From the NCBI GenBank assembly GCA_964446735.1, contig CAYUQB010000002.1, positions 18,516 through 82,515 of the forward strand: a stretch of DNA of 64,000 nucleotides, in the 5' to 3' direction. This document shows positions 1 to 64,000 of the stretch, one piece after another; positions within the stretch are counted from its first letter, which is position 1, and each line of letters opens with the position of its first letter. Origin of the DNA: an uncultured Candidatus Saccharibacteria bacterium. Its GTDB lineage: Bacteria; Patescibacteriota; Minisyncoccia; Phycocordibacterales; Phycocordibacteraceae. A model generated the notes under the pieces. That model was not told the DNA's origin and made no database searches. It saw only the letters and a program-made list of their open reading frames with translations. The position numbers were made by a program, and so were the translations under genes.

Positions 1-462
1 GGACTCCGTTTTTTCACCGTATACGGGCGATGGGGAAGACCTGACATGGCACTCTTTAAATTCGCGCGGCGCATCGCAGCAGGGAAGCCAATAGAGCTCT
101 ATAACGCGGGACGTATGAAGCGCAGCTTCACGCATGTATCCGATGTCGTGTCAGCGATTGCAACCCTACTTACCACTCGCCCACAGGGTGCGTATCGTCT
201 CTACAATCTTGGCGGGAGCGAAGCGGTCCCGCTCTCGAAGTTTGTACGACTGATAGAAAAAGCACTTGGAAAGAAAGCAAAGATACAGGCACTCCCGCTT
301 CAACCCGGAGACGTCGCAGCAACTATCGCCGATTGCAGTCGTGCAGCTAAAGACCTTGGGTACCGTCCACATGTCTCCATCGAGGAAGGCATAGCGGACT
401 TCATTGACTGGTACCGGAAGGAAGAAGCGTTCCTGGCAACACTCGCAGAGCCAAAGCAGTAG
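1..462 (+). CDS. NAD-dependent nucleotide-sugar epimerase/dehydratase (UDP-glucuronate 4-epimerase-like), C-terminal fragment; 5' end lies upstream of window
   Basis: Frame from nt 1 reads ..FFTVYGRWGRPDMALFKFARRI.., the conserved FTVYGPWGRPDMA motif of WbpP/CapI-type SDR epimerases. Continuous ORF to TAG at 460-462. First gene of a glycan cluster. Confidence 0.7.
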   Translation, partial: GLRFFTVYGRWGRPDMALFKFARRIAAGKPIELYNAGRMKRSFTHVSDVVSAIATLLTTRPQGAYRLYNLGGSEAVPLSKFVRLIEKALGKKAKIQALPLQPGDVAATIADCSRAAKDLGYRPHVSIEEGIADFIDWYRKEEAFLATLAEPKQ

Positions 463-471
463 AATAGAGGG

Positions 472-1539
472 ATGCGACTCCTTATTGTCACCCAGGCAGT
501 TGATCGCACACATCCGGTACTCGGGTTCTTCCACGATTGGCTCGTTGAGTTCGCGGCGCATGTTGACGTGCTTACGGTTATTACGCTCTACGAGGGTGCC
601 CACGATTTACCACCCAATGTTCGTGTCCATTCGCTTGGGAAAGAGCACGGAAGGCGTCCCACCTTTTCCTACACGCTTGAGTTTCTTCGACTCGCGTGGG
701 CGTTGCGTAGTGAATACGACGCGGTATTTGTGCACATGAATCCGGAGTATTTGATAATTGCAGGACCCCTTTGGAAAGCCCTCAGGAAACGTACGGCACT
801 TTGGTATCTGCATAAACATGTGTCCTGGCGACTGCGGCTCGGAGTGGTGTGGGCCGACGCAGTGTTCACTGCAACTGAAGCAAGCATGCGGCTCTCAACT
901 CGGAAGAAACGCATCGTAGGACACGGTATTCGATTGGATGCGCTTCCGTATGTTTCAGCACCTCCATACCCGCCACTGGCACTTCTTACCATCGGACGGC
1001 TTTCACCGGTAAAGCGAGTCCATCTGCTTATCGAAGCGTTCGCGCTGCTGCGTGATGGCGGGGTTGAGGCGTATCTCACTATCGCAGGAAGTGCAGCGGG
1101 ACCCGAGGGTGCCACGTATGAACAAGAACTTCACGGAATGGTCGAGGCGCTCGGCATTGCTGGTCGAGTGGTTTTCCTTGGATCAGTCCCGCATTCCGAA
1201 CTGCCTGCACTCTTTCGTGAATCCCATCTCTTCCTTCACGCGTCAGCAACGGGCTCGCTGGATAAAGCGTCGCTTGAACCGCTTGCGTGCGGCGTGCCCC
1301 TCATCACTACCAGCGAGGAATTGGCAGCGATTGGGCTTGAGGCGATTGTTCTCTCAGAACCAACCCCAGACGGGTTCGCGGGTGCGGTTCGTCGCGTCGT
1401 TGGCGCTCGGCTCTGGGATGATGCAGGGGCGCGGCATGAGGCGCGTGCGTACGTAGCAGAACAGCACGAGCTCTCTCGACTCATCACCCGGATCCTTGCA
1501 GATTCTCGGTTTACCGGGCATCGTAGGCAGCATGGATGA
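472..1539 (+). CDS. glycosyltransferase family 4 (GT-B, retaining)
   Basis: 355 aa. C-terminal half has the GT4 pattern (GSxxxxPEG.., E..LACGVPLITT E-x7-E region). Preceded by AGAGGG RBS. Overlaps next gene by 8 bp. Confidence 0.6.
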   Translation: MRLLIVTQAVDRTHPVLGFFHDWLVEFAAHVDVLTVITLYEGAHDLPPNVRVHSLGKEHGRRPTFSYTLEFLRLAWALRSEYDAVFVHMNPEYLIIAGPLWKALRKRTALWYLHKHVSWRLRLGVVWADAVFTATEASMRLSTRKKRIVGHGIRLDALPYVSAPPYPPLALLTIGRLSPVKRVHLLIEAFALLRDGGVEAYLTIAGSAAGPEGATYEQELHGMVEALGIAGRVVFLGSVPHSELPALFRESHLFLHASATGSLDKASLEPLACGVPLITTSEELAAIGLEAIVLSEPTPDGFAGAVRRVVGARLWDDAGARHEARAYVAEQHELSRLITRILADSRFTGHRRQHG

Positions 1540-2170
1540 GAAGCAAATAATTTCCCGACACCGATACCGGGAAAGCAATTCGTATCGTTCTCTTGATCGT
1601 TGGTGCTCGTATTGGCATCAGATTGATTTGATGCGCAAACTCGCACCTAAGAACGTACTTGAGGTTGGTATTGGTGAAGGGGTGGTCGCAGAGTATCTAA
1701 AGGGAAGTGGGATTGAGCTCACGACCCTTGATATTGATGCGAGTCTGGCGCCCGACATAGTTGGTGATGTCCGAAAGATTCCACTTCCTGACGGATCGGT
1801 CGATGCGGTACTTGCAGCAGAGATCCTCGAACATATGCCGTTTGACGATGCGCGGGAGGCGCTTAAAGAAATGCGTCGCGTCGCCCGCACAGGTGCCGTT
1901 ATTTCCGCTCCCGCACCGGGATGGGTGTTCTCGTTCCGCCTCAAGATCCCGCTTCTGAAGGGAGAGGGAATTACGAAGGTCCCATTTTTTTGGAAGACGT
2001 ACCAATATGATCCCAACGAGGCGGGCGTGCACCATTGGGAGCTTGGCTATCGCGGAATCCCGGAAGCACGCCTCCTACAGGCAATTAAAGAGGCCGGGTT
2101 CACGGTTGCGACTGCACGCACGTACCAAGACGACCCGAGCCACCGGTTCTATGTACTCAAGGTTGCATAA
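1532..2170 (+). CDS. class I SAM-dependent methyltransferase
   Basis: Motif I LEVGIGEGVVAEYL and motif II/III spacing (DAVLAAEILEHMP). In-frame ATG at 1532 overlaps the upstream TGA (ATGGATGA), suggesting translational coupling. Confidence 0.6.
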   Translation: MDEKQIISRHRYRESNSYRSLDRWCSYWHQIDLMRKLAPKNVLEVGIGEGVVAEYLKGSGIELTTLDIDASLAPDIVGDVRKIPLPDGSVDAVLAAEILEHMPFDDAREALKEMRRVARTGAVISAPAPGWVFSFRLKIPLLKGEGITKVPFFWKTYQYDPNEAGVHHWELGYRGIPEARLLQAIKEAGFTVATARTYQDDPSHRFYVLKVA

Positions 2171-2209
2171 CTTGCAGACAAAGCGTCCATCGGGCATCGT
2201 TAGAGAACT

Positions 2210-2947
2210 ATGGCATACGACGGATTGAAGGATCATTTCAATGATGTTGCGGGGGGAGCCCGCTTCTCCTCATATGAGGAGCGTCGTTGGAGTGCTGACG
2301 AGAAGCGCAAGGCACAGGAAGCGGCAACACGAAACTTTGTAACGACGCGCGCACTCCCGCAGATTACAGGCGCTAAGAACATTACCGAGCTGGGTCCTGG
2401 CCCAGGCACCTGGACGAAGTATTTGTACAATACCGCTCCGGAGGCACAGTTCCTGCTCCTTGATATTGCAGGCGAGATGCTCACGCGTGCGAAGGCAGCA
2501 CTCCCAGAAAGCGCGTCCGTCTCAACGAGGGAAGGTGACTTCGCAACCATGCAATTGGCTCCGAGTGCCGCTGATGCGTTCTTCTCAAGTCGTGCCATTG
2601 AATACGTCGCTCCTAAAGAAACTGCTGTGCAGAGTATCTACGACCACCTTGCACCAGGAGGGGTCGGTATCATCATCACCAAGATGCCTAAGCGTCTTGC
2701 TAATCAACTTTCTGGGCGCACGCCAACTGCAATTCATCAGGGCCAAATCTCGCCCGCGGCATTCAGAAAGATGCTTCAGTCAGTCGGGTTTAAGAATATT
2801 GTCCTGTATCCGGTAACGTTCTCGTTTCCGTTCCTGCGCTCAGCAGCAGCAGACCGACTACTCTCGAGTCTTTTCTCGAGTATGCCACTTAATCCAATCT
2901 CTGCACTCTTTGCGGAATCGTACGGCGTTGTATTTCATAAGCCATGA
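2210..2947 (+). CDS. class I SAM-dependent methyltransferase
   Basis: 245 aa. Gly-rich SAM motif ITELGPGPGTW and acidic loop LLDIAGEM. Stop overlaps next start (ATGA). Confidence 0.6.
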   Translation: MAYDGLKDHFNDVAGGARFSSYEERRWSADEKRKAQEAATRNFVTTRALPQITGAKNITELGPGPGTWTKYLYNTAPEAQFLLLDIAGEMLTRAKAALPESASVSTREGDFATMQLAPSAADAFFSSRAIEYVAPKETAVQSIYDHLAPGGVGIIITKMPKRLANQLSGRTPTAIHQGQISPAAFRKMLQSVGFKNIVLYPVTFSFPFLRSAAADRLLSSLFSSMPLNPISALFAESYGVVFHKP

Positions 2948-3555
2948 TCATCGAGCTCTTCGGTCTTCCGGGGGCAGGGAAAACGACGATCGCTAACGCA
3001 CTTGAGAAACAGGGCGCGATCATAGTGCGTGCACCGTCTGGGTGGCGCCTTCTCTGGGAGGCTTTTCTATTTGAATGCGCCCATCCTATACGTGCACTTC
3101 GTATAGCAATCGCAGTAGTCACCACTGCAGCCCGGGGCACCCATTACACCCTGTATGTGAACGGCTATCTCCAGTCAGCAGCGAAGTGGATACGTGCCAC
3201 GCGACTCTCTCAAGTGGGCAAGATCGCGGTCATCGATCAAGGGCACGCACAGCTGGTGGCTTCACTTGGCGGAGTGACACCAGCGACACTCGCAGCGTTT
3301 CCACGACCCAACCTACTCGCGCTCGTCGAAGCACCTCGTGAAGTACGAACAGAACGTATGCAGGCCCGTGGGCGTACGCCTCGAGAAGAGTTCGGAGAAA
3401 GCGTTGCACAGTCATGGGATGATCGTGCTGCTCGTGCAATCGAGGAAGCACTACCAGAATTCATTTCCCACTATCCCAAGGTGGTTCGAATCGTCGGCGA
3501 AGCCTCACCCGACGAGTCTGCTCGCGTTCTTCTCATTGGGCAGGCTTCTCAATAA
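2944..3555 (+). CDS. P-loop NTPase (Walker A GLPGAGKTT) of unknown specificity; kinase- or sulfotransferase-like
   Basis: N-terminus MIIELFGLPGAGKTTIANALEK is a canonical Walker A. No further family motifs recognised. Embedded in the glycan/sulfation cluster. Confidence 0.45.
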   Translation: MIIELFGLPGAGKTTIANALEKQGAIIVRAPSGWRLLWEAFLFECAHPIRALRIAIAVVTTAARGTHYTLYVNGYLQSAAKWIRATRLSQVGKIAVIDQGHAQLVASLGGVTPATLAAFPRPNLLALVEAPREVRTERMQARGRTPREEFGESVAQSWDDRAARAIEEALPEFISHYPKVVRIVGEASPDESARVLLIGQASQ

Positions 3556-4141
3556 CCGTGAGCACCCACGAGCGGGTACCATTACGAAAGACTTCTTCAT
3601 GGCCAACAAGTAATCCATAGGAAGTAAAAAGTGCTCCGTACTCGTGGGCCTCTTTTTCCGTTCGGCCGCGCGTTATTGCGGTTGAAATAAAGAGTCGACC
3701 AGAAGGCTCGAGCATGTCAGCAATACGAGAGATAAACGTACGAAAGGAATTGGGAAACCGTAAATCACCGAGATAGTAGAGCACGTCACCGAGCAGAATG
3801 AGATCGAAGCGCTGATTGAAATTGAATGTGCGAATGTTCGCCACTTCGTACGTGACATTCGAAAGATGCGAGAGTCGTTTGCGTGCTCGGGATACCGCTC
3901 GTGGTGAGAGATCGGTTGCGTGAATCGTGTCACACACGGGAGCGAGGGCTTCGGCATAGTGGCCGAGGCCGGTGCCGGCATCAAGGCACCTGCCATAGCG
4001 TCGGTCGGACAAGAGTTCTCGAGCACGTTCCACTTCTGGATTGGTATCGACTCGCCCCCACACCTGATCGTGGAGGTAGTGGTGCTCCATATTTCGCTTC
4101 TTGTGGAAGTCGAACCAGGACACAAGCAGGCGTTCAAACAT
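3533..4141 (-). CDS. class I SAM-dependent methyltransferase
   Basis: Minus-strand ORF with LDAGTGLGHYAEALA (motif I) and DLILLGDVLYY (motif II). Start chosen at Met 95 of the long ORF (nt 4141) because the longer N-terminus would overlap the divergent deacetylase gene. Confidence 0.55.
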   Translation of the reverse strand: MFERLLVSWFDFHKKRNMEHHYLHDQVWGRVDTNPEVERARELLSDRRYGRCLDAGTGLGHYAEALAPVCDTIHATDLSPRAVSRARKRLSHLSNVTYEVANIRTFNFNQRFDLILLGDVLYYLGDLRFPNSFRTFISRIADMLEPSGRLFISTAITRGRTEKEAHEYGALFTSYGLLVGHEEVFRNGTRSWVLTVIEKPAQ

Positions 4142-4195
4142 ACCGCAAGGATAGCAGGGCAGGGGTGTCGCGGAAATGATATAGTCCCTGTATCC

Positions 4196-5011
4196 ATGGG
4201 CCTGTCTGATATTCGAGCATGGCTGAAGAAGCTGGCGTATCTTCTTTCCGCGCTTCTGACGGGATTTGCACCTCCAAAAGACGGAGAGGTGGCGGTACTC
4301 ATGTATCACGCCATAGATGACTCGGGATGGCGACTTTCTGTCACCCCCAAACAGTTCGAACGTCAGATGGCGCGTCTGCGACGTCATCACGTCGTCGTCC
4401 CGCTTGCAGATATCGTTGCTCATGCAAAAGGTGAGAAGCGACTCCCTGCACGGGCGGTGGCAGTGACGTTTGACGACGGGTACGCAGATCTCATTCCGGT
4501 TGTGCTTCCCGTACTGAAAAAGTATCGGGTCCCGATGACGCTTTTTCTGAATACCGATGTATCGGTACAGACTAATTCGCTCGGTACTCCGCGCGTAACA
4601 TGGGACGACATCCGGGTTCTTGTTGAGAGCGGGTTTGTGTCAATCGAATCGCACGGAAAAACCCATGCACACCTCCCCGCACTTGAACCGTCGGTTGCAC
4701 GCGCTGAATTGGTTGATGCAGTCGATGACATCCGTGTGCATCTAGGGACCACGCCGAGCTTCTTTGCGTATCCCTTTGGGGACCGTTCCCTGGAAGTTGA
4801 GGCAATGGTCGAAGAGGTTGGCTATACGGCAGCTTTCGGCATTTCGGAAGGATTCATCGCGGAACAGGCACCGCTCTATCGCCTGCCACGTATCCAGGTC
4901 GATGCAACCATGACCCCACTCCTTTTCGCTCTCCGGCTTACACCGGCCCTCGCTATGCACCGGCGCATCGTTGGTGCCTTCCGCCGGGTTCTAGAAAAAC
5001 ATACGAAATAG
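4196..5011 (+). CDS. polysaccharide deacetylase (CE4/NodB homology domain)
   Basis: VAVTFDDGYADLIPVVLPVLKKYRVPMTLFLNT (the TFDDG Asp-Asp motif) and ESHGKTHAHL (His motif). Start at ATG 4196, divergent from the minus-strand methyltransferase. Confidence 0.7.
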   Translation: MGLSDIRAWLKKLAYLLSALLTGFAPPKDGEVAVLMYHAIDDSGWRLSVTPKQFERQMARLRRHHVVVPLADIVAHAKGEKRLPARAVAVTFDDGYADLIPVVLPVLKKYRVPMTLFLNTDVSVQTNSLGTPRVTWDDIRVLVESGFVSIESHGKTHAHLPALEPSVARAELVDAVDDIRVHLGTTPSFFAYPFGDRSLEVEAMVEEVGYTAAFGISEGFIAEQAPLYRLPRIQVDATMTPLLFALRLTPALAMHRRIVGAFRRVLEKHTK

Positions 5012-5024
5012 TAGGATTCCTAGC

Positions 5025-6689
5025 ATGCAGAGCTCAACCACCACCCAAGAAGCGCTCACAGCGCTTCCACGCATGACGCTCACCCCGCGTCAGTTATTTG
5101 ACCTTGAACAGCTCCTGGTCGGAGGATTCGCTCCGCTCACCGGCTTCCTGGGTAAGGAAGACTACGAGAGTGTTGTTGAGACCATGCATCTTGCGTCTGG
5201 GGAGCTGTGGCCGATGCCTATTGTGCTCGATGTGAGTACAGGGCATGGCCGTTCCATCGGGGATCGTGTCATCCTGTGCGACCCGTACGGAAACCCGATC
5301 GCATTCATGACGATCGAAAGTATCTACGAACCTGATAAGCAGAAAGAAGTGCTCAAGGTGTATGGAACGGATAACCCTGAGCATCCGGGGGTGCGGTATG
5401 TGCTGCAGGAAGCAGGCAATATATATCTCGGGGGGCCGGCTGAACTCATCAACCGCTCGCCCATGCATGATTTCAAAGAACTGCGTCGCACTCCGGAGGA
5501 GCTCAAACAATTCATTGCAGAACGGGGATGGGATAAGGTGGTTGCGTTCCAAACTCGTAATCCGATCCATCGTGCGCACTTCGAACTTATCTCACGCGCT
5601 GCCAGCGCACTCGGTGCAGCCGTACTCCTTCATCCGGTGGTAGGTCTCACCAAAGAAGGTGATATCGATTACATCTCTCGCGTGCGGGGATACAAACGAC
5701 TTCATGCCGCTCGTCTCTCGGATAACGGTGTACTCTCGCTGCTTCCGCTTGCGATGCGCATGGCAGGTCCGCGAGAAGCGGTATGGCACGCGCTCGTGCG
5801 CAAGAACTACGGCGCCACCCATTTCATTGTTGGACGCGATCATGCGGGTCCTGGCTCCGATTCATCTGGGAAAGCGTTTTATTCAGCGTATGAAGCCCAG
5901 GAACTTGCTAAATCCCTCGAAAATGAAATCGGTATTGGCATCGTACCCATCCATGAAATGAGTTATGTCGAGAGCGAGGGACGATATCTCTCACCCGAGG
6001 AGCTCACGCCTGAGCACGAAGTAAAGAGCATTTCGGGCACCGAGTTTCGTCGCATGCTTCGCAGTGAAGAACCGATACCGGAGTGGTTTGCATTTCCCGA
6101 AGTCATTGAGGAGCTCCGTGCCGCCATGCGTAAAGAAAAGCGTCGGGGTGCCGTCGTGTTCTTCACGGGACTTTCGGGAGCCGGGAAATCGACGATTGCA
6201 CACATTGTGTACAACCGACTCCTTGAGGAACAGGATCGTCCGGTGACGTACTTGGATGGGGATATTATTCGTCAGCATCTCTCGAAGGGTCTTGGATTTT
6301 CAAAAGACGATCGCATGACCAATATCGAGCGCATCGGATTTGTTGCGAGTGAGATCGCTAAGCATGGAGGCATTGCGGTGTGTGCGGCTATTGCACCCTA
6401 TCGCGAAAGTCGAGAGCGCAATCGACGACTCATTTCACAAGCGGGTACCTATATCGAAGTGTTCGTCGATACACCTATCGAGATCTGTGAAGAACGTGAT
6501 CCGAAGGGGTTGTATAAGAAAGCGAAGACGGGATCACTCGCTGGGTTTACCGGTGTCGATGATCCGTATGAACCACCTACGGATGCAGAGCTCGTTCTCG
6601 ATACCACTACCGAAAGCGCAGAAGAGGCAGCGATGCGGGTGCTGGCGTACCTCAAGGAGCGCGGGTTCTACGAGCACTATACGGACTAA
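5025..6689 (+). CDS. sat/cysC: bifunctional sulfate adenylyltransferase / adenylylsulfate kinase (PAPS synthase)
   Basis: N-terminal ATP-sulfurylase motifs QTRNPIHRAHFEL and GRDHAGPG. C-terminal APS-kinase motifs GLSGAGKSTIA and LDGDIIRQ. 554 aa. Confidence 0.9.
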   Translation: MQSSTTTQEALTALPRMTLTPRQLFDLEQLLVGGFAPLTGFLGKEDYESVVETMHLASGELWPMPIVLDVSTGHGRSIGDRVILCDPYGNPIAFMTIESIYEPDKQKEVLKVYGTDNPEHPGVRYVLQEAGNIYLGGPAELINRSPMHDFKELRRTPEELKQFIAERGWDKVVAFQTRNPIHRAHFELISRAASALGAAVLLHPVVGLTKEGDIDYISRVRGYKRLHAARLSDNGVLSLLPLAMRMAGPREAVWHALVRKNYGATHFIVGRDHAGPGSDSSGKAFYSAYEAQELAKSLENEIGIGIVPIHEMSYVESEGRYLSPEELTPEHEVKSISGTEFRRMLRSEEPIPEWFAFPEVIEELRAAMRKEKRRGAVVFFTGLSGAGKSTIAHIVYNRLLEEQDRPVTYLDGDIIRQHLSKGLGFSKDDRMTNIERIGFVASEIAKHGGIAVCAAIAPYRESRERNRRLISQAGTYIEVFVDTPIEICEERDPKGLYKKAKTGSLAGFTGVDDPYEPPTDAELVLDTTTESAEEAAMRVLAYLKERGFYEHYTD

Positions 6690-7519
6690 TGGGGAAGATC
6701 AAGGCGAGCGTCGGCATTCTTACCTACAACAGCGAGAAGAATCTCGCACGCGCCTTAGCGAGCGTAGCTGATTTTGAAGACATCATCATTGCTGATGGCG
6801 GCTCTACGGATAGGACCGTTTCAATCGCGGAGCAGTTCGGTGCCCGAGTTATGTCGCAATCCAATCCCGGTCACCCCATTATTGACTTTGCGAAGGAGCG
6901 CAATCGGTTGCTCGATGCGGCACGCGAGTCCTGGTTCATCTATCTCGATTCAGACGAGATCATGAGTCCTGCACTTGCTGAAGCGGTGAGGAAGATCAGC
7001 GATGACGCGCACCATTCCTACGGGGCATACCGGGTACGTTACCAGAAGACAAATGCAGATGGGACCCATCCGTATCGCACCTACCGTGAGTATTACCAGG
7101 TTCGCCTTACCCGTACCGACACCGGTGCATGCTTCGCGCGTGCCATCCATGAAGTATTGCTTGTCCCAAAAGGAATCGCTGTCGGACAGCTTGAAGCTCC
7201 GTGGTACGTGCCGCTTGAGCCAGAAGATCTTATGTTCGGACCTTTTGCCCGTAAGGCGTGGAAACGTACTGCTGGGACACTTTCTGCGTGGGAACCGAAG
7301 GGAGTAGGGAACGTGCTCACGAAGGTGGTGATCGGACCTACGACCCTCATTGGAAAGTCGCTCTGGAAGGCGTTCATGGTGAAGATCCGATACGGTAAAG
7401 ACGCCATCCCGCTTTCATATGAGCTTCTGCGCGTCGTGTACGCCCTCATGCTGTCGATCCAGGCGATTCGGCGGGTGCTGGCCGTTGGGATATGGTCCCG
7501 CCGTACGAAGGGTGGATAA
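6689..7519 (+). CDS. glycosyltransferase family 2
   Basis: N-terminal ASVGILTYNSEKNLARAL...IIIADGGSTDRT and DSDE (DxD) motif typical of GT2. Start overlaps sat/cysC stop. Confidence 0.7.
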   Translation: MGKIKASVGILTYNSEKNLARALASVADFEDIIIADGGSTDRTVSIAEQFGARVMSQSNPGHPIIDFAKERNRLLDAARESWFIYLDSDEIMSPALAEAVRKISDDAHHSYGAYRVRYQKTNADGTHPYRTYREYYQVRLTRTDTGACFARAIHEVLLVPKGIAVGQLEAPWYVPLEPEDLMFGPFARKAWKRTAGTLSAWEPKGVGNVLTKVVIGPTTLIGKSLWKAFMVKIRYGKDAIPLSYELLRVVYALMLSIQAIRRVLAVGIWSRRTKGG

Positions 7520-7528
7520 TAGCCAGGT

Positions 7529-8431
7529 ATGAATAAGATCCCTGTCATCTTCATTGTGAGTGCTGGCCACAGCGGGTCGACCTTACTCGACCTGCTGCTC
7601 TCAGCACATCCGGAGGTCGTGGGTCTTGGTGAAGCTGAGAAGATTGGAGCAAAGGTGGTACCGAAGATTCCGGAGCATCACTGTTCTTGCGGCAAAGCGT
7701 ACGATGAGTGTCCGTTCTGGGGAGACTTTGTGAAGACTCCGGAACATGTGGAATTTTTTAGTCACCGAGTCCGTCACATTCATCAGCGTAAGCTCGACTT
7801 CCTCCTGGGGAAGAAACGCTACACCTTCATAAAGCATGTCCCAGGTCCGGTGTCTCCCGAAGCCTATGTACGTAATACCGAAGCACTCTACCGCTATGCG
7901 ATCGAGCGGAGTGGAGCGAAAGTAGTCGTTGATTCCTCCAAGCGCCCGTATCGTCCTCAGGCCCTCAAAGACTACGGAGCGCTCGTTGAGCCGTACATCA
8001 TTCACCTGGTGCGTGATGGACGTGGGGTACTCTGGTCATTCCTTAAGAAGTATCGGAAACAATACCCCGGTGAGGAAGCATTCTGGACGCGGCATGCGAT
8101 TGATGAGTGGTTCGGAAGCAATCTGAAAGCAGAATTGCTCCGCATGCGTCTGGGCGCTCGTTCTAGGCGTATTCGATACGAAGATCTTGTTGCCAATCCA
8201 GAAAAGGTACTCGCCCCTGTCTTTCGCGATCTTGGCCTTGATCCAGCACTCTGGAATCCGAACTTCCGTGAAGCACCTCGTCACTACCTTGCTGGCAATC
8301 TCCCAACGATCGGATCAAGCGAAGGCATTCGTTCAGACGAAGCATGGAAAGAAAAGCTTCCGGAAGATGCTCGGCGGTTATTTACTCGGCGTGCTGGTTG
8401 GTTGAACTGGCTCTATCGGCATCTGCCGTAA
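7529..8431 (+). CDS. PAPS-dependent sulfotransferase
   Basis: 5'-PSB-like motif IFIVSAGHSGSTLL at the N-terminus and 3'-PB-like IHLVRDGRGVLWS. Immediately follows the PAPS synthase. Confidence 0.7.
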   Translation: MNKIPVIFIVSAGHSGSTLLDLLLSAHPEVVGLGEAEKIGAKVVPKIPEHHCSCGKAYDECPFWGDFVKTPEHVEFFSHRVRHIHQRKLDFLLGKKRYTFIKHVPGPVSPEAYVRNTEALYRYAIERSGAKVVVDSSKRPYRPQALKDYGALVEPYIIHLVRDGRGVLWSFLKKYRKQYPGEEAFWTRHAIDEWFGSNLKAELLRMRLGARSRRIRYEDLVANPEKVLAPVFRDLGLDPALWNPNFREAPRHYLAGNLPTIGSSEGIRSDEAWKEKLPEDARRLFTRRAGWLNWLYRHLP

Positions 8432-8435
8432 TGTT

Positions 8436-9572
8436 ATGCAGGGACTAATTCATCTTGCGTATCACGGACGGTTTCCTTCAGAAAAGGCAGCTGCACTGTT
8501 TGCCGCCCGTAGCGTCTACGCCTTCCAGGAAATTGGCATCTCGACCATCCTGATCGCCCCCCGACGATTCGGTAGGGCAGCGCAATCGGCAGAAGCGTAC
8601 TATGCACTCTCTGCTCCCATCACCGTGCGCTATCTGCCAACCATCGATCTTCTGTGGCTCCCTGGTTTTCGGTTCGTTGCCTTTCGCATCAGCTACGTCG
8701 TTTTCAGTTTGTTTGTGCTCCTCTATGCCTGGCGAAATATGCAGCAGGGAGACGTGTTCTACACCAACGAGGCACTACCTGCACTAGCCGCCGCGCTCGT
8801 AGGGAAACGAGTGGTGTACGAACTCCATGATTTCCCGGAGCGTTCGCTTTCTCTCTATCGCGCGGTCTTTGCTCGGGCCGAACGGATCATCGCTACCAAT
8901 AGCTGGAAGCGAGACGAGCTTGTGCGTGCATTTGGAGTGCAACCAGAGAAAATCATTGTGGAATTAAATGCGGTTGATCTTGCGCAGTTCGACATTACCG
9001 AGAGTAGGGAGGACGCACGTCGGACACTTAATCTTCCCGAGAACGCGAAGATCATACTGTACACGGGACATCTCTATGGGTGGAAAGGAGTCGATACACT
9101 TGCCGAAACAGCGCGTCGCCTTCCCGAAGAACGCTTTTACTTCGTGGGAGGCACTGCACACGATGTTGCTTCATTCACGAAGAAATATAAAGACATAGAG
9201 AACATTGTTGTGATCGGTCACCGCCCACACAAAGAAATACCGCTCTGGCAGCGGGCGGCGGATGTATTGGTACTCCCTAATTCTGGAGCAGAAGCAATCT
9301 CTCGTCACTACACTTCACCCATGAAGTTGTTTGAGTACATGGCCTCGAGTACTCCGATCGTTGCATCTGATCTACCCTCGATTCGGGAGATTCTCCCGGA
9401 GGCGGCAGGTTTCTATGCTTCCCCTGATGACCCAGAATCGTTCGCTGAGGCCATACGATCTGCAGTTACGGATTCGGAGCAGGCTCGCGCTCGTGCGAAG
9501 GCAGCCAGAACGAGCGTCGCTGCCCACGATTGGCTTGCCCGGGCACAGCGTATTGTCGGGGCGCTCGTGTGA
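8436..9572 (+). CDS. glycosyltransferase family 4
   Basis: 378 aa. C-terminal domain has GT4 signature (ILYTGHLYGWKGVD ... KLFEYMASSTPIVASDLPSIREIL). Confidence 0.65.
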   Translation: MQGLIHLAYHGRFPSEKAAALFAARSVYAFQEIGISTILIAPRRFGRAAQSAEAYYALSAPITVRYLPTIDLLWLPGFRFVAFRISYVVFSLFVLLYAWRNMQQGDVFYTNEALPALAAALVGKRVVYELHDFPERSLSLYRAVFARAERIIATNSWKRDELVRAFGVQPEKIIVELNAVDLAQFDITESREDARRTLNLPENAKIILYTGHLYGWKGVDTLAETARRLPEERFYFVGGTAHDVASFTKKYKDIENIVVIGHRPHKEIPLWQRAADVLVLPNSGAEAISRHYTSPMKLFEYMASSTPIVASDLPSIREILPEAAGFYASPDDPESFAEAIRSAVTDSEQARARAKAARTSVAAHDWLARAQRIVGALV

Positions 9573-9589
9573 TACCATACCAATCACTT

Positions 9590-10468
9590 ATGAAACGTCT
9601 TGGCACTCTCGTTGACCACCTGGCGCGCCTTCTTGCGAAGCGCCATTTTTCAGGTCGTAAACGCTGGCTTTTGGTCTCAACGTACCTCTCCATTGTCTGG
9701 AAGCGCTTCTGGCGCACGCGTGCCGCGTTCCTTTTTGACTATCGTCATCAAAACGTCGCAGGCTTCCAGATGACATTGGACCGGTTTGAGAGCCTGTATT
9801 GGACGTACATCGAAATCTTCGTAAATGAGTATTACTACTTCAAGCGGGATGAGAAGGACGTACAGCCGCCCCTCATTCTCGATTGTGGTGGCCATATTGG
9901 TCTCTCTGTCATCTACTTCAAGTTCTTATATCCGGATGCGCGCGTTGTTGTATTTGAGCCAAACCCCAAGAGCGCGGAGATGCTTCGAAAGAATATTGAG
10001 AAGAATAATCTGAAGAATGTTGAAGTGATTGAGGGTGCCGCTGGACGCGAGGAAGGGGAATTGGTCATTTATCTCCAGAGCACCGGCTCAACACTGTTTG
10101 AGGACTTTGCGCATCGCCAGGTGGAGTTGGTGGGATATCAGGATTTTGGCGAGGAGGCGCGTACTCCCATTCATCGGCTTTCAACCTTTATCAAGGGGCC
10201 AGTGGCAATGTTGAAGCTCGATGTTGAGGGATCCGAAGGAGATATCATTGCTGACCTCGTCGATTCAGGGAAGCTGGTAGAGGTTCGTCGAATTGCAATG
10301 GAGTACCACCAGTTCTCTCCTGAGCGCAATCGTCTTTCTGAAATTGCCAAGGCTCTTGAGGATGGCAACTACCACTTCATCGCAGCAAATGACGTGCACA
10401 ATCTCGCTGAGATGCCTACACGTGCGTTCAAGACTTTCATGTTCCTCGCGGAACAGGCAGACGCATGA
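9590..10468 (+). CDS. FkbM-family methyltransferase
   Basis: ILDCGGHIGLSVIYF...VVVFEPNPKSAEMLRKNIEKNNLKNVEVIEGAAG matches the FkbM methyltransferase core. Start placed at ATG 9590 just after upstream stop; the ORF as tracked begins at 9530. Confidence 0.65.
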   Translation: MKRLGTLVDHLARLLAKRHFSGRKRWLLVSTYLSIVWKRFWRTRAAFLFDYRHQNVAGFQMTLDRFESLYWTYIEIFVNEYYYFKRDEKDVQPPLILDCGGHIGLSVIYFKFLYPDARVVVFEPNPKSAEMLRKNIEKNNLKNVEVIEGAAGREEGELVIYLQSTGSTLFEDFAHRQVELVGYQDFGEEARTPIHRLSTFIKGPVAMLKLDVEGSEGDIIADLVDSGKLVEVRRIAMEYHQFSPERNRLSEIAKALEDGNYHFIAANDVHNLAEMPTRAFKTFMFLAEQADA

Positions 10469-11232
10469 GCGCCACGCACGCAAACGAAGTTCGTAAACGG
10501 TACGGCGCACAGTACTACGCTTCCGATGCCGTACTTTCGGATGCAGGCCTTGCAGCGGTTGACGAATACCGGAAGCAGTTTAAAGGAGGGCGGACCATAG
10601 ATCATCGTCCCTATTTCCCACGTACAGAACAGCGCTACGCACTCATTGGCGAGCGGTTTCAGAACTATTTCGGTGAGAAGGTACTCGATGTGGGAAGTCG
10701 CAATGACCAACTCGAGAAAGTACTCGGACGACCTTGTTCACTGGTTGATAAGAACAACCCAGAGCTACCTCCGTTTGATTGGGAGAAAGAGCGTCTCCCG
10801 TTTGCAGATGCATCATTTGATACGGTCGTGTGTCTCGATACGCTCGAGCATGTAGATGATATGCATACCTGTTTTAGCGACCTTGTACGTGTCGCAAAGT
10901 CGACGGTCATTATCTCACTCCCCAATCCGTGGCGTCGTTTCGTGAGCGAGTTCGTCCGTGGGCGTGATCGCTTTCCGCAGTACGGCATTCCCTTTGAAAA
11001 ACCGATGGACCGTCACAAGTGGTTCTTCAATACTGAAGAGGCAGAAGACTTTGTCTTTTATCACTCTGCAGCAGATCGCGGGAATTACATTGTGCGTGAA
11101 GTGGTGAATCATGCGCCAAAGACCATCGCACGGCTCAAGCTACAGTACCCACTGTTGCGTACCGTTCTTGCTGAGCACCATTTCAAGAATCTCTTTGTTG
11201 AGACGAACTTCTTTGTTATCGAAAAACGCTAG
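10465..11232 (+). CDS. class I SAM-dependent methyltransferase
   Basis: KVLDVGSRNDQL (motif I) ... FDTVVCLDTLEHVDD (motif II). Start overlaps upstream stop (ATGA). Confidence 0.6.
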   Translation: MSATHANEVRKRYGAQYYASDAVLSDAGLAAVDEYRKQFKGGRTIDHRPYFPRTEQRYALIGERFQNYFGEKVLDVGSRNDQLEKVLGRPCSLVDKNNPELPPFDWEKERLPFADASFDTVVCLDTLEHVDDMHTCFSDLVRVAKSTVIISLPNPWRRFVSEFVRGRDRFPQYGIPFEKPMDRHKWFFNTEEAEDFVFYHSAADRGNYIVREVVNHAPKTIARLKLQYPLLRTVLAEHHFKNLFVETNFFVIEKR

Positions 11233-12125
11233 CGCTTTTTCTCCCACTGTCTTCGTACCGCACGCTTCGCCTGGAGGGGAAGGGAACCGATCCAGGCCTT
11301 TGTCTTCTCGTCATTGAACCAGTACGCCTGATTCTCGCGGTAGCTCGCTGCGCCGTATACGAGCGTCGACATGAGGCGGTGTCCTTCATGCACCACCCCG
11401 CCGTAGTGAAGGCCCGTTGTGTCACAGAAGATCACGGATCCTGCTGGACCAGTCATGGCCGTTCGTTCAGACTCAGGAATGAGTGCCTCGAGCTTTGTGG
11501 GGTCGGGGTACACACCCGCCGGCACCTGCTGCGGGAAGAGGTGGCCGTACTTTTTCCCAACGACTGAATCTTTGATGTACACGAAGGGACCATTGTCAGG
11601 GCCGATGTCATTTAAATAAATGAACACCTTACAAAGACGAGCTTCCTGCGGGTCACGGTGCCAGTTTTGCGAGTGTGTGCGCGTCTCACTCACTTTCGAT
11701 GTTTTCTGGACATAGAAGTCTATGAGCGTTCCGAACATGCCAAGATACGAGTTTGCGATATCAAGTATGCGAGGAGAAAGCGCTGCACGGAGAAATGGAT
11801 TTTGGGAATCGAGTGCGCGAGTCTCGGGCCAGTAGTCGAGGAGGAACGGCTTCTTATGGTTCACGATTGCCTGCGGTTCGCGCATGGCTGCGTATCCTTG
11901 CAGCTTTGCGAGCATGTCTTCACCGGGGAAAAGCTCAGTAAGAGAAGTTTGAGCAATACCGTATTCACGCAAATCGTTAAGGATGTGTTGCTGCACGCTG
12001 TCGAGTGTTGGTGGGTTGTTTGCAAGCATGCGGACCCGTGCGCCGTTAATTAGGCGCCACAATGGGAGCGGATGCTTGAGACGCGCATAAGCCGCAAAGA
12101 GGTGTTTTTTGATTGCTGAAGCCAT
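11229..12125 (-). CDS. phytanoyl-CoA dioxygenase (PhyH)-family Fe(II)/2-oxoglutarate oxygenase
   Basis: NWHRD (HxD iron ligands) followed by distal GGVVHEGHRL. Start ambiguous: Met at 12125 or 12152. Confidence 0.5.
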   Translation of the reverse strand: MASAIKKHLFAAYARLKHPLPLWRLINGARVRMLANNPPTLDSVQQHILNDLREYGIAQTSLTELFPGEDMLAKLQGYAAMREPQAIVNHKKPFLLDYWPETRALDSQNPFLRAALSPRILDIANSYLGMFGTLIDFYVQKTSKVSETRTHSQNWHRDPQEARLCKVFIYLNDIGPDNGPFVYIKDSVVGKKYGHLFPQQVPAGVYPDPTKLEALIPESERTAMTGPAGSVIFCDTTGLHYGGVVHEGHRLMSTLVYGAASYRENQAYWFNDEKTKAWIGSLPLQAKRAVRRQWEKKR

Positions 12126-12150
12126 ATGGCCTAGATGGTAGCATGAGGCC

Positions 12151-13527
12151 ATGGAAGGGCAGAGAAAGATACTATTGGTTATCTCCAAAGACGTCATCCG
12201 ACGCAACATATTAGATACGGACTTTTGGCCTTTACTGGTACAAGCAAATCCTGCTGTGCATATCATTCTAGTGGTCGAAGCAGGAAAGGGTGATATATAC
12301 CAGAAACGTTTCGCTGGGCCAAATATCACCGTGGAGGAATATGAACGAACGAACTACACGGGTCGTCTTGCTCGTCTCATGTTTTTTGCGCGTAGCGGCA
12401 TTCGTTCGAAGAGCACTACTTTTCACCGGTGGTATGCACATGCAAAAGGGCGCGCGACCCTTTCCTCCACTCTCGTAAAGAGTACGCTTTCACTAACGCT
12501 CGGTATGGCGAACCCGCTCAAGCGGCTCGTACGCAAGCGGCTTCTTGCAACACAAATGCCCGAGGCCATCGAACGCATCTTCGACGCCCATAGTCCCGAT
12601 ATCGTCTTCGCTCCTTCGCTTGTTGATAACGATTTTGATGTGTTATTTGGTATCGAAGCCAAACGACGTGGCATACGTCTTATCGGTATGGTGCGTAGCT
12701 GGGACAACCTGAATCATCATGGGCTTCTCGCCGTAATACCAGATCGGTTCCTCTTCCAGAACCGGTGGCTCGTTGAAGCAGCCAAACGCTTCCAGGCGAT
12801 TGCTACCAGAGAGATCAAAAAGGATATTGTTGGTGTCGCGCACTACGATCTGTATTGCCATCCAGAATCACATCTAAAAGATCGAGCCGCATTCTTTGAA
12901 GAAATGGGTCTTGATCCAGAGAAGAAACTACTTCTGGTCGGCGGTGCAGAGTATTACTACAGCGAAGACGAGCTTCCTTGTCGGCTTGAAGAGCTTATCG
13001 AGTCGGGGGCGATTCGCGGACGTGTGCAGGTCCTCTTTCGTCCTCATCCGAGTTCTATGTATGAAATCGAGGATTTTAAACTCGAGGGTCTCAAGCATGT
13101 GGTACTCGATGCTGGATCTCGTGTGGGGAAGACCCGTTCATTCTCAGATACCGATGCGTTCATAAATCTCCTTCACTATGCCGATGTCGTCATAAACATC
13201 TGCTCGACCCTTTCTATCGACGCCAGCACCTTCGATACACCTGCCATCGCACTCGATTATGAGGACCCCAAGAAAGGACGGGCACCGTATTGGGAGCATA
13301 TCCATCGTCTGAACGACTTCGATCATCAGGCACACCTGATTCAAACAGGTGGCGTACGAACTCCACGTTCACCTCAGGAACTTGCTGAAAACATTAATGC
13401 GTATCTAGAAAATCCTACGCTCGATAAAGAGGGAAGAAAGCGAATTATAGAAGAATTCGTAGCACCATTTGATGGACGTACTGGAGCCCGCATTGCTTCT
13501 GTTCTTACTGAAGAGATACAAAAATAA
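12151..13527 (+). CDS. GT-B-like transferase with conserved R-P-H-P motif (TagF/KpsS/bacterial sialyltransferase-like); candidate nonulosonate or glycerol-phosphate transferase
   Basis: 458 aa. VQVLFRPHPSS motif: the HP motif is shared by TagF, KpsC/S, GT30 and GT38/52/80. Two Rossmann-like halves. Confidence 0.4.
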   Translation: MEGQRKILLVISKDVIRRNILDTDFWPLLVQANPAVHIILVVEAGKGDIYQKRFAGPNITVEEYERTNYTGRLARLMFFARSGIRSKSTTFHRWYAHAKGRATLSSTLVKSTLSLTLGMANPLKRLVRKRLLATQMPEAIERIFDAHSPDIVFAPSLVDNDFDVLFGIEAKRRGIRLIGMVRSWDNLNHHGLLAVIPDRFLFQNRWLVEAAKRFQAIATREIKKDIVGVAHYDLYCHPESHLKDRAAFFEEMGLDPEKKLLLVGGAEYYYSEDELPCRLEELIESGAIRGRVQVLFRPHPSSMYEIEDFKLEGLKHVVLDAGSRVGKTRSFSDTDAFINLLHYADVVINICSTLSIDASTFDTPAIALDYEDPKKGRAPYWEHIHRLNDFDHQAHLIQTGGVRTPRSPQELAENINAYLENPTLDKEGRKRIIEEFVAPFDGRTGARIASVLTEEIQK

Positions 13528-13577
13528 CGGCGCCGGTCTCCCGACGCCGCCAAAGGCAACTGGCACTTGAACTATGG

Positions 13578-14630
13578 TTACTTGGCTCGGATACGTCCGA
13601 GCTCGATGACTTTTTTCGCCACAAGGTCTGGCGCGAATGGGTAAGGGTCTTCGAAGACCGAACGACGTTGCTGTCGCATGCCCTCGAACTCATCGCGACC
13701 TAAGAAGGTGCTGCCGAGTGCACGAGGCTCGGTCACTTCGACTGCGAGGCCGGATGTGACGAGCATGTGATGCTCGGCACCCGTCTCCTCGAGAAGCACC
13801 TGGCCGATGTCTGGCGACCATGCCAGCAGGGGGACCCGGTCGCTGTGGCAGGCGACCTTAATGGCCGTGCCGCCCACAGCGAGCGTAGCGTCAGCGAGCG
13901 CGGCCAGATGATCGCTCGAGATACCCGGCAGGTGTGTGACCTTGTCCGGATACTTGCTCTCGAAAGAGGCGATCGCCTCCTCGCACTCAGCCTTGAACGC
14001 CGGTGCAGCCCCAGGGTGAAACCGAGGGATCAGCACCGTGTCAGGACTCAACCGGGCGATCTCGAGAGAAAGTTCGAGCACCGTTCTCGTGCGCGGGTTT
14101 TTATTGCCCGCTACCTGCATGATACGCCGACCCGAACTTCGGATGCTCTCGACAGCCTCCACCGCTTCTGATGATGGCTTGATGCCGACCGCATCGTCTC
14201 CCATGATGTACGCGCGCGCCGGCCGAGCCTTCTGTAGAAGTTCATGCGAGAGTGCATCGATGGTGAGGTAGAGATTTGGAAGCATGCCGGGCGATCGCCG
14301 GTTGAAGGAACCCCAGTCGTCGTCGATGAAGACGAGCGGGATACCCTCCCGCAGCGCGATTTCGCTGAGGCACAGTTCCAAGATGTTATTACCCGTACCT
14401 GGACTGCTGAGGCCAGCGACGATTACGTCAGGACGACGATCGCTGAACTGGTACGGCAGGTCGAAGGGAGTGGTTGTCTGCTGGGGTTTGAAGCCCGCAT
14501 CCTCCCAACGCTTTCGCGATGGTCCTTCGGCAGCAACCGAAATGGTCGCACCGAGGTTTTGCGCCGCGTGTGCAATCTGCACACCCAACACTGCCGGCTT
14601 CACATCGCCGGTGACGAACAGAATGTGCAC
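13578..14630 (-). CDS. GT-B-like transferase with R-F-H-P motif (paralogous class to 12151..13527)
   Basis: 350 aa. VLIPRFHPGAAP motif. Family assignment from motif only. Confidence 0.35.
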   Translation of the reverse strand: MHILFVTGDVKPAVLGVQIAHAAQNLGATISVAAEGPSRKRWEDAGFKPQQTTTPFDLPYQFSDRRPDVIVAGLSSPGTGNNILELCLSEIALREGIPLVFIDDDWGSFNRRSPGMLPNLYLTIDALSHELLQKARPARAYIMGDDAVGIKPSSEAVEAVESIRSSGRRIMQVAGNKNPRTRTVLELSLEIARLSPDTVLIPRFHPGAAPAFKAECEEAIASFESKYPDKVTHLPGISSDHLAALADATLAVGGTAIKVACHSDRVPLLAWSPDIGQVLLEETGAEHHMLVTSGLAVEVTEPRALGSTFLGRDEFEGMRQQRRSVFEDPYPFAPDLVAKKVIELGRIRAK

Positions 14631-15034
14631 GTGGCACCTCCTTCTTTCTGGCTGCTACGTTGGTCAAAATATACGCACTAATATTGCTTTTGTCAAGAAT
14701 GTATGTCATAATGAGGGCAGCCGCATTTTGCGGAAAAGGATACCCACATGACTAGAACGATTAACGTCCTCTCCCAACAGCTTCCCGTTTGGTATTTTGT
14801 CACCGGTGTATTCATAGCTCCTCGCGAAAAGCTGATCGAGTGGGTCCATAACATTGGAGCAAATCCATACAAATATCGTCTCCAAAAGATCAATTGTGTC
14901 GATATTGATAATGAACATCGACTTCGATGTTGCTCGCGAGTGGGGCGACCGTGTTTGCAAATGTCTCACCGAAGGCTGGTCGAAACGTTGAGTTTTGTAT
15001 TTCTATTGTATAAATATTTTGGCCAGACGGCCTG

Positions 15035-15733
15035 ATGGAATACACCATGGAGATCTTTGAAGACATTAAAGCCGTCTCGTTCGACTTCGACGGCGTGATG
15101 ACGCTCGACTCTGATGCGATTCATAAGAAGAATGCGTGGGGGATTGCACTTGCGGACTATCCCGGTCACGAAGAGCACGTGCGAGTTGGCAATACGCTCT
15201 ACGGCAACGGCAAGCCCGGTGGCCGTGTTGAGATCCTCCGCTACGTGCTTGAGCAGCACGGGGTGGCTGCTGACCGGATCGAGAAGGAGGTGCGGAACGC
15301 GTCCGCCGTGTTCGACGAACATGTGCAGACAAAGATCCTCGAGGATGGGCTTGTGCCCGGGGCGTATGAGATGCTCGAGACACTGCATGCCCGTGGTATC
15401 GCGCTCTACCTCAACTCAGGGACCGCGACCGCTCCCCTCCGTACTTCAGCTCGCAATCTCGGCATTGATCGATTCCTCAAGGAGTCCCTCGGGAGCACCA
15501 AGGATCCGGTAGGCGGTGGTAAAGTCGAAAATTTGACCTACATCGCTGTATCCGAAAATCTTTCGCCGAACAACATCCTCATGGTAGGGGACGGCGCTTC
15601 AGACCTGCGAGGGGCGGAACAGTTCGGCTGCCCCTTTCTTGGGGTCGCTAATCGCTGGAACGAATGGGACAAAGTCGAACAGCTTTTCCCATTCGTCACC
15701 GACCTGCGAGAGATCCCAATGCTCATTGCATAA
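15035..15733 (+). CDS. HAD-superfamily phosphatase (subfamily IA-like)
   Basis: VSFDFDGVMT (DxDGV motif I) and MVGDGASD (motif IV). Lies directly upstream of the NeuB-like synthase, so a candidate nonulosonate-9-phosphate phosphatase. Confidence 0.6.
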   Translation: MEYTMEIFEDIKAVSFDFDGVMTLDSDAIHKKNAWGIALADYPGHEEHVRVGNTLYGNGKPGGRVEILRYVLEQHGVAADRIEKEVRNASAVFDEHVQTKILEDGLVPGAYEMLETLHARGIALYLNSGTATAPLRTSARNLGIDRFLKESLGSTKDPVGGGKVENLTYIAVSENLSPNNILMVGDGASDLRGAEQFGCPFLGVANRWNEWDKVEQLFPFVTDLREIPMLIA

Positions 15734-15835
15734 GTTCGTTCGCCGGCCCGTGGGAAACCCACAGGCCACGTTCGTTCCTGAAACCCGAATACCTTGAAAA
15801 GGGTTCTAGTGAGCGTACACTGACTCTACTTTTCT

Positions 15836-16924
15836 ATGTCTATATCCACCACACTTCGCCGTTTCTTCGACCTTCTCCCGAGCCGAGTTAAAGTACAGAA
15901 CTTCTATGTCGGGGAAGGCGAGCCCGTTTTCGTCATCGCTGAGATTGGGAATAACCATAACGGTGACTTTGAGCTTGCAAAGAAGTCCATTCTCGCCGCA
16001 AAGGAATCCGGAGCCGATGCAGTGAAATTTCAGAAACGCGACATTCAGAAGCTCCTCTCAAAAGAGATGCGCGAGATGCCGTACGAGAACGAGCGTTCAT
16101 TCGGGAAGACATACGGCGAACACCGCGAGAAGCAGGAGCTTTCCAAGGAGCAGTTCGAAGAGCTCAAGCAATATTCCGAAGAGCTCGGCATGGTCTTCTT
16201 TGCGACGCCATTCGATACTGCGAGCGCAGACGCGCTTGAAGAGATCGGTGTGCATGCATACAAAATCGCATCGTTTGATGTAACGAACCTCCCGCTGCTT
16301 GAGTACGTCGCGAAGAAAGGGAAGCCCATTCTTATTTCAACCGGCGCGTCGACCCTTGAAGAGATTGATCGTGCAATCGAGACCATTCTCGCGCACAACA
16401 ACCGCCTCATCGTTAATCACTGCACTTCGTTGTATCCAACTCCAGACGAGGCAATCGACCTCAACATGGTGCGTGTTCTTAAGGAACGGTATCGTCCGCT
16501 TCCTGTCGGCTATTCCGGCCATGAGCTCGACATTCTTCCCACACTCGCATCCATCGCACTTGGCGCCAGCACAGTTGAACGTCATTTCACGGTTGATAAG
16601 AAACTGCACGGATCTGATCACCACATGTCCATTGAACCTGCTGAGTTTAAGGAGATGGTTGAAGGCATCAAGCGTATGACCAAGATTATGGGTGCTTCGG
16701 AAAAGCGTATCCACGACGCCGAGCTTCCTATCCGTGCAAAGCATGCAAAGAGCATCGTTTCTGCGGTAGATATTGAGGAGGGGGCCCTCATCACCAAAGA
16801 AGCCATTGCCTTTAAAAGTCCGGGCACTGGCATCAATCCCTCACATATAGAAATGGTTGTCGGGAAGCGCGCAAAGGTCGCTATTCCTGCTGATACTGTT
16901 ATTCAGGAATCCTTCCTCGGCTAG
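15836..16924 (+). CDS. neuB: N-acetylneuraminate (nonulosonic acid) synthase family protein
   Basis: FVIAEIGNNHNGDFELAKKSILAAKESGADAVKFQ and HCTSLYPTP...GYSGHE match the NeuB/PseI/LegI TIM-barrel. C-terminal SAF-like domain. Confidence 0.8.
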   Translation: MSISTTLRRFFDLLPSRVKVQNFYVGEGEPVFVIAEIGNNHNGDFELAKKSILAAKESGADAVKFQKRDIQKLLSKEMREMPYENERSFGKTYGEHREKQELSKEQFEELKQYSEELGMVFFATPFDTASADALEEIGVHAYKIASFDVTNLPLLEYVAKKGKPILISTGASTLEEIDRAIETILAHNNRLIVNHCTSLYPTPDEAIDLNMVRVLKERYRPLPVGYSGHELDILPTLASIALGASTVERHFTVDKKLHGSDHHMSIEPAEFKEMVEGIKRMTKIMGASEKRIHDAELPIRAKHAKSIVSAVDIEEGALITKEAIAFKSPGTGINPSHIEMVVGKRAKVAIPADTVIQESFLG

Positions 16925-18195
16925 CTCGCGCGTCGCGCAAATACGACCCACTGACCAAGTTGTATCGAAAGTCGTGCAAGCGACAGCACGATCCGACTAC
17001 CGACCGCACCCCATACGCCATAGAGCGGGATGGTAATAAGAAGTGAGCCAATATAAACCAACTGTGGGACGGGTCGTAGGTAAAGCCAGGAGACAGGAAG
17101 CGCATTCAGTTTTGATTCAACTACCGAGCTAAGGAAAGTAAGCGGGAGTTGCAGTACCAGGGTGACTGCAAGCATCTGTGAGAATGAAATCGACGCAAGA
17201 TACTTCGGGAAGAGAAGCGTGTAGACATAGGGTGCGATGAACGCATACAAGAGCGCAACGACGCCGCCAACCAAGAAGAGTTGCACGATGCGCATTCGGA
17301 AGATGCTTACGATTTGCCGCACGTTACGGTTTGCGAGTCGAGGCGTCGCAATGGCAGGTACGTTGTTGTACAGTCCAAGGATCTGATCAATAGGAGCACG
17401 GGCAAATGCATACTCAGCCACCTTCACTGGACCCAAGTAGTGGAAGAGAAGAAGTGAATCGAGGTAGGAACCTACCGTACCCACGATGTCCGTAAGACTC
17501 AGGTGCTTTCCGTACCGAAGCGTTTGCGATTCTGTATCCTCATTCGGAGGCATGCTTTTGAGTACACGCCGCAGGAAGATGAGATTAATGATAGTGAGTG
17601 AGGCATAGTACGCGACAAGAATAGGAATGAGTATCGGGAAAAAGAATGCAACGCCAACCAGGATCGGCACATAGAAAAGTCGCTGGCCGATCGAATAAGC
17701 AACCGAAGTCTTAAAGAGGCGCTTGGCTTGCAGATAGATTTGGTAAATACCCAGTGGTTGCGAAAAGGGAATGAATGGCGCAACCGCGAGAAATGCAAAC
17801 CCAAGCTGTTCGTTACCATTAATGAAGTAGTACGCGGAGAGTGCGAAGCCGGCGACCATGCCAGCGAGTCCCCATCGTATGCGCGTGTAGAGGCCTTCCT
17901 TTAATGATCCTTCGATGCCGCGCGCGATTGCTTGCGAGAGAGCTGTATTAATTCCTCCCAAGGTGGGAATCGCGAGGATGCCGACTGCCGATAGTACGAA
18001 TTTGTAGGTGCCGTAGGTTTCGGGAGCGAGCAGGTTCGCAAATGCGATCGCGAGTAGGAATGATGCGAACGATGCTGCAACCTGGCCAACCGCGAGCCAA
18101 AAGCCGCTTGTGGTGAAGTACACCATGTCGGTTTTGGTATAGCGTTCGGTGGCGCGCAGCAGTGAAAACAGAGCGGTTTTGAAGCGTAAAAGCAT
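16921..18195 (-). CDS. polysaccharide/oligosaccharide flippase (Wzx-like polysaccharide biosynthesis protein)
   Basis: 424 aa, highly hydrophobic multi-TM minus-strand ORF with the Wzx/RfbX-type pattern. Convergent 4-bp overlap with neuB stop. Confidence 0.6.
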   Translation of the reverse strand: MLLRFKTALFSLLRATERYTKTDMVYFTTSGFWLAVGQVAASFASFLLAIAFANLLAPETYGTYKFVLSAVGILAIPTLGGINTALSQAIARGIEGSLKEGLYTRIRWGLAGMVAGFALSAYYFINGNEQLGFAFLAVAPFIPFSQPLGIYQIYLQAKRLFKTSVAYSIGQRLFYVPILVGVAFFFPILIPILVAYYASLTIINLIFLRRVLKSMPPNEDTESQTLRYGKHLSLTDIVGTVGSYLDSLLLFHYLGPVKVAEYAFARAPIDQILGLYNNVPAIATPRLANRNVRQIVSIFRMRIVQLFLVGGVVALLYAFIAPYVYTLLFPKYLASISFSQMLAVTLVLQLPLTFLSSVVESKLNALPVSWLYLRPVPQLVYIGSLLITIPLYGVWGAVGSRIVLSLARLSIQLGQWVVFARRAS

Positions 18196-18268
18196 TGAAA
18201 TATAAGGCGGCGTGGTGCCGCCATGATAGCACTTAGAACCGGAAGCGACGTGCTATAGTTGCGGTACT

Positions 18269-20416
18269 ATGAACACCGCCATGTTTACCCAGGCAGCCCG
18301 TTGGACTGCTCTTGCCGCTCTTTTTGTCATTCCGTTTATCCCACTGTATGTGGCAAATGACCTGTTTTTCCCCTTCATTACCGGGAAGGGATTCGCGTTT
18401 CGTATTCTCGTTGAACTAGCAGTTGCGGGGTATGTCATTCTTGCGTTGGTGAATCGGGCGTATCGTCCGAAGTTTTCCTGGATTTTCGTCGCTTATGGTG
18501 CCTTCATTGCATGGATGCTCGTTGCCGCTCTTGCGGGGACGAATCCCCACAAAGCCCTCTGGAGCAATTTCGAACGCATGGAAGGGTGGGTCATGCTCGC
18601 TCATGTATTTCTCTTTTTCCTAGTTTCGGGAGCAGTTCTCACTACGGATAAGCTCTGGCGTACCTGGTGGTTGACGTTCATTTCAGCTTCAGCCCTTGTT
18701 GCAGGGTATTGTGTGATTCAGTTGCTTGGTGGTGCACCTATTCATCAAGGTGGTGTACGCGTGGACGGGACCTTTGGAAACGCGGCGTACCTTGCTTCCT
18801 ATCTTCTTTTTGCAATCGCTATCTCACTCTGGCAGGCACTTGCCTCAAAGGGATGGCTTCGCTATGTCCTCTTCGCGCTCGCGTTCGTGCAAGTAGTTAT
18901 TGTCTTCTTCACCGCTACTCGCGGCGCTATCTTGGCATTGGTAGGAGCTGCACTCGTTGGCTCTTTGCTCTGGGCGTTTGAATCGGGAAAGAAAAGTCGG
19001 AAGATCGCACTGGCGGTAGTGGTGGGTATCGTGGTGATCGCAGGTACGTTCTTCCTTGCGAAGAGCACGCCATTCATTGCGAATGATCCTACGCTCTCTC
19101 GCATTGCTTCTATCGGACCTAAGGATCTTACGGTGCGCTTCACGCTCTGGAGCATGGCAGGGGAGGGAATTATGGAGCGACCCATTACGGGATGGGGCCA
19201 GGAAGGTTTCAATTACATCTTCAATGAGCACTACCGACCCTCGCTCTTTGCACAGGAGCCATGGTTCGACCGAGCGCACAATGTGTTTATCGATTGGCTT
19301 GTTGCCGGTGGTATTCCAGGATTCCTCCTGTTTCTTGCCACGTTCATGATGGCGATTTACGCACTGTATCGGGGAAATGCTCCCCGTGAAGAACGAGTGC
19401 TTCTACTTGCAGCGCTCGCCGCGTACGGCATTCAGGCGATGGTCGTATTCGATCATATCTTCACCTATGTACCGCTAGCGGCCATCCTCGCAACTGCGCA
19501 TGCCGCTTCTGCTCGACCGTGGAAGCGTGTCGAAGAAGCACCAACCATCAGTGAGTCGAATATCCAGATCGTGGCGCCGATCGTGCTCGCCGGAGTACTC
19601 GTGATTATGTGGTTCATCAACGTACCAAACATCGTTGCCGCGTCTTCCCTTGTTCGCGCAATTGGAATCTCCGGAAGCGACATCACGCAGAATGTTCTTC
19701 TCTTCCAAAAGGCTCTGAACCAAGGAAGCTTCGGCCAACAGGAAGTGCGGGAACAGCTCCTCATGTTTACGAATAACATTGCATTCGCGCAGGGTCACCC
19801 GTCACCTGCACTGACACAACTCCAAACCTACGCACTTGCTGAAATGGGTAAGGAGGTCGAATCGCAACCGAAGGATGCACGCTTGCGTCTTCAGTATGCG
19901 CTTGGATACCGTGTCGCGAGCGACTATCCCAATGCACTCAAGCAGATTGAGATAGCGCACGAGCTTTCCCCGAAGAAACAATCCATCTTGATTGAGCTCG
20001 GCTTCAATCACTGGCAGATGGGGCAGTACGAAAAGGCGCGCGACGCATTCCGGCAAGCATATGAGCTCGATCCTTCTTTCGACCAGCTGGCTCCGTATCG
20101 AGGAGCAGGTGATATCATTGCGGGCGATTTGGCAGGAGGAAAGGCGTTTCTTTCGGAGCGGCTTGGTACAACCACAAGCGTGAACGAAGCACTCATCCTT
20201 GCGTACTACCAGGCACGTGCATTCCCAGACCTGATCCGTTGCCTTGAAGAGCAGCTCCGCGCTCAGAATGGTGCAATGGATGCATATTTCAGGCTTGCGG
20301 CGGCGTACACCGCTGCGGGGAATCCAGTTCGTGCTCGTGCCATAGTCCAGGAGGGTCTCGCTAAGCATCCTGAAGCCGCTGCACAGGCTGCCGAGTTTCT
20401 CTCCCACGTGAAGTAA
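18269..20416 (+). CDS. O-antigen ligase (Wzy_C)-like polytopic membrane protein with C-terminal TPR repeats
   Basis: N-terminal 400 aa are about 10-12 TM helices with the FTATRGA / periplasmic-loop pattern of O-antigen ligase-like proteins. C-terminal 250 aa are TPR-like (AxxxYxxAL repeats). Confidence 0.55.
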   Translation: MNTAMFTQAARWTALAALFVIPFIPLYVANDLFFPFITGKGFAFRILVELAVAGYVILALVNRAYRPKFSWIFVAYGAFIAWMLVAALAGTNPHKALWSNFERMEGWVMLAHVFLFFLVSGAVLTTDKLWRTWWLTFISASALVAGYCVIQLLGGAPIHQGGVRVDGTFGNAAYLASYLLFAIAISLWQALASKGWLRYVLFALAFVQVVIVFFTATRGAILALVGAALVGSLLWAFESGKKSRKIALAVVVGIVVIAGTFFLAKSTPFIANDPTLSRIASIGPKDLTVRFTLWSMAGEGIMERPITGWGQEGFNYIFNEHYRPSLFAQEPWFDRAHNVFIDWLVAGGIPGFLLFLATFMMAIYALYRGNAPREERVLLLAALAAYGIQAMVVFDHIFTYVPLAAILATAHAASARPWKRVEEAPTISESNIQIVAPIVLAGVLVIMWFINVPNIVAASSLVRAIGISGSDITQNVLLFQKALNQGSFGQQEVREQLLMFTNNIAFAQGHPSPALTQLQTYALAEMGKEVESQPKDARLRLQYALGYRVASDYPNALKQIEIAHELSPKKQSILIELGFNHWQMGQYEKARDAFRQAYELDPSFDQLAPYRGAGDIIAGDLAGGKAFLSERLGTTTSVNEALILAYYQARAFPDLIRCLEEQLRAQNGAMDAYFRLAAAYTAAGNPVRARAIVQEGLAKHPEAAAQAAEFLSHVK

Positions 20417-21466
20417 ATGACGGTGCGGCAGGAGGTACCCCTTGCCCAACTAACTACCTTTAAGGTAGGTGGCCCCGCTCGGTTCGTGTGTGCAATCGAG
20501 TCGGAGACTGACCTCATATCCGCGCTCACGTTCGTCCGGGAGCAGAATCTACCTTTTGTAATCCTGGGTGAAGGAAGCAATATTCTCCCTCCTGATGAGG
20601 GGTATTCAGGCGTAATTCTTCTGATGCGGATTCCTGGCATAACGTTCGAGGATCAGGGCGAGTATGTCCGTGTTGCGGCTGGAGCCGGAGTTGTCTGGGA
20701 TGATCTGGTGTCTGCATGTGCTGACCGAGGTCTCTGGGGAATTGAGAACCTTGCCGGTATTCCAGGAACTGTCGGAGCTGCACCGGTACAAAATATTGGA
20801 GCATACGGTGCCGAAGTGAAGAACGTTATTGAAAAAGTCATCGCGTACGACGTACGCGAGAATCAGTACCGCACACTGCAAAATGCCGAGTGCGGATTTT
20901 CATACCGAGACAGTCGCTTCAAGCATGAACCACAGCTCATTATCGTGACTGTGACATTCCTCCTTGCTAAGACAGGAGTGCCGCAGGTCGAGTACAAAGA
21001 TCTGATTGCAGTGCGTGAGACGGGGGGGGATCTTTCTGCGCCTGGAGCCATTGGCTCAGCGGTACGGGAGATACGGGCACGGAAATTCCCAGATCTTAGA
21101 GAGTTCGGAACCGCAGGATCCTTTTTCAAGAATCCCATTCTCACTCAAGAGAAATACGATCAGCTTTCTGCTACCTATGCCGATATCGCAGGGCCCTTAG
21201 GCGGCATTCCACGGTATCCCATGCCTGGTGCAATCAAAATACCGCTCGCCTTTATTTTGGATAAGGTGCTTGGAATGCGTGGTCATCGTCGTGGCCCGAC
21301 ATTTCTTTTTGGTAATCAACCGCTGGTACTCGTTGCTGATCAAGAAGCAACCGCACGTGATATCGATGCACTTGCACGCGAAATTGAAATGCGAGTACAT
21401 GATGCAACGGGCATCACCATTGAACGTGAAGTGCGTAATCTTACATCACACGAGAGCACTGCGTAA
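20417..21466 (+). CDS. murB: UDP-N-acetylenolpyruvoylglucosamine reductase
   Basis: FAD-binding LTTFKVGGPARFV...ILGEGSNIL, NLAGIPGTVGAAPVQNIGAYG, and C-terminal MurB domain. Start ATG immediately after upstream TAA. Confidence 0.85.
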   Translation: MTVRQEVPLAQLTTFKVGGPARFVCAIESETDLISALTFVREQNLPFVILGEGSNILPPDEGYSGVILLMRIPGITFEDQGEYVRVAAGAGVVWDDLVSACADRGLWGIENLAGIPGTVGAAPVQNIGAYGAEVKNVIEKVIAYDVRENQYRTLQNAECGFSYRDSRFKHEPQLIIVTVTFLLAKTGVPQVEYKDLIAVRETGGDLSAPGAIGSAVREIRARKFPDLREFGTAGSFFKNPILTQEKYDQLSATYADIAGPLGGIPRYPMPGAIKIPLAFILDKVLGMRGHRRGPTFLFGNQPLVLVADQEATARDIDALAREIEMRVHDATGITIEREVRNLTSHESTA

Positions 21467-21636
21467 AATTCTTTGAAAGAATTTCTTTGTACGTTATCCA
21501 CACATTAAAAAAAATTCACACAAAAATAATTTTCGCGCGCAATAATATCCATAGAACACATTCGCGCGAAAAATTCTTTGCAGAAAATTTCGTACGAGTG
21601 GGTCGACAATATCAGTCATAGCACTACACTAAATCT
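21467..21636 (+). promoter_or_regulatory. AT-rich leader with palindromes (AATTCTTTGAAAGAATT; TTCGCGCGCAA/TTCGCGCGAAA) upstream of the micro-ORF/secA
   Basis: 170-bp roughly 30% GC stretch between murB and the lysine-rich micro-ORF. Perfect 17-bp palindrome at 21468-21484 and two related TTCGCGCG boxes. Confidence 0.3.
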
Positions 21637-21750
21637 ATGGCAGCAAAGAAGAAGGCCGCTAAGAAGTCGACAAAGCGCAAGACCGCAAAGAAGACGACGA
21701 AGAAGGCCGCAAAGAAGACCACCAAGCGCAAGACCGCAAAGCGCAAGTAA
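21637..21750 (+). CDS. 37-aa lysine-rich histone H1-like / nucleoid-associated small protein
   Basis: ATG 21637; encodes MAAKKKAAKKSTKRKTAKKTTKKAAKKTTKRKTAKRK (KKAA/TAKK repeats). Followed by a strong terminator. Not in the >=60-aa ORF track. Confidence 0.55.
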   Translation: MAAKKKAAKKSTKRKTAKKTTKKAAKKTTKRKTAKRK

Positions 21751-21764
21751 TCTTCAAAACGCGC

Positions 21765-21792
21765 AAAGCCTCCCCTCCGGGAGGCTTTTGCG
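21765..21792 (+). terminator. rho-independent terminator
   Basis: AAAGCCTCCC-CTCC-GGGAGGCTTT 10-bp GC-rich stem then TTTGCGTTAT. Confidence 0.7.
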
Positions 21793-21807
21793 TTATAGTG
21801 CCTATCT

Positions 21808-24333
21808 ATGGCCGGCCTACTCGGCAACCTATTTTCAAAGAACCAATCCGCAGCCTTTTTACGGGGTGCGGCTCCTGTCGTGTCTCGAGCGGGGGCACTC
21901 TCGGATGAGCTGGAGGCGCTTTCGGAGACCGAGCTGCGCGCACGACTCGATAGGGTTCGGGAGCGCACGGGTGGGCGCCCAAAGGCAGATGATGATATTG
22001 CAGAGGTGTTCGCAATTGTCCGCGAAGCTGCTCGGCGAACGCTCGGCGAACGGCATTACGATGTTCAGCTTATTGGCGGACTTGCGCTTGCAAAAGGAAG
22101 GATCGCCGAGATGCGCACCGGAGAAGGAAAGACCTTGGTTGCTACCTTGGCCGTTACCTTGCGGGCGCTTGCCCGGGAGGGAGTGCACGTGGTTACGGTG
22201 AACGACTATCTTGCACGACGCGACGGCGCATGGATGGGACAGGTGTACGGATATCTCGGGCTTTCACTGGGTGTCGTCACTTCGAGTGGTTCCTATATAT
22301 ACGATCCATCACATGTTCCGTCTGAAGAAGACAGCGCACGTGACGAGACGGGAAGTTTCAAGGTCTTCTATGATTACCTTCGTCCGGCATCAAAGCATGA
22401 AGCGTATGCCGCTGATATTACCTATGCGACGAATAACGAGCTTGGGTTCGACTACCTACGCGATAACACCGCGTATGATCCTTCTCAGATCGTTCAGCGT
22501 GGCCATCACTACGCTATTGTGGACGAGATCGACTCAATATTGATCGACGAGGCACGTACGCCACTTATCATTTCAGGACCTGCCGAGGATGCGGAGCAGC
22601 TCTACGAGCGGTTTGCGGGAATAGCCGCAACGCTTTCAGTTGGCGAGGACTACACTGTAGATGAAAAACAGAAGGCGGTGCAGCTTTCACCCATCGGTAT
22701 TGAAAAGGCAGAGCAGGCGCTTGGTATCGAGAATCTATATACCGAAGGTGGAATGAAGTACGCGCACCACCTCGAAACGGCGGTACGCGCCCAGGCGCTT
22801 TTCCATAAAGACAAAGAATACGTGGTGCGGGATGGTGAGATTTTGATTGTTGATGAATTCACGGGACGACTCCAGCCTGGGCGGCGCTGGAGCGAAGGAC
22901 TCCATCAAGCCATTGAGGCGAAAGAGGGAGTGCCGATTCAGAAGGAGACCCGCACGTACGCTTCAGTGACCTTCCAGAACTATTTCCGTATGTATGAAGG
23001 CCTCGCTGGTATGACGGGTACAGGTGTTTCTTCGGAAGAGGAATTCTATACCGTGTATGGTCTCGATGTGGTTGTGGTACCGACGAATCGCCCGGTGATG
23101 CGTATCGATCATGACGATCTCATTTTCCAGACCATTGGAGGTAAATATGCCGCACTCACTCGTGCCGTAGCAGCGCTCCATGAGAAAGGTCAACCAGTAC
23201 TGGTTGGCACTGTCTCCATTGAAGATAACGATGTCGTGTCCGAACATTTCCGAGCGGCAGGCATCCCGCATGAAGTATTGAACGCAAAGAATCATGAACG
23301 CGAGGGCGAGATCATTGCACAGGCGGGACGCGTTGGACGGGTGACTGTGGCCACCAACCTTGCTGGTCGTGGCGTCGACATTAAACTCGGTGGGGCACCG
23401 GTCGTAGCAGAGGAATATGAAAAGGTTAAGGCACGCGGCGGCCTTGCGGTTATCGGTACTGAGCGACACGAAGCGCGGCGCATTGATAACCAGCTACGCG
23501 GACGCTCTGGCCGACAAGGAGATCCCGGCGAGACCCAATTCTACGTCTCTTTGGAAGACAAGCTCATGCGTGTGTTCGCCAGCGACCTCATCAAGAACGT
23601 CATGGGCTCTTTCAAGATTCCTGAGGATGAGCCGATTGCAAGCGGACTCATCACGAGATCATTGGAAACCGCCCAAAAGCGCATCGAGGGATTCAATTTT
23701 GATTCTCGCAAACAAGTGCTTGCGTATGACGACGTACTCAATACCCAGCGTCTTGCAGTCTATCGCGACCGACGTACCGCACTTCTTGGTTCAGAAGAAG
23801 AGCTCACGGCTCGGGTTGAAGAGATGGTGGCTGGAGATCCTGAAGCCGAACAAGCACTGCGCGACAAACGTGATGCGTTCGGCCCAGAACAATTCGCACA
23901 AATCCTGCGCCGACTGCTCCTCCAAGTCACTGATACGTTCTGGCTTGAACACCTGGAGACGATGGAATATCTGCGACGCTCGGTATCACTTCGTGCATAT
24001 GGTCAACGTGATCCATTGATTGAATACCGTCGCGAAGGCCTCGCTCGATTCAATGGCATGCAAGAGGGTATTGCTGCAGCAGTCCGTGAGGCGTTGCCAC
24101 GCATTGTACCTGCAGACGATGCGCGCATCCGCGCGGAAGAAGAGCGAGTACGTCGCCAGCTGCTTGCGGCAACCGAGGGTGAGACCAGTTCGATACAGGC
24201 ACCTATCAAGAAAGAAGGGAAGGTGTACGGACGTAATGATGAGGTCACGATCCGGAAAGGCGAAGAGACTCAGACGCTCAAGTATAAAAAGGCTGAACCC
24301 TTGCTCGCGCAAGGCTGGTCCCTCATCGATTAG
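21808..24333 (+). CDS. secA: preprotein translocase ATPase SecA
   Basis: 841 aa. LIGGLALAKGRIAEMRTGEGKTLVATLA (DEAD-motor Walker A region), IVDEIDSILIDEARTPLIISG, GTERHEARRIDNQLRGRSGRQGDPG. Confidence 0.95.
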   Translation: MAGLLGNLFSKNQSAAFLRGAAPVVSRAGALSDELEALSETELRARLDRVRERTGGRPKADDDIAEVFAIVREAARRTLGERHYDVQLIGGLALAKGRIAEMRTGEGKTLVATLAVTLRALAREGVHVVTVNDYLARRDGAWMGQVYGYLGLSLGVVTSSGSYIYDPSHVPSEEDSARDETGSFKVFYDYLRPASKHEAYAADITYATNNELGFDYLRDNTAYDPSQIVQRGHHYAIVDEIDSILIDEARTPLIISGPAEDAEQLYERFAGIAATLSVGEDYTVDEKQKAVQLSPIGIEKAEQALGIENLYTEGGMKYAHHLETAVRAQALFHKDKEYVVRDGEILIVDEFTGRLQPGRRWSEGLHQAIEAKEGVPIQKETRTYASVTFQNYFRMYEGLAGMTGTGVSSEEEFYTVYGLDVVVVPTNRPVMRIDHDDLIFQTIGGKYAALTRAVAALHEKGQPVLVGTVSIEDNDVVSEHFRAAGIPHEVLNAKNHEREGEIIAQAGRVGRVTVATNLAGRGVDIKLGGAPVVAEEYEKVKARGGLAVIGTERHEARRIDNQLRGRSGRQGDPGETQFYVSLEDKLMRVFASDLIKNVMGSFKIPEDEPIASGLITRSLETAQKRIEGFNFDSRKQVLAYDDVLNTQRLAVYRDRRTALLGSEEELTARVEEMVAGDPEAEQALRDKRDAFGPEQFAQILRRLLLQVTDTFWLEHLETMEYLRRSVSLRAYGQRDPLIEYRREGLARFNGMQEGIAAAVREALPRIVPADDARIRAEEERVRRQLLAATEGETSSIQAPIKKEGKVYGRNDEVTIRKGEETQTLKYKKAEPLLAQGWSLID

Positions 24334-24352
24334 ATCAAATCGTCTTTGATCT
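24332..24352 (+). terminator. hairpin after secA (possible weak terminator/attenuator)
   Basis: AGATCAAA-TCGTC-TTTGATCT 8-bp stem; no strong T-tract. Confidence 0.3.
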
Positions 24353-24367
24353 GATATCTTCATCTAT

Positions 24368-25345
24368 ATGGCTCTTGTCGACCACATCACACTACATGCA
24401 CAAGCCGGTCGCGGCGGCGATGGTGTAGTGCGGTGGCTCCATATAAAAGGAAAGGAAAAAGGTGGACCAGCAGGTGGTGATGGAGGTCGCGGTGGTGATG
24501 CAGTACTCGAAGGCGTACGAGATCTTGCGGCGCTTGCTCAGTATCGCTTTTCCAAAAAGTTTCGTGCAGAGAAAGGTGAGAACGGAGGGAGTAACAACAA
24601 GCATGGTGCTGATGGTGCAGACGTGGTTCTCAGGGTTCCTGTCGGTACGGTTGCGCGTAACGTAAGCACCGGGGAGATCATCGAGATTCTTGAGGAAGGG
24701 CAGCGAGAAGTTGTCTTCCGAGGGGGAGCGGGTGGGTTCGGTAATGCTCACTTCAAAAGCTCTGTTAACCAGAATCCATTCGAGTCGCGCGAGGGAAAAC
24801 CGGGGCAGGGTGGGGATATCGAAATCAGCCTCAAGCTCATCGCCGACGTCGGTCTCGTGGGCTTTCCGAATGCTGGGAAGTCTTCGCTATTGAACGAACT
24901 TACGAATGCCCGATCGAAGGTCGCGAACTATGCCTTCACCACGCTCGATCCGCACCTCGGGGACTTTTATGGATACATCATTGCGGATATACCTGGTCTT
25001 ATTGAGGGAGCCTCGTCTGGCAAAGGACTTGGTTCTCGGTTCCTCAAGCACATAGAAAGGACCAAATTTATTGTGCATCTCGTCTCGGCTGAACAAGAAG
25101 ACCCCGCTTCGGCATATAGGGCAATACGGAACGAACTACATTCCTTTGGGCGAGGGCTTTCCGATAAGTCCGAGCTCGTGGTGCTTTCAAAAGTGGACCT
25201 GCTTTCGGTGGGGGAGAGGGAAAAGGCACTCTCAGCCCTTGCCGAGGCCTCTGGGCAGGAAGTCATACCGCTCTCCATCATCGACAGTGAGCTCGTGAAG
25301 AGCTTCTCAGACCGGCTGGCCAAAACCTTGTCTACCCCGAAATAG
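24368..25345 (+). CDS. obg: GTPase Obg/CgtA
   Basis: N-terminal Obg fold with Gly-rich GGDGGRGGD repeats. G-domain GFPNAGKSSLLNELT, DIPGLIEGAS. Confidence 0.9.
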   Translation: MALVDHITLHAQAGRGGDGVVRWLHIKGKEKGGPAGGDGGRGGDAVLEGVRDLAALAQYRFSKKFRAEKGENGGSNNKHGADGADVVLRVPVGTVARNVSTGEIIEILEEGQREVVFRGGAGGFGNAHFKSSVNQNPFESREGKPGQGGDIEISLKLIADVGLVGFPNAGKSSLLNELTNARSKVANYAFTTLDPHLGDFYGYIIADIPGLIEGASSGKGLGSRFLKHIERTKFIVHLVSAEQEDPASAYRAIRNELHSFGRGLSDKSELVVLSKVDLLSVGEREKALSALAEASGQEVIPLSIIDSELVKSFSDRLAKTLSTPK

Positions 25346-25377
25346 CCGCTTGCGTCCCTCCCCCTCGGGAGTGCAAG

Positions 25378-26787
25378 ATGGGGTCAATGAATGCAGTGTC
25401 TAAGTACGTCCCCACTATTGGTCTTGAGGTCCACGCCGAACTCGCAACGGCAACCAAGATGTTTTGTGACTCGGCCAATAACTCCGAGGAGACTCGTCCG
25501 AACGTAAACATCTGCCCAGTCTGTCTTGCGCATCCTGGGACACTCCCAACCATCAACCGTCGAGCGGTCGAACATGTCCTTCGAGTCGGAACGGCACTTG
25601 GGGCATCCATCGCTGATTACACAGAATTCGATCGCAAGAGTTATTTCTATCCGGATATTCCGAAGGGGTACCAGATCAGTCAGTACGAACATCCGCTCGT
25701 TTCAGGAGGAAGTCTTTGTAATGTCGCTATCACTCGAGTGCATCTTGAAGAAGACACCGCACGTTCCTCACATGCAGGTGGTACATCGCTCGTTGATTTC
25801 AATCGAGCAGGTGTTCCTCTCATGGAATTGGTCACAGAGCCAGTTATTCATGATGCAAAGACTGCAGGTGGTTTCGCTCGAGAGCTGCAACTGCTCCTGC
25901 GTACTCTCGGTGCATCTCATGCCAACCTCGAAAAAGGGGAGATGCGTATCGAAGCGAATGTGTCAGTTTCGAGTACGAGCGAATTTGGTACCAAGGTAGA
26001 AGTGAAGAATTTAAATTCGTTTCGTTCTGTTGAGCGTGCCATCGAATACGAGATCTCTCGACAGATCGAAGTTATCGAACAGGGGGGTGTGGTGTTGCAA
26101 GAAACACGAGGCTGGAATGAGGACACGCAGACTACCTTCAGTCAGCGGGTAAAGGAAGGTAGCGCTGACTACCGGTACTTTCCGGAACCCGATCTCCCAA
26201 AACTCATTTTGTCCGATCTGTCGGAATGGAATACGACATCGCTCGCGGCATCGATGCCTGAACTTCCTTGGGAACGTCGTGCTCGATATGAGGGTCTTGG
26301 TCTCACAAGTGACACGGCACAGACACTTGCGAGCGATGTCCTGCGTGCCGCATATTTCGATGCACTCCTCGCTCATATCGACACGGCACAAGCAAAAATC
26401 GCCGCTAATTATTTAGTTAATGATGTTGGCGAATCCGAACCTCCTTCGGTAGCGTCATTCGTGGAGCTAGTTCGCATGATTGCGACCGGAAAACTATCTT
26501 CGCGTGGTGCTAAGGATGTGCTCGTGGTGCTTCTCAAGGAGCCTGATGCTTCGGCTGATGCAATCGCACAGCGCGAGGGGTTGATACAGGAAAGTGATCC
26601 GGAAGCACTCCGAGAGGTCGTGAGGAACGTTCTTGCGGAGCATAAGGATGTTGCGGAGGAGTACCGGAGTGGCAAGGACAGTGTCCTGCAGTTTTTGATT
26701 GGTCAGGGAATGAAAGCGAGCAAGGGAGCAGGGAATCCCGCACTTATTCGCGAGCTCCTGATCGAGGAGCTTGGAGAGGAAGGCTAA
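25378..26787 (+). CDS. gatB: Asp-tRNA(Asn)/Glu-tRNA(Gln) amidotransferase subunit B
   Basis: YVPTIGLEVHAELATATKMFC...CPVCLAHPGTLP, and C-terminal YqeY-like domain. Start could alternatively be Met at 25390. Confidence 0.9.
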   Translation: MGSMNAVSKYVPTIGLEVHAELATATKMFCDSANNSEETRPNVNICPVCLAHPGTLPTINRRAVEHVLRVGTALGASIADYTEFDRKSYFYPDIPKGYQISQYEHPLVSGGSLCNVAITRVHLEEDTARSSHAGGTSLVDFNRAGVPLMELVTEPVIHDAKTAGGFARELQLLLRTLGASHANLEKGEMRIEANVSVSSTSEFGTKVEVKNLNSFRSVERAIEYEISRQIEVIEQGGVVLQETRGWNEDTQTTFSQRVKEGSADYRYFPEPDLPKLILSDLSEWNTTSLAASMPELPWERRARYEGLGLTSDTAQTLASDVLRAAYFDALLAHIDTAQAKIAANYLVNDVGESEPPSVASFVELVRMIATGKLSSRGAKDVLVVLLKEPDASADAIAQREGLIQESDPEALREVVRNVLAEHKDVAEEYRSGKDSVLQFLIGQGMKASKGAGNPALIRELLIEELGEEG

Positions 26788-26851
26788 CAGATTTTTTTGT
26801 CCCCATATGAACATCTATCCGAACCGAGACAAGATAGCTTACACTTAGGCC

Positions 26852-27658
26852 ATGGATGAACTTATTCTCGATGACAAGAAATATCTCTCGTCAAAGCGCG
26901 CCGCCCAAGTCACTGGCTACGCGAAGGATTATGTAGGGCAACTCTGCCGCGAGGGCCGCATCACTGCCCGCCTTGTAGGGCGAAATTGGTACGTTCTTGA
27001 GGACTCACTTCTAGAACATCGATTTGGTGCAGAAGAAGCAGAAGAGAAAACGCAAAAACCTCCAGAAAAAAAGGTCCAGGAAACCTGGGGAGCTCCACGA
27101 TATACAGCAGAAGCGCCAATCTTAGTCCCAGAAATCCCCATAAAACAGGTACAGGAACCCGTTCAGGACGTCGCAGAGTCCTCAAAGGTGCTCGTAGACA
27201 TGCAATCTGCCTGGCAAGAATGGTTTGATCAGCAGGGAAATGAGGAGAAGCTCCTTCCTGATGCGAGCCCGATGCTTCTGGAGGCCTCTGAAGAACCTGT
27301 TTCTTTGCCTGCACCGGAAGCTGAGGAGGAGGTTCCGGTACATATTGACCGTCACAGGGAGCCTCTACAGACCTCAGAGACTGTTGTTGAGCAGCAGCGG
27401 TATATTCCCGCAACGATAACGAAAAGCTACGTACAGCCAAAAATAAGACATACAGGGGATAGCTACGGGCGGGGAGGCACAATGCGAGAGAAGAGAGGGG
27501 GTGTTACGCCGCTTATCCGGGTAGCACTACTTACGATTAGCGGGTTGGCCGTTACGATAACGGTCATAGGAAGTGGTTTGAGTGACGTATATCTTCGGGA
27601 CATCGCAAGCTTGCCAATAACGAGCTTTTTTGCAGGCGTAAAAGACATTGAAAAATAA
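26852..27658 (+). CDS. bitopic membrane protein: N-terminal excisionase-like HTH (HTH_17-like) module, acidic/Pro-rich linker, single C-terminal TM helix; short paralog of the giant protein N-terminus
   Basis: Residues 10-55 (LSSKRAAQVTGYAKDYVGQLCREGRITARLVGRNWYVLEDSLLE) align with residues 12-57 of the 4,937-aa protein (GY..DY..LCREG.I....GR.W.V...SLE). TM helix LIRVALLTISGLAVTITVIGSGL near C-terminus. Confidence 0.55.
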   Translation: MDELILDDKKYLSSKRAAQVTGYAKDYVGQLCREGRITARLVGRNWYVLEDSLLEHRFGAEEAEEKTQKPPEKKVQETWGAPRYTAEAPILVPEIPIKQVQEPVQDVAESSKVLVDMQSAWQEWFDQQGNEEKLLPDASPMLLEASEEPVSLPAPEAEEEVPVHIDRHREPLQTSETVVEQQRYIPATITKSYVQPKIRHTGDSYGRGGTMREKRGGVTPLIRVALLTISGLAVTITVIGSGLSDVYLRDIASLPITSFFAGVKDIEK

Positions 27659-27659
27659 A

Positions 27660-27688
27660 CTGAACTCGTCTCGTTCAGACGAGTTCAG
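27660..27688 (+). terminator. hairpin terminator (12-bp stem)
   Basis: CTGAACTCGTCT-CGTTC-AGACGAGTTCAG immediately after stop of 26852..27658. Confidence 0.55.
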
Positions 27689-28352
27689 CATTTATGATAG
27701 ATATCATTCTGAATCATCTTGAACACCAGAGTGAAGTAGAGAATCTACGGATCTAAGGATTTAAATCGTGAATCTAGTGCCAAAGTAGGCTGATTTAGCG
27801 TATCTCGTCAGTAATCGCTCAGAGTTGCGCTTTTCTTACATGTGGCAAATATCTCTCTCCATGGCGCAAAAGTGCATCGAGGGATGTTAAGTCTGGCGGG
27901 AGCAGGCTTAGGATGCATCGGAATGATCGAACAGAAACATAAAGCCATGGAAAATATTGTGCGCACTTATAACGAAGAAAATACAAAGCATTTATTAGTC
28001 TTTTCGGATGTTCGAATTGCCGAGTCTACGATTTAATCAAGGCGTGTAATCTCTTGGGTAGCTCCTCATTTGAGCAGAAGTGCTCGTAATTTCGCAAGAA
28101 ATCCTTTTAGAAAATATACAAAAGCGCAAATTAGGATCTCAAAGCTTCTCCAAATCAAATATGTGCATCATTTGCGTCAATCTTTCGAGTCTAGAGCGCA
28201 TTTCTAGCCCTGTTCAGGCATATATTCGCTGTGGAGTTGGTGATTGAAAGATTAATTTCCATAGCGATCGAAATCAGTCGCCTGATTGAACTTTCTACGA
28301 AAAATTTCTTGAGAAAACTTTCATTATTTATCCACAAAGGAAAGCGCGTCAG

Positions 28353-28390
28353 TATCCGAAATAGGAGATAGAATTTACTTAATTCGGATA
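28353..28390 (+). promoter_or_regulatory. inverted repeat spanning the 5' leader/RBS region of the giant gene
   Basis: TATCCGAA-N22-TTCGGATA enclosing AGGAG, ending 6 nt before ATG 28397. Confidence 0.3.
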
Positions 28391-28396
28391 TCCGAC

Positions 28397-31300
28397 ATGT
28401 CCCTTCCACTCGATAAAAATTTCATCCCAAATAAGGTAGCGAGTGAATTGTCCGGATACAACTCGGACTACATCGCTCGACTTTGTCGTGAAGGAAAAAT
28501 CGAGGGTACGCAAATCGGTCGCGCATGGTTCGTAAATCGCGAGTCGCTAGAAAAGTTCATCAAGCAACAGGACACGCGCAAGAAGGAAATCGCGCGTGAA
28601 CTCTCTGCAGCTCGCGAACGCGAGTATTCTGCACGTCAGAATGCCGCAACTGAAGTAAAAGAAGTCAAGGAAGTACGCATTTCTACGGAGACTTCGATTC
28701 CAAAGGCCAAGCTCATCCCTTCGCAGATTGCACCGCTGCAGGCAGTAATTCACCGACCAGTACATGTGCGCGTAAAAGCTCGCAGTCCGCGCCTTTCGGA
28801 GGTTCACCCAACACTTCGCCCAGGATTCGCACTCGCTCTTACTGCACTCGTCTTGATGATCTCTGTATACGCTGCGGAGAGCGGACTCGTAAACAATTTT
28901 GCCTCACGTGTCATTACGTCAGCAATGCGCACTCACGCTGATGCGCCTGAACTTCCGTTGCGAAGCGCGTTTGCCATTCGTGGCATTGGTGAACATCTTG
29001 CACTTGGGACTTCACATCTCGTCACCGGCGCGCCAAAAGTGTATGAACGTGGCCTCATGGCACTGGTGCGGACACCTGCAGATTCTGCTGCAGCTGTTGC
29101 AACGGTCACGACAACTCCGGAACACGGAATCGGTGAGCGCGTTGCGCTTACGACCTACCGTGGCATCACTCGCTTTTTCAGTAACGCTACCGACCGGCTC
29201 GCAGTCTTCTTTGGATTTAAAAGTCCGAACATCGCGGTGCTTCCATTCGAGGCTGCCAGCGCACTTCATCCCTCGACCAATCTTCCCGCACCAACATCAT
29301 CTGGTGAGTATCGACCCACGACGCAAGGTATTACCACCGTCAACTACCTCACGGGAGTTTCGAGTGAGTACGTCGATAGCTACGTCTCCTCGTATGTAAC
29401 CAATGCACTTCGTGGTGTACGCGAGCAGATCGGACGTGATGTGCTGGATAGTAATGCGGTAAAGCGCAGCCGTAGTTCATCGAGCGGAAGCTCTTCAGGT
29501 GGAGCAGCAACCTCGGTGAATGGCGCGGTGGTAGCAACCTCGCTCACGCTCTCTGGTATCACTGGTTCTACGCAGTGTCTCCAAGTTGATACTTCAGGCG
29601 TCGTGTCCGGGACAGGATCCGCCTGTGGTGCAGGCGGCAGCGGAATCACTGGGCTTAAGGGTCAGTATTCAAGTACACAGACAGGCGCAACTCAGACCTT
29701 CGCGACGTCGAGTGATACCAACCTCACACTTACAATCACTTCTTCAGGAGACACGCATACTTTCACGCCGGGTTGGACTGGCGTACTTTCAGTAGCACGG
29801 GGCGGGCTCGGGCTCTCTGCCGTTACTGCCAACGGACTCCTTATCGGAAATTCTGCAGGCACTGGGTACACAAGTGTTGCAACCAGCTCGCTCGGCCTTT
29901 CAACTTCCGACATCAGCGAAGGCAGCAATCTCTACTACACGACTGCACGCTTTGCTGCATCGCTCGCTGGTACTACCACTGACGCACTTGCTGAAGGAGC
30001 GATCAATCGGTACTACACTGACGCACGCGCACGCGCAGCCTACAGTACGACTGCAACTGGTCTCTCATACAGCAGTGCCAGTGGCGTACTCTCGCTCTCG
30101 AGCGGCTACAACATTCCACTCACCGCATCGACCACGAACTGGAATTCTTTCTACGACACACCCTCGACGCGTATCACTGCTGGTACCAATCTTTCCTGGA
30201 GCGGCAACACACTCAACGGTCCGGCTGACTCAACCATTCGAGGACTATTCTCAGGCACCTACCCAGTTAGCTACGACAGTGGCACGGGAGCCTTCAGTCT
30301 TGCGTTTGGTACCACTACTTCAAACACCTGGGCAGGCACACAGACGTTCACCAACACTCCAGTTCTCGGTACGCTCACCGGACTCGTAGGATCAAACAAC
30401 GGTAGCCTCTATCAAATCGCCACCTCTTCCAACTTCGTTACATCGATCGCGCAAAGTTTCGGTTCTGCACAGACCGGTGCCGTCACACTCGCAACAAGTT
30501 CTGCCGCGACCTGGAATGGAGTGACCTTCACTAACTCGATCACTAACTCTGGCGGCACGTTCACCTTCACGCCGGCACTCTCTGGTACGCTCGCGGTCGC
30601 AGGTGGCGGCACCGCCACCACCACCTTCTACAACGGTGGCGTGGTCTTCTCTGACGGCACCAAACTCACCCAAGCAGCCGCCGCAAGCAACTTCTTCTGG
30701 GACAACACCAACAACCGTCTTGGTCTTGGCACCTCTTCTCCATGGGGTCAGCTCTCGATCAATCCGAATGGCATTAGTGGACCAGCGTTTGCAATTGGCT
30801 CTTCTACCGACACCCTCTTCTCCATTACCAGTGGCGGACACATAACAATCGGCACATCCACACCCGCATCAACCAACGGAATAACCCTCACGACAACAGC
30901 AGGTACCGCAGCCCCGATCCTGTACATGTATCGAAACGATAGTTCAGTAACCGCAAGCGAGTCCCTGGGTGCAATTTACTTCGACAGTAACGATGGCCCG
31001 GTGAGTACAAACGATGCTGCGGTAGCTATCCTGGCCCAAGCCGCAGAAGTGCATGGAAGCACCGCGAAAGGTGGACAACTCATTTTCCAGACTAAATCGA
31101 TTGGAACAGGTCCTAATAGTAGTTCCGACGAACGTTTCCGAATTACCGCAAGTAATACCAGCGGTTTCAGTACCTCATCTCCGTATGCGACGCTCTCAAT
31201 TCACACGAACAAGGATGTAACGAATAGAACCCTTTTTGCAATCGGCTCATCGACAGCTTCCGCGACCTCAACGCTCTTTAGTATTACGAACACCGGTTCG

Positions 31301-34300
31301 ACTACTCTCTTCCAACTCCCAAGTTCGGTACTGACTACGAATGAGAATGGCACCATTGTCGGTACCACATCGGTTGGCATTACTTACGGCGGTACCGGCA
31401 TCACTAGCTACACTTCCGGTGATCTTCTCTACGCTAACAGCAGCGGCATCCTCGCAAAGCTTGGAATTGGTTCGGCCGGTCAGGTGCTCAAGGTCACCGG
31501 TGGACTACCTGTATGGGGTGCCGATCTTACGACTGGCGGCGGCGGCGGTGCCGGCGCGTGGGCAACAACGAGTGATAGTCTTGCTGTCTACCCGACCGAC
31601 ACTTCAGACGTCATCATTGTCGGCAACAGCGCGACTAGTACGCTCACCAGTATTTTCGAAGTGCATGGCAAGTCGTACTTCTCAAATTTCCTCGGTATCG
31701 GCACGACGAACCCTTCGACACAACTCTCGGTACAAGGTGATGCGCTCTTCTCGGGTAATCTCTCACTTGCAAACCTTACTGCAACTGGAACGATCTCAAC
31801 CACAAATCTCACGGTAGGTACCCTTAACGGACCACTTCATGCGAACAATGGCGTCGTTTCAGCAACCACGTCTATTGGTGTGCTTTACGGCGGTACAGGT
31901 CTTACGACCGCTCCATCGTACGGACAGCTTTTACTCGGTAACAGCAGTAGTGGCTATACACTCACCGCAACTTCTTCGTTGGGACTCCAGTCGGTTCTCC
32001 AGGGTACCCAAGGTCAGGTCGCATATTTCTCAGACACAAACACTGCGGTCGGTACCTCAAGCATTTTCATCGGAACAAATACGAATGTCGGTATCGGTTC
32101 CTCGTCGCCAAGCGCGAGACTAAGTATTCTCGGTGCAGATGCTGCATCTTCGGGAGCGACTGCACCCCATGCGCTGTATGTACGGGGTGGTACTGGTGGG
32201 TCGACTAGCGGGTTCGGTGGCCCCATAACACTTGTTGGAGGCGCGGCAGGGGTGGCGACCTCAAATGGAGGTACGGTGACCATTGTCTCTGGCTCGTCAT
32301 TTGCAGGACTGCCTGGGGCAGAAATCGAACTGACCGGTTCAGCGAATAGCGCTGGTGGTGGTCTCACGTTCACCGGTGGGAATGGCAGTATCCTTGGAGG
32401 CGGGTTCACATTCACTAGCGGAGATGGTCAGTCGGGCGGTTCATACTACTTCACCTCAGGCGATGGCTCCTTGAATGGTGGTGACTTCAACTTCACAAGT
32501 GGTGCCGCGACTTCTTCCGGAAGCGGTGGACAATTCACTTTCACAGGCGGTGTCGCAAGTTCTACAACTGCAAACGCAACGGGCGGTGGCTTTACCGTCA
32601 CCGGTGGAGCTGCAAGTTCTACGATCTCGACTGTCCACGGTGGTTCCATTCAACTGACCGGCGGCTCGGGTGGTACCGGTGCACTTACGGTAGGAAGTGG
32701 AGGGAATATTGTCCTAAACGGAGGTGCTGCGGGTGTCGCAGGCGGTTCGGTAGGGAACGTGCTTCTCGCTGGGCTACGTGGCAAGGTGGGTATCGGTTCA
32801 AGTAGTCCCTATGCGCTCCTCTCACTGCATGCTTCCAGCACCGCGACCACACCAATGTTGTTTGCAATTAGTTCTTCGACCTCTACGTTTGCGACGTCAT
32901 CGCTGTTCTCCATCAACAATGTCGGTTCTACCACCCTCTTCCAGCTTCCAAGTTCGGTGCTTACCACAAATCAGAATGGAACTATCGTCGGCACCACTTC
33001 AATTGGTGTTACGTACGGTGGTACTGGTCTCACGAGTGGCCCATCGTACGGCCAGTTGCTTGTAGGTAACGCGTCCGCTGGGTATTCACTCACTGCAACG
33101 AGTTCACTCGGACTGGTTACATCAGTGAACGCATCCGGTGGCACTACCGGTCTTTCATTCTCGGGCGGCCCCATCACCTCGTCAGGCACACTTACTCTTT
33201 CTGGGACACTTGGACTTGCGAACGGCGGCACCGCCACCACCACCTTCTACTCCGGTGGCGTGGTCTTCTCCGACGGTGCTCGCCTCACCCAAGCTTCCTC
33301 CACCAGTGACTTCTTCTGGGACTCAACTAACAAGCGTCTTGGTCTTGGCACGTCTACTCCATGGGGCCAACTCTCCATTAACCCCAATGGTATTAGTGGA
33401 CCAGCGTTTGCAATTGGCAGTACCACTAACACGAGCTTTGTGGTGACGAATGGGGGATATGTGGGGATTGGAAGCGCGGTGCCGACCAACGCGCTTACGG
33501 TTGTTGCGAGCTCAACTTCTGTGACGAGCACTTTCCCGTTTGACGACACACAGCTTGAAATTGCAGCAACCTCTTCAAGTTCCGGTTCACTCAATATTGG
33601 TTTGAATTCGAGACAATCACGCTACTACATAGTTGGTAACTCGGGCAATCTGACGTCCAACGATATGTATATTGGTGTTGACGGATCAAGTGATGGATTC
33701 GGAAAGGTTCACATCATCACCGGGTTTGCAGGTGGATCGGTACCACGTATTACTGCCACACGTGATGGTCAGGTGGGTATTGGTACGACTTCTCCCTACG
33801 CAAAATTCGCTGTTCACGCCGCTAATGCTGAAACCAATCGTGTCCTCTTTGCTATTGGTTCCTCAACCGCTTCCGCAACTACCACTCTCTTCTCTGTAAA
33901 CAACATCGGCTCCACAACGCTCTTCCAGCTTCCGAGTTCGGTACTGACTACGAATGAGAATGGCACGATTGTCGGTACCACATCGGTGGGCGTAACGTAC
34001 GGCGGTACGGGACTTTCAACAGCACCCGCCTATGGCCAGCTTCTGGTGGGTAACTCTAGCGGTGGGTATACCCTTACGGCAACCAGCTCACTTGGGCTTG
34101 GTACTGGTAATGGCACCGTCACTTCTGTAGATGCTTCAGGTGGCACTACCGGTCTTTCATTCTCGGGCGGCCCCATCACCTCGTCAGGCACACTTACTCT
34201 TTCTGGGACACTTGGACTTGCGAACGGCGGCACCGCCACCACCACCTTCTACTCCGGTGGCGTGGTCTTCTCCGACGGTGCTCGCCTCACGCAGGCATCT

Positions 34301-37300
34301 TCCACCGGTGACTTCTTCTGGGACTCAACCAACAAACGCCTGGGACTCGGTACCTCAACACCGTTTGCGAAACTTTCTGTCAATCAAAACACGAGCGGTC
34401 CAAGCACGATACCGGCCTTTGTCGTGGGTGCATCTGATTCAACGAAGTTTATCGTCACAGCAAGTGGAAATGTGGGTGTTGGAACTTCTTCCGCTGCGTA
34501 TACACTCGATGTAGGCGGGTTCGCAAACGTCGATAAATTCTCGGGCTACAAACAGGATACGTTCACCATCCTCACTGCATCGTCCACATCACTTTCAACA
34601 TTGGTCGGTATTAATGCAGGCGCGTCACTCACTCAAGGCGCTCGCTATGCAACCGTCCTTGGCTACGGCGCACTCCAGAACACAACGTCCGGCACCTATA
34701 ACACCGCAGTTGGCTATCAAACATTAAATGCGAACTCGACCGGTGCGCAGAACACTGCACTTGGTGCATTCGCACTCACAAATAATTTCACCGGCGCAGA
34801 CAATGTCGCACTTGGCTATGGTGCGAGCTACTTCAATGCATATGCGACGCGCACCGTTGCTATCGGTAGCGAAGCAGGTGAGGGCGTCGGCAACTATGCA
34901 AACCAGGGTGGAGTACTCGTAGGCTACAAGTCTGGCTTCAACCTGACCGATGGTTCCAACTACAATACACTTCTTGGCTACCAATCAGGCTTTGGTATCA
35001 CCACGGGTGCCAACAACATCATCATCGGTGCAGACTCTGATGGGAGTGGTGGAAACTCAAATCTCACCACCGGATCGGGAAATATTCAGATCGGGTACAA
35101 TATCTCGCTCCCAAGCGCGACCGCAAGCAATCAACTCAACATCGGAAATCTTATCTACGGTACCGGAGTGAGTGGCACGGCTTTTGTACCATCGACAGGT
35201 CGTATCGGTATCGCTTCTACGTCACCGTTCGCAAAGCTCTCAGTACATGCGAACAATGGAGATACTAACCCCGCGCTGTTTGCGATAGGTTCTTCAACAG
35301 CAAGTGCGACAACCACTCATTTCCTGGTCACGCGTACCGGCGAAGTCGGCATCGGTACTACTTCTCCGAGCGCGCAGCTTGCACTTTCCGGTGTATCAGG
35401 AACAACCGCAGCAGCACCGGATTTCCTAGGCCTGTTTGGAGGCACAGGAGGCGCGCCAGTCACCGGTGACGCTGGCGCTGGTTCGAGTGGCAGGATTGGT
35501 GCAGGTGCAGGTGGAGCGACAGCTAACGGGAATGGTGGGGCAGGCGGCTCGCTCACCTTCGCTGCCGGTACGGGCGGTGCGTCGTCTCAAACAACCGGTA
35601 TCTCCGGCGCAGGCGGTTCACTTAGCCTTTCGGCCGGTAACGGCGGTGATGGCAGTGAACTGGTGTCGACTCCTGGTAACGGCGGTGCGATTACCATTAC
35701 TGCTGGTTCTGCTGGAGGAAATGGAGCAGCATCTGGCGGTAGTGTGACTATCAATCCGGGTGCAAAGGGTACTACGGGGAGTGATGGAAACGTTCTCATC
35801 GCAACACTTCGTGGGAAAACCGGTATTGGTACTACTTCACCGTACGCAAAGCTCTCCATCCACTCAAATAATGGCGATACCAATAGGACGCTTTTTGCTA
35901 TCGGTTCTTCAACGGCTTCTGCCACGACCACACTCTTCAGTATTACGAACACTGGTGACGCAACACTTCTAGGTACTTCTACTGCTGCAGGTGGTTCCTT
36001 CACGAGACTGACAGTTGGTTCTGATTACTTCACTGATCTTACGGGCACTGGCCTTGCTCTTTCTGGAAGCGCACTTACCCTCGACACAGGAAATGCCAAC
36101 TCTTGGACCGGTACTCAAACGTTTAACACGGTGACCATCAATACTGGATATGTCTTCACCGTTGGAACACTGAATGGTCCTCTGCACGCCAACAACGGAG
36201 TTGTGGCGGCGACAACCTCTATCGGCGTTACGTACGGTGGTACAGGCCTCACGACTGCACCGAGTTACGGTCAAATTCTTGTGGGTAACGCGTCCTCCGG
36301 CTATACCCTCACCGCAACCTCATCACTTGGCCTCCCGACTGGTTCGGGTGCAGCAGGACGTGTCGCGTTCTGGGATGGTACGGGCAGTCTGTCCTCAAAT
36401 GCCAATTTCACTTTCTCCTCGACTAACAGTCAGTTCTCAATTCCAAATAATGGGTGGTATGCAATTGGTGGCAACCTCCTCGGATATGCTTCATCCACAA
36501 ATCAAGCGACGATCTTCGGTCTCGGTGCTGGCGGCAATAACGCAACCACAACTGGAGCCGGAAGTAATCTGACGGCAGTGGGATTCAATGCGCTTAATGC
36601 CATGACGACTGGAGCGAACAACACGGCGGTCGGTTCACTTGCGCTTAGAAGTGCCACAACTGGCGGTGCGAATACGGCGGTCGGTGCGAGTGCGCTCAGT
36701 GCACTTACTACGGGTGGCTTCAACACCGCAGTTGGCTACCTCGCGGGCACCAGCGTAACAACCGGAGCCGGCAACTCGATACTTGGTCACGATGCCGCAG
36801 CCTCACTCACTGTTGGTTGGAATAACACACTCATTGGTCAGTATGCTGGGTACACCATCACGACCGGGTCAGGTAACACCGTGCTTGGCGGTGTCGAAGA
36901 TACAGGAATAAGTAACCTTACGACAGGTGACAACAACATTGCCATTGGACTCAATATTCTGTTCGCGGACGGTACGGCGGATAACCAACTTAACATTGGT
37001 AACTTCATCTTCGGCACCATACCCGCCACAACGACAAACAGTTCACTTCAACTGCCGAAAACCGGCAAACTCGGTATCGCCACCTCTTCTCCGTACGCCA
37101 AACTTTCCATTCACGCGAATAACGGATCAACTGATACCACCCTCTTTGCGATCGGTTCTTCGACCGCAAGTGCTACCTCGACACTCTTTTCCGTTAGTAA
37201 TTCCGGCCAGCTCTCTTCGAATCTCTCGGGAACAACAACACTCTTGCGGGTCGCAGGTCGGGAATTCATCAAGGCGGATACCGCATCACTCAACCTCGCA

Positions 37301-40300
37301 CTCGGCTTTGATCCGCTTCGAGCGCTTACGACCGGAAGCGGGAACATAGCTATCGGTGAGAATGCTGGGTATGGAATTACCACCGGCACGTATAACACCA
37401 GCATCGGATACGGAACACAGAATCAAAACGGTCATTATAATGTGGCGCTCGGATACCAGACCGGCGGAGCTGGCAATAGAGCCGTGGCAGTCGGGTATAA
37501 CGCCTATTCGGATGGACAAGGTGGTATATCAATAGGTGCTGGTGCGAACGCGTTTGGAAGTTCAACTATTGCTGTCGGTTACGGGGCATACGCCAACAAC
37601 ACAGACGGTATTGCACTCGGTAGTGACGTGTTTTCATACGGAACCGCTGCGATCGTGATCGGTGCCTCTGCTTCAAGTGACTCGGGCGCCTCGAGCACTA
37701 TCGCTATCGGTTACAACGCATATGGGGGTGGCACAATTTCTAACACAGTCATTGGCGACACCGCTGGTTTCAACATAGCAGGAAGACGCAATCTTCTTAT
37801 CGGACCGACTGCGTTCGATCCCAATGGTGCTTCAGACGGTGGATTGAGTATTGGCAATCTCATTTTCGGTACACTTCCTGCCACGACCACGGTTGCCTCA
37901 CTACCGCTCACGGGCGCAATCGGTGTTGCTACCACTTCTCCGTATGCAACCCTTTCAGTTCACGCAAACAGCGGCTCAGTAAACACTACGCTCTTCGCGA
38001 TCGGTTCTTCGACCGCGAGTGCCACCTCGACTCTCTTCTCCATTAACAATATCGGCTCCACCACACTCTTCCGTCTCCCAAGTTCAGTCCTTACAACGAA
38101 TGAGAACGGCACAATCGTTGGCACCACATCTGTTGGTGTCACCTATGGCGGTACCGGCCTGGCGACGGCTCCTTCGTACGGTCAACTTCTCCTTGGAAAC
38201 GCATCAAGTGGGTATACACTCACGGCAACGTCCTCTCTCGGTATCGCTATCAGTGATACTACTGGTACGCTCAGTCTTGCTCGTGGCGGCACCGCCACCA
38301 CCACCTTCTACAACGGTGGCGTGGTCTTCTCTGACGGCACCAAACTCACCCAAGCAGCCGCCGCAAGCAACTTCTTCTGGGACAACACGAACAACCGTCT
38401 AGGGCTGGGTACCTCAAGTCCATGGGGCCAGCTCTCCATTAACCCCAATGGCATTAGTGGACCGGCGTTTGCCATCGGGAGTACCACGAGCACAAGTTTT
38501 GTGATTACTAACGCAGGATATGTGGGCATCGGGACGGCAACTCCACAAACCAGCCTCGATATTGATGGAGGTAATGTCCGTATAACGAATCTCTCGGGAA
38601 GTGTACAAAACCTGCTTTCACTCAATAACACGTCAGCGGGAACTGCGGCTGGAAACGCAATTGTATTTAACGGGCCCTCGAGTGTTCAGTATGGAAAAGT
38701 TGAGGTGGCCGCAGATAGTGCAACCAGTCAAACCTATCTTGCGCTCACGGTCCGTGGTGCGAGCGCTGCGTATGAAGCACTTCGTGCGGTGGGTTCGAGC
38801 GGGAGTATTGGTATCGGTACCACCACTCCGAAGTGGAAACTCACTGTTTCCACTTCGACTGCACCGCAACTCACCTTGACTGATGGCTCTGCCACTAATG
38901 CGCCCTTTAACTTCCGTGCCATTAACAACCTTTTGTACTTCTCGACCTCTTCGCCAACTACCTACGCTACCTCAACTCCGTTCTTAAGCTTCGACAGCTC
39001 TACTGCTTCGACCAGTATTCTGAGACTTGATGTGACGGGCACTGGAACCTCTACCTTTGCCAACGGTCTCAATATCGCCAATGGTTGCTATGCCGTGAAC
39101 GGTGTTTGCTTGGTCGGTACGTTCACCAACACGCTCGCTTCAGGCGGCACCGCCACCACCACCTTCTACAACGGTGGCGTGGTCTTCTCTGACGGCACCA
39201 AACTCACCCAAGCAGCCGCCGCAAGCAACTTCTTCTGGGACAACACGAACAACCGTCTCGGACTTGGAACATCGACACCATTTGGTCAGCTCTCCATCGA
39301 TTCGAACGGAATTACTGGTCCTGCGTTTGTTATTGGTTCATCAACCGCCACTCATCTGTTAGTTGAGAATAGTGGAAGAGTGGGTGTTGGTACTACCTCG
39401 CCTGCATCCGCGTATGGATTTAATGTCGGCACAAACTCGTATTTTGGAGCCACTACAACATTCGCTGGAGGTGCTGCTATCGGTGCATTTACCTCGGGGG
39501 GTAAGACAGGTACCTGGATTAATCTTCCAACGACTGGTCCGTCTGGTATTGGTACTGGCGGAGCAGGAAGTAACCCGTTTGTCGCATATGCTGCGTCAGC
39601 CACCGACTGGTTCAACGGTTCAATAATAGGTGACGCTGTGTATCGTAACGCAAACGGAACTCGTATTCTCATGGGCATTAGCAACAATAATGGTACTGCT
39701 CAACCACAGATTATTATTCAAGGTAACGCCTCATCTACCTGGCAAACCAGTTTCGGTACGACTTCACCATGGGGCATGGTCTCGATTGGTTCCCATGGGA
39801 TTGGAGACAAACCGGCGTTTGTCATTGGTTCGTCAACCGCGACTAATTTGATCGTCACCAATAGTGGACGAGTAGGTATTGGCACTAGCTCTCCTACCAG
39901 CATGCTCGCAGTTGGGGGAAACGTGACAATTAGTACTGCTGCAGCAAATAGCGGATTGCTGACCATCTACTCAGAGGACACAGGGTCCCTGTCCAATATG
40001 CAGGGTATCGTCGTTGCTGATCGTCAAAATGCCTACGGATCCTGGCAGACTCCTAGCGGGCTCGATGGAGTTCAGATCGGCGGCGGCGGCGAAGTAACCG
40101 CCTGGAATCAAGACTTCTTTATCAACTACTACTCCACCGGAGATGTGCGGCTTGCTCGCGGCGGCGGAGATGTGTTTGTAGGAAGCTCTCCACCGACAGC
40201 TCGGTTAAGCGTTAAGGGAAGCGCGGGTAGTACGACACCGGTGTTCCTCGTTTCTTCCTCCACGAACGCGAATCTATTTAATGTGCAATCGACTGGATTC

Positions 40301-43210
40301 GTGGGTGTCGGTTCTTCAACTCCGTGGGGTCAGTTCTCAGTGAATGCGTACGCAAGTACTGCACCAGCCTTCGTCGTCGGCAGCTCGAGTGCCACCAGTC
40401 TCGTGGTTTCTAACGGCGGCAATGTCGGTATCGGAACGAGTACGCCAGCACGCGCACTCCACGTCGCAAACTCAGGTGCCAGCTCACAATTCCTCCTCGA
40501 GGATACGGCGGCAGCTGCTGATCAACACATCGGTTCGATTGGGTTCTCACGCGGTGTCTTTAGCTTCAACACCCTTACCGATTCACTCGCAACGACCACT
40601 CGCCTCACCATCGACACCAGTGGCAATGTAGGTATCGCAACGTCTACACCGACCGCAAAGTTCGCGCTTACCGGAAGTGGCACCGGAACCGGTCGTCTCT
40701 TCGTACTTGCGGACTCGGCCAATACCGAACGACTCACCATTCTTGATAACGGAAAGGTAGGTATTGGTACAACCAGTCCAAACTGGCTCCTCTCGGTGTC
40801 AGGAACATCCGGCACTCGCTTCAAGACAACATCGGCTATCCAGAATGCGTTTGTCGTCGAGAATGCGGTTGGCACATCGACATTCCAAGTGGACACGCTT
40901 GATAACAGCGATTCCATCTTCTCGGTCGCGACCTCGTCGGGCAGTACGTACTTCTACGTTGGTGCGTCAGGACGCATTGGCGTAGGCACCACAACGCCGG
41001 GCGCTGCCCTCGATGTCTATAATGGTGCGCTGTGCGTTGATGACAGCTCGCCGACTTGTCAGGACGCTGCGCGTACCGCCGGTACAATCTATGCAGTTTC
41101 AACCTCCATTACCGGCATCGACCTTGCCGAGCGATACCCGACCAAGGATGCAACGCTTGCAGCAGCCGAGATCGTAGCGTTCGATCCTGCAAATCCGGTG
41201 TTTGTGAAGCGTGCTGCTTCAGGCAGCAGTTCGTTCCTCGGTGTCGTATCCACCCAGCCGGGTATTCTCCTCGGCGGCTATAACGACTCCTTATATAAGG
41301 ACGAGGTGAAAGTACCGGTGGCCCTTGCTGGTCGTGTCCCTGTTGCCGTTACGATGGAGGGAGGTGCTATCGACGTTGGTGACTACATCACCATCTCCAG
41401 TACGCCGGGTGTGGGAAAGAAGGCGACTGCGTCAGGCCAGACCATCGGCGTCGCGCTTGAGCCGGCAACCGCTGATGGCACTATCCAGGTATACATCAAA
41501 CCTGAGTATGTATTTGTGCCAAGCCAGCTCGCGATTGATGCTGATACAGGAAATGTCGGTATCGGAGTTGAGAACCCAACTCGTAAGCTTGAAGTGGCAG
41601 GAGATGCATTCTTCTCGGGCTTCCTTACTTCAGATCGATTTGTTGCATCCGGCTCGGGCACTAGCACGCTCCCACGAATTACCACCAATGCCATCGATCT
41701 TGCCGGCCAGTACCTCACTTCGGTTACCGGTACCGGACTCGAACTTTCGGGCGGCATACTCTCGATCGCAACGTCTTCGCTCACCAGTAATCTCTTCGCG
41801 CAGGGCGGCAATTCCTTTGGAACCACGACGGTGCTTGGCACTCGCGATACGCAGGATCTTGCCTTCATGACTGCAAGTTCGACTCGGCTCACTATTACCG
41901 CAGCCGGTAAGGTGGGTATTGGCACCGCGGCTCCCGCGCATGCGCTTGAAGTGGTTGGTGATGTTGCTGCCATTAGCTTCGTAAACACCTCAACTCGTAC
42001 TGCGAAGGAAGATATTACCTATCTCACGCAGGAAGATACGAAGGGTATTCTCGACACGCTTCGAGGCCTCAAGGTTGCCGAGTACCACTACAAGATTGAA
42101 AATCAATCAAATCCGCTCCGGCTTGGACTCATCGCAGAAGAGGCGCCTACTGAAGTACTCTCGCTTGATGGTAAGGGAGTTGATATCTATAAACTCGCAA
42201 CCTTCACCCTTGCCGGTGTCCAGTCGCTTGCAGGCAAAGTCGACACGCTCGAAGCAAAGGTTGCGGATATCGACGCACGACTCGCGCAGCTCGGGGGAGT
42301 AACACTTGCAACTACCAGTACCAGCACGAAAATCGCATCAAGCGGTGTCGGCCTGGGTGACCTTCCAGACGCACTACGCAGCTTCGGAGCATTCATTGGT
42401 AATGGCATCGCACAATTCCAAACACTCGTTGCACGACAATTTGTCGCAAGCAAGGATGCGGACGGCACGTCTTCTGCAGGTGAGGGAACCGTTGCATCAA
42501 CCACCAACTCGACCACCATTGAGAACAAACTGGTACGAGCATCAAGCAAGATCTTCATCACGTTCACGAGCCCAGTGGAGGGTGGGTGGTATCTGGCTGA
42601 TAAGAAGGAGGGAAGCTTCCGGGTGGTGCTGAAGAGCATGCCGGCTGAAGATGTCACGTTTGACTACTTCTTCATCCAGACCGAAGGGCAGCTCGCGGCG
42701 TCCGGCGCAGCGTCTGGCACCACAGACGGCAGCGATACGGAGCCGCCGGTGATTACGCTCAATGGTGAGACCTCTACGTACGTGCCAGTGGGGGAGACAT
42801 ACGTCGATCCTGGCGTGTCAGCGGTGGATGCAGTTGATGGCCCAGTTAGGTACAACCGACAGATAAATGGACAAACGATGGATATCAATGCTCCGCTTGA
42901 TACCTCGCACGAAGCGACCTATACGCTTACCTACGTTGCCTTCGATGCAAAGGGTAACTACGCAAGTGCCACTCGCACCGTCATTGTGGCAGCGCCCGGT
43001 GGTGGGGGAGCAGTACTTCCCGGTGCAACTCCCGAGCCGACACCTGCCCCAGAACCTGCACCGATACCTGAACCTACACCTGAACCTACACCTGAACCTG
43101 CACCAGAGCCAGCTCCGGAGCCAACACCAACTCCCGAGCCGACGCCTGCCCCAGAACCTGCACCGGAACCGGCTCCTGAACCAGCGCCATCCCCAGCTCT
43201 AGAAGGATGA
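28397..43210 (+). CDS. giant (4,937-aa) membrane-anchored fibre/adhesin-like protein with four parts: N-terminal HTH_17-like module and TM helix; Gly/Thr/Ser-rich modular repeat fibre; C-terminal peptidase-S74 intramolecular chaperone domain; DUF5011/Ig-like domain and (PEPT)n tail
   Basis: Single uninterrupted ORF of 14,814 nt. TM helix PGFALALTALVLMISVYAA (about aa 140-160). At least seven copies of the module LFAIGSSTASATSTLFSI-N-GSTTLFQLPSSVLTTNENGTIVGTTSVGVTYGGTGL..YGQLLVGN..GYTLTATSSLGL. NTAxG/AIG repeats (about 34.6-35.2 kb and 36.5-37.9 kb) resemble YadA-head/phage tail-fibre repeats. aa about 4532-4650 STRTAKEDITYL..LRGLKVAEYHYK..RLGLIAEEAP..LEAKVADIDARLAQL match the Peptidase_S74 (endosialidase chaperone) profile including the Ser-x4-Lys dyad. 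aa about 4780-4865 PVITLNGETSTYVPVGETYVDPGVSAVDAVDG...TYTLTYVAFDAKGNYASATRTVIV match DUF5011. C-terminus PEPTPAPEPAPIPEPTPEPTPEP... Confidence 0.85.
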   Translation: MSLPLDKNFIPNKVASELSGYNSDYIARLCREGKIEGTQIGRAWFVNRESLEKFIKQQDTRKKEIARELSAAREREYSARQNAATEVKEVKEVRISTETSIPKAKLIPSQIAPLQAVIHRPVHVRVKARSPRLSEVHPTLRPGFALALTALVLMISVYAAESGLVNNFASRVITSAMRTHADAPELPLRSAFAIRGIGEHLALGTSHLVTGAPKVYERGLMALVRTPADSAAAVATVTTTPEHGIGERVALTTYRGITRFFSNATDRLAVFFGFKSPNIAVLPFEAASALHPSTNLPAPTSSGEYRPTTQGITTVNYLTGVSSEYVDSYVSSYVTNALRGVREQIGRDVLDSNAVKRSRSSSSGSSSGGAATSVNGAVVATSLTLSGITGSTQCLQVDTSGVVSGTGSACGAGGSGITGLKGQYSSTQTGATQTFATSSDTNLTLTITSSGDTHTFTPGWTGVLSVARGGLGLSAVTANGLLIGNSAGTGYTSVATSSLGLSTSDISEGSNLYYTTARFAASLAGTTTDALAEGAINRYYTDARARAAYSTTATGLSYSSASGVLSLSSGYNIPLTASTTNWNSFYDTPSTRITAGTNLSWSGNTLNGPADSTIRGLFSGTYPVSYDSGTGAFSLAFGTTTSNTWAGTQTFTNTPVLGTLTGLVGSNNGSLYQIATSSNFVTSIAQSFGSAQTGAVTLATSSAATWNGVTFTNSITNSGGTFTFTPALSGTLAVAGGGTATTTFYNGGVVFSDGTKLTQAAAASNFFWDNTNNRLGLGTSSPWGQLSINPNGISGPAFAIGSSTDTLFSITSGGHITIGTSTPASTNGITLTTTAGTAAPILYMYRNDSSVTASESLGAIYFDSNDGPVSTNDAAVAILAQAAEVHGSTAKGGQLIFQTKSIGTGPNSSSDERFRITASNTSGFSTSSPYATLSIHTNKDVTNRTLFAIGSSTASATSTLFSITNTGSTTLFQLPSSVLTTNENGTIVGTTSVGITYGGTGITSYTSGDLLYANSSGILAKLGIGSAGQVLKVTGGLPVWGADLTTGGGGGAGAWATTSDSLAVYPTDTSDVIIVGNSATSTLTSIFEVHGKSYFSNFLGIGTTNPSTQLSVQGDALFSGNLSLANLTATGTISTTNLTVGTLNGPLHANNGVVSATTSIGVLYGGTGLTTAPSYGQLLLGNSSSGYTLTATSSLGLQSVLQGTQGQVAYFSDTNTAVGTSSIFIGTNTNVGIGSSSPSARLSILGADAASSGATAPHALYVRGGTGGSTSGFGGPITLVGGAAGVATSNGGTVTIVSGSSFAGLPGAEIELTGSANSAGGGLTFTGGNGSILGGGFTFTSGDGQSGGSYYFTSGDGSLNGGDFNFTSGAATSSGSGGQFTFTGGVASSTTANATGGGFTVTGGAASSTISTVHGGSIQLTGGSGGTGALTVGSGGNIVLNGGAAGVAGGSVGNVLLAGLRGKVGIGSSSPYALLSLHASSTATTPMLFAISSSTSTFATSSLFSINNVGSTTLFQLPSSVLTTNQNGTIVGTTSIGVTYGGTGLTSGPSYGQLLVGNASAGYSLTATSSLGLVTSVNASGGTTGLSFSGGPITSSGTLTLSGTLGLANGGTATTTFYSGGVVFSDGARLTQASSTSDFFWDSTNKRLGLGTSTPWGQLSINPNGISGPAFAIGSTTNTSFVVTNGGYVGIGSAVPTNALTVVASSTSVTSTFPFDDTQLEIAATSSSSGSLNIGLNSRQSRYYIVGNSGNLTSNDMYIGVDGSSDGFGKVHIITGFAGGSVPRITATRDGQVGIGTTSPYAKFAVHAANAETNRVLFAIGSSTASATTTLFSVNNIGSTTLFQLPSSVLTTNENGTIVGTTSVGVTYGGTGLSTAPAYGQLLVGNSSGGYTLTATSSLGLGTGNGTVTSVDASGGTTGLSFSGGPITSSGTLTLSGTLGLANGGTATTTFYSGGVVFSDGARLTQASSTGDFFWDSTNKRLGLGTSTPFAKLSVNQNTSGPSTIPAFVVGASDSTKFIVTASGNVGVGTSSAAYTLDVGGFANVDKFSGYKQDTFTILTASSTSLSTLVGINAGASLTQGARYATVLGYGALQNTTSGTYNTAVGYQTLNANSTGAQNTALGAFALTNNFTGADNVALGYGASYFNAYATRTVAIGSEAGEGVGNYANQGGVLVGYKSGFNLTDGSNYNTLLGYQSGFGITTGANNIIIGADSDGSGGNSNLTTGSGNIQIGYNISLPSATASNQLNIGNLIYGTGVSGTAFVPSTGRIGIASTSPFAKLSVHANNGDTNPALFAIGSSTASATTTHFLVTRTGEVGIGTTSPSAQLALSGVSGTTAAAPDFLGLFGGTGGAPVTGDAGAGSSGRIGAGAGGATANGNGGAGGSLTFAAGTGGASSQTTGISGAGGSLSLSAGNGGDGSELVSTPGNGGAITITAGSAGGNGAASGGSVTINPGAKGTTGSDGNVLIATLRGKTGIGTTSPYAKLSIHSNNGDTNRTLFAIGSSTASATTTLFSITNTGDATLLGTSTAAGGSFTRLTVGSDYFTDLTGTGLALSGSALTLDTGNANSWTGTQTFNTVTINTGYVFTVGTLNGPLHANNGVVAATTSIGVTYGGTGLTTAPSYGQILVGNASSGYTLTATSSLGLPTGSGAAGRVAFWDGTGSLSSNANFTFSSTNSQFSIPNNGWYAIGGNLLGYASSTNQATIFGLGAGGNNATTTGAGSNLTAVGFNALNAMTTGANNTAVGSLALRSATTGGANTAVGASALSALTTGGFNTAVGYLAGTSVTTGAGNSILGHDAAASLTVGWNNTLIGQYAGYTITTGSGNTVLGGVEDTGISNLTTGDNNIAIGLNILFADGTADNQLNIGNFIFGTIPATTTNSSLQLPKTGKLGIATSSPYAKLSIHANNGSTDTTLFAIGSSTASATSTLFSVSNSGQLSSNLSGTTTLLRVAGREFIKADTASLNLALGFDPLRALTTGSGNIAIGENAGYGITTGTYNTSIGYGTQNQNGHYNVALGYQTGGAGNRAVAVGYNAYSDGQGGISIGAGANAFGSSTIAVGYGAYANNTDGIALGSDVFSYGTAAIVIGASASSDSGASSTIAIGYNAYGGGTISNTVIGDTAGFNIAGRRNLLIGPTAFDPNGASDGGLSIGNLIFGTLPATTTVASLPLTGAIGVATTSPYATLSVHANSGSVNTTLFAIGSSTASATSTLFSINNIGSTTLFRLPSSVLTTNENGTIVGTTSVGVTYGGTGLATAPSYGQLLLGNASSGYTLTATSSLGIAISDTTGTLSLARGGTATTTFYNGGVVFSDGTKLTQAAAASNFFWDNTNNRLGLGTSSPWGQLSINPNGISGPAFAIGSTTSTSFVITNAGYVGIGTATPQTSLDIDGGNVRITNLSGSVQNLLSLNNTSAGTAAGNAIVFNGPSSVQYGKVEVAADSATSQTYLALTVRGASAAYEALRAVGSSGSIGIGTTTPKWKLTVSTSTAPQLTLTDGSATNAPFNFRAINNLLYFSTSSPTTYATSTPFLSFDSSTASTSILRLDVTGTGTSTFANGLNIANGCYAVNGVCLVGTFTNTLASGGTATTTFYNGGVVFSDGTKLTQAAAASNFFWDNTNNRLGLGTSTPFGQLSIDSNGITGPAFVIGSSTATHLLVENSGRVGVGTTSPASAYGFNVGTNSYFGATTTFAGGAAIGAFTSGGKTGTWINLPTTGPSGIGTGGAGSNPFVAYAASATDWFNGSIIGDAVYRNANGTRILMGISNNNGTAQPQIIIQGNASSTWQTSFGTTSPWGMVSIGSHGIGDKPAFVIGSSTATNLIVTNSGRVGIGTSSPTSMLAVGGNVTISTAAANSGLLTIYSEDTGSLSNMQGIVVADRQNAYGSWQTPSGLDGVQIGGGGEVTAWNQDFFINYYSTGDVRLARGGGDVFVGSSPPTARLSVKGSAGSTTPVFLVSSSTNANLFNVQSTGFVGVGSSTPWGQFSVNAYASTAPAFVVGSSSATSLVVSNGGNVGIGTSTPARALHVANSGASSQFLLEDTAAAADQHIGSIGFSRGVFSFNTLTDSLATTTRLTIDTSGNVGIATSTPTAKFALTGSGTGTGRLFVLADSANTERLTILDNGKVGIGTTSPNWLLSVSGTSGTRFKTTSAIQNAFVVENAVGTSTFQVDTLDNSDSIFSVATSSGSTYFYVGASGRIGVGTTTPGAALDVYNGALCVDDSSPTCQDAARTAGTIYAVSTSITGIDLAERYPTKDATLAAAEIVAFDPANPVFVKRAASGSSSFLGVVSTQPGILLGGYNDSLYKDEVKVPVALAGRVPVAVTMEGGAIDVGDYITISSTPGVGKKATASGQTIGVALEPATADGTIQVYIKPEYVFVPSQLAIDADTGNVGIGVENPTRKLEVAGDAFFSGFLTSDRFVASGSGTSTLPRITTNAIDLAGQYLTSVTGTGLELSGGILSIATSSLTSNLFAQGGNSFGTTTVLGTRDTQDLAFMTASSTRLTITAAGKVGIGTAAPAHALEVVGDVAAISFVNTSTRTAKEDITYLTQEDTKGILDTLRGLKVAEYHYKIENQSNPLRLGLIAEEAPTEVLSLDGKGVDIYKLATFTLAGVQSLAGKVDTLEAKVADIDARLAQLGGVTLATTSTSTKIASSGVGLGDLPDALRSFGAFIGNGIAQFQTLVARQFVASKDADGTSSAGEGTVASTTNSTTIENKLVRASSKIFITFTSPVEGGWYLADKKEGSFRVVLKSMPAEDVTFDYFFIQTEGQLAASGAASGTTDGSDTEPPVITLNGETSTYVPVGETYVDPGVSAVDAVDGPVRYNRQINGQTMDINAPLDTSHEATYTLTYVAFDAKGNYASATRTVIVAAPGGGGAVLPGATPEPTPAPEPAPIPEPTPEPTPEPAPEPAPEPTPTPEPTPAPEPAPEPAPEPAPSPALEG
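30605..30720 (+). repeat. 116-bp near-perfect direct repeat family, copy 1 of 3 (inside giant ORF)
   Basis: GGCGGCACCGCCACCACCACCTTCTACAACGGTGGCGTGGTCTTCTCTGACGGCACCAAACTCACCCAAGCAGCCGCCGCAAGCAACTTCTTCTGGGACAACAC(C/G)AACAACCGTCT. One mismatch versus copies at 38285..38400 and 39143..39258. Confidence 0.85.
33137..33288 (+). repeat. 152-bp perfect direct repeat, copy 1 (inside giant ORF)
   Basis: Identical to 34139..34290 by direct comparison; encodes GGTTGLSFSGGPITSSGTLTLSGTLGLANGGTATTTFYSGGVVFSDGARL. Confidence 0.9.
34139..34290 (+). repeat. 152-bp perfect direct repeat, copy 2 (inside giant ORF)
   Basis: Identical to 33137..33288; spacing 1,002 bp (334 codons), one protein repeat module. 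Confidence 0.9.
38285..38400 (+). repeat. 116-bp direct repeat family, copy 2 of 3
   Basis: Identical to 39143..39258 over this span; one mismatch versus 30605..30720. Confidence 0.85.
39143..39258 (+). repeat. 116-bp direct repeat family, copy 3 of 3
   Basis: See copies 1 and 2. Confidence 0.85.
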
Positions 43211-43257
43211 TTTACGCTATACTTATTTATGACGTTCGTCTCACCAACCACCTCACC

Positions 43258-44550
43258 ATGAAAACAGTTGCGCTCTTCCTTGCTCTCCTCCTCATGCCTA
43301 TTCAGGCATTTGCGATGAGTCAACCTCTCTTTTCTGCCATAGGTCAGATCTCAGGCGTCTCGGGGTCAACCCGTTACTACGGATGCGGAAATTCTGGAGT
43401 TACAAACTCCTCAATTGCACTAGTCGCACCTCCCCTCTCGGTTGCGGGAGTACTAGATAACCTTCAAGTGTCGACAAGTGCCGCTCCCGGGGCGGGGACT
43501 ACCATTACCTACACCGTCGAAAAGAATGACGTTGACACAACACAGACCTGCCAAATTTCTGACACAGCGACTACCTGTTCGGATGCCGCTCATCCAATAA
43601 CATTCGCAGCCGGCGATACTTGTGGTATTCGCACTCAAGCCACAACCGGTGCTCCAGCAGCAATAGAATCAAATGTTTCCAACTCATTCGTTCCCACCGC
43701 CGACGGTGAAGCGGTTATCACAGGTTCAGGTTCAAGTGCACTAAATAGTGCAACGGGCTATTATGCTGTGTATGGAGATACTGCAACGACCTCCATAACT
43801 CGCGCCTCTACAACCTTTCCTACCAACGGAACAGTCGATAAATTTTACGTTGCACTAAGCGGTACTCCCGGGACGGGCACCTCATATGACTTCACAGTGT
43901 TTAAGAACGGTGTAACAACTGGCATCACCTGCCAGGTTGCTAACACCGCAACAACGTGCAATGACCCAACGAACACTGCATCCTTCTCCGCAGGTGACTC
44001 TATCACCATCCAGGTGGTTCCTACTGGCACACCGACTGCGCGGTCGCCCAAATGGGGTCTTCGCTTCACGCCGACGATAAATGGCGAGAGCGTTTTGTTT
44101 GTTCGTGAACTCAACAATTCAAACGTCACTCGCTACCATGCCATACAAGGCTCTGGGGAGCGCAGCACTAACGAAGTCAACGTGCAGGTGGTAGCACCGC
44201 TCGCGTTCCAGCTGAAGAAACTTTATTTCAACATCGTACACGGTCAACCGACCGCCGGCACCAGCCGTATTCTTACCGTGAGAAAGAACGGTGCCGGTAC
44301 GTCGTTAGGCGGGACACTCACCGATACGGCTGCGTGGGTGACTGATCTTAGCGATACCGTTGACTATGCGGCCGGTGATCTCGTATCTACAGAAATGACC
44401 AACACTGGCTCACCACCCACGGCTGTTGTTGAATTCTGGTCAACGGTTGCGTTCGTAGATCCTGGAACTGCGGCCACGACCCCTACTTCGAAGTTCCGTA
44501 TCTTCGGCGGTAAGTGGAATATTTTTGGGGGCAGCGTATTCCTCCGATAA
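43258..44550 (+). CDS. secreted protein with N-terminal signal peptide and three about 100-aa Thr/Cys-containing repeat domains; unknown function
   Basis: Start placed at MKTVALFLALLLMPIQAFA (signal peptide); the ORF as tracked begins at 43207. Three repeats with pattern ..T(F/V)xKNG..TCQ(I/V)..TATTC(S/N)D....F(A/S)AGD(T/S). Immediately downstream of the giant gene. Confidence 0.5.
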   Translation: MKTVALFLALLLMPIQAFAMSQPLFSAIGQISGVSGSTRYYGCGNSGVTNSSIALVAPPLSVAGVLDNLQVSTSAAPGAGTTITYTVEKNDVDTTQTCQISDTATTCSDAAHPITFAAGDTCGIRTQATTGAPAAIESNVSNSFVPTADGEAVITGSGSSALNSATGYYAVYGDTATTSITRASTTFPTNGTVDKFYVALSGTPGTGTSYDFTVFKNGVTTGITCQVANTATTCNDPTNTASFSAGDSITIQVVPTGTPTARSPKWGLRFTPTINGESVLFVRELNNSNVTRYHAIQGSGERSTNEVNVQVVAPLAFQLKKLYFNIVHGQPTAGTSRILTVRKNGAGTSLGGTLTDTAAWVTDLSDTVDYAAGDLVSTEMTNTGSPPTAVVEFWSTVAFVDPGTAATTPTSKFRIFGGKWNIFGGSVFLR

Positions 44551-44555
44551 TCCCT

Positions 44556-45572
44556 ATGAAACCTATTCGCGTTGCCATCAATGGATTCGGTCGCATCGGT
44601 CGTTCCTTTGTTCGTCAAAGTTTTGATCGCCCTGATATAGAGCTGGTTGCAGTGAACGATCTCGGATCGCTGGAGAACCTGGCATATCTTCTAAAACACG
44701 ACACGGTCTACGGTAAGGCACCATTCGATGTCTCGATCGAAGACGGAAAGCTCATGGTTGCAGGGAGGGCAGTTACGTTCCTATCCGAAAAGGAACCCCA
44801 GAATCTTCCTTGGAAAGATCTGGCAATCGATGTGGTTATTGAGTCTACGGGCTTCTTTACTGATTACGAAAAGGCGAACGCCCATGTTACTGCCGGTGCC
44901 AGGCACGTAGTTATCTCTGCTCCGGTCAAAGAAGAGAACCCGCTTGGTGCAACTATTCTCATGGGTCTCGATGAGAGCAAGCTCGGAACATGCCCAATTA
45001 CATCGAATGCTTCGTGCACCACCAACTCCGCGAGTCCAGTCATCGCTATTCTCGATGAAGCGATTGGCATTGAGAAGGCCATCCTTTCAACCGCACACGC
45101 TTATACCGCGAGTCAGTCCATTGTGGATGGACCCTCCAAAAAGGATATGAAAGAGGGGAGGGCAGCAGCACAGAATATTGTCCCAACTTCGACCGGAGCT
45201 GCTGTTGCGGTGACCAAGGCGTACCCATCACTTGCAGGTAAGTTTGATGGCATCTCACTTCGCGTGCCGGTACCTGCTGGCTCCATTGCCGACATCACCT
45301 TCATAGCGAAGCGTCCTACCTCTGCAGATGAAGTGAACGATATTCTCCGACGTGCAAGCTGCGAGGAACGTTGGCAGGGGATCTTCACGACTACTGATGA
45401 AGAATTAGTCTCGTCCGACATCATCGGTGAACTGCACGCTTCCATTGCTGATCTAGGTATGACTCGGGTCGTGGATGGCACCCTCGTGAAGGTGCTTGCC
45501 TGGTACGACAACGAAGCAGGGTATACTCATACGTTAGTCCAACATGTGATTAAGGCCGGACAATACTTATAG
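44556..45572 (+). CDS. gap: type I glyceraldehyde-3-phosphate dehydrogenase
   Basis: MKPIRVAINGFGRIGRSFVRQ (NAD-binding), active-site NASCTTNS, WYDNEAGYT C-terminal motif. Start ATG 44556 within the longer tracked ORF. Confidence 0.9.
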   Translation: MKPIRVAINGFGRIGRSFVRQSFDRPDIELVAVNDLGSLENLAYLLKHDTVYGKAPFDVSIEDGKLMVAGRAVTFLSEKEPQNLPWKDLAIDVVIESTGFFTDYEKANAHVTAGARHVVISAPVKEENPLGATILMGLDESKLGTCPITSNASCTTNSASPVIAILDEAIGIEKAILSTAHAYTASQSIVDGPSKKDMKEGRAAAQNIVPTSTGAAVAVTKAYPSLAGKFDGISLRVPVPAGSIADITFIAKRPTSADEVNDILRRASCEERWQGIFTTTDEELVSSDIIGELHASIADLGMTRVVDGTLVKVLAWYDNEAGYTHTLVQHVIKAGQYL

Positions 45573-45610
45573 AAGCTTGTTAAATAAGGGTTTTCTGAAG
45601 AGTCTCGCTC

Positions 45611-45629
45611 AAAAAGCGGGGCTTTTTTG
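45611..45629 (+). terminator. weak hairpin plus T-tract after gap
   Basis: AAAAAGC-GGG-GCTTTTTT. Confidence 0.35.
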
Positions 45630-45680
45630 CTACCTGCTTTTCACTCACCTAAAGGTCGAAATTATTAGCCAAGTTAACCA

Positions 45681-45875
45681 TTGTCCCGAAAGGGATCAGC
45701 CGGAGTACGACGGCAGATGCTAGCGATGGATCAGAAAAACCATGAGGAAGTATGTAATCGATGGAATGGAGATTTACTCAAGTCTCGATTTCCGGAGACG
45801 AAGAAAAAGCTTCTTGAGACGGCTATTCGATGTATTCGTAGGTCCAGTTATCCACAGGGTCAGACGAATCAATGA
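45681..45875 (+). CDS. hypothetical small protein (64 aa)
   Basis: ORF only; first ORF of the low-GC region. Confidence 0.25.
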   Translation: MSRKGSAGVRRQMLAMDQKNHEEVCNRWNGDLLKSRFPETKKKLLETAIRCIRRSSYPQGQTNQ

Positions 45876-46120
45876 AAGCTCTCAAAAGTACCCGATTAGT
45901 TACTTACCGTAGATCTGGGAAACCCGCCCTGATCCTTGAGGGTAAGTGGCTAACGGAACGATATCGATTGAAAGTTGGCGACGTGATCGATGTCGATTAT
46001 CAGCCAAAGGAAATTAGGATACGCAAAAATCACAAATTAAGTGTTGAGCGTAGAAAGTTTCTGGCGGAAGTCGCCGAGCTTCGTAGACAGCAAATCGAAG
46101 CGATAAAGAATAGGAATTAG
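45872..46120 (+). CDS. SymE-like / AbrB-fold (SpoVT-AbrB) small protein
   Basis: SGKPALILEGKWLTERYRLKVGDVIDVDYQPKEIRIRKN resembles the SymE toxin core (P-A-I-T-L-K-G-x-W-L-x-x-x-G-F..G..v.V....i.l). 82 aa, basic C-terminus. Confidence 0.4.
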   Translation: MKALKSTRLVTYRRSGKPALILEGKWLTERYRLKVGDVIDVDYQPKEIRIRKNHKLSVERRKFLAEVAELRRQQIEAIKNRN

Positions 46121-46235
46121 AAATGATTAATCACTTAAAAGTAGTAATTAAAAAATAAAAGACCCCCGAAGGGAGCCTTTCATCAACAGATACATCGTAT
46201 CAAAGACCCCTTTGGTGAGTCAATAGCTAAAAACT

Positions 46236-47423
46236 ATGACAACCACATTACAAAGAAACATGACACAAAACGCAACAGAAGAAAATTTCTTCACAGCGAT
46301 AGGAAACACTAAGCCCTTCTTCAAGGCAGCTTTTGAAGGAGAGCCAGGCACCGGCAAGAGCTGGAGTGCTGCATTGGTCGCTATCGGACTTCATAAGAAA
46401 ATCGGAAGTAAAAAGCCGGTTGTTCTTATCGATACCGAGAAAGCTGCGAAGTTTTTGGTCCCACTCTTTCAAGAGCATGGGATTGAAGCGATGGTGAGAG
46501 AAACGCATTCTCTCGCTGACTTGGTAACAGCTATGAGGCTCTGTACAGAAGGATATTCAGACATCATGGTGATCGATAGCATCACTCATATCTGGATGGA
46601 TTTCCAAGAGGCTTATAAGCGAAAGCTGAATAGGCAAAATTTCCAAATCCAAGACTGGATGGCAATCAAGTCTGATTGGAACAGAAATTTCTCTATCCCA
46701 TTGGTTCAGTCGCCTCTACACATTATCGCCACAGGGCGTGTGTCAGATCGAATGGAGCAAGAAATAGATGAAGATGGTCGAAAAGAGTTCACTAAGACTG
46801 GAGTAAAGATGCAGGCAGAAAAAAATGCTGCATACGAATTCGATGTCTTGGTTCTTATGGAACGCCATGAACTCATTGAGCGTAAAAAGCGTGAAGTTTG
46901 GAGACAGGCAACTGTTCTTAAGGGTCGAGGCAATCTACTTGATGGAAAGGTGTTTAAAAACCCTACATATGAGGACTTTGCACCGGCAATTGAAGCAGTT
47001 ATTAAGGATCCTGCATCTGCACGATTGAATCCAACTGAGCGTGATGCAGGTGAATTGATCCGCACAGAAGAAGATAAGCGTAAATGGGTGCTTGAAAGAA
47101 AGCGATGGCTTGAGGAGATAGAGGGATATCTTGTCTCAATTTGGCCAAGTACTGGCGCACAGGAAAAGAAAAACAAGACTGATGCGCTTGAGTATGCCTT
47201 CCAGACCCGAAGCTGGTCTGCAATTGAAGCAATGCGACCTGACGTCCTCGAGGACGGCTACGCACGAATTCAGGAGTTTGTTCAAAAGAAGATCGCTGAA
47301 ACTAAAGGCGAACTTCCTCCGGAACTGACACCTGAGCAGAAGTTCGAGAAGGATCTTAGAGATTCAAAGACAGATGAAAAGCCAAAGCGTTCTAACACTA
47401 AGGCTGTCAAAAGTGGCAAGTAA
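46236..47423 (+). CDS. phage AAA_24 / Sak4-like RecA-fold ATPase
   Basis: Walker A FEGEPGTGKSWSA, Walker B DIMVIDSITHIW, and the AAA_24 arrangement. Charged coiled C-terminal extension. Confidence 0.55.
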   Translation: MTTTLQRNMTQNATEENFFTAIGNTKPFFKAAFEGEPGTGKSWSAALVAIGLHKKIGSKKPVVLIDTEKAAKFLVPLFQEHGIEAMVRETHSLADLVTAMRLCTEGYSDIMVIDSITHIWMDFQEAYKRKLNRQNFQIQDWMAIKSDWNRNFSIPLVQSPLHIIATGRVSDRMEQEIDEDGRKEFTKTGVKMQAEKNAAYEFDVLVLMERHELIERKKREVWRQATVLKGRGNLLDGKVFKNPTYEDFAPAIEAVIKDPASARLNPTERDAGELIRTEEDKRKWVLERKRWLEEIEGYLVSIWPSTGAQEKKNKTDALEYAFQTRSWSAIEAMRPDVLEDGYARIQEFVQKKIAETKGELPPELTPEQKFEKDLRDSKTDEKPKRSNTKAVKSGK

Positions 47424-47467
47424 GTAGGTTAGCCACTGACTCAGTCCTCATCGCAGTGGCGTGAGGA

Positions 47468-48025
47468 TTGAGATCAGGGGCCAACCACCCCAACAACCCT
47501 ATGGATCAACCAAAAACCGACTTCATACCAAATAGCACTCAAATTCCAAATCTGGTCCTCGATTTTATCGTTCCTCGAATTTCAGAAGCGGAATCAAGAT
47601 GTCTTTTGTACATATGTCGTCGGACTTTTGGTTTTCATAAAGAATCTGATCGCATTAGTTTCTCTCAATTTATCGAAGGGATAAAAGATCGTAGGGGTAA
47701 TGTGCTTGATTATGGGACTGGCCTTTCAAGGCAATCAGTCGCTGCTGGCTTAAAGAATCTTGCGGCGGCCGGACTGGTCTTGGTGAGCAAAAGTAAGGGT
47801 GGAAATCTCTACAAAATAAACCTGCATATGGATGTGGATAAGGTAGTCAACTTAGTAGACCAGTCAAGAAGGTTGACCAAAAGTGGTCTAAAAAATAGAC
47901 CGAAATCGGTCTACCAAGTAGACACACAAAATCTAGGAAAAAAAGAGAAATCTAGTATTAGGGATCCTGTGAATAACTTATCCACAGAACTCAGCGAACT
48001 CACTAAAAAAATGACCATCAAATAG
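47468..48025 (+). CDS. putative phage replication initiation / winged-helix DNA-binding protein
   Basis: SEAESRCLLYICRRTFGFHKESDRISFSQFIEGI resembles the replisome-organiser/DnaD-like N-terminal HTH domain. Follows the ATPase. Confidence 0.35.
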   Translation: MRSGANHPNNPMDQPKTDFIPNSTQIPNLVLDFIVPRISEAESRCLLYICRRTFGFHKESDRISFSQFIEGIKDRRGNVLDYGTGLSRQSVAAGLKNLAAAGLVLVSKSKGGNLYKINLHMDVDKVVNLVDQSRRLTKSGLKNRPKSVYQVDTQNLGKKEKSSIRDPVNNLSTELSELTKKMTIK

Positions 48026-48028
48026 CTC

Positions 48029-48457
48029 ATGAGAAACATCAATAATCCTCGACACAAATTAACAGCATCACAGGTTCAAGAGGCACAACGCCTCTATGAG
48101 GATTATGGATGGAGGGTGAATTGGATCTCGGTTTACTTCCATATTCACCGAAGCTCAGTGATCTTTCATGCGAGATTCAACGGCTGGGTAAGGAGGATCA
48201 AAACAGCCAAGAGGATACCTGACGAAATTGCTGAGATTTATCGGGATAGGAAGAAATCAAAGTACGAGCAAAAAATGAAGGGGTCATACGAGTACATTAA
48301 GCAGTCAGCAGAACAACAAAGAGTAAAAAGTTGCGGACATATTCGATGGGTTAAGCGGTGTAGTTTGTGCGGTGAGATTCTGAGTTCTGATGCGATTTGC
48401 GAGAGGCATGAAGCGTTTGCACATAGTAATGCAACAGCTGGGTCCCGAAAGGATTAA
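48029..48457 (+). CDS. hypothetical protein with C-terminal Cys4 cluster (zinc-ribbon-like)
   Basis: CGHIRWVKRCSLCGEILSSDAICERHEAFAH; N-terminal HTH-like LTASQVQEAQRLYEDYGW. Confidence 0.3.
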   Translation: MRNINNPRHKLTASQVQEAQRLYEDYGWRVNWISVYFHIHRSSVIFHARFNGWVRRIKTAKRIPDEIAEIYRDRKKSKYEQKMKGSYEYIKQSAEQQRVKSCGHIRWVKRCSLCGEILSSDAICERHEAFAHSNATAGSRKD

Positions 48458-48475
48458 TAACATTTCAATAAAGCC

Positions 48476-48877
48476 ATGAATAAACAAAAAACAAAAATAG
48501 AAAAAGTAGAGAATCCATTGAATCTATCAGCTCGTTTTCTAGCTGCTCGACCTGATCTAGTTGGGGCGTGGATTATTGGGGCGCACGGCTTGCTTCCAAT
48601 CTTCAAGTCAAAAAGCCGAGAAGCAATCATTGCTTATCTCGATACGGTCCAAAGGGAATTCTTTACCGCTTTGAGGCATCACTGGGAAAAGGGAAATCCG
48701 GATCAGAAGCTTACTTACACTTTCGGCACTATTTGCCGGAATCGAAAGGGTGAGGAAAGGCTAGTGATTGGTGTGCTTGCTCAAAAGAATAATAAGCCGA
48801 CCTACGAGTATATGGCCGATGATGGCAAGGTTGGGGCTTGTAATGAATCAAGTATGGTTGGCTGGATGGAAAAATAA
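48476..48877 (+). CDS. hypothetical protein
   Basis: 133-aa ORF in phage operon context; no motif recognised. Confidence 0.3.
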   Translation: MNKQKTKIEKVENPLNLSARFLAARPDLVGAWIIGAHGLLPIFKSKSREAIIAYLDTVQREFFTALRHHWEKGNPDQKLTYTFGTICRNRKGEERLVIGVLAQKNNKPTYEYMADDGKVGACNESSMVGWMEK

Positions 48878-48880
48878 TTT

Positions 48881-50110
48881 ATGAAGATAGAGCTTATAAA
48901 AATTACTGAACTTAAAGCGGCTGATTATAACCCTCGAGTAATGCCCGAGGAGGAATTGGGGAAGCTGAAAAGGTCTATAACCGAGTTTGGTTTTATTGAG
49001 CCGGTTGTAGTTAATAGCAATCCGCAGAGATTGAATGTCATCATTGGTGGGCATCAGCGTGTAGAGGCTGCCCGACAACTTGGGATGACGGAGGTGCCAG
49101 TAGTTTTTCTTTCTCTAGATGTTGCAAAAGAGAAGATCCTTAACATTGCGCTCAATCGTATTCATGGGTCTTGGGATGAAGTTAAATTGGCAACTCTTTT
49201 TACTGAACTTGGTCTTGATGGATCAGTAGATATTTTGCTTGCAGGTTTTGATACTGCGGAGATCGATAAGATTCTTGATAAGGTCAATTCCAAGTCTGAG
49301 TTTGATCCTGAAAAGGAAGCGGCGGCAATTAAAGATCCTGTATCAAAGGCAGGAGAAGTTTATGAGCTTGGACCGCATAGATTGATTTGTGGTGATAGTA
49401 CGGTCCTAGAAGATTTTGAAAAGCTGATGGGAGGAAAAAAGGCAAAGGTTTGTTTTACAAGCCCGCCTTACAACATGGGCAATCAGTCTCTCTATGCCGA
49501 CTACGACGATAACTTGCCGAGCAGAGAGTATATCGAATTCAATCTTTCCATAGTTCGTAATGTTCAACAGCATCTCAAAGGATTTCTGTTTTGGAATATG
49601 AGCTATAACAAGAATTCACGCTGGGAATGGATTGAAGTATTCCATCGGATCATAAAAGAAACTGACTTTAGATTTTTAGAGTGCATTGTTTGGGATAAAG
49701 GGCATGGTCTGCCGGTTCTGAGCAAAGATGCTCTGACGAGGCAATATGAAAATATTTTAGTTGCTGAAAATCAGGATGACCCGAAGGATATTGATTTTGT
49801 TTTTATTGGAGCGAATCAAAAAGCAGTCTTTCATAAGGGTCATAAAAAGAAGCTCACTAACTATTGGTATTTCAGTACACAAAATACTCAGATTGAAGGG
49901 CATGGTGCCTGTTTTCCAGTCGAGTTACCAAAACGTGCGATTGAATTGATGACTGATCGTGGAGATATCGTTTTGGATCCTTTTGGAGGGTCCGGATCAA
50001 CCCTCATTGCGGCCGAGCAATGCGGCAGAGTGGCGTATCTCGTTGAGAAAAGCCCACTCTTTTGTGATGTGATCCGTAAACGATATGAGCAATACACCAA
50101 ACAAAGCTGA
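48881..50110 (+). CDS. ParB-like nuclease domain fused to beta-class N6-adenine/N4-cytosine DNA methyltransferase
   Basis: N-terminal ParB/Srx-like region (GGHQRVEAARQLG). FTSPPYNMG (motif IV SPPY) and DPFGGSGSTLIAAEQCGR (motif I). Order IV then I indicates a beta-class amino-MTase. Confidence 0.8.
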   Translation: MKIELIKITELKAADYNPRVMPEEELGKLKRSITEFGFIEPVVVNSNPQRLNVIIGGHQRVEAARQLGMTEVPVVFLSLDVAKEKILNIALNRIHGSWDEVKLATLFTELGLDGSVDILLAGFDTAEIDKILDKVNSKSEFDPEKEAAAIKDPVSKAGEVYELGPHRLICGDSTVLEDFEKLMGGKKAKVCFTSPPYNMGNQSLYADYDDNLPSREYIEFNLSIVRNVQQHLKGFLFWNMSYNKNSRWEWIEVFHRIIKETDFRFLECIVWDKGHGLPVLSKDALTRQYENILVAENQDDPKDIDFVFIGANQKAVFHKGHKKKLTNYWYFSTQNTQIEGHGACFPVELPKRAIELMTDRGDIVLDPFGGSGSTLIAAEQCGRVAYLVEKSPLFCDVIRKRYEQYTKQS

Positions 50111-50762
50111 AATAGAGCCAAAAATGAACGCACAGCAGTTTGAGATATTTCTCAAGTACTGGGGCATGGGTAGGGATAGAAGTCTCGTAAAACTGCATGA
50201 GCAGATACACCACGACTACACCACCGCTACACCAAAAAAGAGGGTGCCTTCGATCGACACTTTCAAGCTTTGGTCAATCAAATTTGATTGGCAAAAGCAG
50301 ATCATTGAGATGGATGATGAGGCGAATAAACAGGTGCTTCTTGATGCTATGGGTGCAGCTCGTGAAGCTCGCACAGATATTCTCAAAATCTTCAAAGCTG
50401 TGGTGATGAAGTTTGCTATGCAAATGAAGGATCACAAAGATAAAGAGATTACATCAATGGATGTTTATTCCTTTTGGAAGATGGCAAGAATTGAGATGAA
50501 TCTTCCATCTGATAGACCTGATCTCACATCGGGCAACAAGCCCTTTGGGGGAGATAAAAATGTTTCTCCTGAGGAGGACAATCGAATATTCGATTTGTTC
50601 AGTCCGAAGGATTGGCCGGTCGAACCAATAAAGCAAGAAAAAGTATTAACCAAAGAAAATGCAAAACCAGAGACCAACAAAGATGATGGAAAAGATAACG
50701 CCGGAGGGACTGATGTTCCTGAAGAACAGCAGTCGGGAAGCGCGTACGAAAGCAGCAAGTAA
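50085..50762 (+). CDS. putative terminase small subunit
   Basis: 225 aa, position immediately 5' of TerL; N-terminal HTH-like segment; acidic C-terminus. No diagnostic motif. Confidence 0.35.
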   Translation: MSNTPNKAEIEPKMNAQQFEIFLKYWGMGRDRSLVKLHEQIHHDYTTATPKKRVPSIDTFKLWSIKFDWQKQIIEMDDEANKQVLLDAMGAAREARTDILKIFKAVVMKFAMQMKDHKDKEITSMDVYSFWKMARIEMNLPSDRPDLTSGNKPFGGDKNVSPEEDNRIFDLFSPKDWPVEPIKQEKVLTKENAKPETNKDDGKDNAGGTDVPEEQQSGSAYESSK

Positions 50763-52341
50763 GCATTTCGGATATTTTCTCACCTACTACTTGCCACATT
50801 ATGTGCGTAGTGAGTTTTCGTCATTTCATTACGACATGATGGGTGATGTTCATGATCTCTTGGATTTTAGGATAAGAGAGCTTGCGTGGTTTATGTTCGG
50901 TGAGAGTGCAAAGACAAGTTTTGCCAAAGCTCTTATCCTCTACATGATTGCCTATGATATTGAGCCGTATATAAATGCCGATGCTTTTGATAGCACCAAC
51001 TCAGAGCGTGTCCTGTTCGATGTGGTTTGGGAGCTACAAAAGAATAAAAGGTATCGTGATGATTTCGGTGAAAAATACAACACAGCTCGGAGTAGAGATG
51101 AAGTAACTCAAAAAAGAATAAAAGATTTCATCACAAATCCTATTCGTGACCTTGAAAATAATATTGTTCAAGAGGGTATTCGTGTTGAAGCACATAGTAC
51201 TCAAGAAAGTGTGCGAGGGCGTGTGCATGGAGCAATGCGTCCTGGGTTTGTTTTGCTTGATGATTTTGAAACAAAGAAAACTTTGAGGAGTGAAGTGTCT
51301 ACAAAGCAGATCAGAACTCATATACAAGAATTTAAGCGTGGTCTTGATTCAAGAAGGCGTAGAGTTCTTTATCTTGGAAATATTTTAAGCGAGTATGGAA
51401 ATGTTCAAAGCGTAATCGAACGATCAAAGACCGATCATGAGTTGAGGGTCCGTATTGTGCCTATTTGTGAAGGAACACTTATGGGTGGTTTGCATACTCC
51501 AAGTTGGCCGGAACGATGGGTGTTGACCGATAAAGATGCTGAAGCAACTGGCAAGTTGAGTATTGAGGCAAAGAAAAGATCTATGTGGACACCTGAGGAG
51601 GGTGATTTTGATTTTCAAGCGGAGATGTTGTGTCAGCCGATTGATGAGGCAAAATCGTTGTTTAAGAAAGATTGGTTTATGCCAATTACTTGGGATGCCT
51701 TGATGCAAAAGAAATTGGCGGCTTACGTTACTCTCGATACTCCAAGCAGAAAAGAAGATGGGGTAGTAAATGCAGGTGGAGATTTTGTCGGTTTTTGTGT
51801 GAATTGGGTTGACCGAGAGGGGAAATGGCATATCAAAGCGTGGCGTGAAAAATTGGGACCTACTGGAATTATTGAAAAAATGTTTGGGGTCTATGCCTTT
51901 TTGATTCAAGCTGGTACGCCGCCAATAAAGTTTGGTTGGGAAGATACAGCTTTTACTCGTGGGCTTGAGCCGATGCTCAGACATGAGCAGCGTATGCGAC
52001 AGACATTCTTGCCTCTTATGTGGTTGAAACATGAGGGTAGATCTAAAGAGGATCGTATTCGTACTGGTTTGCTCTATCGATACGAAACACGAAGCATTTA
52101 TCACCTACAAGGTGAGTGTAGTGATCTTGAGAATGAGTTGATTCGTTTTCCGGATGCAGAACATGACGATACAAGTGATGCAACTGCGTATCAGAGTGAT
52201 ATTGCTCGGCCAGCTGGTACTGAAAAGCCACGAGATCCAAGACCTGAGAGGGTGATTGAGACTGCTTACGGCAAGGTTAAACCGGCATATGAGGATGAGA
52301 TTGATGATCTTGGGCCTCAATACCCCGACATTGGAATCTAA
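50659..52341 (+). CDS. terL: terminase large subunit
   Basis: ATPase region FHYDMMGDVHDLLD...WFMFGESAKTSFAK (deviant Walker A of Terminase_6-type TerL), C-terminal nuclease-like acidic residues (DAEHDDTSD). Start ambiguous (50659/50683/50713); overlaps TerS. Confidence 0.65.
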   Translation: MQNQRPTKMMEKITPEGLMFLKNSSREARTKAASKHFGYFLTYYLPHYVRSEFSSFHYDMMGDVHDLLDFRIRELAWFMFGESAKTSFAKALILYMIAYDIEPYINADAFDSTNSERVLFDVVWELQKNKRYRDDFGEKYNTARSRDEVTQKRIKDFITNPIRDLENNIVQEGIRVEAHSTQESVRGRVHGAMRPGFVLLDDFETKKTLRSEVSTKQIRTHIQEFKRGLDSRRRRVLYLGNILSEYGNVQSVIERSKTDHELRVRIVPICEGTLMGGLHTPSWPERWVLTDKDAEATGKLSIEAKKRSMWTPEEGDFDFQAEMLCQPIDEAKSLFKKDWFMPITWDALMQKKLAAYVTLDTPSRKEDGVVNAGGDFVGFCVNWVDREGKWHIKAWREKLGPTGIIEKMFGVYAFLIQAGTPPIKFGWEDTAFTRGLEPMLRHEQRMRQTFLPLMWLKHEGRSKEDRIRTGLLYRYETRSIYHLQGECSDLENELIRFPDAEHDDTSDATAYQSDIARPAGTEKPRDPRPERVIETAYGKVKPAYEDEIDDLGPQYPDIGI

Positions 52342-52347
52342 AAGAAA

Positions 52348-52375
52348 AGTAATGCACTCAATTTTGCATTTTTTG
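52348..52375 (+). repeat. phage intergenic motif AGTAATGCA-N8-TGCATTTTTT, copy 1 (before portal gene)
   Basis: AGTAATGCACTCAATTTTGCATTTTTTG; small stem AATGCA/TGCATT plus T-tract. Recurs at 55596 and 60476. Confidence 0.6.
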
Positions 52376-52395
52376 AAGGTGATACTGAAATCAAC

Positions 52396-54420
52396 ATGGC
52401 ATTAGCCCACTATAAGAAAAGAGAGGAATTAGCAAAACAGGCTCTCAAAGAGATCGATTATTCGTATCGCTACAAGAAAGCTCGCATGACTTCGTGGAAT
52501 AAGAACGAGGACATGATGAATCCGGACCGAATAAATCCATCAGTAGTTTCTCCGTATGGTGGTAGTACTTATCAGCAACAGCAAGGAGATACTCGAGCGC
52601 AAGTGCCTCTCTACAAGATGCACGGATTTGTTCACACCATCCTTTCAAAGATTGATAGTCCATTAACTTTTAAATATGTGAAGGGTGAATCGGCTGATTT
52701 GAAGAAATCTAAGCTGATGAACGCAATAAAAGATAAGGATTCAAAAGTCGGCAGGTGGAATTTTAAGGATCTGATGGGAAAGCGTGATGCGGCGATTTAT
52801 GGACGCACGATGTACCTTTACATGTCTAGAAATGATAAGGGTGTTTATCGAAGTATCTTGAATCTCATAGATCCGAAAGACTTTTTGATTGATCCTGATG
52901 TTGGTGGTCTATGTACTGAGGAAGAAGATGGGAGTGGAATTGAAAAAGCTCTTTATCTTGGCTGGTGGAATACAAAGATTTCTCGTGCCCAACTCCAAAA
53001 AGGTATTAAGGACGGTATTTATTACAAGAAAGTTGTTGAAGGGTTGCTCGATGGTGGTACTAACACCACTACGAAAACTCAACAGGACATTGATAAAGAT
53101 AATCGAAAGATTAGTGGCGCACCAAGAGAGCGTTTTAAGAATGAAAATCAATTTATTTTTTATACTTGGATCACTACAGACGAGAATGATGATCGCTACT
53201 ATCTAGTTCTCACTCCATCAGGTGATTGTATTCGTTGTGAGCCGTGGACTGATGTAAGAAAAAGTGGAAAATATCCTATTTGGACATGGGCGGCATTTCC
53301 TGATCCTCGTGAGTTTTGGACACCATCATATTGTGATTTTGCTCGTGGCATTTTCATGGCTCAAGAAAAGAGTATCAACCAATCACTTGATAACTCTGAG
53401 CAGATAAATCGTCCTCAAACTGCTGTGAATGTTGATTATGTGAGGAACTTAGCACAAGTTCGTTATCGCAAGGACGGCTATATTGAGATCGAAGGAAATA
53501 TTGATGTAAATAAAGTTCTACAGACTAGGCAAACACCACCAATTGAGGGTCCATTTAAGGTTTACGACAAGCTTGAGCAGATCGTTGAATCAGAAAGTGG
53601 CGTTACTGCCGATGTGAAGGGAACAAGTGATGAAGATACGCTTGGCATCTATGAGGGCAACCTGATGCAAGCCGGTGATCGCTTTGGTCTTTTGAATAAA
53701 AGTTACGCAGAAGGCTATTACCGATTTGCTGTATTGCACAAAGAGGGTGTCATGCAGGATCTCAAAAAGAAAATGGCCGTTCAGATTCTCGGTCCTATGG
53801 GTCTTGAAATTGAAATGGTCAGCTCGAGAGATTTGAAACCGTTTAGAGATGACTATGACATTCTCGTTGAATCAAGTATTGCTGAGGCTCAGAGTAATTT
53901 GGCAGATAGTAAAAATAAACTCACATTTCTTGGAGCGTATAAAGGCGATCAAACTATAAATCAGAAAGTTTTGTTTGAAACTCAGGCAACTATTGCTGGT
54001 GTTGATGATGACACTATCAAGCGATTACTCGATACGAGTGATTACGATGCTATCGAAGTTGTGGCTCAGGCAGATGAGGCATTTCAGATCATTATTGGTG
54101 GCGATAAAGCTCCTCTCTACAAAGATGCAAATACTGCTTTCCTTCAACGCATCCATGATCTCTCGGATAAATACGATCACGAACTTAGTACCGAACAACA
54201 TAACGCTGTATTTGCTTACATCGACGAGATAACGCCGATTGTTGAGAAAAATGCAGCTCGTTCGGTGATGGCACAGGCAGCAAAAGAAGGCTTGATCAGC
54301 GGAAGGGGTCGGATGGTCGATGGAGCCGATCTCGAAAATCCTGATCTTGCCGCAACTGGAGCTGTCCGTCTCGGAGATCCGGGAGCGGAAGCGGCAGAAA
54401 CCGCAGCATTATCAAAATAA
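52396..54420 (+). CDS. putative portal protein
   Basis: 674-aa ORF directly downstream of terL; size and position typical of portal. No motif confirmation. Confidence 0.45.
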   Translation: MALAHYKKREELAKQALKEIDYSYRYKKARMTSWNKNEDMMNPDRINPSVVSPYGGSTYQQQQGDTRAQVPLYKMHGFVHTILSKIDSPLTFKYVKGESADLKKSKLMNAIKDKDSKVGRWNFKDLMGKRDAAIYGRTMYLYMSRNDKGVYRSILNLIDPKDFLIDPDVGGLCTEEEDGSGIEKALYLGWWNTKISRAQLQKGIKDGIYYKKVVEGLLDGGTNTTTKTQQDIDKDNRKISGAPRERFKNENQFIFYTWITTDENDDRYYLVLTPSGDCIRCEPWTDVRKSGKYPIWTWAAFPDPREFWTPSYCDFARGIFMAQEKSINQSLDNSEQINRPQTAVNVDYVRNLAQVRYRKDGYIEIEGNIDVNKVLQTRQTPPIEGPFKVYDKLEQIVESESGVTADVKGTSDEDTLGIYEGNLMQAGDRFGLLNKSYAEGYYRFAVLHKEGVMQDLKKKMAVQILGPMGLEIEMVSSRDLKPFRDDYDILVESSIAEAQSNLADSKNKLTFLGAYKGDQTINQKVLFETQATIAGVDDDTIKRLLDTSDYDAIEVVAQADEAFQIIIGGDKAPLYKDANTAFLQRIHDLSDKYDHELSTEQHNAVFAYIDEITPIVEKNAARSVMAQAAKEGLISGRGRMVDGADLENPDLAATGAVRLGDPGAEAAETAALSK

Positions 54421-54436
54421 TTAACTAAATTAACTT

Positions 54437-54772
54437 ATGTCTGAATCAAACAATGTGAAATTCGTAGAATCTGATGGTAAATGGCTCTGGAAGCTCTATG
54501 GGGTTGACGGATCTGTTATTCATCGCAGTAATCTGTTCGATACTGAGCAGGAAGCAAGGGCTGATCATGAGGCTTATGGCAATGGGGTAGGCTCATCTAC
54601 TGCCGAAGGGGCAAACACGGCTCCAGAAGCTCCCCAGCAAGCCACAGAGGGGGTCCCAACTGCTCCTCAGGATGATCTTGGGGCTGGATCTGCTGGTCCT
54701 GCTGAAGAAAATGCCGGTCTTGACAAAACTGTTGGAGAATCGGCTGATACCTTGAATAATCCTGATGCTTAA
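54437..54772 (+). CDS. DUF1508 (YegP-like) domain protein
   Basis: VKFVESDGKWLWKLYGVDGSVIHRSNLFDTEQEARADHEAY fits the YegP/DUF1508 repeat (F.i..d..G.wRwrL...NG.ii..Se.Y.s...a). Confidence 0.45.
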   Translation: MSESNNVKFVESDGKWLWKLYGVDGSVIHRSNLFDTEQEARADHEAYGNGVGSSTAEGANTAPEAPQQATEGVPTAPQDDLGAGSAGPAEENAGLDKTVGESADTLNNPDA

Positions 54773-55139
54773 ATTCTCTTACAAAATCAAAAAGCGATCG
54801 AGAGATAAGGGTGATCATAGAATCACTAAGCATGGTCAAGTTGCAGAGTTCTCTTTGCGAGAAATCAATCGCAACATTGAACAAATGCGAAAGCAGGTTA
54901 AGGAAATGGAGGCAAATGCTCGTTTGCAAGAAAGTCTTGCTGAGAATATTCGCCGATCTAATCCTGATCTGGTCTCTTATATGAAAAAGCTGTCTCCGAA
55001 AAAGCGACATGCTTTGACGATGCTTGCGATTCAAGAGAATAAGGCAAAACAGTTCAAGGATCAGGAAAAGGAATCAAAGCGGATTCTCAAAACTATTATC
55101 AGAGAGGACCAAGAAGTCCGTAACCAATTAAAGCTATGA
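54765..55139 (+). CDS. hypothetical coiled-coil protein
   Basis: 124 aa, K/E/Q-rich heptad-like. Confidence 0.3.
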   Translation: MLKFSYKIKKRSRDKGDHRITKHGQVAEFSLREINRNIEQMRKQVKEMEANARLQESLAENIRRSNPDLVSYMKKLSPKKRHALTMLAIQENKAKQFKDQEKESKRILKTIIREDQEVRNQLKL

Positions 55140-55546
55140 ACGAAAGCGAACAAGAGCAATCACAGCAAGAAGCGGAGCCGGTGCTAACTGGTCCTCATAA
55201 TGCTGAACAGGAGGCGGATCAAGAAAAGCAAGAAGCTGATGAAGCTGAAGTTGAAGAATTAAATCATGCCATCGATGTAACCAATGATTTGGTGTCGTGG
55301 TCTAAAACTCCGGCAGGAAAAGACACTATTGAGCGTCTTCAAAATGAATCTCGAAAGGCAATGAATGAGTTGTTTGCCGTGCTACATGAAAGTCCTGAGC
55401 TTGGCAAACTTATATCTGTAATTGCTCGATTTGAAGCATCAGTACAAATGCTTAGGCGTTTTATTGGTGCCGATGAAGATCTTGATGTGTTACTTAATGA
55501 GTTGGCACGAAAAAGACCGAGTGCATCAGCTGAAGCATCAAAGTAA
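55136..55546 (+). CDS. hypothetical acidic protein
   Basis: 136 aa, E/Q/D-rich N-terminus; start overlaps upstream stop. Confidence 0.3.
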   Translation: MNESEQEQSQQEAEPVLTGPHNAEQEADQEKQEADEAEVEELNHAIDVTNDLVSWSKTPAGKDTIERLQNESRKAMNELFAVLHESPELGKLISVIARFEASVQMLRRFIGADEDLDVLLNELARKRPSASAEASK

Positions 55547-55564
55547 AGAAATTGTAAAGAAAAA

Positions 55565-55591
55565 TCACCGCTTAGTCGGTGGTTTTTCTTT
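55565..55591 (+). terminator. rho-independent terminator
   Basis: CACCG-CTTAGT-CGGTG then GTTTTTCTTTT. Confidence 0.45.
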
Positions 55592-55595
55592 TGAT

Positions 55596-55623
55596 AAGTA
55601 ATGCAACATATTGTGCATTTTTT
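55596..55623 (+). repeat. phage intergenic motif, copy 2 (before scaffold-like gene)
   Basis: AGTAATGCAACATATTGTGCATTTTTTG. Confidence 0.6.
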
Positions 55624-55712
55624 GTAGATCACACTTATCAGCATAGAGGGGCCAACCTCTTTTATTAAAAAGGTTAATGCGCTAGTGCTTAGCGTTTCCA
55701 AATGAAGCACCG

Positions 55713-56609
55713 ATGGGGCGAAACCATCGAAATATAAAACGTATGCCAAAAGCACAAAGCAAGGATGCAGCGCCTGCCGACGATAAGTCGAAAGCTGCAG
55801 GGGAATCTCAGCCAGCCGATAAGGGTGGCAAAAAAGATTCAGACAACCCTTCAAATGGTCAATCGATTGCACAGGTTGCAGGGGGTGAAAACTCCAAGTC
55901 TGACGATTCAAAAGACGGCAAGCCCAAAGAGGGTGATGAGAAGGACAGTCTCATAGTCGATCTTAAGAAAGAGAATCGTGAGATGAAAAAAATGATCAGA
56001 GACGAGGTCATTCCTACCATTCGCCAGCTCCAAGAGCAGGTCAAGAAAGGGGGTACATCGGCCGGGGACGCATTAGACGAACTCGACGAACTCGCCAAAG
56101 AGTGGGAGCTTGAGCCGAAATTTGTCCAGAAGCTCGCAAGCATTCTTCTCAACAAGTCCAAGAAGCAATTTGAGGACGAGTACCTTTCAGATATCAAGGA
56201 CATCAAGTCTAAGACGGAAGCTCAATCTAAAGAGATCTCAAATGCTCAGATCACAGCGGCAATCTCGAAAGAGTTTGATCGTGTAGTGGCTGATAATCCG
56301 GATCTTGCGAAAGTTGCCAAGAAAGAAGCTGTTAAGAAGTACATCATGTCGAGCGAGGAAAATCTTTCTCGCACCATGGAGGAAATTCTTGAAGAACTTT
56401 ACGGCGATACATCAAAAGATTCTAGCGGCATTGAGGGCTACAGCTCTCAGGGTGGCAATCATCCTAAGGAACCCGATTACAAGGCTCCAAGTGATGAGGA
56501 TCATAAGCGCATTGCAGAATCTCGAGAAAAGGGCGGACAGGAATTTGAGAAATATCAGGACGGCCTGATTGATCGCCTGACCCATCGTTCACGTCATCGC
56601 TCGAAGTAA
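55713..56609 (+). CDS. putative scaffolding protein
   Basis: 298 aa, extremely K/E/D-rich with predicted coiled coil (KKENREMKKMIRDEVIPTIRQLQEQVKK). Directly precedes the capsid gene. Start may be 55743. Confidence 0.4.
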   Translation: MGRNHRNIKRMPKAQSKDAAPADDKSKAAGESQPADKGGKKDSDNPSNGQSIAQVAGGENSKSDDSKDGKPKEGDEKDSLIVDLKKENREMKKMIRDEVIPTIRQLQEQVKKGGTSAGDALDELDELAKEWELEPKFVQKLASILLNKSKKQFEDEYLSDIKDIKSKTEAQSKEISNAQITAAISKEFDRVVADNPDLAKVAKKEAVKKYIMSSEENLSRTMEEILEELYGDTSKDSSGIEGYSSQGGNHPKEPDYKAPSDEDHKRIAESREKGGQEFEKYQDGLIDRLTHRSRHRSK

Positions 56610-56654
56610 TTGATCTCTGAGAGGGTAAATTTATTCACTTAACTTTATTCTCTC

Positions 56655-57857
56655 ATGTTAGCAGTATTCAAAGAGCAGTTCGACAATGCCTATCAGGCAG
56701 TGTTCGACAAGGTGCTTGTGGCAATGGAGATTGCCAATACACGCCTCGAGAAAAAGCTCGAGTATGGAGCATCTGTAAAGCGTGTGAAATATTCTCTCGC
56801 ACCGATTCGTGTGCGTAACATCACTATTGGTGTGAACCGAACCATTGACCAGCTCAATGACTCGGGTGAGACCCTTCTTGTAAACAAGAACAAGGGTGCC
56901 GACTTCCGCGTCTCGAAGAAAGAGATGATTCAGGCAGGCCCACTGAATCCAGCGGAAACTATTGGTGCTGAGGTGGCAAAGAAGCTATCTCGTTATATCG
57001 ATGCTGACGTATTTGCTCAGGTGAAAAATGCGCTCCAGACATTCGATACCGGAGATCTCACTACGATGAGTTCTAATGGAACCGCTATTACACTTTCGAC
57101 TACAAATGTCCCTCAGCTTTTGTCTCAGGGTCGTGCGAAGCTCCGAAAGGCAAATCAAGATCTCACCAGTCTTGCCTTGGTGTTGGATAGCTATGGTGGC
57201 TCGGTTATCGAGCAGTATGTCATGTCGAAGAATATCGACTTGGCGGCAGCTGCCTTCAAGAACGGTTATGCCGGTCCTGTGGGTGGTGCGGAGCTTTATC
57301 TCTCCGAGAACCTTCTCGCTGAAGCTGTGATTACGATGGCGTCTAACCCTTCAAACGGTCAGATCTTCTCGATCAATGGCTTTATCTACACCTTCGTAAC
57401 TTCGATTGGATCAACGCCGGGCAATGTGCTTATCGAGGCTGGTGTGGATGCAACCCGAGACAACCTGATTGATGCGATTCATCAGACTACCGGTACTGCC
57501 GGATCTAAGTACATCGCATGGACTGATACGGACCCTGGCTACGATCAGTCTAACTGGGTTGATCTTCAGCTTGCAGCTGTCGATAACGATGGTGCGGATA
57601 CTATCACCATTACTGGTACTGGCTCTGGTCGCCTTGTATTTGGCGGAAACGCTACTTACACGGTTACCAAGAATCTTGTTCACGCTTACTACGGTAAGAA
57701 GGGAGCAATCGATGTGGTCATTCAGGACCTTGCCGAGATGGAAATGGTTGATGACCCTTACCAGCGAGCAAAAATCATTCGAGCTGACGCTATCTACGGC
57801 ATCTTCACCTTTGCCGATGGAAAGCCACAGTTCCTTGATGTGCTTCTCCAGTCTTAA
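56655..57857 (+). CDS. putative major capsid protein
   Basis: 400 aa. Position after scaffold; followed by a strong hairpin. No sequence motif confirmation. Confidence 0.4.
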   Translation: MLAVFKEQFDNAYQAVFDKVLVAMEIANTRLEKKLEYGASVKRVKYSLAPIRVRNITIGVNRTIDQLNDSGETLLVNKNKGADFRVSKKEMIQAGPLNPAETIGAEVAKKLSRYIDADVFAQVKNALQTFDTGDLTTMSSNGTAITLSTTNVPQLLSQGRAKLRKANQDLTSLALVLDSYGGSVIEQYVMSKNIDLAAAAFKNGYAGPVGGAELYLSENLLAEAVITMASNPSNGQIFSINGFIYTFVTSIGSTPGNVLIEAGVDATRDNLIDAIHQTTGTAGSKYIAWTDTDPGYDQSNWVDLQLAAVDNDGADTITITGTGSGRLVFGGNATYTVTKNLVHAYYGKKGAIDVVIQDLAEMEMVDDPYQRAKIIRADAIYGIFTFADGKPQFLDVLLQS

Positions 57858-57889
57858 AGACTGCACTGGCCTCAGCGTTGCTGGGGCTT

Positions 57890-57925
57890 AGTGCTAGAGG
57901 CAGAGCTAATTCTGCTTCTAGCACT
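57890..57925 (+). terminator. strong hairpin downstream of capsid gene
   Basis: AGTGCTAGAGGCAG-AGCTAATT-CTGCTTCTAGCACT, 14-bp stem with one mismatch. Confidence 0.45.
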
Positions 57926-57945
57926 GAGACAAACAGAAAATCATC

Positions 57946-58575
57946 ATGGCTACACCACTTACAGGACAACAAATCATAGATCGATTCGAGTTTTATACCG
58001 ATGACACCACGGATCTTTCTAGTGATGAAGAATTGATACTCGCAAATGATAAGGTCCGTTTGATTTTCATGGAGCAGCCATGGGAGTTTCTACGCAGGAA
58101 AAAGAATGGAGTAGTTGAAAGCGATGGAAAAATAACTTTGCCGACTGATTTTGATGAATTGATGGAGAACTATAGCGATGATCCAACTATTGGAGAGCCG
58201 ATCACGAAAGTTATTTATGTCGGTGGTCAAAAGTCTCCATATTTGGTGGTCCCGATGGGTCAGAGAAATGCAAATAATTTCAGCAATGTGTGCTGGATTG
58301 ATCCTGCTGATGGAAAAATAAACTTTCTGCAAAATCCGGGTACTGGTGCTGCTTATGAATTCGACTACAAGACCAGCCCCGATGACATTGCCGTTGGTAC
58401 ATCTCCAAAACTTCCTGCTGAGTACCATCCAATGATCGTGTTTGCGATGCTCATTGATGAGGAGATCATCAAAAAGTCTGAAAAGGCTCGTAGCAATATG
58501 CAAGAAAACTTTGCTCAATTTCAGCGTTATATGAAAAATCTTAAATTGCGTGATGCACGATTTAAACTCGCATAA
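57946..58575 (+). CDS. hypothetical phage structural protein
   Basis: 209-aa ORF in structural module. Confidence 0.3.
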   Translation: MATPLTGQQIIDRFEFYTDDTTDLSSDEELILANDKVRLIFMEQPWEFLRRKKNGVVESDGKITLPTDFDELMENYSDDPTIGEPITKVIYVGGQKSPYLVVPMGQRNANNFSNVCWIDPADGKINFLQNPGTGAAYEFDYKTSPDDIAVGTSPKLPAEYHPMIVFAMLIDEEIIKKSEKARSNMQENFAQFQRYMKNLKLRDARFKLA

Positions 58576-58578
58576 TTT

Positions 58579-60480
58579 ATGGCAGATCATGAGATTAAAA
58601 AATATGGATCGGGAGTACATAATCGAGAGGATAATGAGGATACACCGAAAGATAGTGCAAAAGATTCACTCAACTGGGTAACGATTGATGGAAAGATTGA
58701 ACTTGCCCGAGGAAAAGTAACCGTGGGATCTGAAGGAGCGGCCGGTGCCTGTCCGGCTATTCATGTTGGATACAAAGCAAACGGTACAGGAATTCTTTGG
58801 CGAAAAGTTGCAACAGCTATCCAGTATTTTAATGGCCTGACGTGGGTAAATGTTGTTACCGGTCTCAATCCAAATGATATTTATGTGTTTACAAACTACA
58901 GCTCTCTTACCGGAGCTTGGACTTTTGCCGGTGGTCCGGGTGGCTTATTTAAGTTCGCTAACGCCAATCCAAATGATTTTATTCAGCTCTATACAACAAC
59001 AGATTTCTTCTGTGGTTTTCCTTTGATCGATAAAGCAAGAATGTATTTATGGGGGATTGCAAAAGATCCTACAAGTCTTTATCGAAGCTTTGTTGATGTT
59101 CAAAGAGATGGTGTCAGCTTTACTCAAATCTCAAATGAAAGTTTGGCTAGCGGAAATGGATCGCAAACATTATTTTCAGGTGTTTTGGCTTTTAAATCTG
59201 GCCAACCAAAAAGAAATTGTGGTTTGGTAACAGTCAAATGCACAGATGGCGGTGGTGAAATATTTACTGATGATAAAAATGGAAATCTTAAAAGCACTGC
59301 CGGTGGAGTTGGAACGATAAATTATATTACTGGTGCGTGGAGCGTTACTTTTGTTACGGTTCCATCAAACTCTGCTGGAAATATCAAAGCGGATTATGTT
59401 TGGGAAAATAGCACAAGCAAAGGAGTAGCAGATTTTACTTATAGTTCATCTCGTCTCGCAGGTGAAGGAGATGTGATTAGACAAGATGAAGGTGGCGATG
59501 CTATTCAACAGCTCGTAATTGGTATCGATGGCAATTACTATTCGCTTAAAAAACAAAGTGCATATCAACATAAATACACTGATGACGATAAAACTTTCAA
59601 TAACCAAGTTGTCAGAAGAAATATCGGTGTTCTTACTCGAAGAAGTGCCGTAACTACCGGCCGAGGAGTGGTCTTTATTAATACTGCCAATCCTGATCGA
59701 CCTCAACTCACAGTTCTTGAGAAAAATCCTCTCGGTGATGACATTCTTGCAACTGAGCTTATTCCACATTTTGCATGGGAGAAATTTGATTACTCGGATA
59801 CGTTCATGGAAACCTACGGGCAATTTATTGTCATGACGTGTCGTTCTCAAGGAAGCATTGTAAATGATCGGATGCTTGTCATCGATATTGTAAAAAATAC
59901 TGTCGATCTCACTAATTACGGAATGAAATCATTAGTTAAAGATTCGGGGATTCTTTATGGTGGCAGTCCGCATACTCAGACTGTCTACAAAATATTAAAT
60001 GGATTTGATGATGATGGTTATGTGGTTCAAAACAGTTGGGATAGTAAATACGAAACTTACGGTGTTCGTCGGCTCAAGAAATATCGTCGCCTGAGATATC
60101 GAGGCGAAATTGATCCAGCTCAATATGTGGAAATCTACGCAGATTTTGATGGATCTGGATATTCCTTAGTAGGCACAATTCGAGGCGATGCTACTTATGT
60201 GAATCGGTCTAGTCCTTCAAGCGTTGGAACAACAATGATAGGTGAAGCGGCTGTTGGAGGCGATGGATCAGCTCAAGTGTATCCCTACGAGCTGCAGATT
60301 AAGGCGATGAAAATTCCTAAATTCCGTAGACGAAGTATCCGATTTATCGCAAAAGGAATCGGATATGTGAGTGTCATGGAATCGGTCGATTGGGATATTT
60401 TGACCTTTGAGGACAAATTACCAAAGGTCTACCGCCAAAAACAGCATGTAAGTCTTGATGGCAAAAGCACAAACCAGTAA
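58579..60480 (+). CDS. hypothetical phage structural protein (633 aa)
   Basis: ORF, context. Confidence 0.3.
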   Translation: MADHEIKKYGSGVHNREDNEDTPKDSAKDSLNWVTIDGKIELARGKVTVGSEGAAGACPAIHVGYKANGTGILWRKVATAIQYFNGLTWVNVVTGLNPNDIYVFTNYSSLTGAWTFAGGPGGLFKFANANPNDFIQLYTTTDFFCGFPLIDKARMYLWGIAKDPTSLYRSFVDVQRDGVSFTQISNESLASGNGSQTLFSGVLAFKSGQPKRNCGLVTVKCTDGGGEIFTDDKNGNLKSTAGGVGTINYITGAWSVTFVTVPSNSAGNIKADYVWENSTSKGVADFTYSSSRLAGEGDVIRQDEGGDAIQQLVIGIDGNYYSLKKQSAYQHKYTDDDKTFNNQVVRRNIGVLTRRSAVTTGRGVVFINTANPDRPQLTVLEKNPLGDDILATELIPHFAWEKFDYSDTFMETYGQFIVMTCRSQGSIVNDRMLVIDIVKNTVDLTNYGMKSLVKDSGILYGGSPHTQTVYKILNGFDDDGYVVQNSWDSKYETYGVRRLKKYRRLRYRGEIDPAQYVEIYADFDGSGYSLVGTIRGDATYVNRSSPSSVGTTMIGEAAVGGDGSAQVYPYELQIKAMKIPKFRRRSIRFIAKGIGYVSVMESVDWDILTFEDKLPKVYRQKQHVSLDGKSTNQ

Positions 60481-60501
60481 TGCACTAAATTTTGCACTTT
60501 T
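60476..60501 (+). repeat. phage intergenic motif, copy 3 (before tail-fibre gene)
   Basis: AGTAATGCACTAAATTTTGCACTTTT. Confidence 0.55.
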
Positions 60502-60520
60502 AGGCACTCATACTTAAACT

Positions 60521-61294
60521 ATGGCCTCTAAACTCACTAAAGTAGTCGCAAATTTTGAGACATCACTTGCAACCAAACTTGCGAATGGGGCCGTTTCAGG
60601 TGCCTTAACGAGTGTTACCGACAAGAATAGTGTGGTTTTACCAGCAGGTAAATACTGCATGATCGTGGATCGAGGCACCGGTGATGAGGAGCATCTTGTA
60701 TTCGATCTTTCCGGTACTGCCATAAGCAACATTTTTAGTGTCTCAAGACAGGGGGTACAAACCGCCGGAGTTCAGAATATTAACGGCCATAGAGCTGGCT
60801 CAAAATGCTATCTTACTGATTTTGTAAATCTCAAAATCATAGTCGATATCCTTAATGGAGATGACACCTTGGATTCAACCAAGCCCGTAAAATATGATGC
60901 GGATCCAACTTTTAATGATTCAAAGCAGGTTGTGTCAAAAGGATATGTAGATACTAATCTTGCTGGTAAGGCATCCACTAACGGAAATAATACTTTCACT
61001 GGAAACAACAATTTCATAAATTCTCCAAATATCCCTAATGCGGTAAGTGCATCACAACCGGTAACACTTTCGCAGCTTATGGCTGCTGCACTTACTGGTA
61101 TTCAGGCTGGTCTTGAATATGTAGATGTCGCCTTGAATGGCGACGGCAGTGTGAGATCACTTCATGACAATGTGAACGGCAAGACATTTGTATTCGAGTA
61201 TGACGATAACCGGTTACTCAGAAGTATCTATGACGGCGTAAAGAAATGGTCAATTCGTGATGTTCACGAAAGGATCGCAAGCATTATCCATTAA
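60521..61294 (+). CDS. tail fibre-like protein
   Basis: Contains the phage tail-fibre/collar motif ...NAVSASQPVTLSQL and NTFTGNNNF Asn-rich segment. Confidence 0.45.
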   Translation: MASKLTKVVANFETSLATKLANGAVSGALTSVTDKNSVVLPAGKYCMIVDRGTGDEEHLVFDLSGTAISNIFSVSRQGVQTAGVQNINGHRAGSKCYLTDFVNLKIIVDILNGDDTLDSTKPVKYDADPTFNDSKQVVSKGYVDTNLAGKASTNGNNTFTGNNNFINSPNIPNAVSASQPVTLSQLMAAALTGIQAGLEYVDVALNGDGSVRSLHDNVNGKTFVFEYDDNRLLRSIYDGVKKWSIRDVHERIASIIH

Positions 61295-61308
61295 TTTAAT
61301 TTTTTACC

Positions 61309-63390
61309 ATGATTAATTTACAAGTAGATCGAAGGTTAGATAAAACAACAGTAGTTAAGGGGCAACAGATATCACCCTTTCCCAAATTTATCGAATGGGA
61401 CAAATCGGGCATTGCACAATGGCCAGCAGTAAAGGCACAAGGAAAACTGACTTTGCAGAACCAGCCGTCAGTTGGTGAGACGATCACGCTTGGTACAAAA
61501 ACATATTCTTTCGTGGCAAGTCTTGTTACCAATACAGACGGTCAGATTGTTATTGGTGCAACTGTGGCAGCTACTCGTGCAAATATCATGGCAGCTGTAA
61601 ATCTCTCAGGTCTTCCGGGAAGCCAGTACGCTTCGGCAACATCTCTAAATGGTGATGTGGAAGCAACATCTACATCTGGAAATGACATTTTCTTTACCGC
61701 AAAAATTGGTGGAACAGCCGGAAATTCAATCGCTTCAACATCTACCCTTGTTGCCCCTAACACCTTTGATGCGGCAACTCTTGGTACTTATAGAGCAGGG
61801 GCAGCCGCAAGTGATGCTGATTCAGTCCTCATGCCGTCTTATCGAGGAACTTTCAACACATCAACTGCTCAGCAATATGCGAACCGAGAATTATTTTATA
61901 TCGGTAAATCATCTTGGGATGGTGATGAAGATAGGGCATTTGGAATTCAGAATGAACTCCTCAGACAATTCCCATATCATGAATATCAGATTGGAGCCGG
62001 TGCAACACGAAAAATGTACGCTTTCAATTTTCTCGAGCGTAGAGTGAAAAGTGTCAAAACACTTACTCTCTACACAAAACTTCGTGATATTGAAGCTCAA
62101 ACACTCTCATCTCCTTTTGCGAAAAGCACAAACAATCGTGTTTTCAAAACGATTGAACTGGACTCAACGAGATTCATAACTTTTTATCGCCAACAAGCAG
62201 GAACAACCGGCATCTATGCTGTAGTGGGAAGCACCAATGCAAACGGCACAATCACTTGGGGTGCGCCCTTGCTCATGCAGGTACGAGATATGTATAACGA
62301 GAACTTTGACGCTGTTCTCATTAATACAGACAAGGTCCTTATTGCGATTGAACAAGGAGGATCAAACTTTATTAACACGGCAGTAGTAACGATCTCTGGC
62401 ACAGGCCTCGCTCTCAATACGCCGGTCCAAGTTGTTGCCGTTGCTTCTAGTTATAAGCAACTGGTTAAAGTCGGAACTGACAAAGCAATCCTTGCTTTTG
62501 AAAACGGTTCAGCGATTAATCTCTACTGCGTTTCAGTATCGGGTACTGTGCCTTCATATGGAACTCTTGCAAGCATTGCCTCAACATCAAAGCCGTTATT
62601 GGCACCTAATGGCACTGATAAATGCCAGATTGCTTATATAGGTTCAGGTGGATGGTATTCAGCAGTCGTTACCACATCCGGCACGACTATTACGGTGCAA
62701 GCTGGATTACAGATTAGTTACGATACAAATTACTCATATCGATACAACTATCTCTTTCCACTCACAACCGACACTTTTGTTTATTGGAGCCATTGGGGTG
62801 CAGTCCAATATCAAGGTCGTGATCGCATTCGAGCGGGACTAATTACTGTCTCAGGTACAAATACAACTCTTGCTAGCAGCTCCTATGTCCCTTCCGGATG
62901 GTGGGGAGATCGTCTGATGTATCCAAAACCTATTGATGCAACCAGCTTCTATGTTTATTGCTATGAAAGTAATCGTATTACTGGTGCAAAAGTTACTTTG
63001 ACTGGTACTACATTTAATTTTCCAACCATGACATATAAGGGTTTTGGATGGAATGAGAATCAAGGCGAACAAGCAATTTATAAACGACAACAATATGATA
63101 ACTTTCCTCAAATTGGTGATCCTGTTAGTTGCAGTGGCAATATGTTTTTTATTACCACTGATAACTATGTGAACGGTGCAATTGCTGTATTCAGTGATAA
63201 ACCGTTTAGTTTTGATTTGTATAGCGGTGATGATCTTGTCGGGACCTTCACGAAAAACGATCTTGGCTTCATGCAAAAAATTGCTGTCGATGTTCCGATC
63301 AACAAGGAGGAATTTGGATTGAAAATGAAAAGTAATGATAGTGTCCAGCGTTTTGCTCAGATAGATCACATGTATCTAGTAATCGACTAA
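61309..63390 (+). CDS. large phage structural protein (693 aa); putative tail spike / receptor-binding protein
   Basis: Position between fibre gene and lysin; Thr/Ser/Gly-rich beta-type composition. Confidence 0.3.
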   Translation: MINLQVDRRLDKTTVVKGQQISPFPKFIEWDKSGIAQWPAVKAQGKLTLQNQPSVGETITLGTKTYSFVASLVTNTDGQIVIGATVAATRANIMAAVNLSGLPGSQYASATSLNGDVEATSTSGNDIFFTAKIGGTAGNSIASTSTLVAPNTFDAATLGTYRAGAAASDADSVLMPSYRGTFNTSTAQQYANRELFYIGKSSWDGDEDRAFGIQNELLRQFPYHEYQIGAGATRKMYAFNFLERRVKSVKTLTLYTKLRDIEAQTLSSPFAKSTNNRVFKTIELDSTRFITFYRQQAGTTGIYAVVGSTNANGTITWGAPLLMQVRDMYNENFDAVLINTDKVLIAIEQGGSNFINTAVVTISGTGLALNTPVQVVAVASSYKQLVKVGTDKAILAFENGSAINLYCVSVSGTVPSYGTLASIASTSKPLLAPNGTDKCQIAYIGSGGWYSAVVTTSGTTITVQAGLQISYDTNYSYRYNYLFPLTTDTFVYWSHWGAVQYQGRDRIRAGLITVSGTNTTLASSSYVPSGWWGDRLMYPKPIDATSFYVYCYESNRITGAKVTLTGTTFNFPTMTYKGFGWNENQGEQAIYKRQQYDNFPQIGDPVSCSGNMFFITTDNYVNGAIAVFSDKPFSFDLYSGDDLVGTFTKNDLGFMQKIAVDVPINKEEFGLKMKSNDSVQRFAQIDHMYLVID

Positions 63391-63396
63391 AAATTA

Positions 63397-64000
63397 ATGG
63401 CATCTTACACGATACAATATGGCGATACTTTAAGTGGAATTGCCTCAAGAACCGGCAAGAGTATTCAGGAGTTGATGCGCCTGAATCCTTCCATCACTGA
63501 TCCGAACAAAATATATGCCGGACGAAGTTTGAATTTGGGTGATTCTGCACCAGCAACTGCTGTACCAGCTCCTGCTTCTACTCCGGCAAAGCAGACCATT
63601 GCTCAAGTTGCCAAAGTATCAGTGCCTAACTATGTCGAGGATCCGACAACTACTCAGATTGGCAGTTCATATAAAAGTCAGGCTACTAACACAGTAAACG
63701 AGGAAGCAATAAGAGCTGCTACTCGTTCAAGAATTCAGGGGCAGATTGATGCTATCAATGCGGCTGTTCAGGATCAGATAGTTAATTTTAGAAATACGAC
63801 TGGAAAAAATCGCCTCGGTCAAAGTTATGCTCTGGCTGCTGCTGGTGGCCGTATTGGAAGTCCTACAGGCGAAGCAGAATTTAGAACTACTGAGGACTAT
63901 AACAACCAAGAGGAGCAGACTTATAGAAATGAGGCCAATGTGAAAATCTCACAGCTTCTTGGTGCTGCTACTCGTGATGCTGATGCTGAGATTAAGGCAA
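63397..64000 (+). CDS. LysM domain-containing protein, probable endolysin; 3' end beyond window
   Basis: N-terminus YTIQYGDTLSGIASRTGKSIQELMRLNPSITDPNKIYAGRSLNL is a canonical LysM motif. Confidence 0.6.
   Translation, partial: MASYTIQYGDTLSGIASRTGKSIQELMRLNPSITDPNKIYAGRSLNLGDSAPATAVPAPASTPAKQTIAQVAKVSVPNYVEDPTTTQIGSSYKSQATNTVNEEAIRAATRSRIQGQIDAINAAVQDQIVNFRNTTGKNRLGQSYALAAAGGRIGSPTGEAEFRTTEDYNNQEEQTYRNEANVKISQLLGAATRDADAEIKA

Follow-up and report, generated by a model that had tools for sequence, protein, structure and literature searches.

The low-GC block that fills the right end of the window, i.e. of the whole stretch of 64,000 nucleotides analysed here, is very probably a normal integrated phage that resides in the 3'-terminal codons of gap. 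Its apparent lack of an integrase and an att site is probably an effect of the window end: the matching att site lies beyond the window, and the integrase probably does, too. In the initial annotation, a sharp composition change near gap and an adjoining single-strand phage module of about 18 kb had been described. Both were borne out, with a GC content of 0.531 for positions 1-45526 and of 0.428 for positions 45527-64000, and with all sizeable ORFs between 45.7 and 64 kb lying on the + strand and being phage genes, among them those for an ATPase, a Rep-O-like protein, a methylase, terminase, portal, adaptor and a LysM protein. The reported absence of tRNA and integrase likewise holds for the window: ARAGORN finds zero tRNA and zero tmRNA genes in the 64 kb, and no ORF of the phage block carries an integrase domain according to Pfam and PHROG. 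The boundary itself had to be revised. The element had been taken to start at 45573, past gap and its terminator, with no att site at the junction; its true start lies inside gap, as identity to an empty site (contig L038) stops at 45526, and a 9-bp core, AGGGTATAC, is found at 45518-45526. As the partner copy is located past position 64,000, the core cannot be recognised without sequence from outside the window. The window holds the left 18.5 kb of the element (45527-64000).

The integration event can be read from two Logan contigs. L038 (SRR8426593) represents an empty-site strain from a sequencing run other than that of the window. Its positions 1-2289 equal window positions 43238-45526 with 0 mismatches, after which it continues into a different gap tail and rpiB. 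L039 (SRR12113420, the window's own run, which also yielded the window-identical contigs L001 and L002) carries, in this order, an element arm, AGGGTATAC, the native gap tail, rpiB, rpe and tkt. Hereby, the arm of 270 nt is AT-richer (GC 0.44) than the rpiB-rpe-tkt side (GC 0.525), the second core copy occupies positions 271-279, and the sequence from position 271 onwards equals L038 2281-2724, again with 0 mismatches. Because both contigs match without a single mismatch, L038 is the exact join of the left flank in the window and the right flank on L039 over the 9-bp core. The same short core is thus common to attL, attB and attR with 0 mismatches on either side, as expected of a site-specific prophage, and the unoccupied attB of L038 consists of the attL left flank and the attR right flank. 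L038 and L039 are short contigs, but an artefact is highly improbable given that both agree exactly with the window. Since an otherwise identical strain without the element exists in another sample, insertion or excision is recent and the phage is probably active.

The gap gene of the window is a hybrid. Only positions 44556-45526 are host-derived; codons 325-338 with the stop codon (45528-45572) and the hairpin behind them are phage DNA, because identity to L038 ends at 45526. The two gap tails accordingly differ, reading HTLIEHAVKAGRA up to the stop in the empty site and HTLVQHVIKAGQYL up to the stop in the lysogen. The core itself falls into the codons of the conserved GAPDH motif ..NE-x-GYT, and the phage-borne P' arm that follows keeps the gap reading frame open, the native tail having moved to the other junction, before rpiB on L039. 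The same phage-type tail, THTLV.HVI, also occurs in the lysogens L017, L018 and L028. These three and L041 possess equivalents of the hairpin, which a consensus terminator scan does not call; in the empty site the gap stop is separated from rpiB by 39 nt devoid of a hairpin. An Rfam scan at the junction gives a sub-threshold DapZ match alone. Further to the right, the left-arm motif with AAAGGTCGAAATTA has related copies on the right arm of L039 and L041, about 35-45 nt before the core and only weakly above chance, and judging from these one or two short matches it is possibly a candidate arm-type site of the integrase. By eye, the left end in relatives not at gap has a dif-like look.

Table. 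Features of the left junction and of the phage genes within the window
Feature	Position	Strand	Basis
gap, type I GAPDH, 338 aa, hybrid gene	44556-45572	+	Pfam Gp_dh_N, Gp_dh_C
attL core AGGGTATAC	45518-45526	+	three-way alignment of window, L038 and L039
phage-borne substitute gap 3' end (P' arm)	45527-45572	+	departs from attB right after the core
hairpin, then T run (earlier 'gap terminator')	45597-45627	+	RNAfold -16.2 kcal/mol
conserved left-arm motif ..AAAGGTCGAAATTA..	45640-45672	+	same place in all relatives with left end covered
conserved small early protein, 82 aa	45872-46120	+	55-70% aa identity in 8 relatives
intergenic element upstream of ATPase gene	46150-46235	+	nearly invariant in 7 relatives
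AAA_24-type ATPase, 395 aa	46236-47423	+	PF13479 8.5e-8; phrog_1366 2.7e-39
Rep-O-like replication initiator, 185 aa	47468-48025	+	PF04492 2e-8; phrog_18020, phrog_678
two small early proteins, 142 and 133 aa	48029-48877	+	both kept in relatives
ParB-N nuclease-like and N6/N4 DNA methyltransferase fusion, 409 aa	48881-50110	+	PF02195, PF01555; phrog_498 8.9e-108
small terminase	50085-50762	+	phrog_6299 7.5e-10
large terminase	50659-52341	+	phrog_38 9.8e-42
portal protein, SU10 type, 674 aa	52396-54420	+	PF23899 7.2e-13
three small proteins and 298-aa acidic scaffold-like protein	54437-56609	+	ORF list; kept in relatives
probable major capsid protein, 400 aa	56655-57857	+	position alone
head-to-tail adaptor, SU10 type, 209 aa	57946-58575	+	PF24175 8.1e-9
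tail proteins, 633, 257 and 693 aa	58579-63390	+	identity among relatives
LysM-domain protein, N-terminal 201 aa, cut at window end	63397-64000	+	PHROG transglycosylase and endolysin LysM matches

Of the virion, packaging and lysis set, terminase, portal, adaptor, tail and LysM proteins are encoded in the window, while the endolysin and the rest are seen in relatives only. The LysM protein reaches a full length of about 525 aa in relatives, and its L003 homologue contains PF01476. Several products lack a family: the 82-aa early protein has no Pfam or PHROG match, the proteins of 54437-56609 show no significant family, and none was matched by the three tail proteins; the 142-aa early protein gives a weak DNA-binding match (phrog_664). 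For the intergenic element upstream of the ATPase gene, neither an Rfam family nor convincing covariation was found. The position of the 298-aa acidic protein suggests a scaffold, and that of the 400-aa protein makes it the probable major capsid protein. The latter is 89-97% identical on the amino acid level in L003, L004, L008 and L009, and it has no Pfam or PHROG match and no tblastn match in 50,697 GenBank phages. In the same four relatives, the 633-, 257- and 693-aa tail proteins show identities of 82-90%, 64-92% and 32-81%, respectively, the high variability of the last being what would be expected of a receptor-binding protein.

Three readings of the junction had been left open by the initial annotation, namely an integrase and att site at the far right end, another integration mechanism, or a mis-join, and the first is the one that the data favour: attR was recovered on L039 beside rpiB, and relatives encode a tyrosine integrase directly upstream of a homologous arm. 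In L041 this integrase spans 13088-14266 (PF00589, 1.5e-17), and the L039 arm aligns with L041 14500-14770, the stretch immediately behind the integrase and its 79-aa neighbour. L043 shows the order integrase, HTH ORF, gap remnant and rpiB. In relatives, a tyrosine integrase is thus located at the far right, past a restriction/defence block and beside a gap remnant. From L041, L043 and the homologous L039 arm we infer a tyrosine integrase for the element of the window as well. Five more contigs place the same phage family or integrase/att unit at gap. Hereby, attL at gap is visible in L017, L018 and L028, L041 and L044 display a P-core-P' hybrid between two tandem prophages, and L043 shows the order given above. 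Contig c513 carries a tandem insertion of two different phages at one site.

Based on these observations, we propose that the element is a podovirus-like, temperate phage whose host is a bacterium of the Parcubacteria/Paceibacteria type (CPR), and that it integrated at the gap 3' end by conservative site-specific recombination. As the sequences show, recombination occurred within the 9-bp core. The P' arm supplies the last 14 gap codons, the stop codon and the hairpin with its T run, so that GAPDH stays full length, and the native gap tail with rpiB-rpe-tkt is displaced to the far end (attR). Judging from relatives, the region right of the window should hold the rest of the LysM protein, a protein of about 780 aa, a 93-aa protein, an Amidase_2 endolysin and a 58-aa membrane protein, followed by a variable restriction/defence block, a tyrosine integrase of about 390 aa on the + strand, a small HTH ORF, the P arm and attR. 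The predicted order at the right end is the L039 arm, AGGGTATAC, CCACACCCTTATTGAG... and rpiB.

An element without an integrase of its own, which would rely on a host Xer-like recombinase, on transposition (Mu-like DDE or HUH) or on illegitimate recombination, is an unlikely alternative, but the one that fares best. It draws on the lack of any recombinase domain in the 18.4 kb seen here and in the conserved phage body of every relative, which comprises about 23 kb and terminates abruptly with the stop codon of the 58-aa gene. In seven relatives (L003, L004, L008, L009, L032, L034 and L036), the 4-7 kb covered beyond the lysis genes on the right contain no integrase, and in L008 the restriction genes lead to grpE-dnaK with no integrase in between. 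Among the extra genes of the relatives, a hidden integrase was not found, C5 methyltransferases and a weak sub-threshold RusA-like match appearing instead; their left-flank ORFs encode CAP-domain proteins and proteins without assigned function. No att repeat of at least 14 nt connects the two ends of relative c189 (L028 and L034), where short matches are scattered, because c189 stops short of attR, and tblastn and peptide regex searches revealed no gap remnant in the right flanks of relatives because these sequences end inside the cargo block. Exact P-arm patterns are absent from viral and JGI metagenome contigs, and an rpiB profile scan of viral contigs returned nothing relevant. Against integration without an own integrase stand the clean attL, attB and attR with their short core, devoid of a target duplication or terminal inverted repeats, and the relatives at the same gap target, in which the homologous arm adjoins a PF00589 integrase gene; moreover, no DDE or HUH protein was found, and inverted matches between the ends are limited to weak 7-mers. 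A different integration mechanism, as considered initially, hence found no support. A Mu-like transposable phage was rejected specifically, as no transposase domain was found, the same site is reused and the repeat is a fixed core rather than a duplicated target. So was an Xer-dependent element (IMEX), given that the junction lies inside the gap coding sequence and that relatives encode their own integrase. After the empty site and attR had been found, the Mu-like, IS200/605-like, terminal-inverted-repeat and Xer/dif readings were dropped.

Still less probable is an old prophage remnant, either inherited vertically or domesticated, that became fixed beside gap and is no longer mobile. Such a remnant would account for the same location in several related hosts and for the many truncated ORFs of relative L010. 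It is at odds with the empty site, whose flanks are 100% identical to the lysogen, with contig c513, where two different phages have inserted in tandem at one and the same site, and with the divergence of phage and host genes: the phage ORFs of the window are all intact and 80-97% identical to relatives, whereas host gap identity is 66% in the sole long comparison (L028) and 77-83% in two end fragments of 40-48 aa. An assembly chimera, in which contigs of a free phage and of the host were joined wrongly at about 45.6 kb, would explain the sharp GC step at the junction and a window without integrase or tRNA, but has practically no chance of being correct. The independent Logan contig L001, from a second assembler, equals window positions 39562-46314 at 100% identity across the gap/phage junction, and gap (P0010) and rpiB (P0130) are recorded on a single 128,410-bp NCBI contig. 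The join coincides precisely with one copy of the 9-bp core, the other copy standing before the displaced gap tail on L039, which completes an exact attL/attB/attR triad. Finally, the phage-gap junction recurs in three other metagenomes, where the gap genes have diverged.

The mechanism of site-specific integration is a known one, while host group and target gene are new. In E. coli, the lambdoid phage 21 and element e14 integrate into the 3' end of icd. As here, where the integrase is predicted from relatives, tyrosine-integrase elements recombine in the 3' end of a conserved central-metabolism gene, a substitute 3' end keeps the enzyme full length, and the native tail is found at the other junction. 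In contrast to phage 21 and e14, the target here is gap, the host belongs to the CPR, and the core has a length of 9 bp, with 14 codons being exchanged; the integrase would be placed at the far right after the defence cargo, on the same strand as all genes, and there is no sequence relationship. Lambda-type phages integrating into tRNA or tmRNA genes share the conserved landing site, the restored gene 3' end, the attL/attR direct repeat and, presumably, the integrase next to att, but here the conserved site is a protein-coding motif and not an RNA gene. With regard to virion proteins, portal and adaptor match Pfam families built on the podophage SU10 (PF23899, PF24175; Kuravirus-like). However, both matches are weak, at 1e-13 and 1e-8, respectively. 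Among the 50,697 GenBank phages, none matches the capsid protein, and the large terminase reaches an identity of no more than 22.5%. Membership in the SU10/Kuravirus-like group was thus rejected, only fold families being common. SU10 is, moreover, several times larger than the phage body of about 23 kb. Temperate phages such as P2-like prophages have defence-gene hotspots, i.e. a fixed genome position with a different restriction/defence set per relative. The same arrangement is seen between the lysis genes and the integrase of the relatives analysed here, although phage lineage and host are different.

A more far-reaching notion, which we regard as tentative and rather doubtful, is that the integrase/att unit reads the codons of the near-universal GAPDH motif WYDNE-x-GYT and serves as a portable landing system for several unrelated phage bodies in widely diverged Patescibacteria. 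Each copy would carry a restriction/defence set of its own, and the severed rpiB-rpe-tkt genes would be driven anew by a promoter pointing outwards from the P arm. In line with this notion, the unit is carried by at least two structural modules and by the different phage body of L043. A candidate outward promoter on the P arm is TGCTATAAT (L039 203-211), which a consensus promoter scan does not support.

In conclusion, an uncultivated Parcubacteria-type bacterium harbours a temperate phage that is well documented, its attL, attB and attR being known exactly, and the polymorphism of the prophage between two samples provides a firm virus-host link. The gap 3' end is a new integration target, conserved well enough to be reused in hosts that have diverged, and could be of use in the genetics of CPR bacteria. 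If the portable landing unit proved true, it would constitute a main route by which CPR bacteria exchange defence genes and, at the same time, a ready-made tool for site-specific integration in these organisms.

A 6,753-bp Logan contig (L001, SRR12113420) is identical to window 39562-46314, and thus a second assembler crosses the junction; a further Logan contig of SRR12113420 (L002) encodes proteins identical in sequence to those of the window between 56655 and 63390. A search with the window GAPDH led to a 2.7-kb Logan contig of another run (L038, SRR8426593), which encodes a protein 99% identical to the query and holds the empty site. L038 1-2289 matches window 43238-45526 with 0 mismatches, and the two sequences diverge inside gap, 46 nt before the stop codon. 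Past this point L038 reads CCACACCCTTATTGAGCACGCCGTTAAAGCAGGCAGAGCCTAA, the native gap tail (ending ..THTLIEHAVKAGRA and a stop), followed by 39 nt and rpiB, while the window reads TCATACGTTAGTCCAACATGTGATTAAGGCCGGACAATACTTATAG, encoding ..THTLVQHVIKAGQYL and a stop; the phage-type tail THTLV.HVI is common to other lysogens. Since L038 and the window part within gap and lysogens share this tail, the phage sits within the gene, where it substitutes the final 14 codons. Phage DNA also makes up the hairpin at 45597-45627, which the initial annotation had read as the gap terminator; no hairpin is found at that place in the empty site.

One 128,410-bp NCBI contig is on record for both the window gap protein (P0010) and the rpiB protein encoded at the empty site (P0130). 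P0130 also occurs on a 3-kb Logan contig of the window's own run (L039), which starts with 270 nt at GC 0.44, followed by AGGGTATAC and the native gap tail and then by rpiB, rpe and the gene of a transketolase subunit, the host side having a GC of 0.525. From the core onward, L039 and L038 show 0 mismatches over 444 nt. Judged by their alignment (see table), attL, attB and attR bear the signature of conservative site-specific recombination inside a 9-bp core; immediately left of this core, the right arm holds a decayed gap copy (TGGTATCGTAATGAGAT vs TGGTACGACAACGAAGC). Integration took place at this core inside gap, with gap tail and hairpin supplied by the phage and the native tail plus rpiB-rpe-tkt displaced to attR, and the element is present in one and absent from the other of two populations with identical flanks.

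GC drops from 0.53 across the first 45.5 kb to 0.43 thereafter to the window end, and from 45.7 kb on the + strand holds every sizeable ORF. These values and the Pfam/PHROGs gene set agree with the composition shift and plus-strand phage genes noted initially. ARAGORN finds no tRNA or tmRNA in the window, and no phage-block ORF has a recombinase domain in Pfam or PHROGs; of the tRNA, integrase and att site initially reported as missing from the junction, the first two are indeed missing, and the att core is there.

Features of the window element and of related contigs
Feature	Location	Strand	Detail
attL	window		..CGAAGC-AGGGTATAC-TCATACG.. (three-way alignment)
attB	L038		..CGAAGC-AGGGTATAC-CCACACC.. 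(three-way alignment)
attR	L039		..TGAGAT-AGGGTATAC-CCACACC.. (three-way alignment)
AAA_24 ATPase	phage block	+	Pfam/PHROGs
Rep-O-like initiator	phage block	+	Pfam/PHROGs
ParB-N/N6-N4 methyltransferase fusion	phage block	+	Pfam/PHROGs
Terminase, small and large subunits	phage block	+	Pfam/PHROGs
Portal and adaptor, SU10-type	phage block	+	Pfam/PHROGs
LysM protein, cut at window end	phage block	+	Pfam/PHROGs
1 gap	contig 3300025323_000513
2 Phage body	same contig, after gap
3 Cargo, ~13 kb	same contig		ResIII/AlwI-like protein, methylase, NOV_C, DUF3644, Trp-repressor-like protein, others
4 Tyrosine integrase, 392 aa	same contig		PF00589, 1.5e-17
5 79-aa ORF	same contig, after integrase
6 P arm	same contig
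7 Pseudo-gap segment fused to phage-type tail	same contig		TWYSNELGYTYTLVNHVIAAGRLV, stop
8 Hairpin, AAAGGTCGAAATTA motif, then second, different same-family phage	same contig
Cargo block	L003 15035-20606; L008 15014-18741; L009 15011-20606; L031 10900-20603
Cargo block	L032 10790-17903; L034 10790-17634; L036 10780-14730
Left end, second relative group	L021 1-330; L022 1-380; L023 1100-1495; L024 1750-2150; L029 1-376		not beside gap

Several further observations concern the window itself. A window-specific insertion of ~140 nt (45729-45870) gives rise to a doubtful 64-aa ORF at 45681-45875, and the ~110-aa first gene, located in most relatives between the AAAGGTCGAAATTA motif and an 82-aa gene, is missing from the window, L017 and L018. 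The intergenic stretch 46150-46235 upstream of the ATPase gene contains a hairpin and is almost invariant over 7 relatives, exceeding neighbouring genes in conservation; it shows no Rfam family match and no clear covariation. Directly upstream of gap, 28397-44550 holds two genes, the first encoding a repeat-rich 4,937-aa protein whose N-terminal segment is DNA-binding-like and whose tail is rich in Pro/Glu/Thr/Ala, the second a secreted-looking 447-aa protein without Pfam match.

The phage also has gap, in diverged versions, as its left neighbour on three further metagenome contigs (L017, L018, L028). This recurrence pointed to site-specific integration; Mu-like, HUH-type, inverted-repeat and Xer-type readings had been considered on the absence of an integrase. 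Neither the left end nor the body nor the first right-hand ORFs of relatives yielded one. The extra genes of these relatives encode orphan C5 methylases and, as a weak, sub-threshold match, a RusA-like protein, and a fully covered relative has no long direct repeat at its flanks. The integrase appeared upon walking rightward along IMG/VR contig 3300025323_000513 (IMGVR_UViG_3300025323_000513), pieced together from L018, L031 and L041. This contig reads as a tandem double lysogen at gap with a P-core-P' (attP-like) hybrid site between the phages, and a sister-sample contig (L044) contains the hybrid junction at 100% identity; alternatively, the hybrid-site contig could be a circular form of the second phage. 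L043 has a different phage body; its integrase, 65% identical to that of 3300025323_000513, precedes a small HTH ORF, behind which lie a gap remnant (FTWYDNEMGYTSALVEHV.., stop) and then rpiB. The 270-nt arm of L039 aligns to the L041 stretch directly downstream of the integrase and 79-aa ORF, the common blocks including AGGAGTTC.G.TAAAAT, CACTTCGCTCGCCT..TGAG...AGGTGAGCG.GCGAGGTTTTT and CTGACATGGTA. Because of this alignment we infer that the same integrase is encoded by the window element, immediately before the start of L039. The far right end had initially been proposed, as one of three options, to hold att site and integrase; attR is seen on L039, and the integrase is placed there by its relatives.

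By analogy with these relatives, the tyrosine integrase would lie at the far right, in the same orientation as every other gene, and would be separated from the lysis genes by an exchangeable defence-gene block. Speculatively, AAAGGTCGAAAT-like motifs in both arms, a match barely above chance, may be candidate integrase arm sites. An extended -10 box, TGCTATAAT (L039 203-211), may, equally speculatively, drive rpiB once separated from gap; a consensus promoter scan gives no support for an outward promoter there.

An integrase-free mechanism would fit the lack of a recombinase or integrase in the window phage block and in the conserved body of relatives, but is very improbable, being possible only if the stretch upstream of L039 has no recombinase. 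Three findings contradict a fixed, domesticated prophage remnant: an empty site exists whose flanks are identical, the phage ORFs are intact, and phage proteins exceed host gap in conservation where a long comparison exists (gap 66%, L028). The initially considered mis-joining of a phage contig to the host is excluded by L001 crossing the junction, the exact attL/attB/attR set and the 0-mismatch flanks.

The LysM protein served as query against the GTDB representative genomes to collect relatives, and IMG/VR scans gave about twenty further contigs. The GTDB scan did not return the contig of the window itself; it revealed very close phages (capsid protein 89-97% identical) in long contigs of Paceibacteria/Paceibacterota MAGs. 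Beyond the LysM protein, the conserved body of all relatives comprises a ~780-aa protein, a 93-aa protein, an Amidase_2 endolysin and a 58-aa membrane protein, and similarity between relatives ends exactly at the stop codon of the latter's gene. Downstream of the last lysis gene each contig is different, always with restriction-modification/defence genes (N6/N4 and C5 methylases, BpuJI, HinP1I, ResIII helicases, Fic, SIR2, AAA_13) where GC is in most cases much lower than in the phage body (down to 0.32-0.38). The arrangement resembles a cargo hotspot located between lysis genes and integrase.

On L008, grpE and dnaK (18901-20595) directly follow the restriction genes with no integrase or gap remnant between; either this copy lost its right end or it has another arrangement. 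The left end of the second group begins at TGTCGCACAATAAGCC and contains a long hairpin as well as three copies of the repeat GTCGCA(C)AA, the left neighbour in L023 and L024 being a CAP-domain gene, which probably reflects a different att specificity. In L022, L023, L026, L027 and L028 (about 4-13 kb) the early module, i.e. the ATPase and in most the Rep-O-like gene, is as elsewhere and is joined to a quite different packaging/head module, with large terminases 23-26% identical where matching at all and unrelated portal and capsid; this is modular mosaicism within the phage family. A 21-nt intra-phage stretch on the minus strand of L008 (~1394) and L016 (~11553) reads LAWYDNEI, like the gap att region inverted, probably by chance (roughly 1 in 100), though it could be a secondary site. 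The phage copy on the 688-kb contig L010 (CAWKPH010000001) has many shortened or split ORFs, and is either a decaying prophage or affected by long-read indel errors.

Phage 21 and e14 sit in the E. coli icd gene. They are the closest analogue and share the strategy of the window element, which differs in target gene, in host and in where the integrase is placed. Among the window virion proteins, the SU10-type portal and adaptor alone match Pfam families; tblastn with the capsid protein gave no match in 50,697 GenBank phage records, and the identity of the large terminase to any of these does not exceed 22.5%. A full-text literature search found no account of a phage attachment site in gap, nor of this phage family in CPR bacteria. 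In conclusion, the apparent puzzle arises because the 64-kb window ends before attR and, as relatives suggest, before the integrase; the mechanism is ordinary, and the host group and target gene are new.

Follow-up and report, generated by a model that had tools for sequence, protein, structure and literature searches.

What is the function of a short intergenic sequence that recurs three times among the structural genes of a prophage whose host is an ultra-small CPR/Patescibacteria bacterium? The original prediction, which described the repeat as a short hairpin with a T-tract, had left open whether it was a late promoter, a terminator or antiterminator, or an RNA-processing signal that partitions the structural operon. 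In the 64,000-nucleotide stretch of DNA that we analysed (the window), the 42%-GC prophage sits within a 53%-GC chromosome of Paceibacteria type (CPR). Judged by its relatives, the element is about 32 kb in size, with its right end falling outside the window, and its structural module is remotely phiEco32/SU10-like (Pfam SU10_portal, 7e-13; SU10_adaptor, 8e-9). A DNA similarity search of 50.7k deposited phages gave no match for the prophage, tblastn with the capsid and the candidate regulator g142 gave none either, and no integrase was found when the whole element was screened through its relatives. On transcription control in CPR/Patescibacteria phages, our literature search returned only metagenomic surveys.

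The repetition proved to be real. The pattern AGTAATGCA-N8-TGCAYTTTT matches the window exactly three times, always on the + strand (52348-52373, 55597-55622 and 60476-60501), as compared with no matches in 100 dinucleotide-preserving shuffles, while a search allowing up to two mismatches revealed no further copies in the window and the motif was absent from 46 kb of host DNA. Copies 1 and 3 start where they had originally been placed, whereas copy 2 begins at 55597, not 55596. As had been proposed, the copies precede the portal gene (Pfam SU10_portal), the scaffold/capsid unit and a 257-aa tail-region gene. A search of related phages, suggested at the outset as a check, yielded 47 syntenic sites across 14 related genomes (a locus of ~21 kb in each), with sites present in all close relatives. 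Each genome carries 3-5 of them, ahead of late units only and all on the coding strand, and the genome-specific 9-mer is restricted to these sites within the 21-kb locus. In relatives, a fourth full site lies ahead of the lysis genes (a holin-like gene and an amidase), at a place beyond the window's end; because the single identical contig available for the window's downstream sequence spans only 7.7 kb, this lysis site is inferred from the relatives.

Conservation continues 3′ of the T-run, a feature missed by the original prediction, as far as motif positions 34-39, where an in-register hexamer (nAYACT) is located. Each copy is made up of three parts: a block of 9-13 bp (here AGTAATGCA[C/A]), a T-rich spacer and a -10-type hexamer of consensus cATACT, whose first base lies exactly 33 nt past that of the block. 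Across the 47 sites, A2 and T6 of the hexamer are invariant (47/47 each) and A4 is present in 40/47; base 1 is T in 15/47 and C, G or A in the other 32, and position 5 is C in 36/47, unlike TATAAT. The distance from block to hexamer is nucleotide-exact in ~45 of the 47 sites, and the gap between hexamer and ATG is 6 nt at the tail and lysis sites and mostly 9 nt at the portal. When block and in-register hexamer were searched for together (GTAATRCA-N25-ANNNT), the window yielded four matches, compared with an expectation of 0.17. Motif positions 11-16 hold no TTGACA-like -35 consensus, and a consensus promoter scan called none of the three window sites. Activator-dependent promoters typically combine strict spacing with a first hexamer base that departs from consensus. 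With every late transcription unit preceded by one such element (those for portal, scaffold/capsid and tail and, in relatives, the lysis unit), an ATG 6-9 nt downstream and a separate strong terminator directly upstream of copy 2, the motif is, as far as sequence can tell, most likely a set of late-gene promoters and not of terminators. Two further promoter types were considered and set aside: a sigma-54 reading (TGGCAC-N5-TTGCA) lacks the GG, has a spacing one base too long and leaves the conserved hexamer unexplained, and a Bacteroidetes-type promoter (TTTG / TAnnTTTG) found no match by eye.

What, then, of the hairpin? Like intrinsic terminators, the motif has a short inverted repeat (ATGCA/TGCAT, 5-6 bp, with the outer pair broken in copy 3) followed by a T-run, TTTT(TT), which in each of the window's three copies comes after the second TGCA. 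To this extent the original description stands, but the stability and conservation that a functional hairpin would imply do not. The motif RNAs fold at -4.3 to -7.3 kcal/mol, no better than shuffled sequences (-4.8, -7.3 and -5.1 kcal/mol with z = -0.01, -0.76 and -0.78), and copy 3 prefers a different fold. Relatives retain the site but lose the pairing (for example TTTTGCTTTC), whole classes of block lack the inverted repeat, and the dyad score, 0.71 in the window, is 0.12-0.46 in most classes; the T-run is present in classes without the hairpin as well. Both the dyad and the direct-repeat signal of the second TGCA are modest and class-dependent. Moreover, copy 3 sits on the stop codon of the upstream gene, with the next ATG just 20 nt past its T-run. 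A terminator scan of the window called none of the three motif copies, but did call, 30 nt upstream of copy 2, a real terminator at 55556..55592 on the + strand, which closes the portal-to-g136 unit: it has a 15-bp stem, folds at -17.9 kcal/mol (z = -5.76, 0/200 shuffles as good) and lies directly upstream of the motif, where relatives also have a hairpin. We therefore consider it extremely improbable that the motif serves as an intrinsic terminator or attenuator, and the terminator/antiterminator option finds no support. The observation that conserved non-stem bases (AGTA) point to something more than a generic terminator holds up well; across classes, no part of the block is conserved as widely as GTAAT.

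At the first of the predicted late promoters (portal; 52348..52386, + strand), which is identified by motif, hexamer and syntenic sites in relatives, the block AGTAATGCAC occupies 52348-52357, the second TGCA and T-run 52365-52374, and the -10-like GATACT 52381-52386; transcription is predicted to start at ~52393, giving a leader of ~3 nt before the portal ATG at 52396. On the same kinds of evidence, the second (scaffold/capsid unit; 55597..55635, +) consists of the block AGTAATGCAA, a T-run and the -10-like CACACT at 55630-55635, with a predicted start at ~55642, at a conserved CATAGAGGGG. The third (60476..60514, +) precedes the tail-region genes g257 and g693; here the block AGTAATGCAC overlaps the TAA stop of a 633-aa gene, and the ATG of the 257-aa gene (60521) lies exactly 6 nt past the -10-like CATACT (60509-60514), which predicts a leaderless mRNA. 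A degenerate extra candidate, likewise missed by the original prediction, is found at 48425..48463 (+). It is weak, combining a block-like GTAATGCAAC with an in-register TAACAT (48458-48463), 12 nt ahead of the g133 ATG (48476), and it falls within the 3′ end of g142 and has neither a second TGCA nor a T-run; the arrangement recurs in one relative (L037) and was not found in the others.

Promoter 2 is predicted to give rise to a structured leader of ~100 nt (55642..55742, +), which precedes the true scaffold start ATG at 55743. In an alignment of 14 relatives, it contains three hairpins, the first of which begins at the predicted 5′ end, with 88% of cells paired versus 30-58% in slid controls, and compensatory changes at 7 pairs. 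Searches of Rfam with motif and leader identified no family and returned only sub-threshold terminator-like matches.

An ATG that comes 6-9 nt after the hexamer predicts leaderless late mRNAs, and no Shine-Dalgarno sequence was found at the late-promoter genes. Host genes in the window look much the same. SD-like 4-mers precede 2/28 of them, as compared with 11% at random positions, whereas a TAnnnT ending 5-10 nt before the ATG is present in 8/28 (5.5% at random positions); the host promoters have a -10-like hexamer and no obvious -35. The data are consistent with late mRNAs that are leaderless or nearly so, which also seems to hold for the genes of the host.

Turning to the upstream block, its sequence is identical at all sites within one genome, but falls into ~10 classes between genomes, among phages whose capsids are 85-97% identical. 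It looks like the place where a phage DNA-binding protein docks, one that differs in specificity from one close relative to the next. A candidate for this protein is g142, encoded at 48029..48457 on the + strand, co-directionally inside the replication/packaging operon rather than in a separate immunity module. This 142-aa protein has an N-terminal three-helix helix-turn-helix (HTH) domain and a C-terminal Cys/His ribbon; AlphaFold 2 models it as an HTH domain with moderate confidence (mean pLDDT 68), and the fold matches solely HTH DNA-binding domains, weakly (E >= 0.14). Apart from these generic HTH domains, comparisons with Pfam, PHROG functions, PDB sequences and PDB folds returned nothing significant, and none of them linked g142 to Mor/C, Ogr/Delta or MotA. 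Among 16 proteins compared in a first data set, g142 came out on top, but its plain Mantel correlation with the block (r = 0.53) was close to that of the capsid (r = 0.46); since the plain test alone was not discriminating, we used partial tests and a larger data set. There, block distance correlated with g142 distance at r = 0.56 (p = 0.0003; relatedness can inflate Mantel statistics even with controls), as compared with 0.16 for TerL, 0.34 for the portal and -0.04 for the adjacent gene g133, and the partial correlation stayed at 0.55, 0.51 and 0.57 when TerL, portal and g133, respectively, were controlled for (p = 0.0003). The test covered neither the right-end proteins of this prophage nor small left-end ORFs. 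The recognition helix of g142 matches within block classes and differs between them: the residue before its invariant FH sorts with the block core, I or L accompanying (G/A)CAC and H accompanying CACA, while R pairs with CC(T/C)AC in three block classes. This co-variation makes g142 a candidate for the protein that recognises the block, and would fit an activator or a repressor alike.

Taken together, these data lead us to favour, with a probability of roughly 0.6, activator-dependent late promoters that are read by the host RNA polymerase and have their block bound by g142. Under this model, the polymerase with its primary sigma factor would read the -10 hexamer and start ~7 nt downstream, producing leaderless or nearly leaderless mRNAs, while g142, bound to the block at about -44 to -32, would recruit or stabilise the polymerase in lieu of a -35 contact, in a class-II-like or MotA-like manner. 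As g142 would be made from the upstream replication/early operon, late genes would switch on once enough of it has built up. Neither the second TGCA half nor the seeming hairpin would then be a transcript structure; they would be features of this specificity class, with the second TGCA possibly acting as another, weak half-site that lies one helical turn further downstream.

The same sites could be promoters in which the block is an operator, with g142 or another phage protein acting as a repressor over the -35 region to keep late genes silent, for instance in a lysogen. The block overlaps the -35 region, g142 co-variation is equally compatible with a repressor and class A has partial dyad symmetry; moreover, since the -10-only host promoters of the window may be active unaided, extra activation may not be needed. 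However, several classes lack the dyad (scores of 0.12 and 0.33), g142 lies co-directionally in the replication/packaging operon and not in an immunity module of its own, and base 1 of the hexamer departs from the host-like TAnnnT in 32/47 sites, as expected for weak, activator-dependent promoters. Operators also usually tolerate positional shifts, whereas here the distance from block to hexamer is exact in ~45/47 sites, and we regard repression as unlikely. A reading in which the motif works as RNA, dividing up a long structural-gene transcript by signalling RNase processing or stabilisation, would account for its strand specificity and its position at gene boundaries, and read-through transcripts probably cross copies 1 and 3, since neither has a terminator upstream. 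Yet a site for a host RNase should stay conserved among phages of related hosts, while the block instead falls into ~10 classes that track a helix-turn-helix protein; with a weak hairpin that is not conserved and an invariant A2/T6 hexamer at a fixed ATG distance left unexplained, RNA processing is highly improbable.

It is also conceivable that an alternative sigma factor, either from the phage, as in phiEco32 and 7-11, or from the host, reads GTAAT(G) as a -35-like and ACT as a -10-like element. The remote phiEco32/SU10 likeness of the structural module, the resemblance of the 7-11 and phiEco32 elements to GTAATGCA...cATACT and the preference for C at hexamer position 5 (36/47), unlike TATAAT, all speak for it. 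Against it, the gap between GTAATG and ACT is 29 nt in this prophage versus 16 in 7-11, and we know of no sigma that spans 29 nt with regions 4 and 2. Profiles for Sigma70_r2/r4 found nothing at E <= 10 in the element's proteins, including those of relatives (~32 kb), though divergent phage sigmas can escape such profiles, and g142 has neither a region-2-like part nor fold matches to sigma factors. That specificity shifts between phages whose hosts are near-identical speaks against a host sigma, and the motif is absent from 46 kb of host DNA. We judge a dedicated sigma quite unlikely, although the ACT preference and the upstream GTAAT, similar to the 7-11 sigma-gp47 elements, leave some room for one that escaped detection.

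With g142-dependent activation as the preferred reading, the locus offers a concrete, testable model of a CPR-phage promoter, made up of block, T-rich spacer and -10 hexamer, together with a candidate regulator that has a readable protein-DNA specificity code, and it suggests leaderless initiation in phage and host alike. More tentatively, and with doubts outweighing our confidence, g142 may found an undescribed family of small HTH/zinc-ribbon factors that replace the -35 contact of CPR RNA polymerase and whose specificity was re-programmed at least ~10 times among phages with capsids 85-97% identical, largely via one to a few residues of the recognition helix (I/L, R, H or V before the invariant FH). 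If so, it would be the first transcription-control system described for Patescibacteria phages, and a natural set of orthogonal activator-promoter pairs giving leaderless mRNAs. If confirmed, matched promoter-regulator pairs could serve as expression parts for organisms nearly devoid of genetic tools, and would represent a clean natural case in which a regulator and several scattered target sites evolve together rapidly.

How does this arrangement compare with known systems? Late promoters of phage 7-11 have the form GTAAtg-(16)-aCTA and are read by the phage sigma SaPh711_gp47, while the middle/late promoters of phiEco32 carry tAATGTAtA 6-8 nt before the start and use the sigma gp36; related phages keep their promoters in the same positions but vary the promoter sequences (PMC8948821). 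Our prophage shares with these podoviruses an SU10/phiEco32-type portal and adaptor, short phage-specific elements ahead of late structural units, the words GTAAT(G) and ACT, and conserved position with changing sequence. It differs in being a ~32-kb CPR prophage rather than a lytic enterobacterial phage of 77-90 kb, in having these words 29 nt apart rather than 16, in that no sigma gene was found, in a -10 hexamer that resembles the host's own and in a specificity that changes even between very close relatives.

T4 middle promoters combine a sigma-70 -10 with a MotA box near -30 and no -35, and depend on sigma appropriation by MotA/AsiA. Both systems pair a -10 with an upstream box, specific to the phage, that stands in for the -35 and is recognised by a DNA-binding protein of the phage (a candidate here), and in class A the proximal TTTTGC(A/T)TT, at ~-31 to -23, resembles the MotA box TTTGCTTTA. 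In contrast to T4, the block specific to each class is positioned further upstream (-44 to -32), other classes lack the TTTGC-like element, g142 shows no resemblance to MotA and nothing AsiA-like was identified. In P2/P4, the zinc-finger activators Ogr/Delta serve four late promoters, with the P2 site at -55, and late activation in Mu uses Mor and C at sites centred near -43.5. The system described here would resemble these in relying on a small DNA-binding protein made by the phage (one that binds zinc in P2; a candidate here), and it shares with them one upstream element at a fixed distance for each of about four late operons and a poor or absent -35, while it is set apart by its lack of detectable homology to Ogr, Mor or C, by a position different from that in P2 (-55) and by its predicted leaderless mRNAs.

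The window contains three copies of the motif AGTAATGCA-N8-TGCAYTTTT (52348, 55597 and 60476), on the plus strand only, with no further match when up to two mismatches were allowed and none in 100 dinucleotide-preserving shuffles. This confirmed the three copies of the original prediction, whose coordinates were correct to within one base. Their reading as terminator hairpins did not hold up: the RNA folds of the copies (-4.8, -7.3 and -5.1 kcal/mol) were indistinguishable from those of shuffles (z = -0.01 to -0.78), and the RNA of copy 3 favours a fold other than the motif hairpin. The true terminator lies at 55556-55592 (-17.9 kcal/mol, z = -5.8), ~30 bases upstream of copy 2; finding the motif directly after a terminator is what one would expect where one unit ends and the promoter of the next begins.

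The late-promoter option, which had also been raised, is probably right in kind, since a -10-like hexamer stands in fixed register before the late units of the window and of related phages. When the three copies were aligned, the conserved stretch ran past the T-run, and motif positions 34-39 held the hexamer in all three (GATACT, CACACT and CATACT); the portal ATG follows it by 9 nt and that of the 257-aa protein gene, g257, by 6 nt. Further copies, absent from the window, did turn up in relatives: among the loci gathered for comparison (26 related genome, ~90 viral and 28 metagenome, some from Hainich groundwater or activated-sludge data sets), all close relatives (capsid identity of 85% or more) carried this construction at the corresponding three positions, and seven close-relative genomes had a fourth site before a small holin-like gene and an amidase, which by their example would fall ~6.8 kb after copy 3, near window-equivalent 67.3 kb and so past the window's end. 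Across 47 sites from 14 genomes, the distance from the start of the block (the upstream half of the motif) to the hexamer was essentially constant, the T-run occupied positions 22-27, and hexamer positions A2 and T6 were invariant (47/47 each), with A4 in 40 and C5 in 36 of the 47; no -35-like consensus was seen at an appropriate distance in this set. Together, these features have the hallmarks of a -10 element.

The block itself is identical at all sites within one genome, and that genome's block 9-mer is absent elsewhere in ~21 kb on both strands, with one stray exception. Between genomes it falls into ~10 classes: GTAATGCAC in the window, and GTAATACACC, GTAATTCCTACAG, GAATCCGTGGTC, GAATACCTACCG, GATTGCACACAC, TAATTGACACA, GTAATTCTCAATG, CAATGCACGC, GTAATGCAAC and AATACCCACA. 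The second TGCA half is not a constant feature, as some close relatives already lack it (TTTTGCTTTC), and whether a site shows dyad symmetry depends on its class. Judged by this distribution of sequences, the upstream block is phage-specific. At the third site (proposed promoter 3), the stop codon of the 633-aa protein gene lies within the block (60476-60480) in every class, in the window and in relatives, as TAA inside GTAAT or as TGA inside ATGAAT or ATGATT, and the block there is therefore under both coding and promoter constraints. Across the wider family, judged by distant relatives (L042, L043, L097, L088, L099 and L102; capsid 43-50% identical), the promoter positions before the portal gene and the g257 homologue are kept, but promoter style varies according to presumed host. 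In some, TATAAT lies 7-9 nt ahead of the ATG and there is a repeated upstream block of their own (L042, ATATGTTGATAAC; L043, GTGTAAAA); in others, TGnTATAAT precedes a leader of 30-40 nt that has a ribosome-binding site of the GGGGG type.

Of the 16 phage proteins shared between genomes, the best correlate of block distance was g142, a 142-aa protein encoded at 48029-48457 on the plus strand (Spearman 0.53). The correlation persisted when capsid distance was controlled (r = 0.43, p = 0.0013), while that of capsid with g142 controlled dropped to 0.16. In 28 non-redundant loci, block and g142 distances correlated at r = 0.56, against 0.16 for TerL, 0.34 for portal and -0.04 for g133, whose gene directly adjoins that of g142; partial correlations for g142 were 0.55, 0.51 and 0.57 with TerL, portal and g133 controlled, respectively (all p = 0.0003). 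Moreover, within the predicted recognition helix of g142, the residue just before an invariant FH sorts with the block core: I or L (I45 in the window's protein) with (G/A)CAC, R with CC(T/C)AC (across three separate block classes), H with CACA and V with CCGTGG. AlphaFold gave a three-helix N-terminal domain (pLDDT 84-89) followed by two helices and a Cys/His beta-hairpin; its fold matches were weak and exclusively to HTH DNA-binding domains, with no sigma factor among them, and g142 had no sequence match in Pfam or the PDB. The window's g142 also has a C-terminal extension (48400-48457), missing in most homologues, that carries a degenerate GTAATGCAAC site; together with a comparable arrangement in one related locus (L037), this hints at recombination here or at autoregulated g133-to-terminase expression.

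The sites belong to an element of lower GC; near 46.1 kb, GC falls from ~53% to ~42%. To the left lie cellular genes (GatB, GAPDH and a giant 4937-aa ORF); to the right, all on the plus strand, are genes for an AAA_24 protein, a RepO-like protein, g142, g133, a ParB-methyltransferase, TerS, TerL, portal (Pfam SU10_portal), three small ORFs, scaffold-like and capsid proteins, an SU10_adaptor protein, 633-aa, 257-aa and 693-aa proteins and a LysM protein. Capsid homologues occur in MAGs of Paceibacterota/Parcubacteria and other Patescibacteria, deep within 180-700 kb contigs, and also on many 34-40 kb contigs. This gene content, GC break and capsid distribution identify the element as a prophage carried by a CPR bacterium. 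In two distinct host genomes it follows GAPDH (46150 onward in the window; again 3' of Obg-GatB-GAPDH in L135:1-9000). No relative of its DNA, capsid or g142 was found among 50,697 deposited phage genomes, and no integrase was recognised anywhere in its ~32 kb. The interval from the host GAPDH terminator to the start of the phage genes (45681-46120) has small ORFs that gave no Pfam match and could be lysogeny regulators; one encodes an 82-aa protein resembling AbrB/SpoVT on visual inspection. The right end of another related locus (L110:12478-20380) encodes a ResIII helicase, two DNA methyltransferases, NOV_C and DUF3644 proteins, a possible defence or anti-defence cargo. On the host side, the giant ORF (28397-43210) has internal repeats, including a 19-mer (TAGTGGACCAGCGTTTGCA) identical at 30775 and 33394, and negative GC skew.

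The host genes appear to share the -10-proximal arrangement of the phage sites. In 8 of 28 host ORFs, a TAnnnT hexamer ends 5-10 nt ahead of the ATG (5.5% at random positions, 1-3 ORFs at control distances), SD-like 4-mers precede 2 of 28 (11% at random positions), and no -35 consensus is evident in the host part (1-45650); Shine-Dalgarno sequences are lacking from host and phage genes of the window alike. The phage sites therefore match the host's apparent habit of -10-proximal, leaderless initiation, and the pattern suggests that leaderless mRNAs are widespread in this CPR bacterium, a reading that is our own, as we found no literature on leaderless initiation in Patescibacteria. Downstream of the proposed promoter 2 there is a highly conserved putative leader of ~100 nt with three hairpins (55642-55742), ending just before ATG 55743, which is probably the true scaffold start rather than the listed 55713. 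In its alignment, 88% of cells pair (30-58% in slid controls), with compensatory changes at seven pairs and no Rfam match. Its first hairpin starts at the predicted transcript 5' end, suggesting that the leader stabilises the scaffold/capsid mRNA or has a part in its translation.

We put at roughly 60% the probability that these are late promoters read by host polymerase with g142 as activator. The -10 element would be read by polymerase carrying the primary sigma, with g142 occupying about -44 to -32 and standing in for the missing upstream contact, and transcripts would start ~7 nt after the hexamer, at ~52393, 55642 and 60521. What was observed is the sequence architecture and the co-variation of the block with g142, from which we infer the rest. 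That the block is instead a repressor site, bound by g142 or another phage protein, seems unlikely; host promoters, too, appear to do without a -35, as such a reading would allow, but the strict block-to-hexamer spacing and the departure from consensus at the first base of the hexamer favour an activator. With g142 as activator, these would be phage late promoters of the activator-dependent type, in a phage-host group without previously described transcription signals.

A minor rival, slightly less probable still than repression, is that a phage sigma reads the sites. The SU10-type portal and adaptor invite comparison with the phiEco32 group, whose phages carry their own sigma, yet no protein of the element or of relatives spanning ~32 kb matched sigma-70 region 2 or 4, even at E <= 10. 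Promoters of phiEco32 read tAATGTAtA and late promoters of phage 7-11 GTAAtg-(16)-aCTA (PMC8948821), and the words GTAAT(G) and ACT occur in the prophage sites too. Their spacing differs: the two words lie 16 nt apart in the 7-11 late promoters, whereas in the prophage they are separated by 29 nt.
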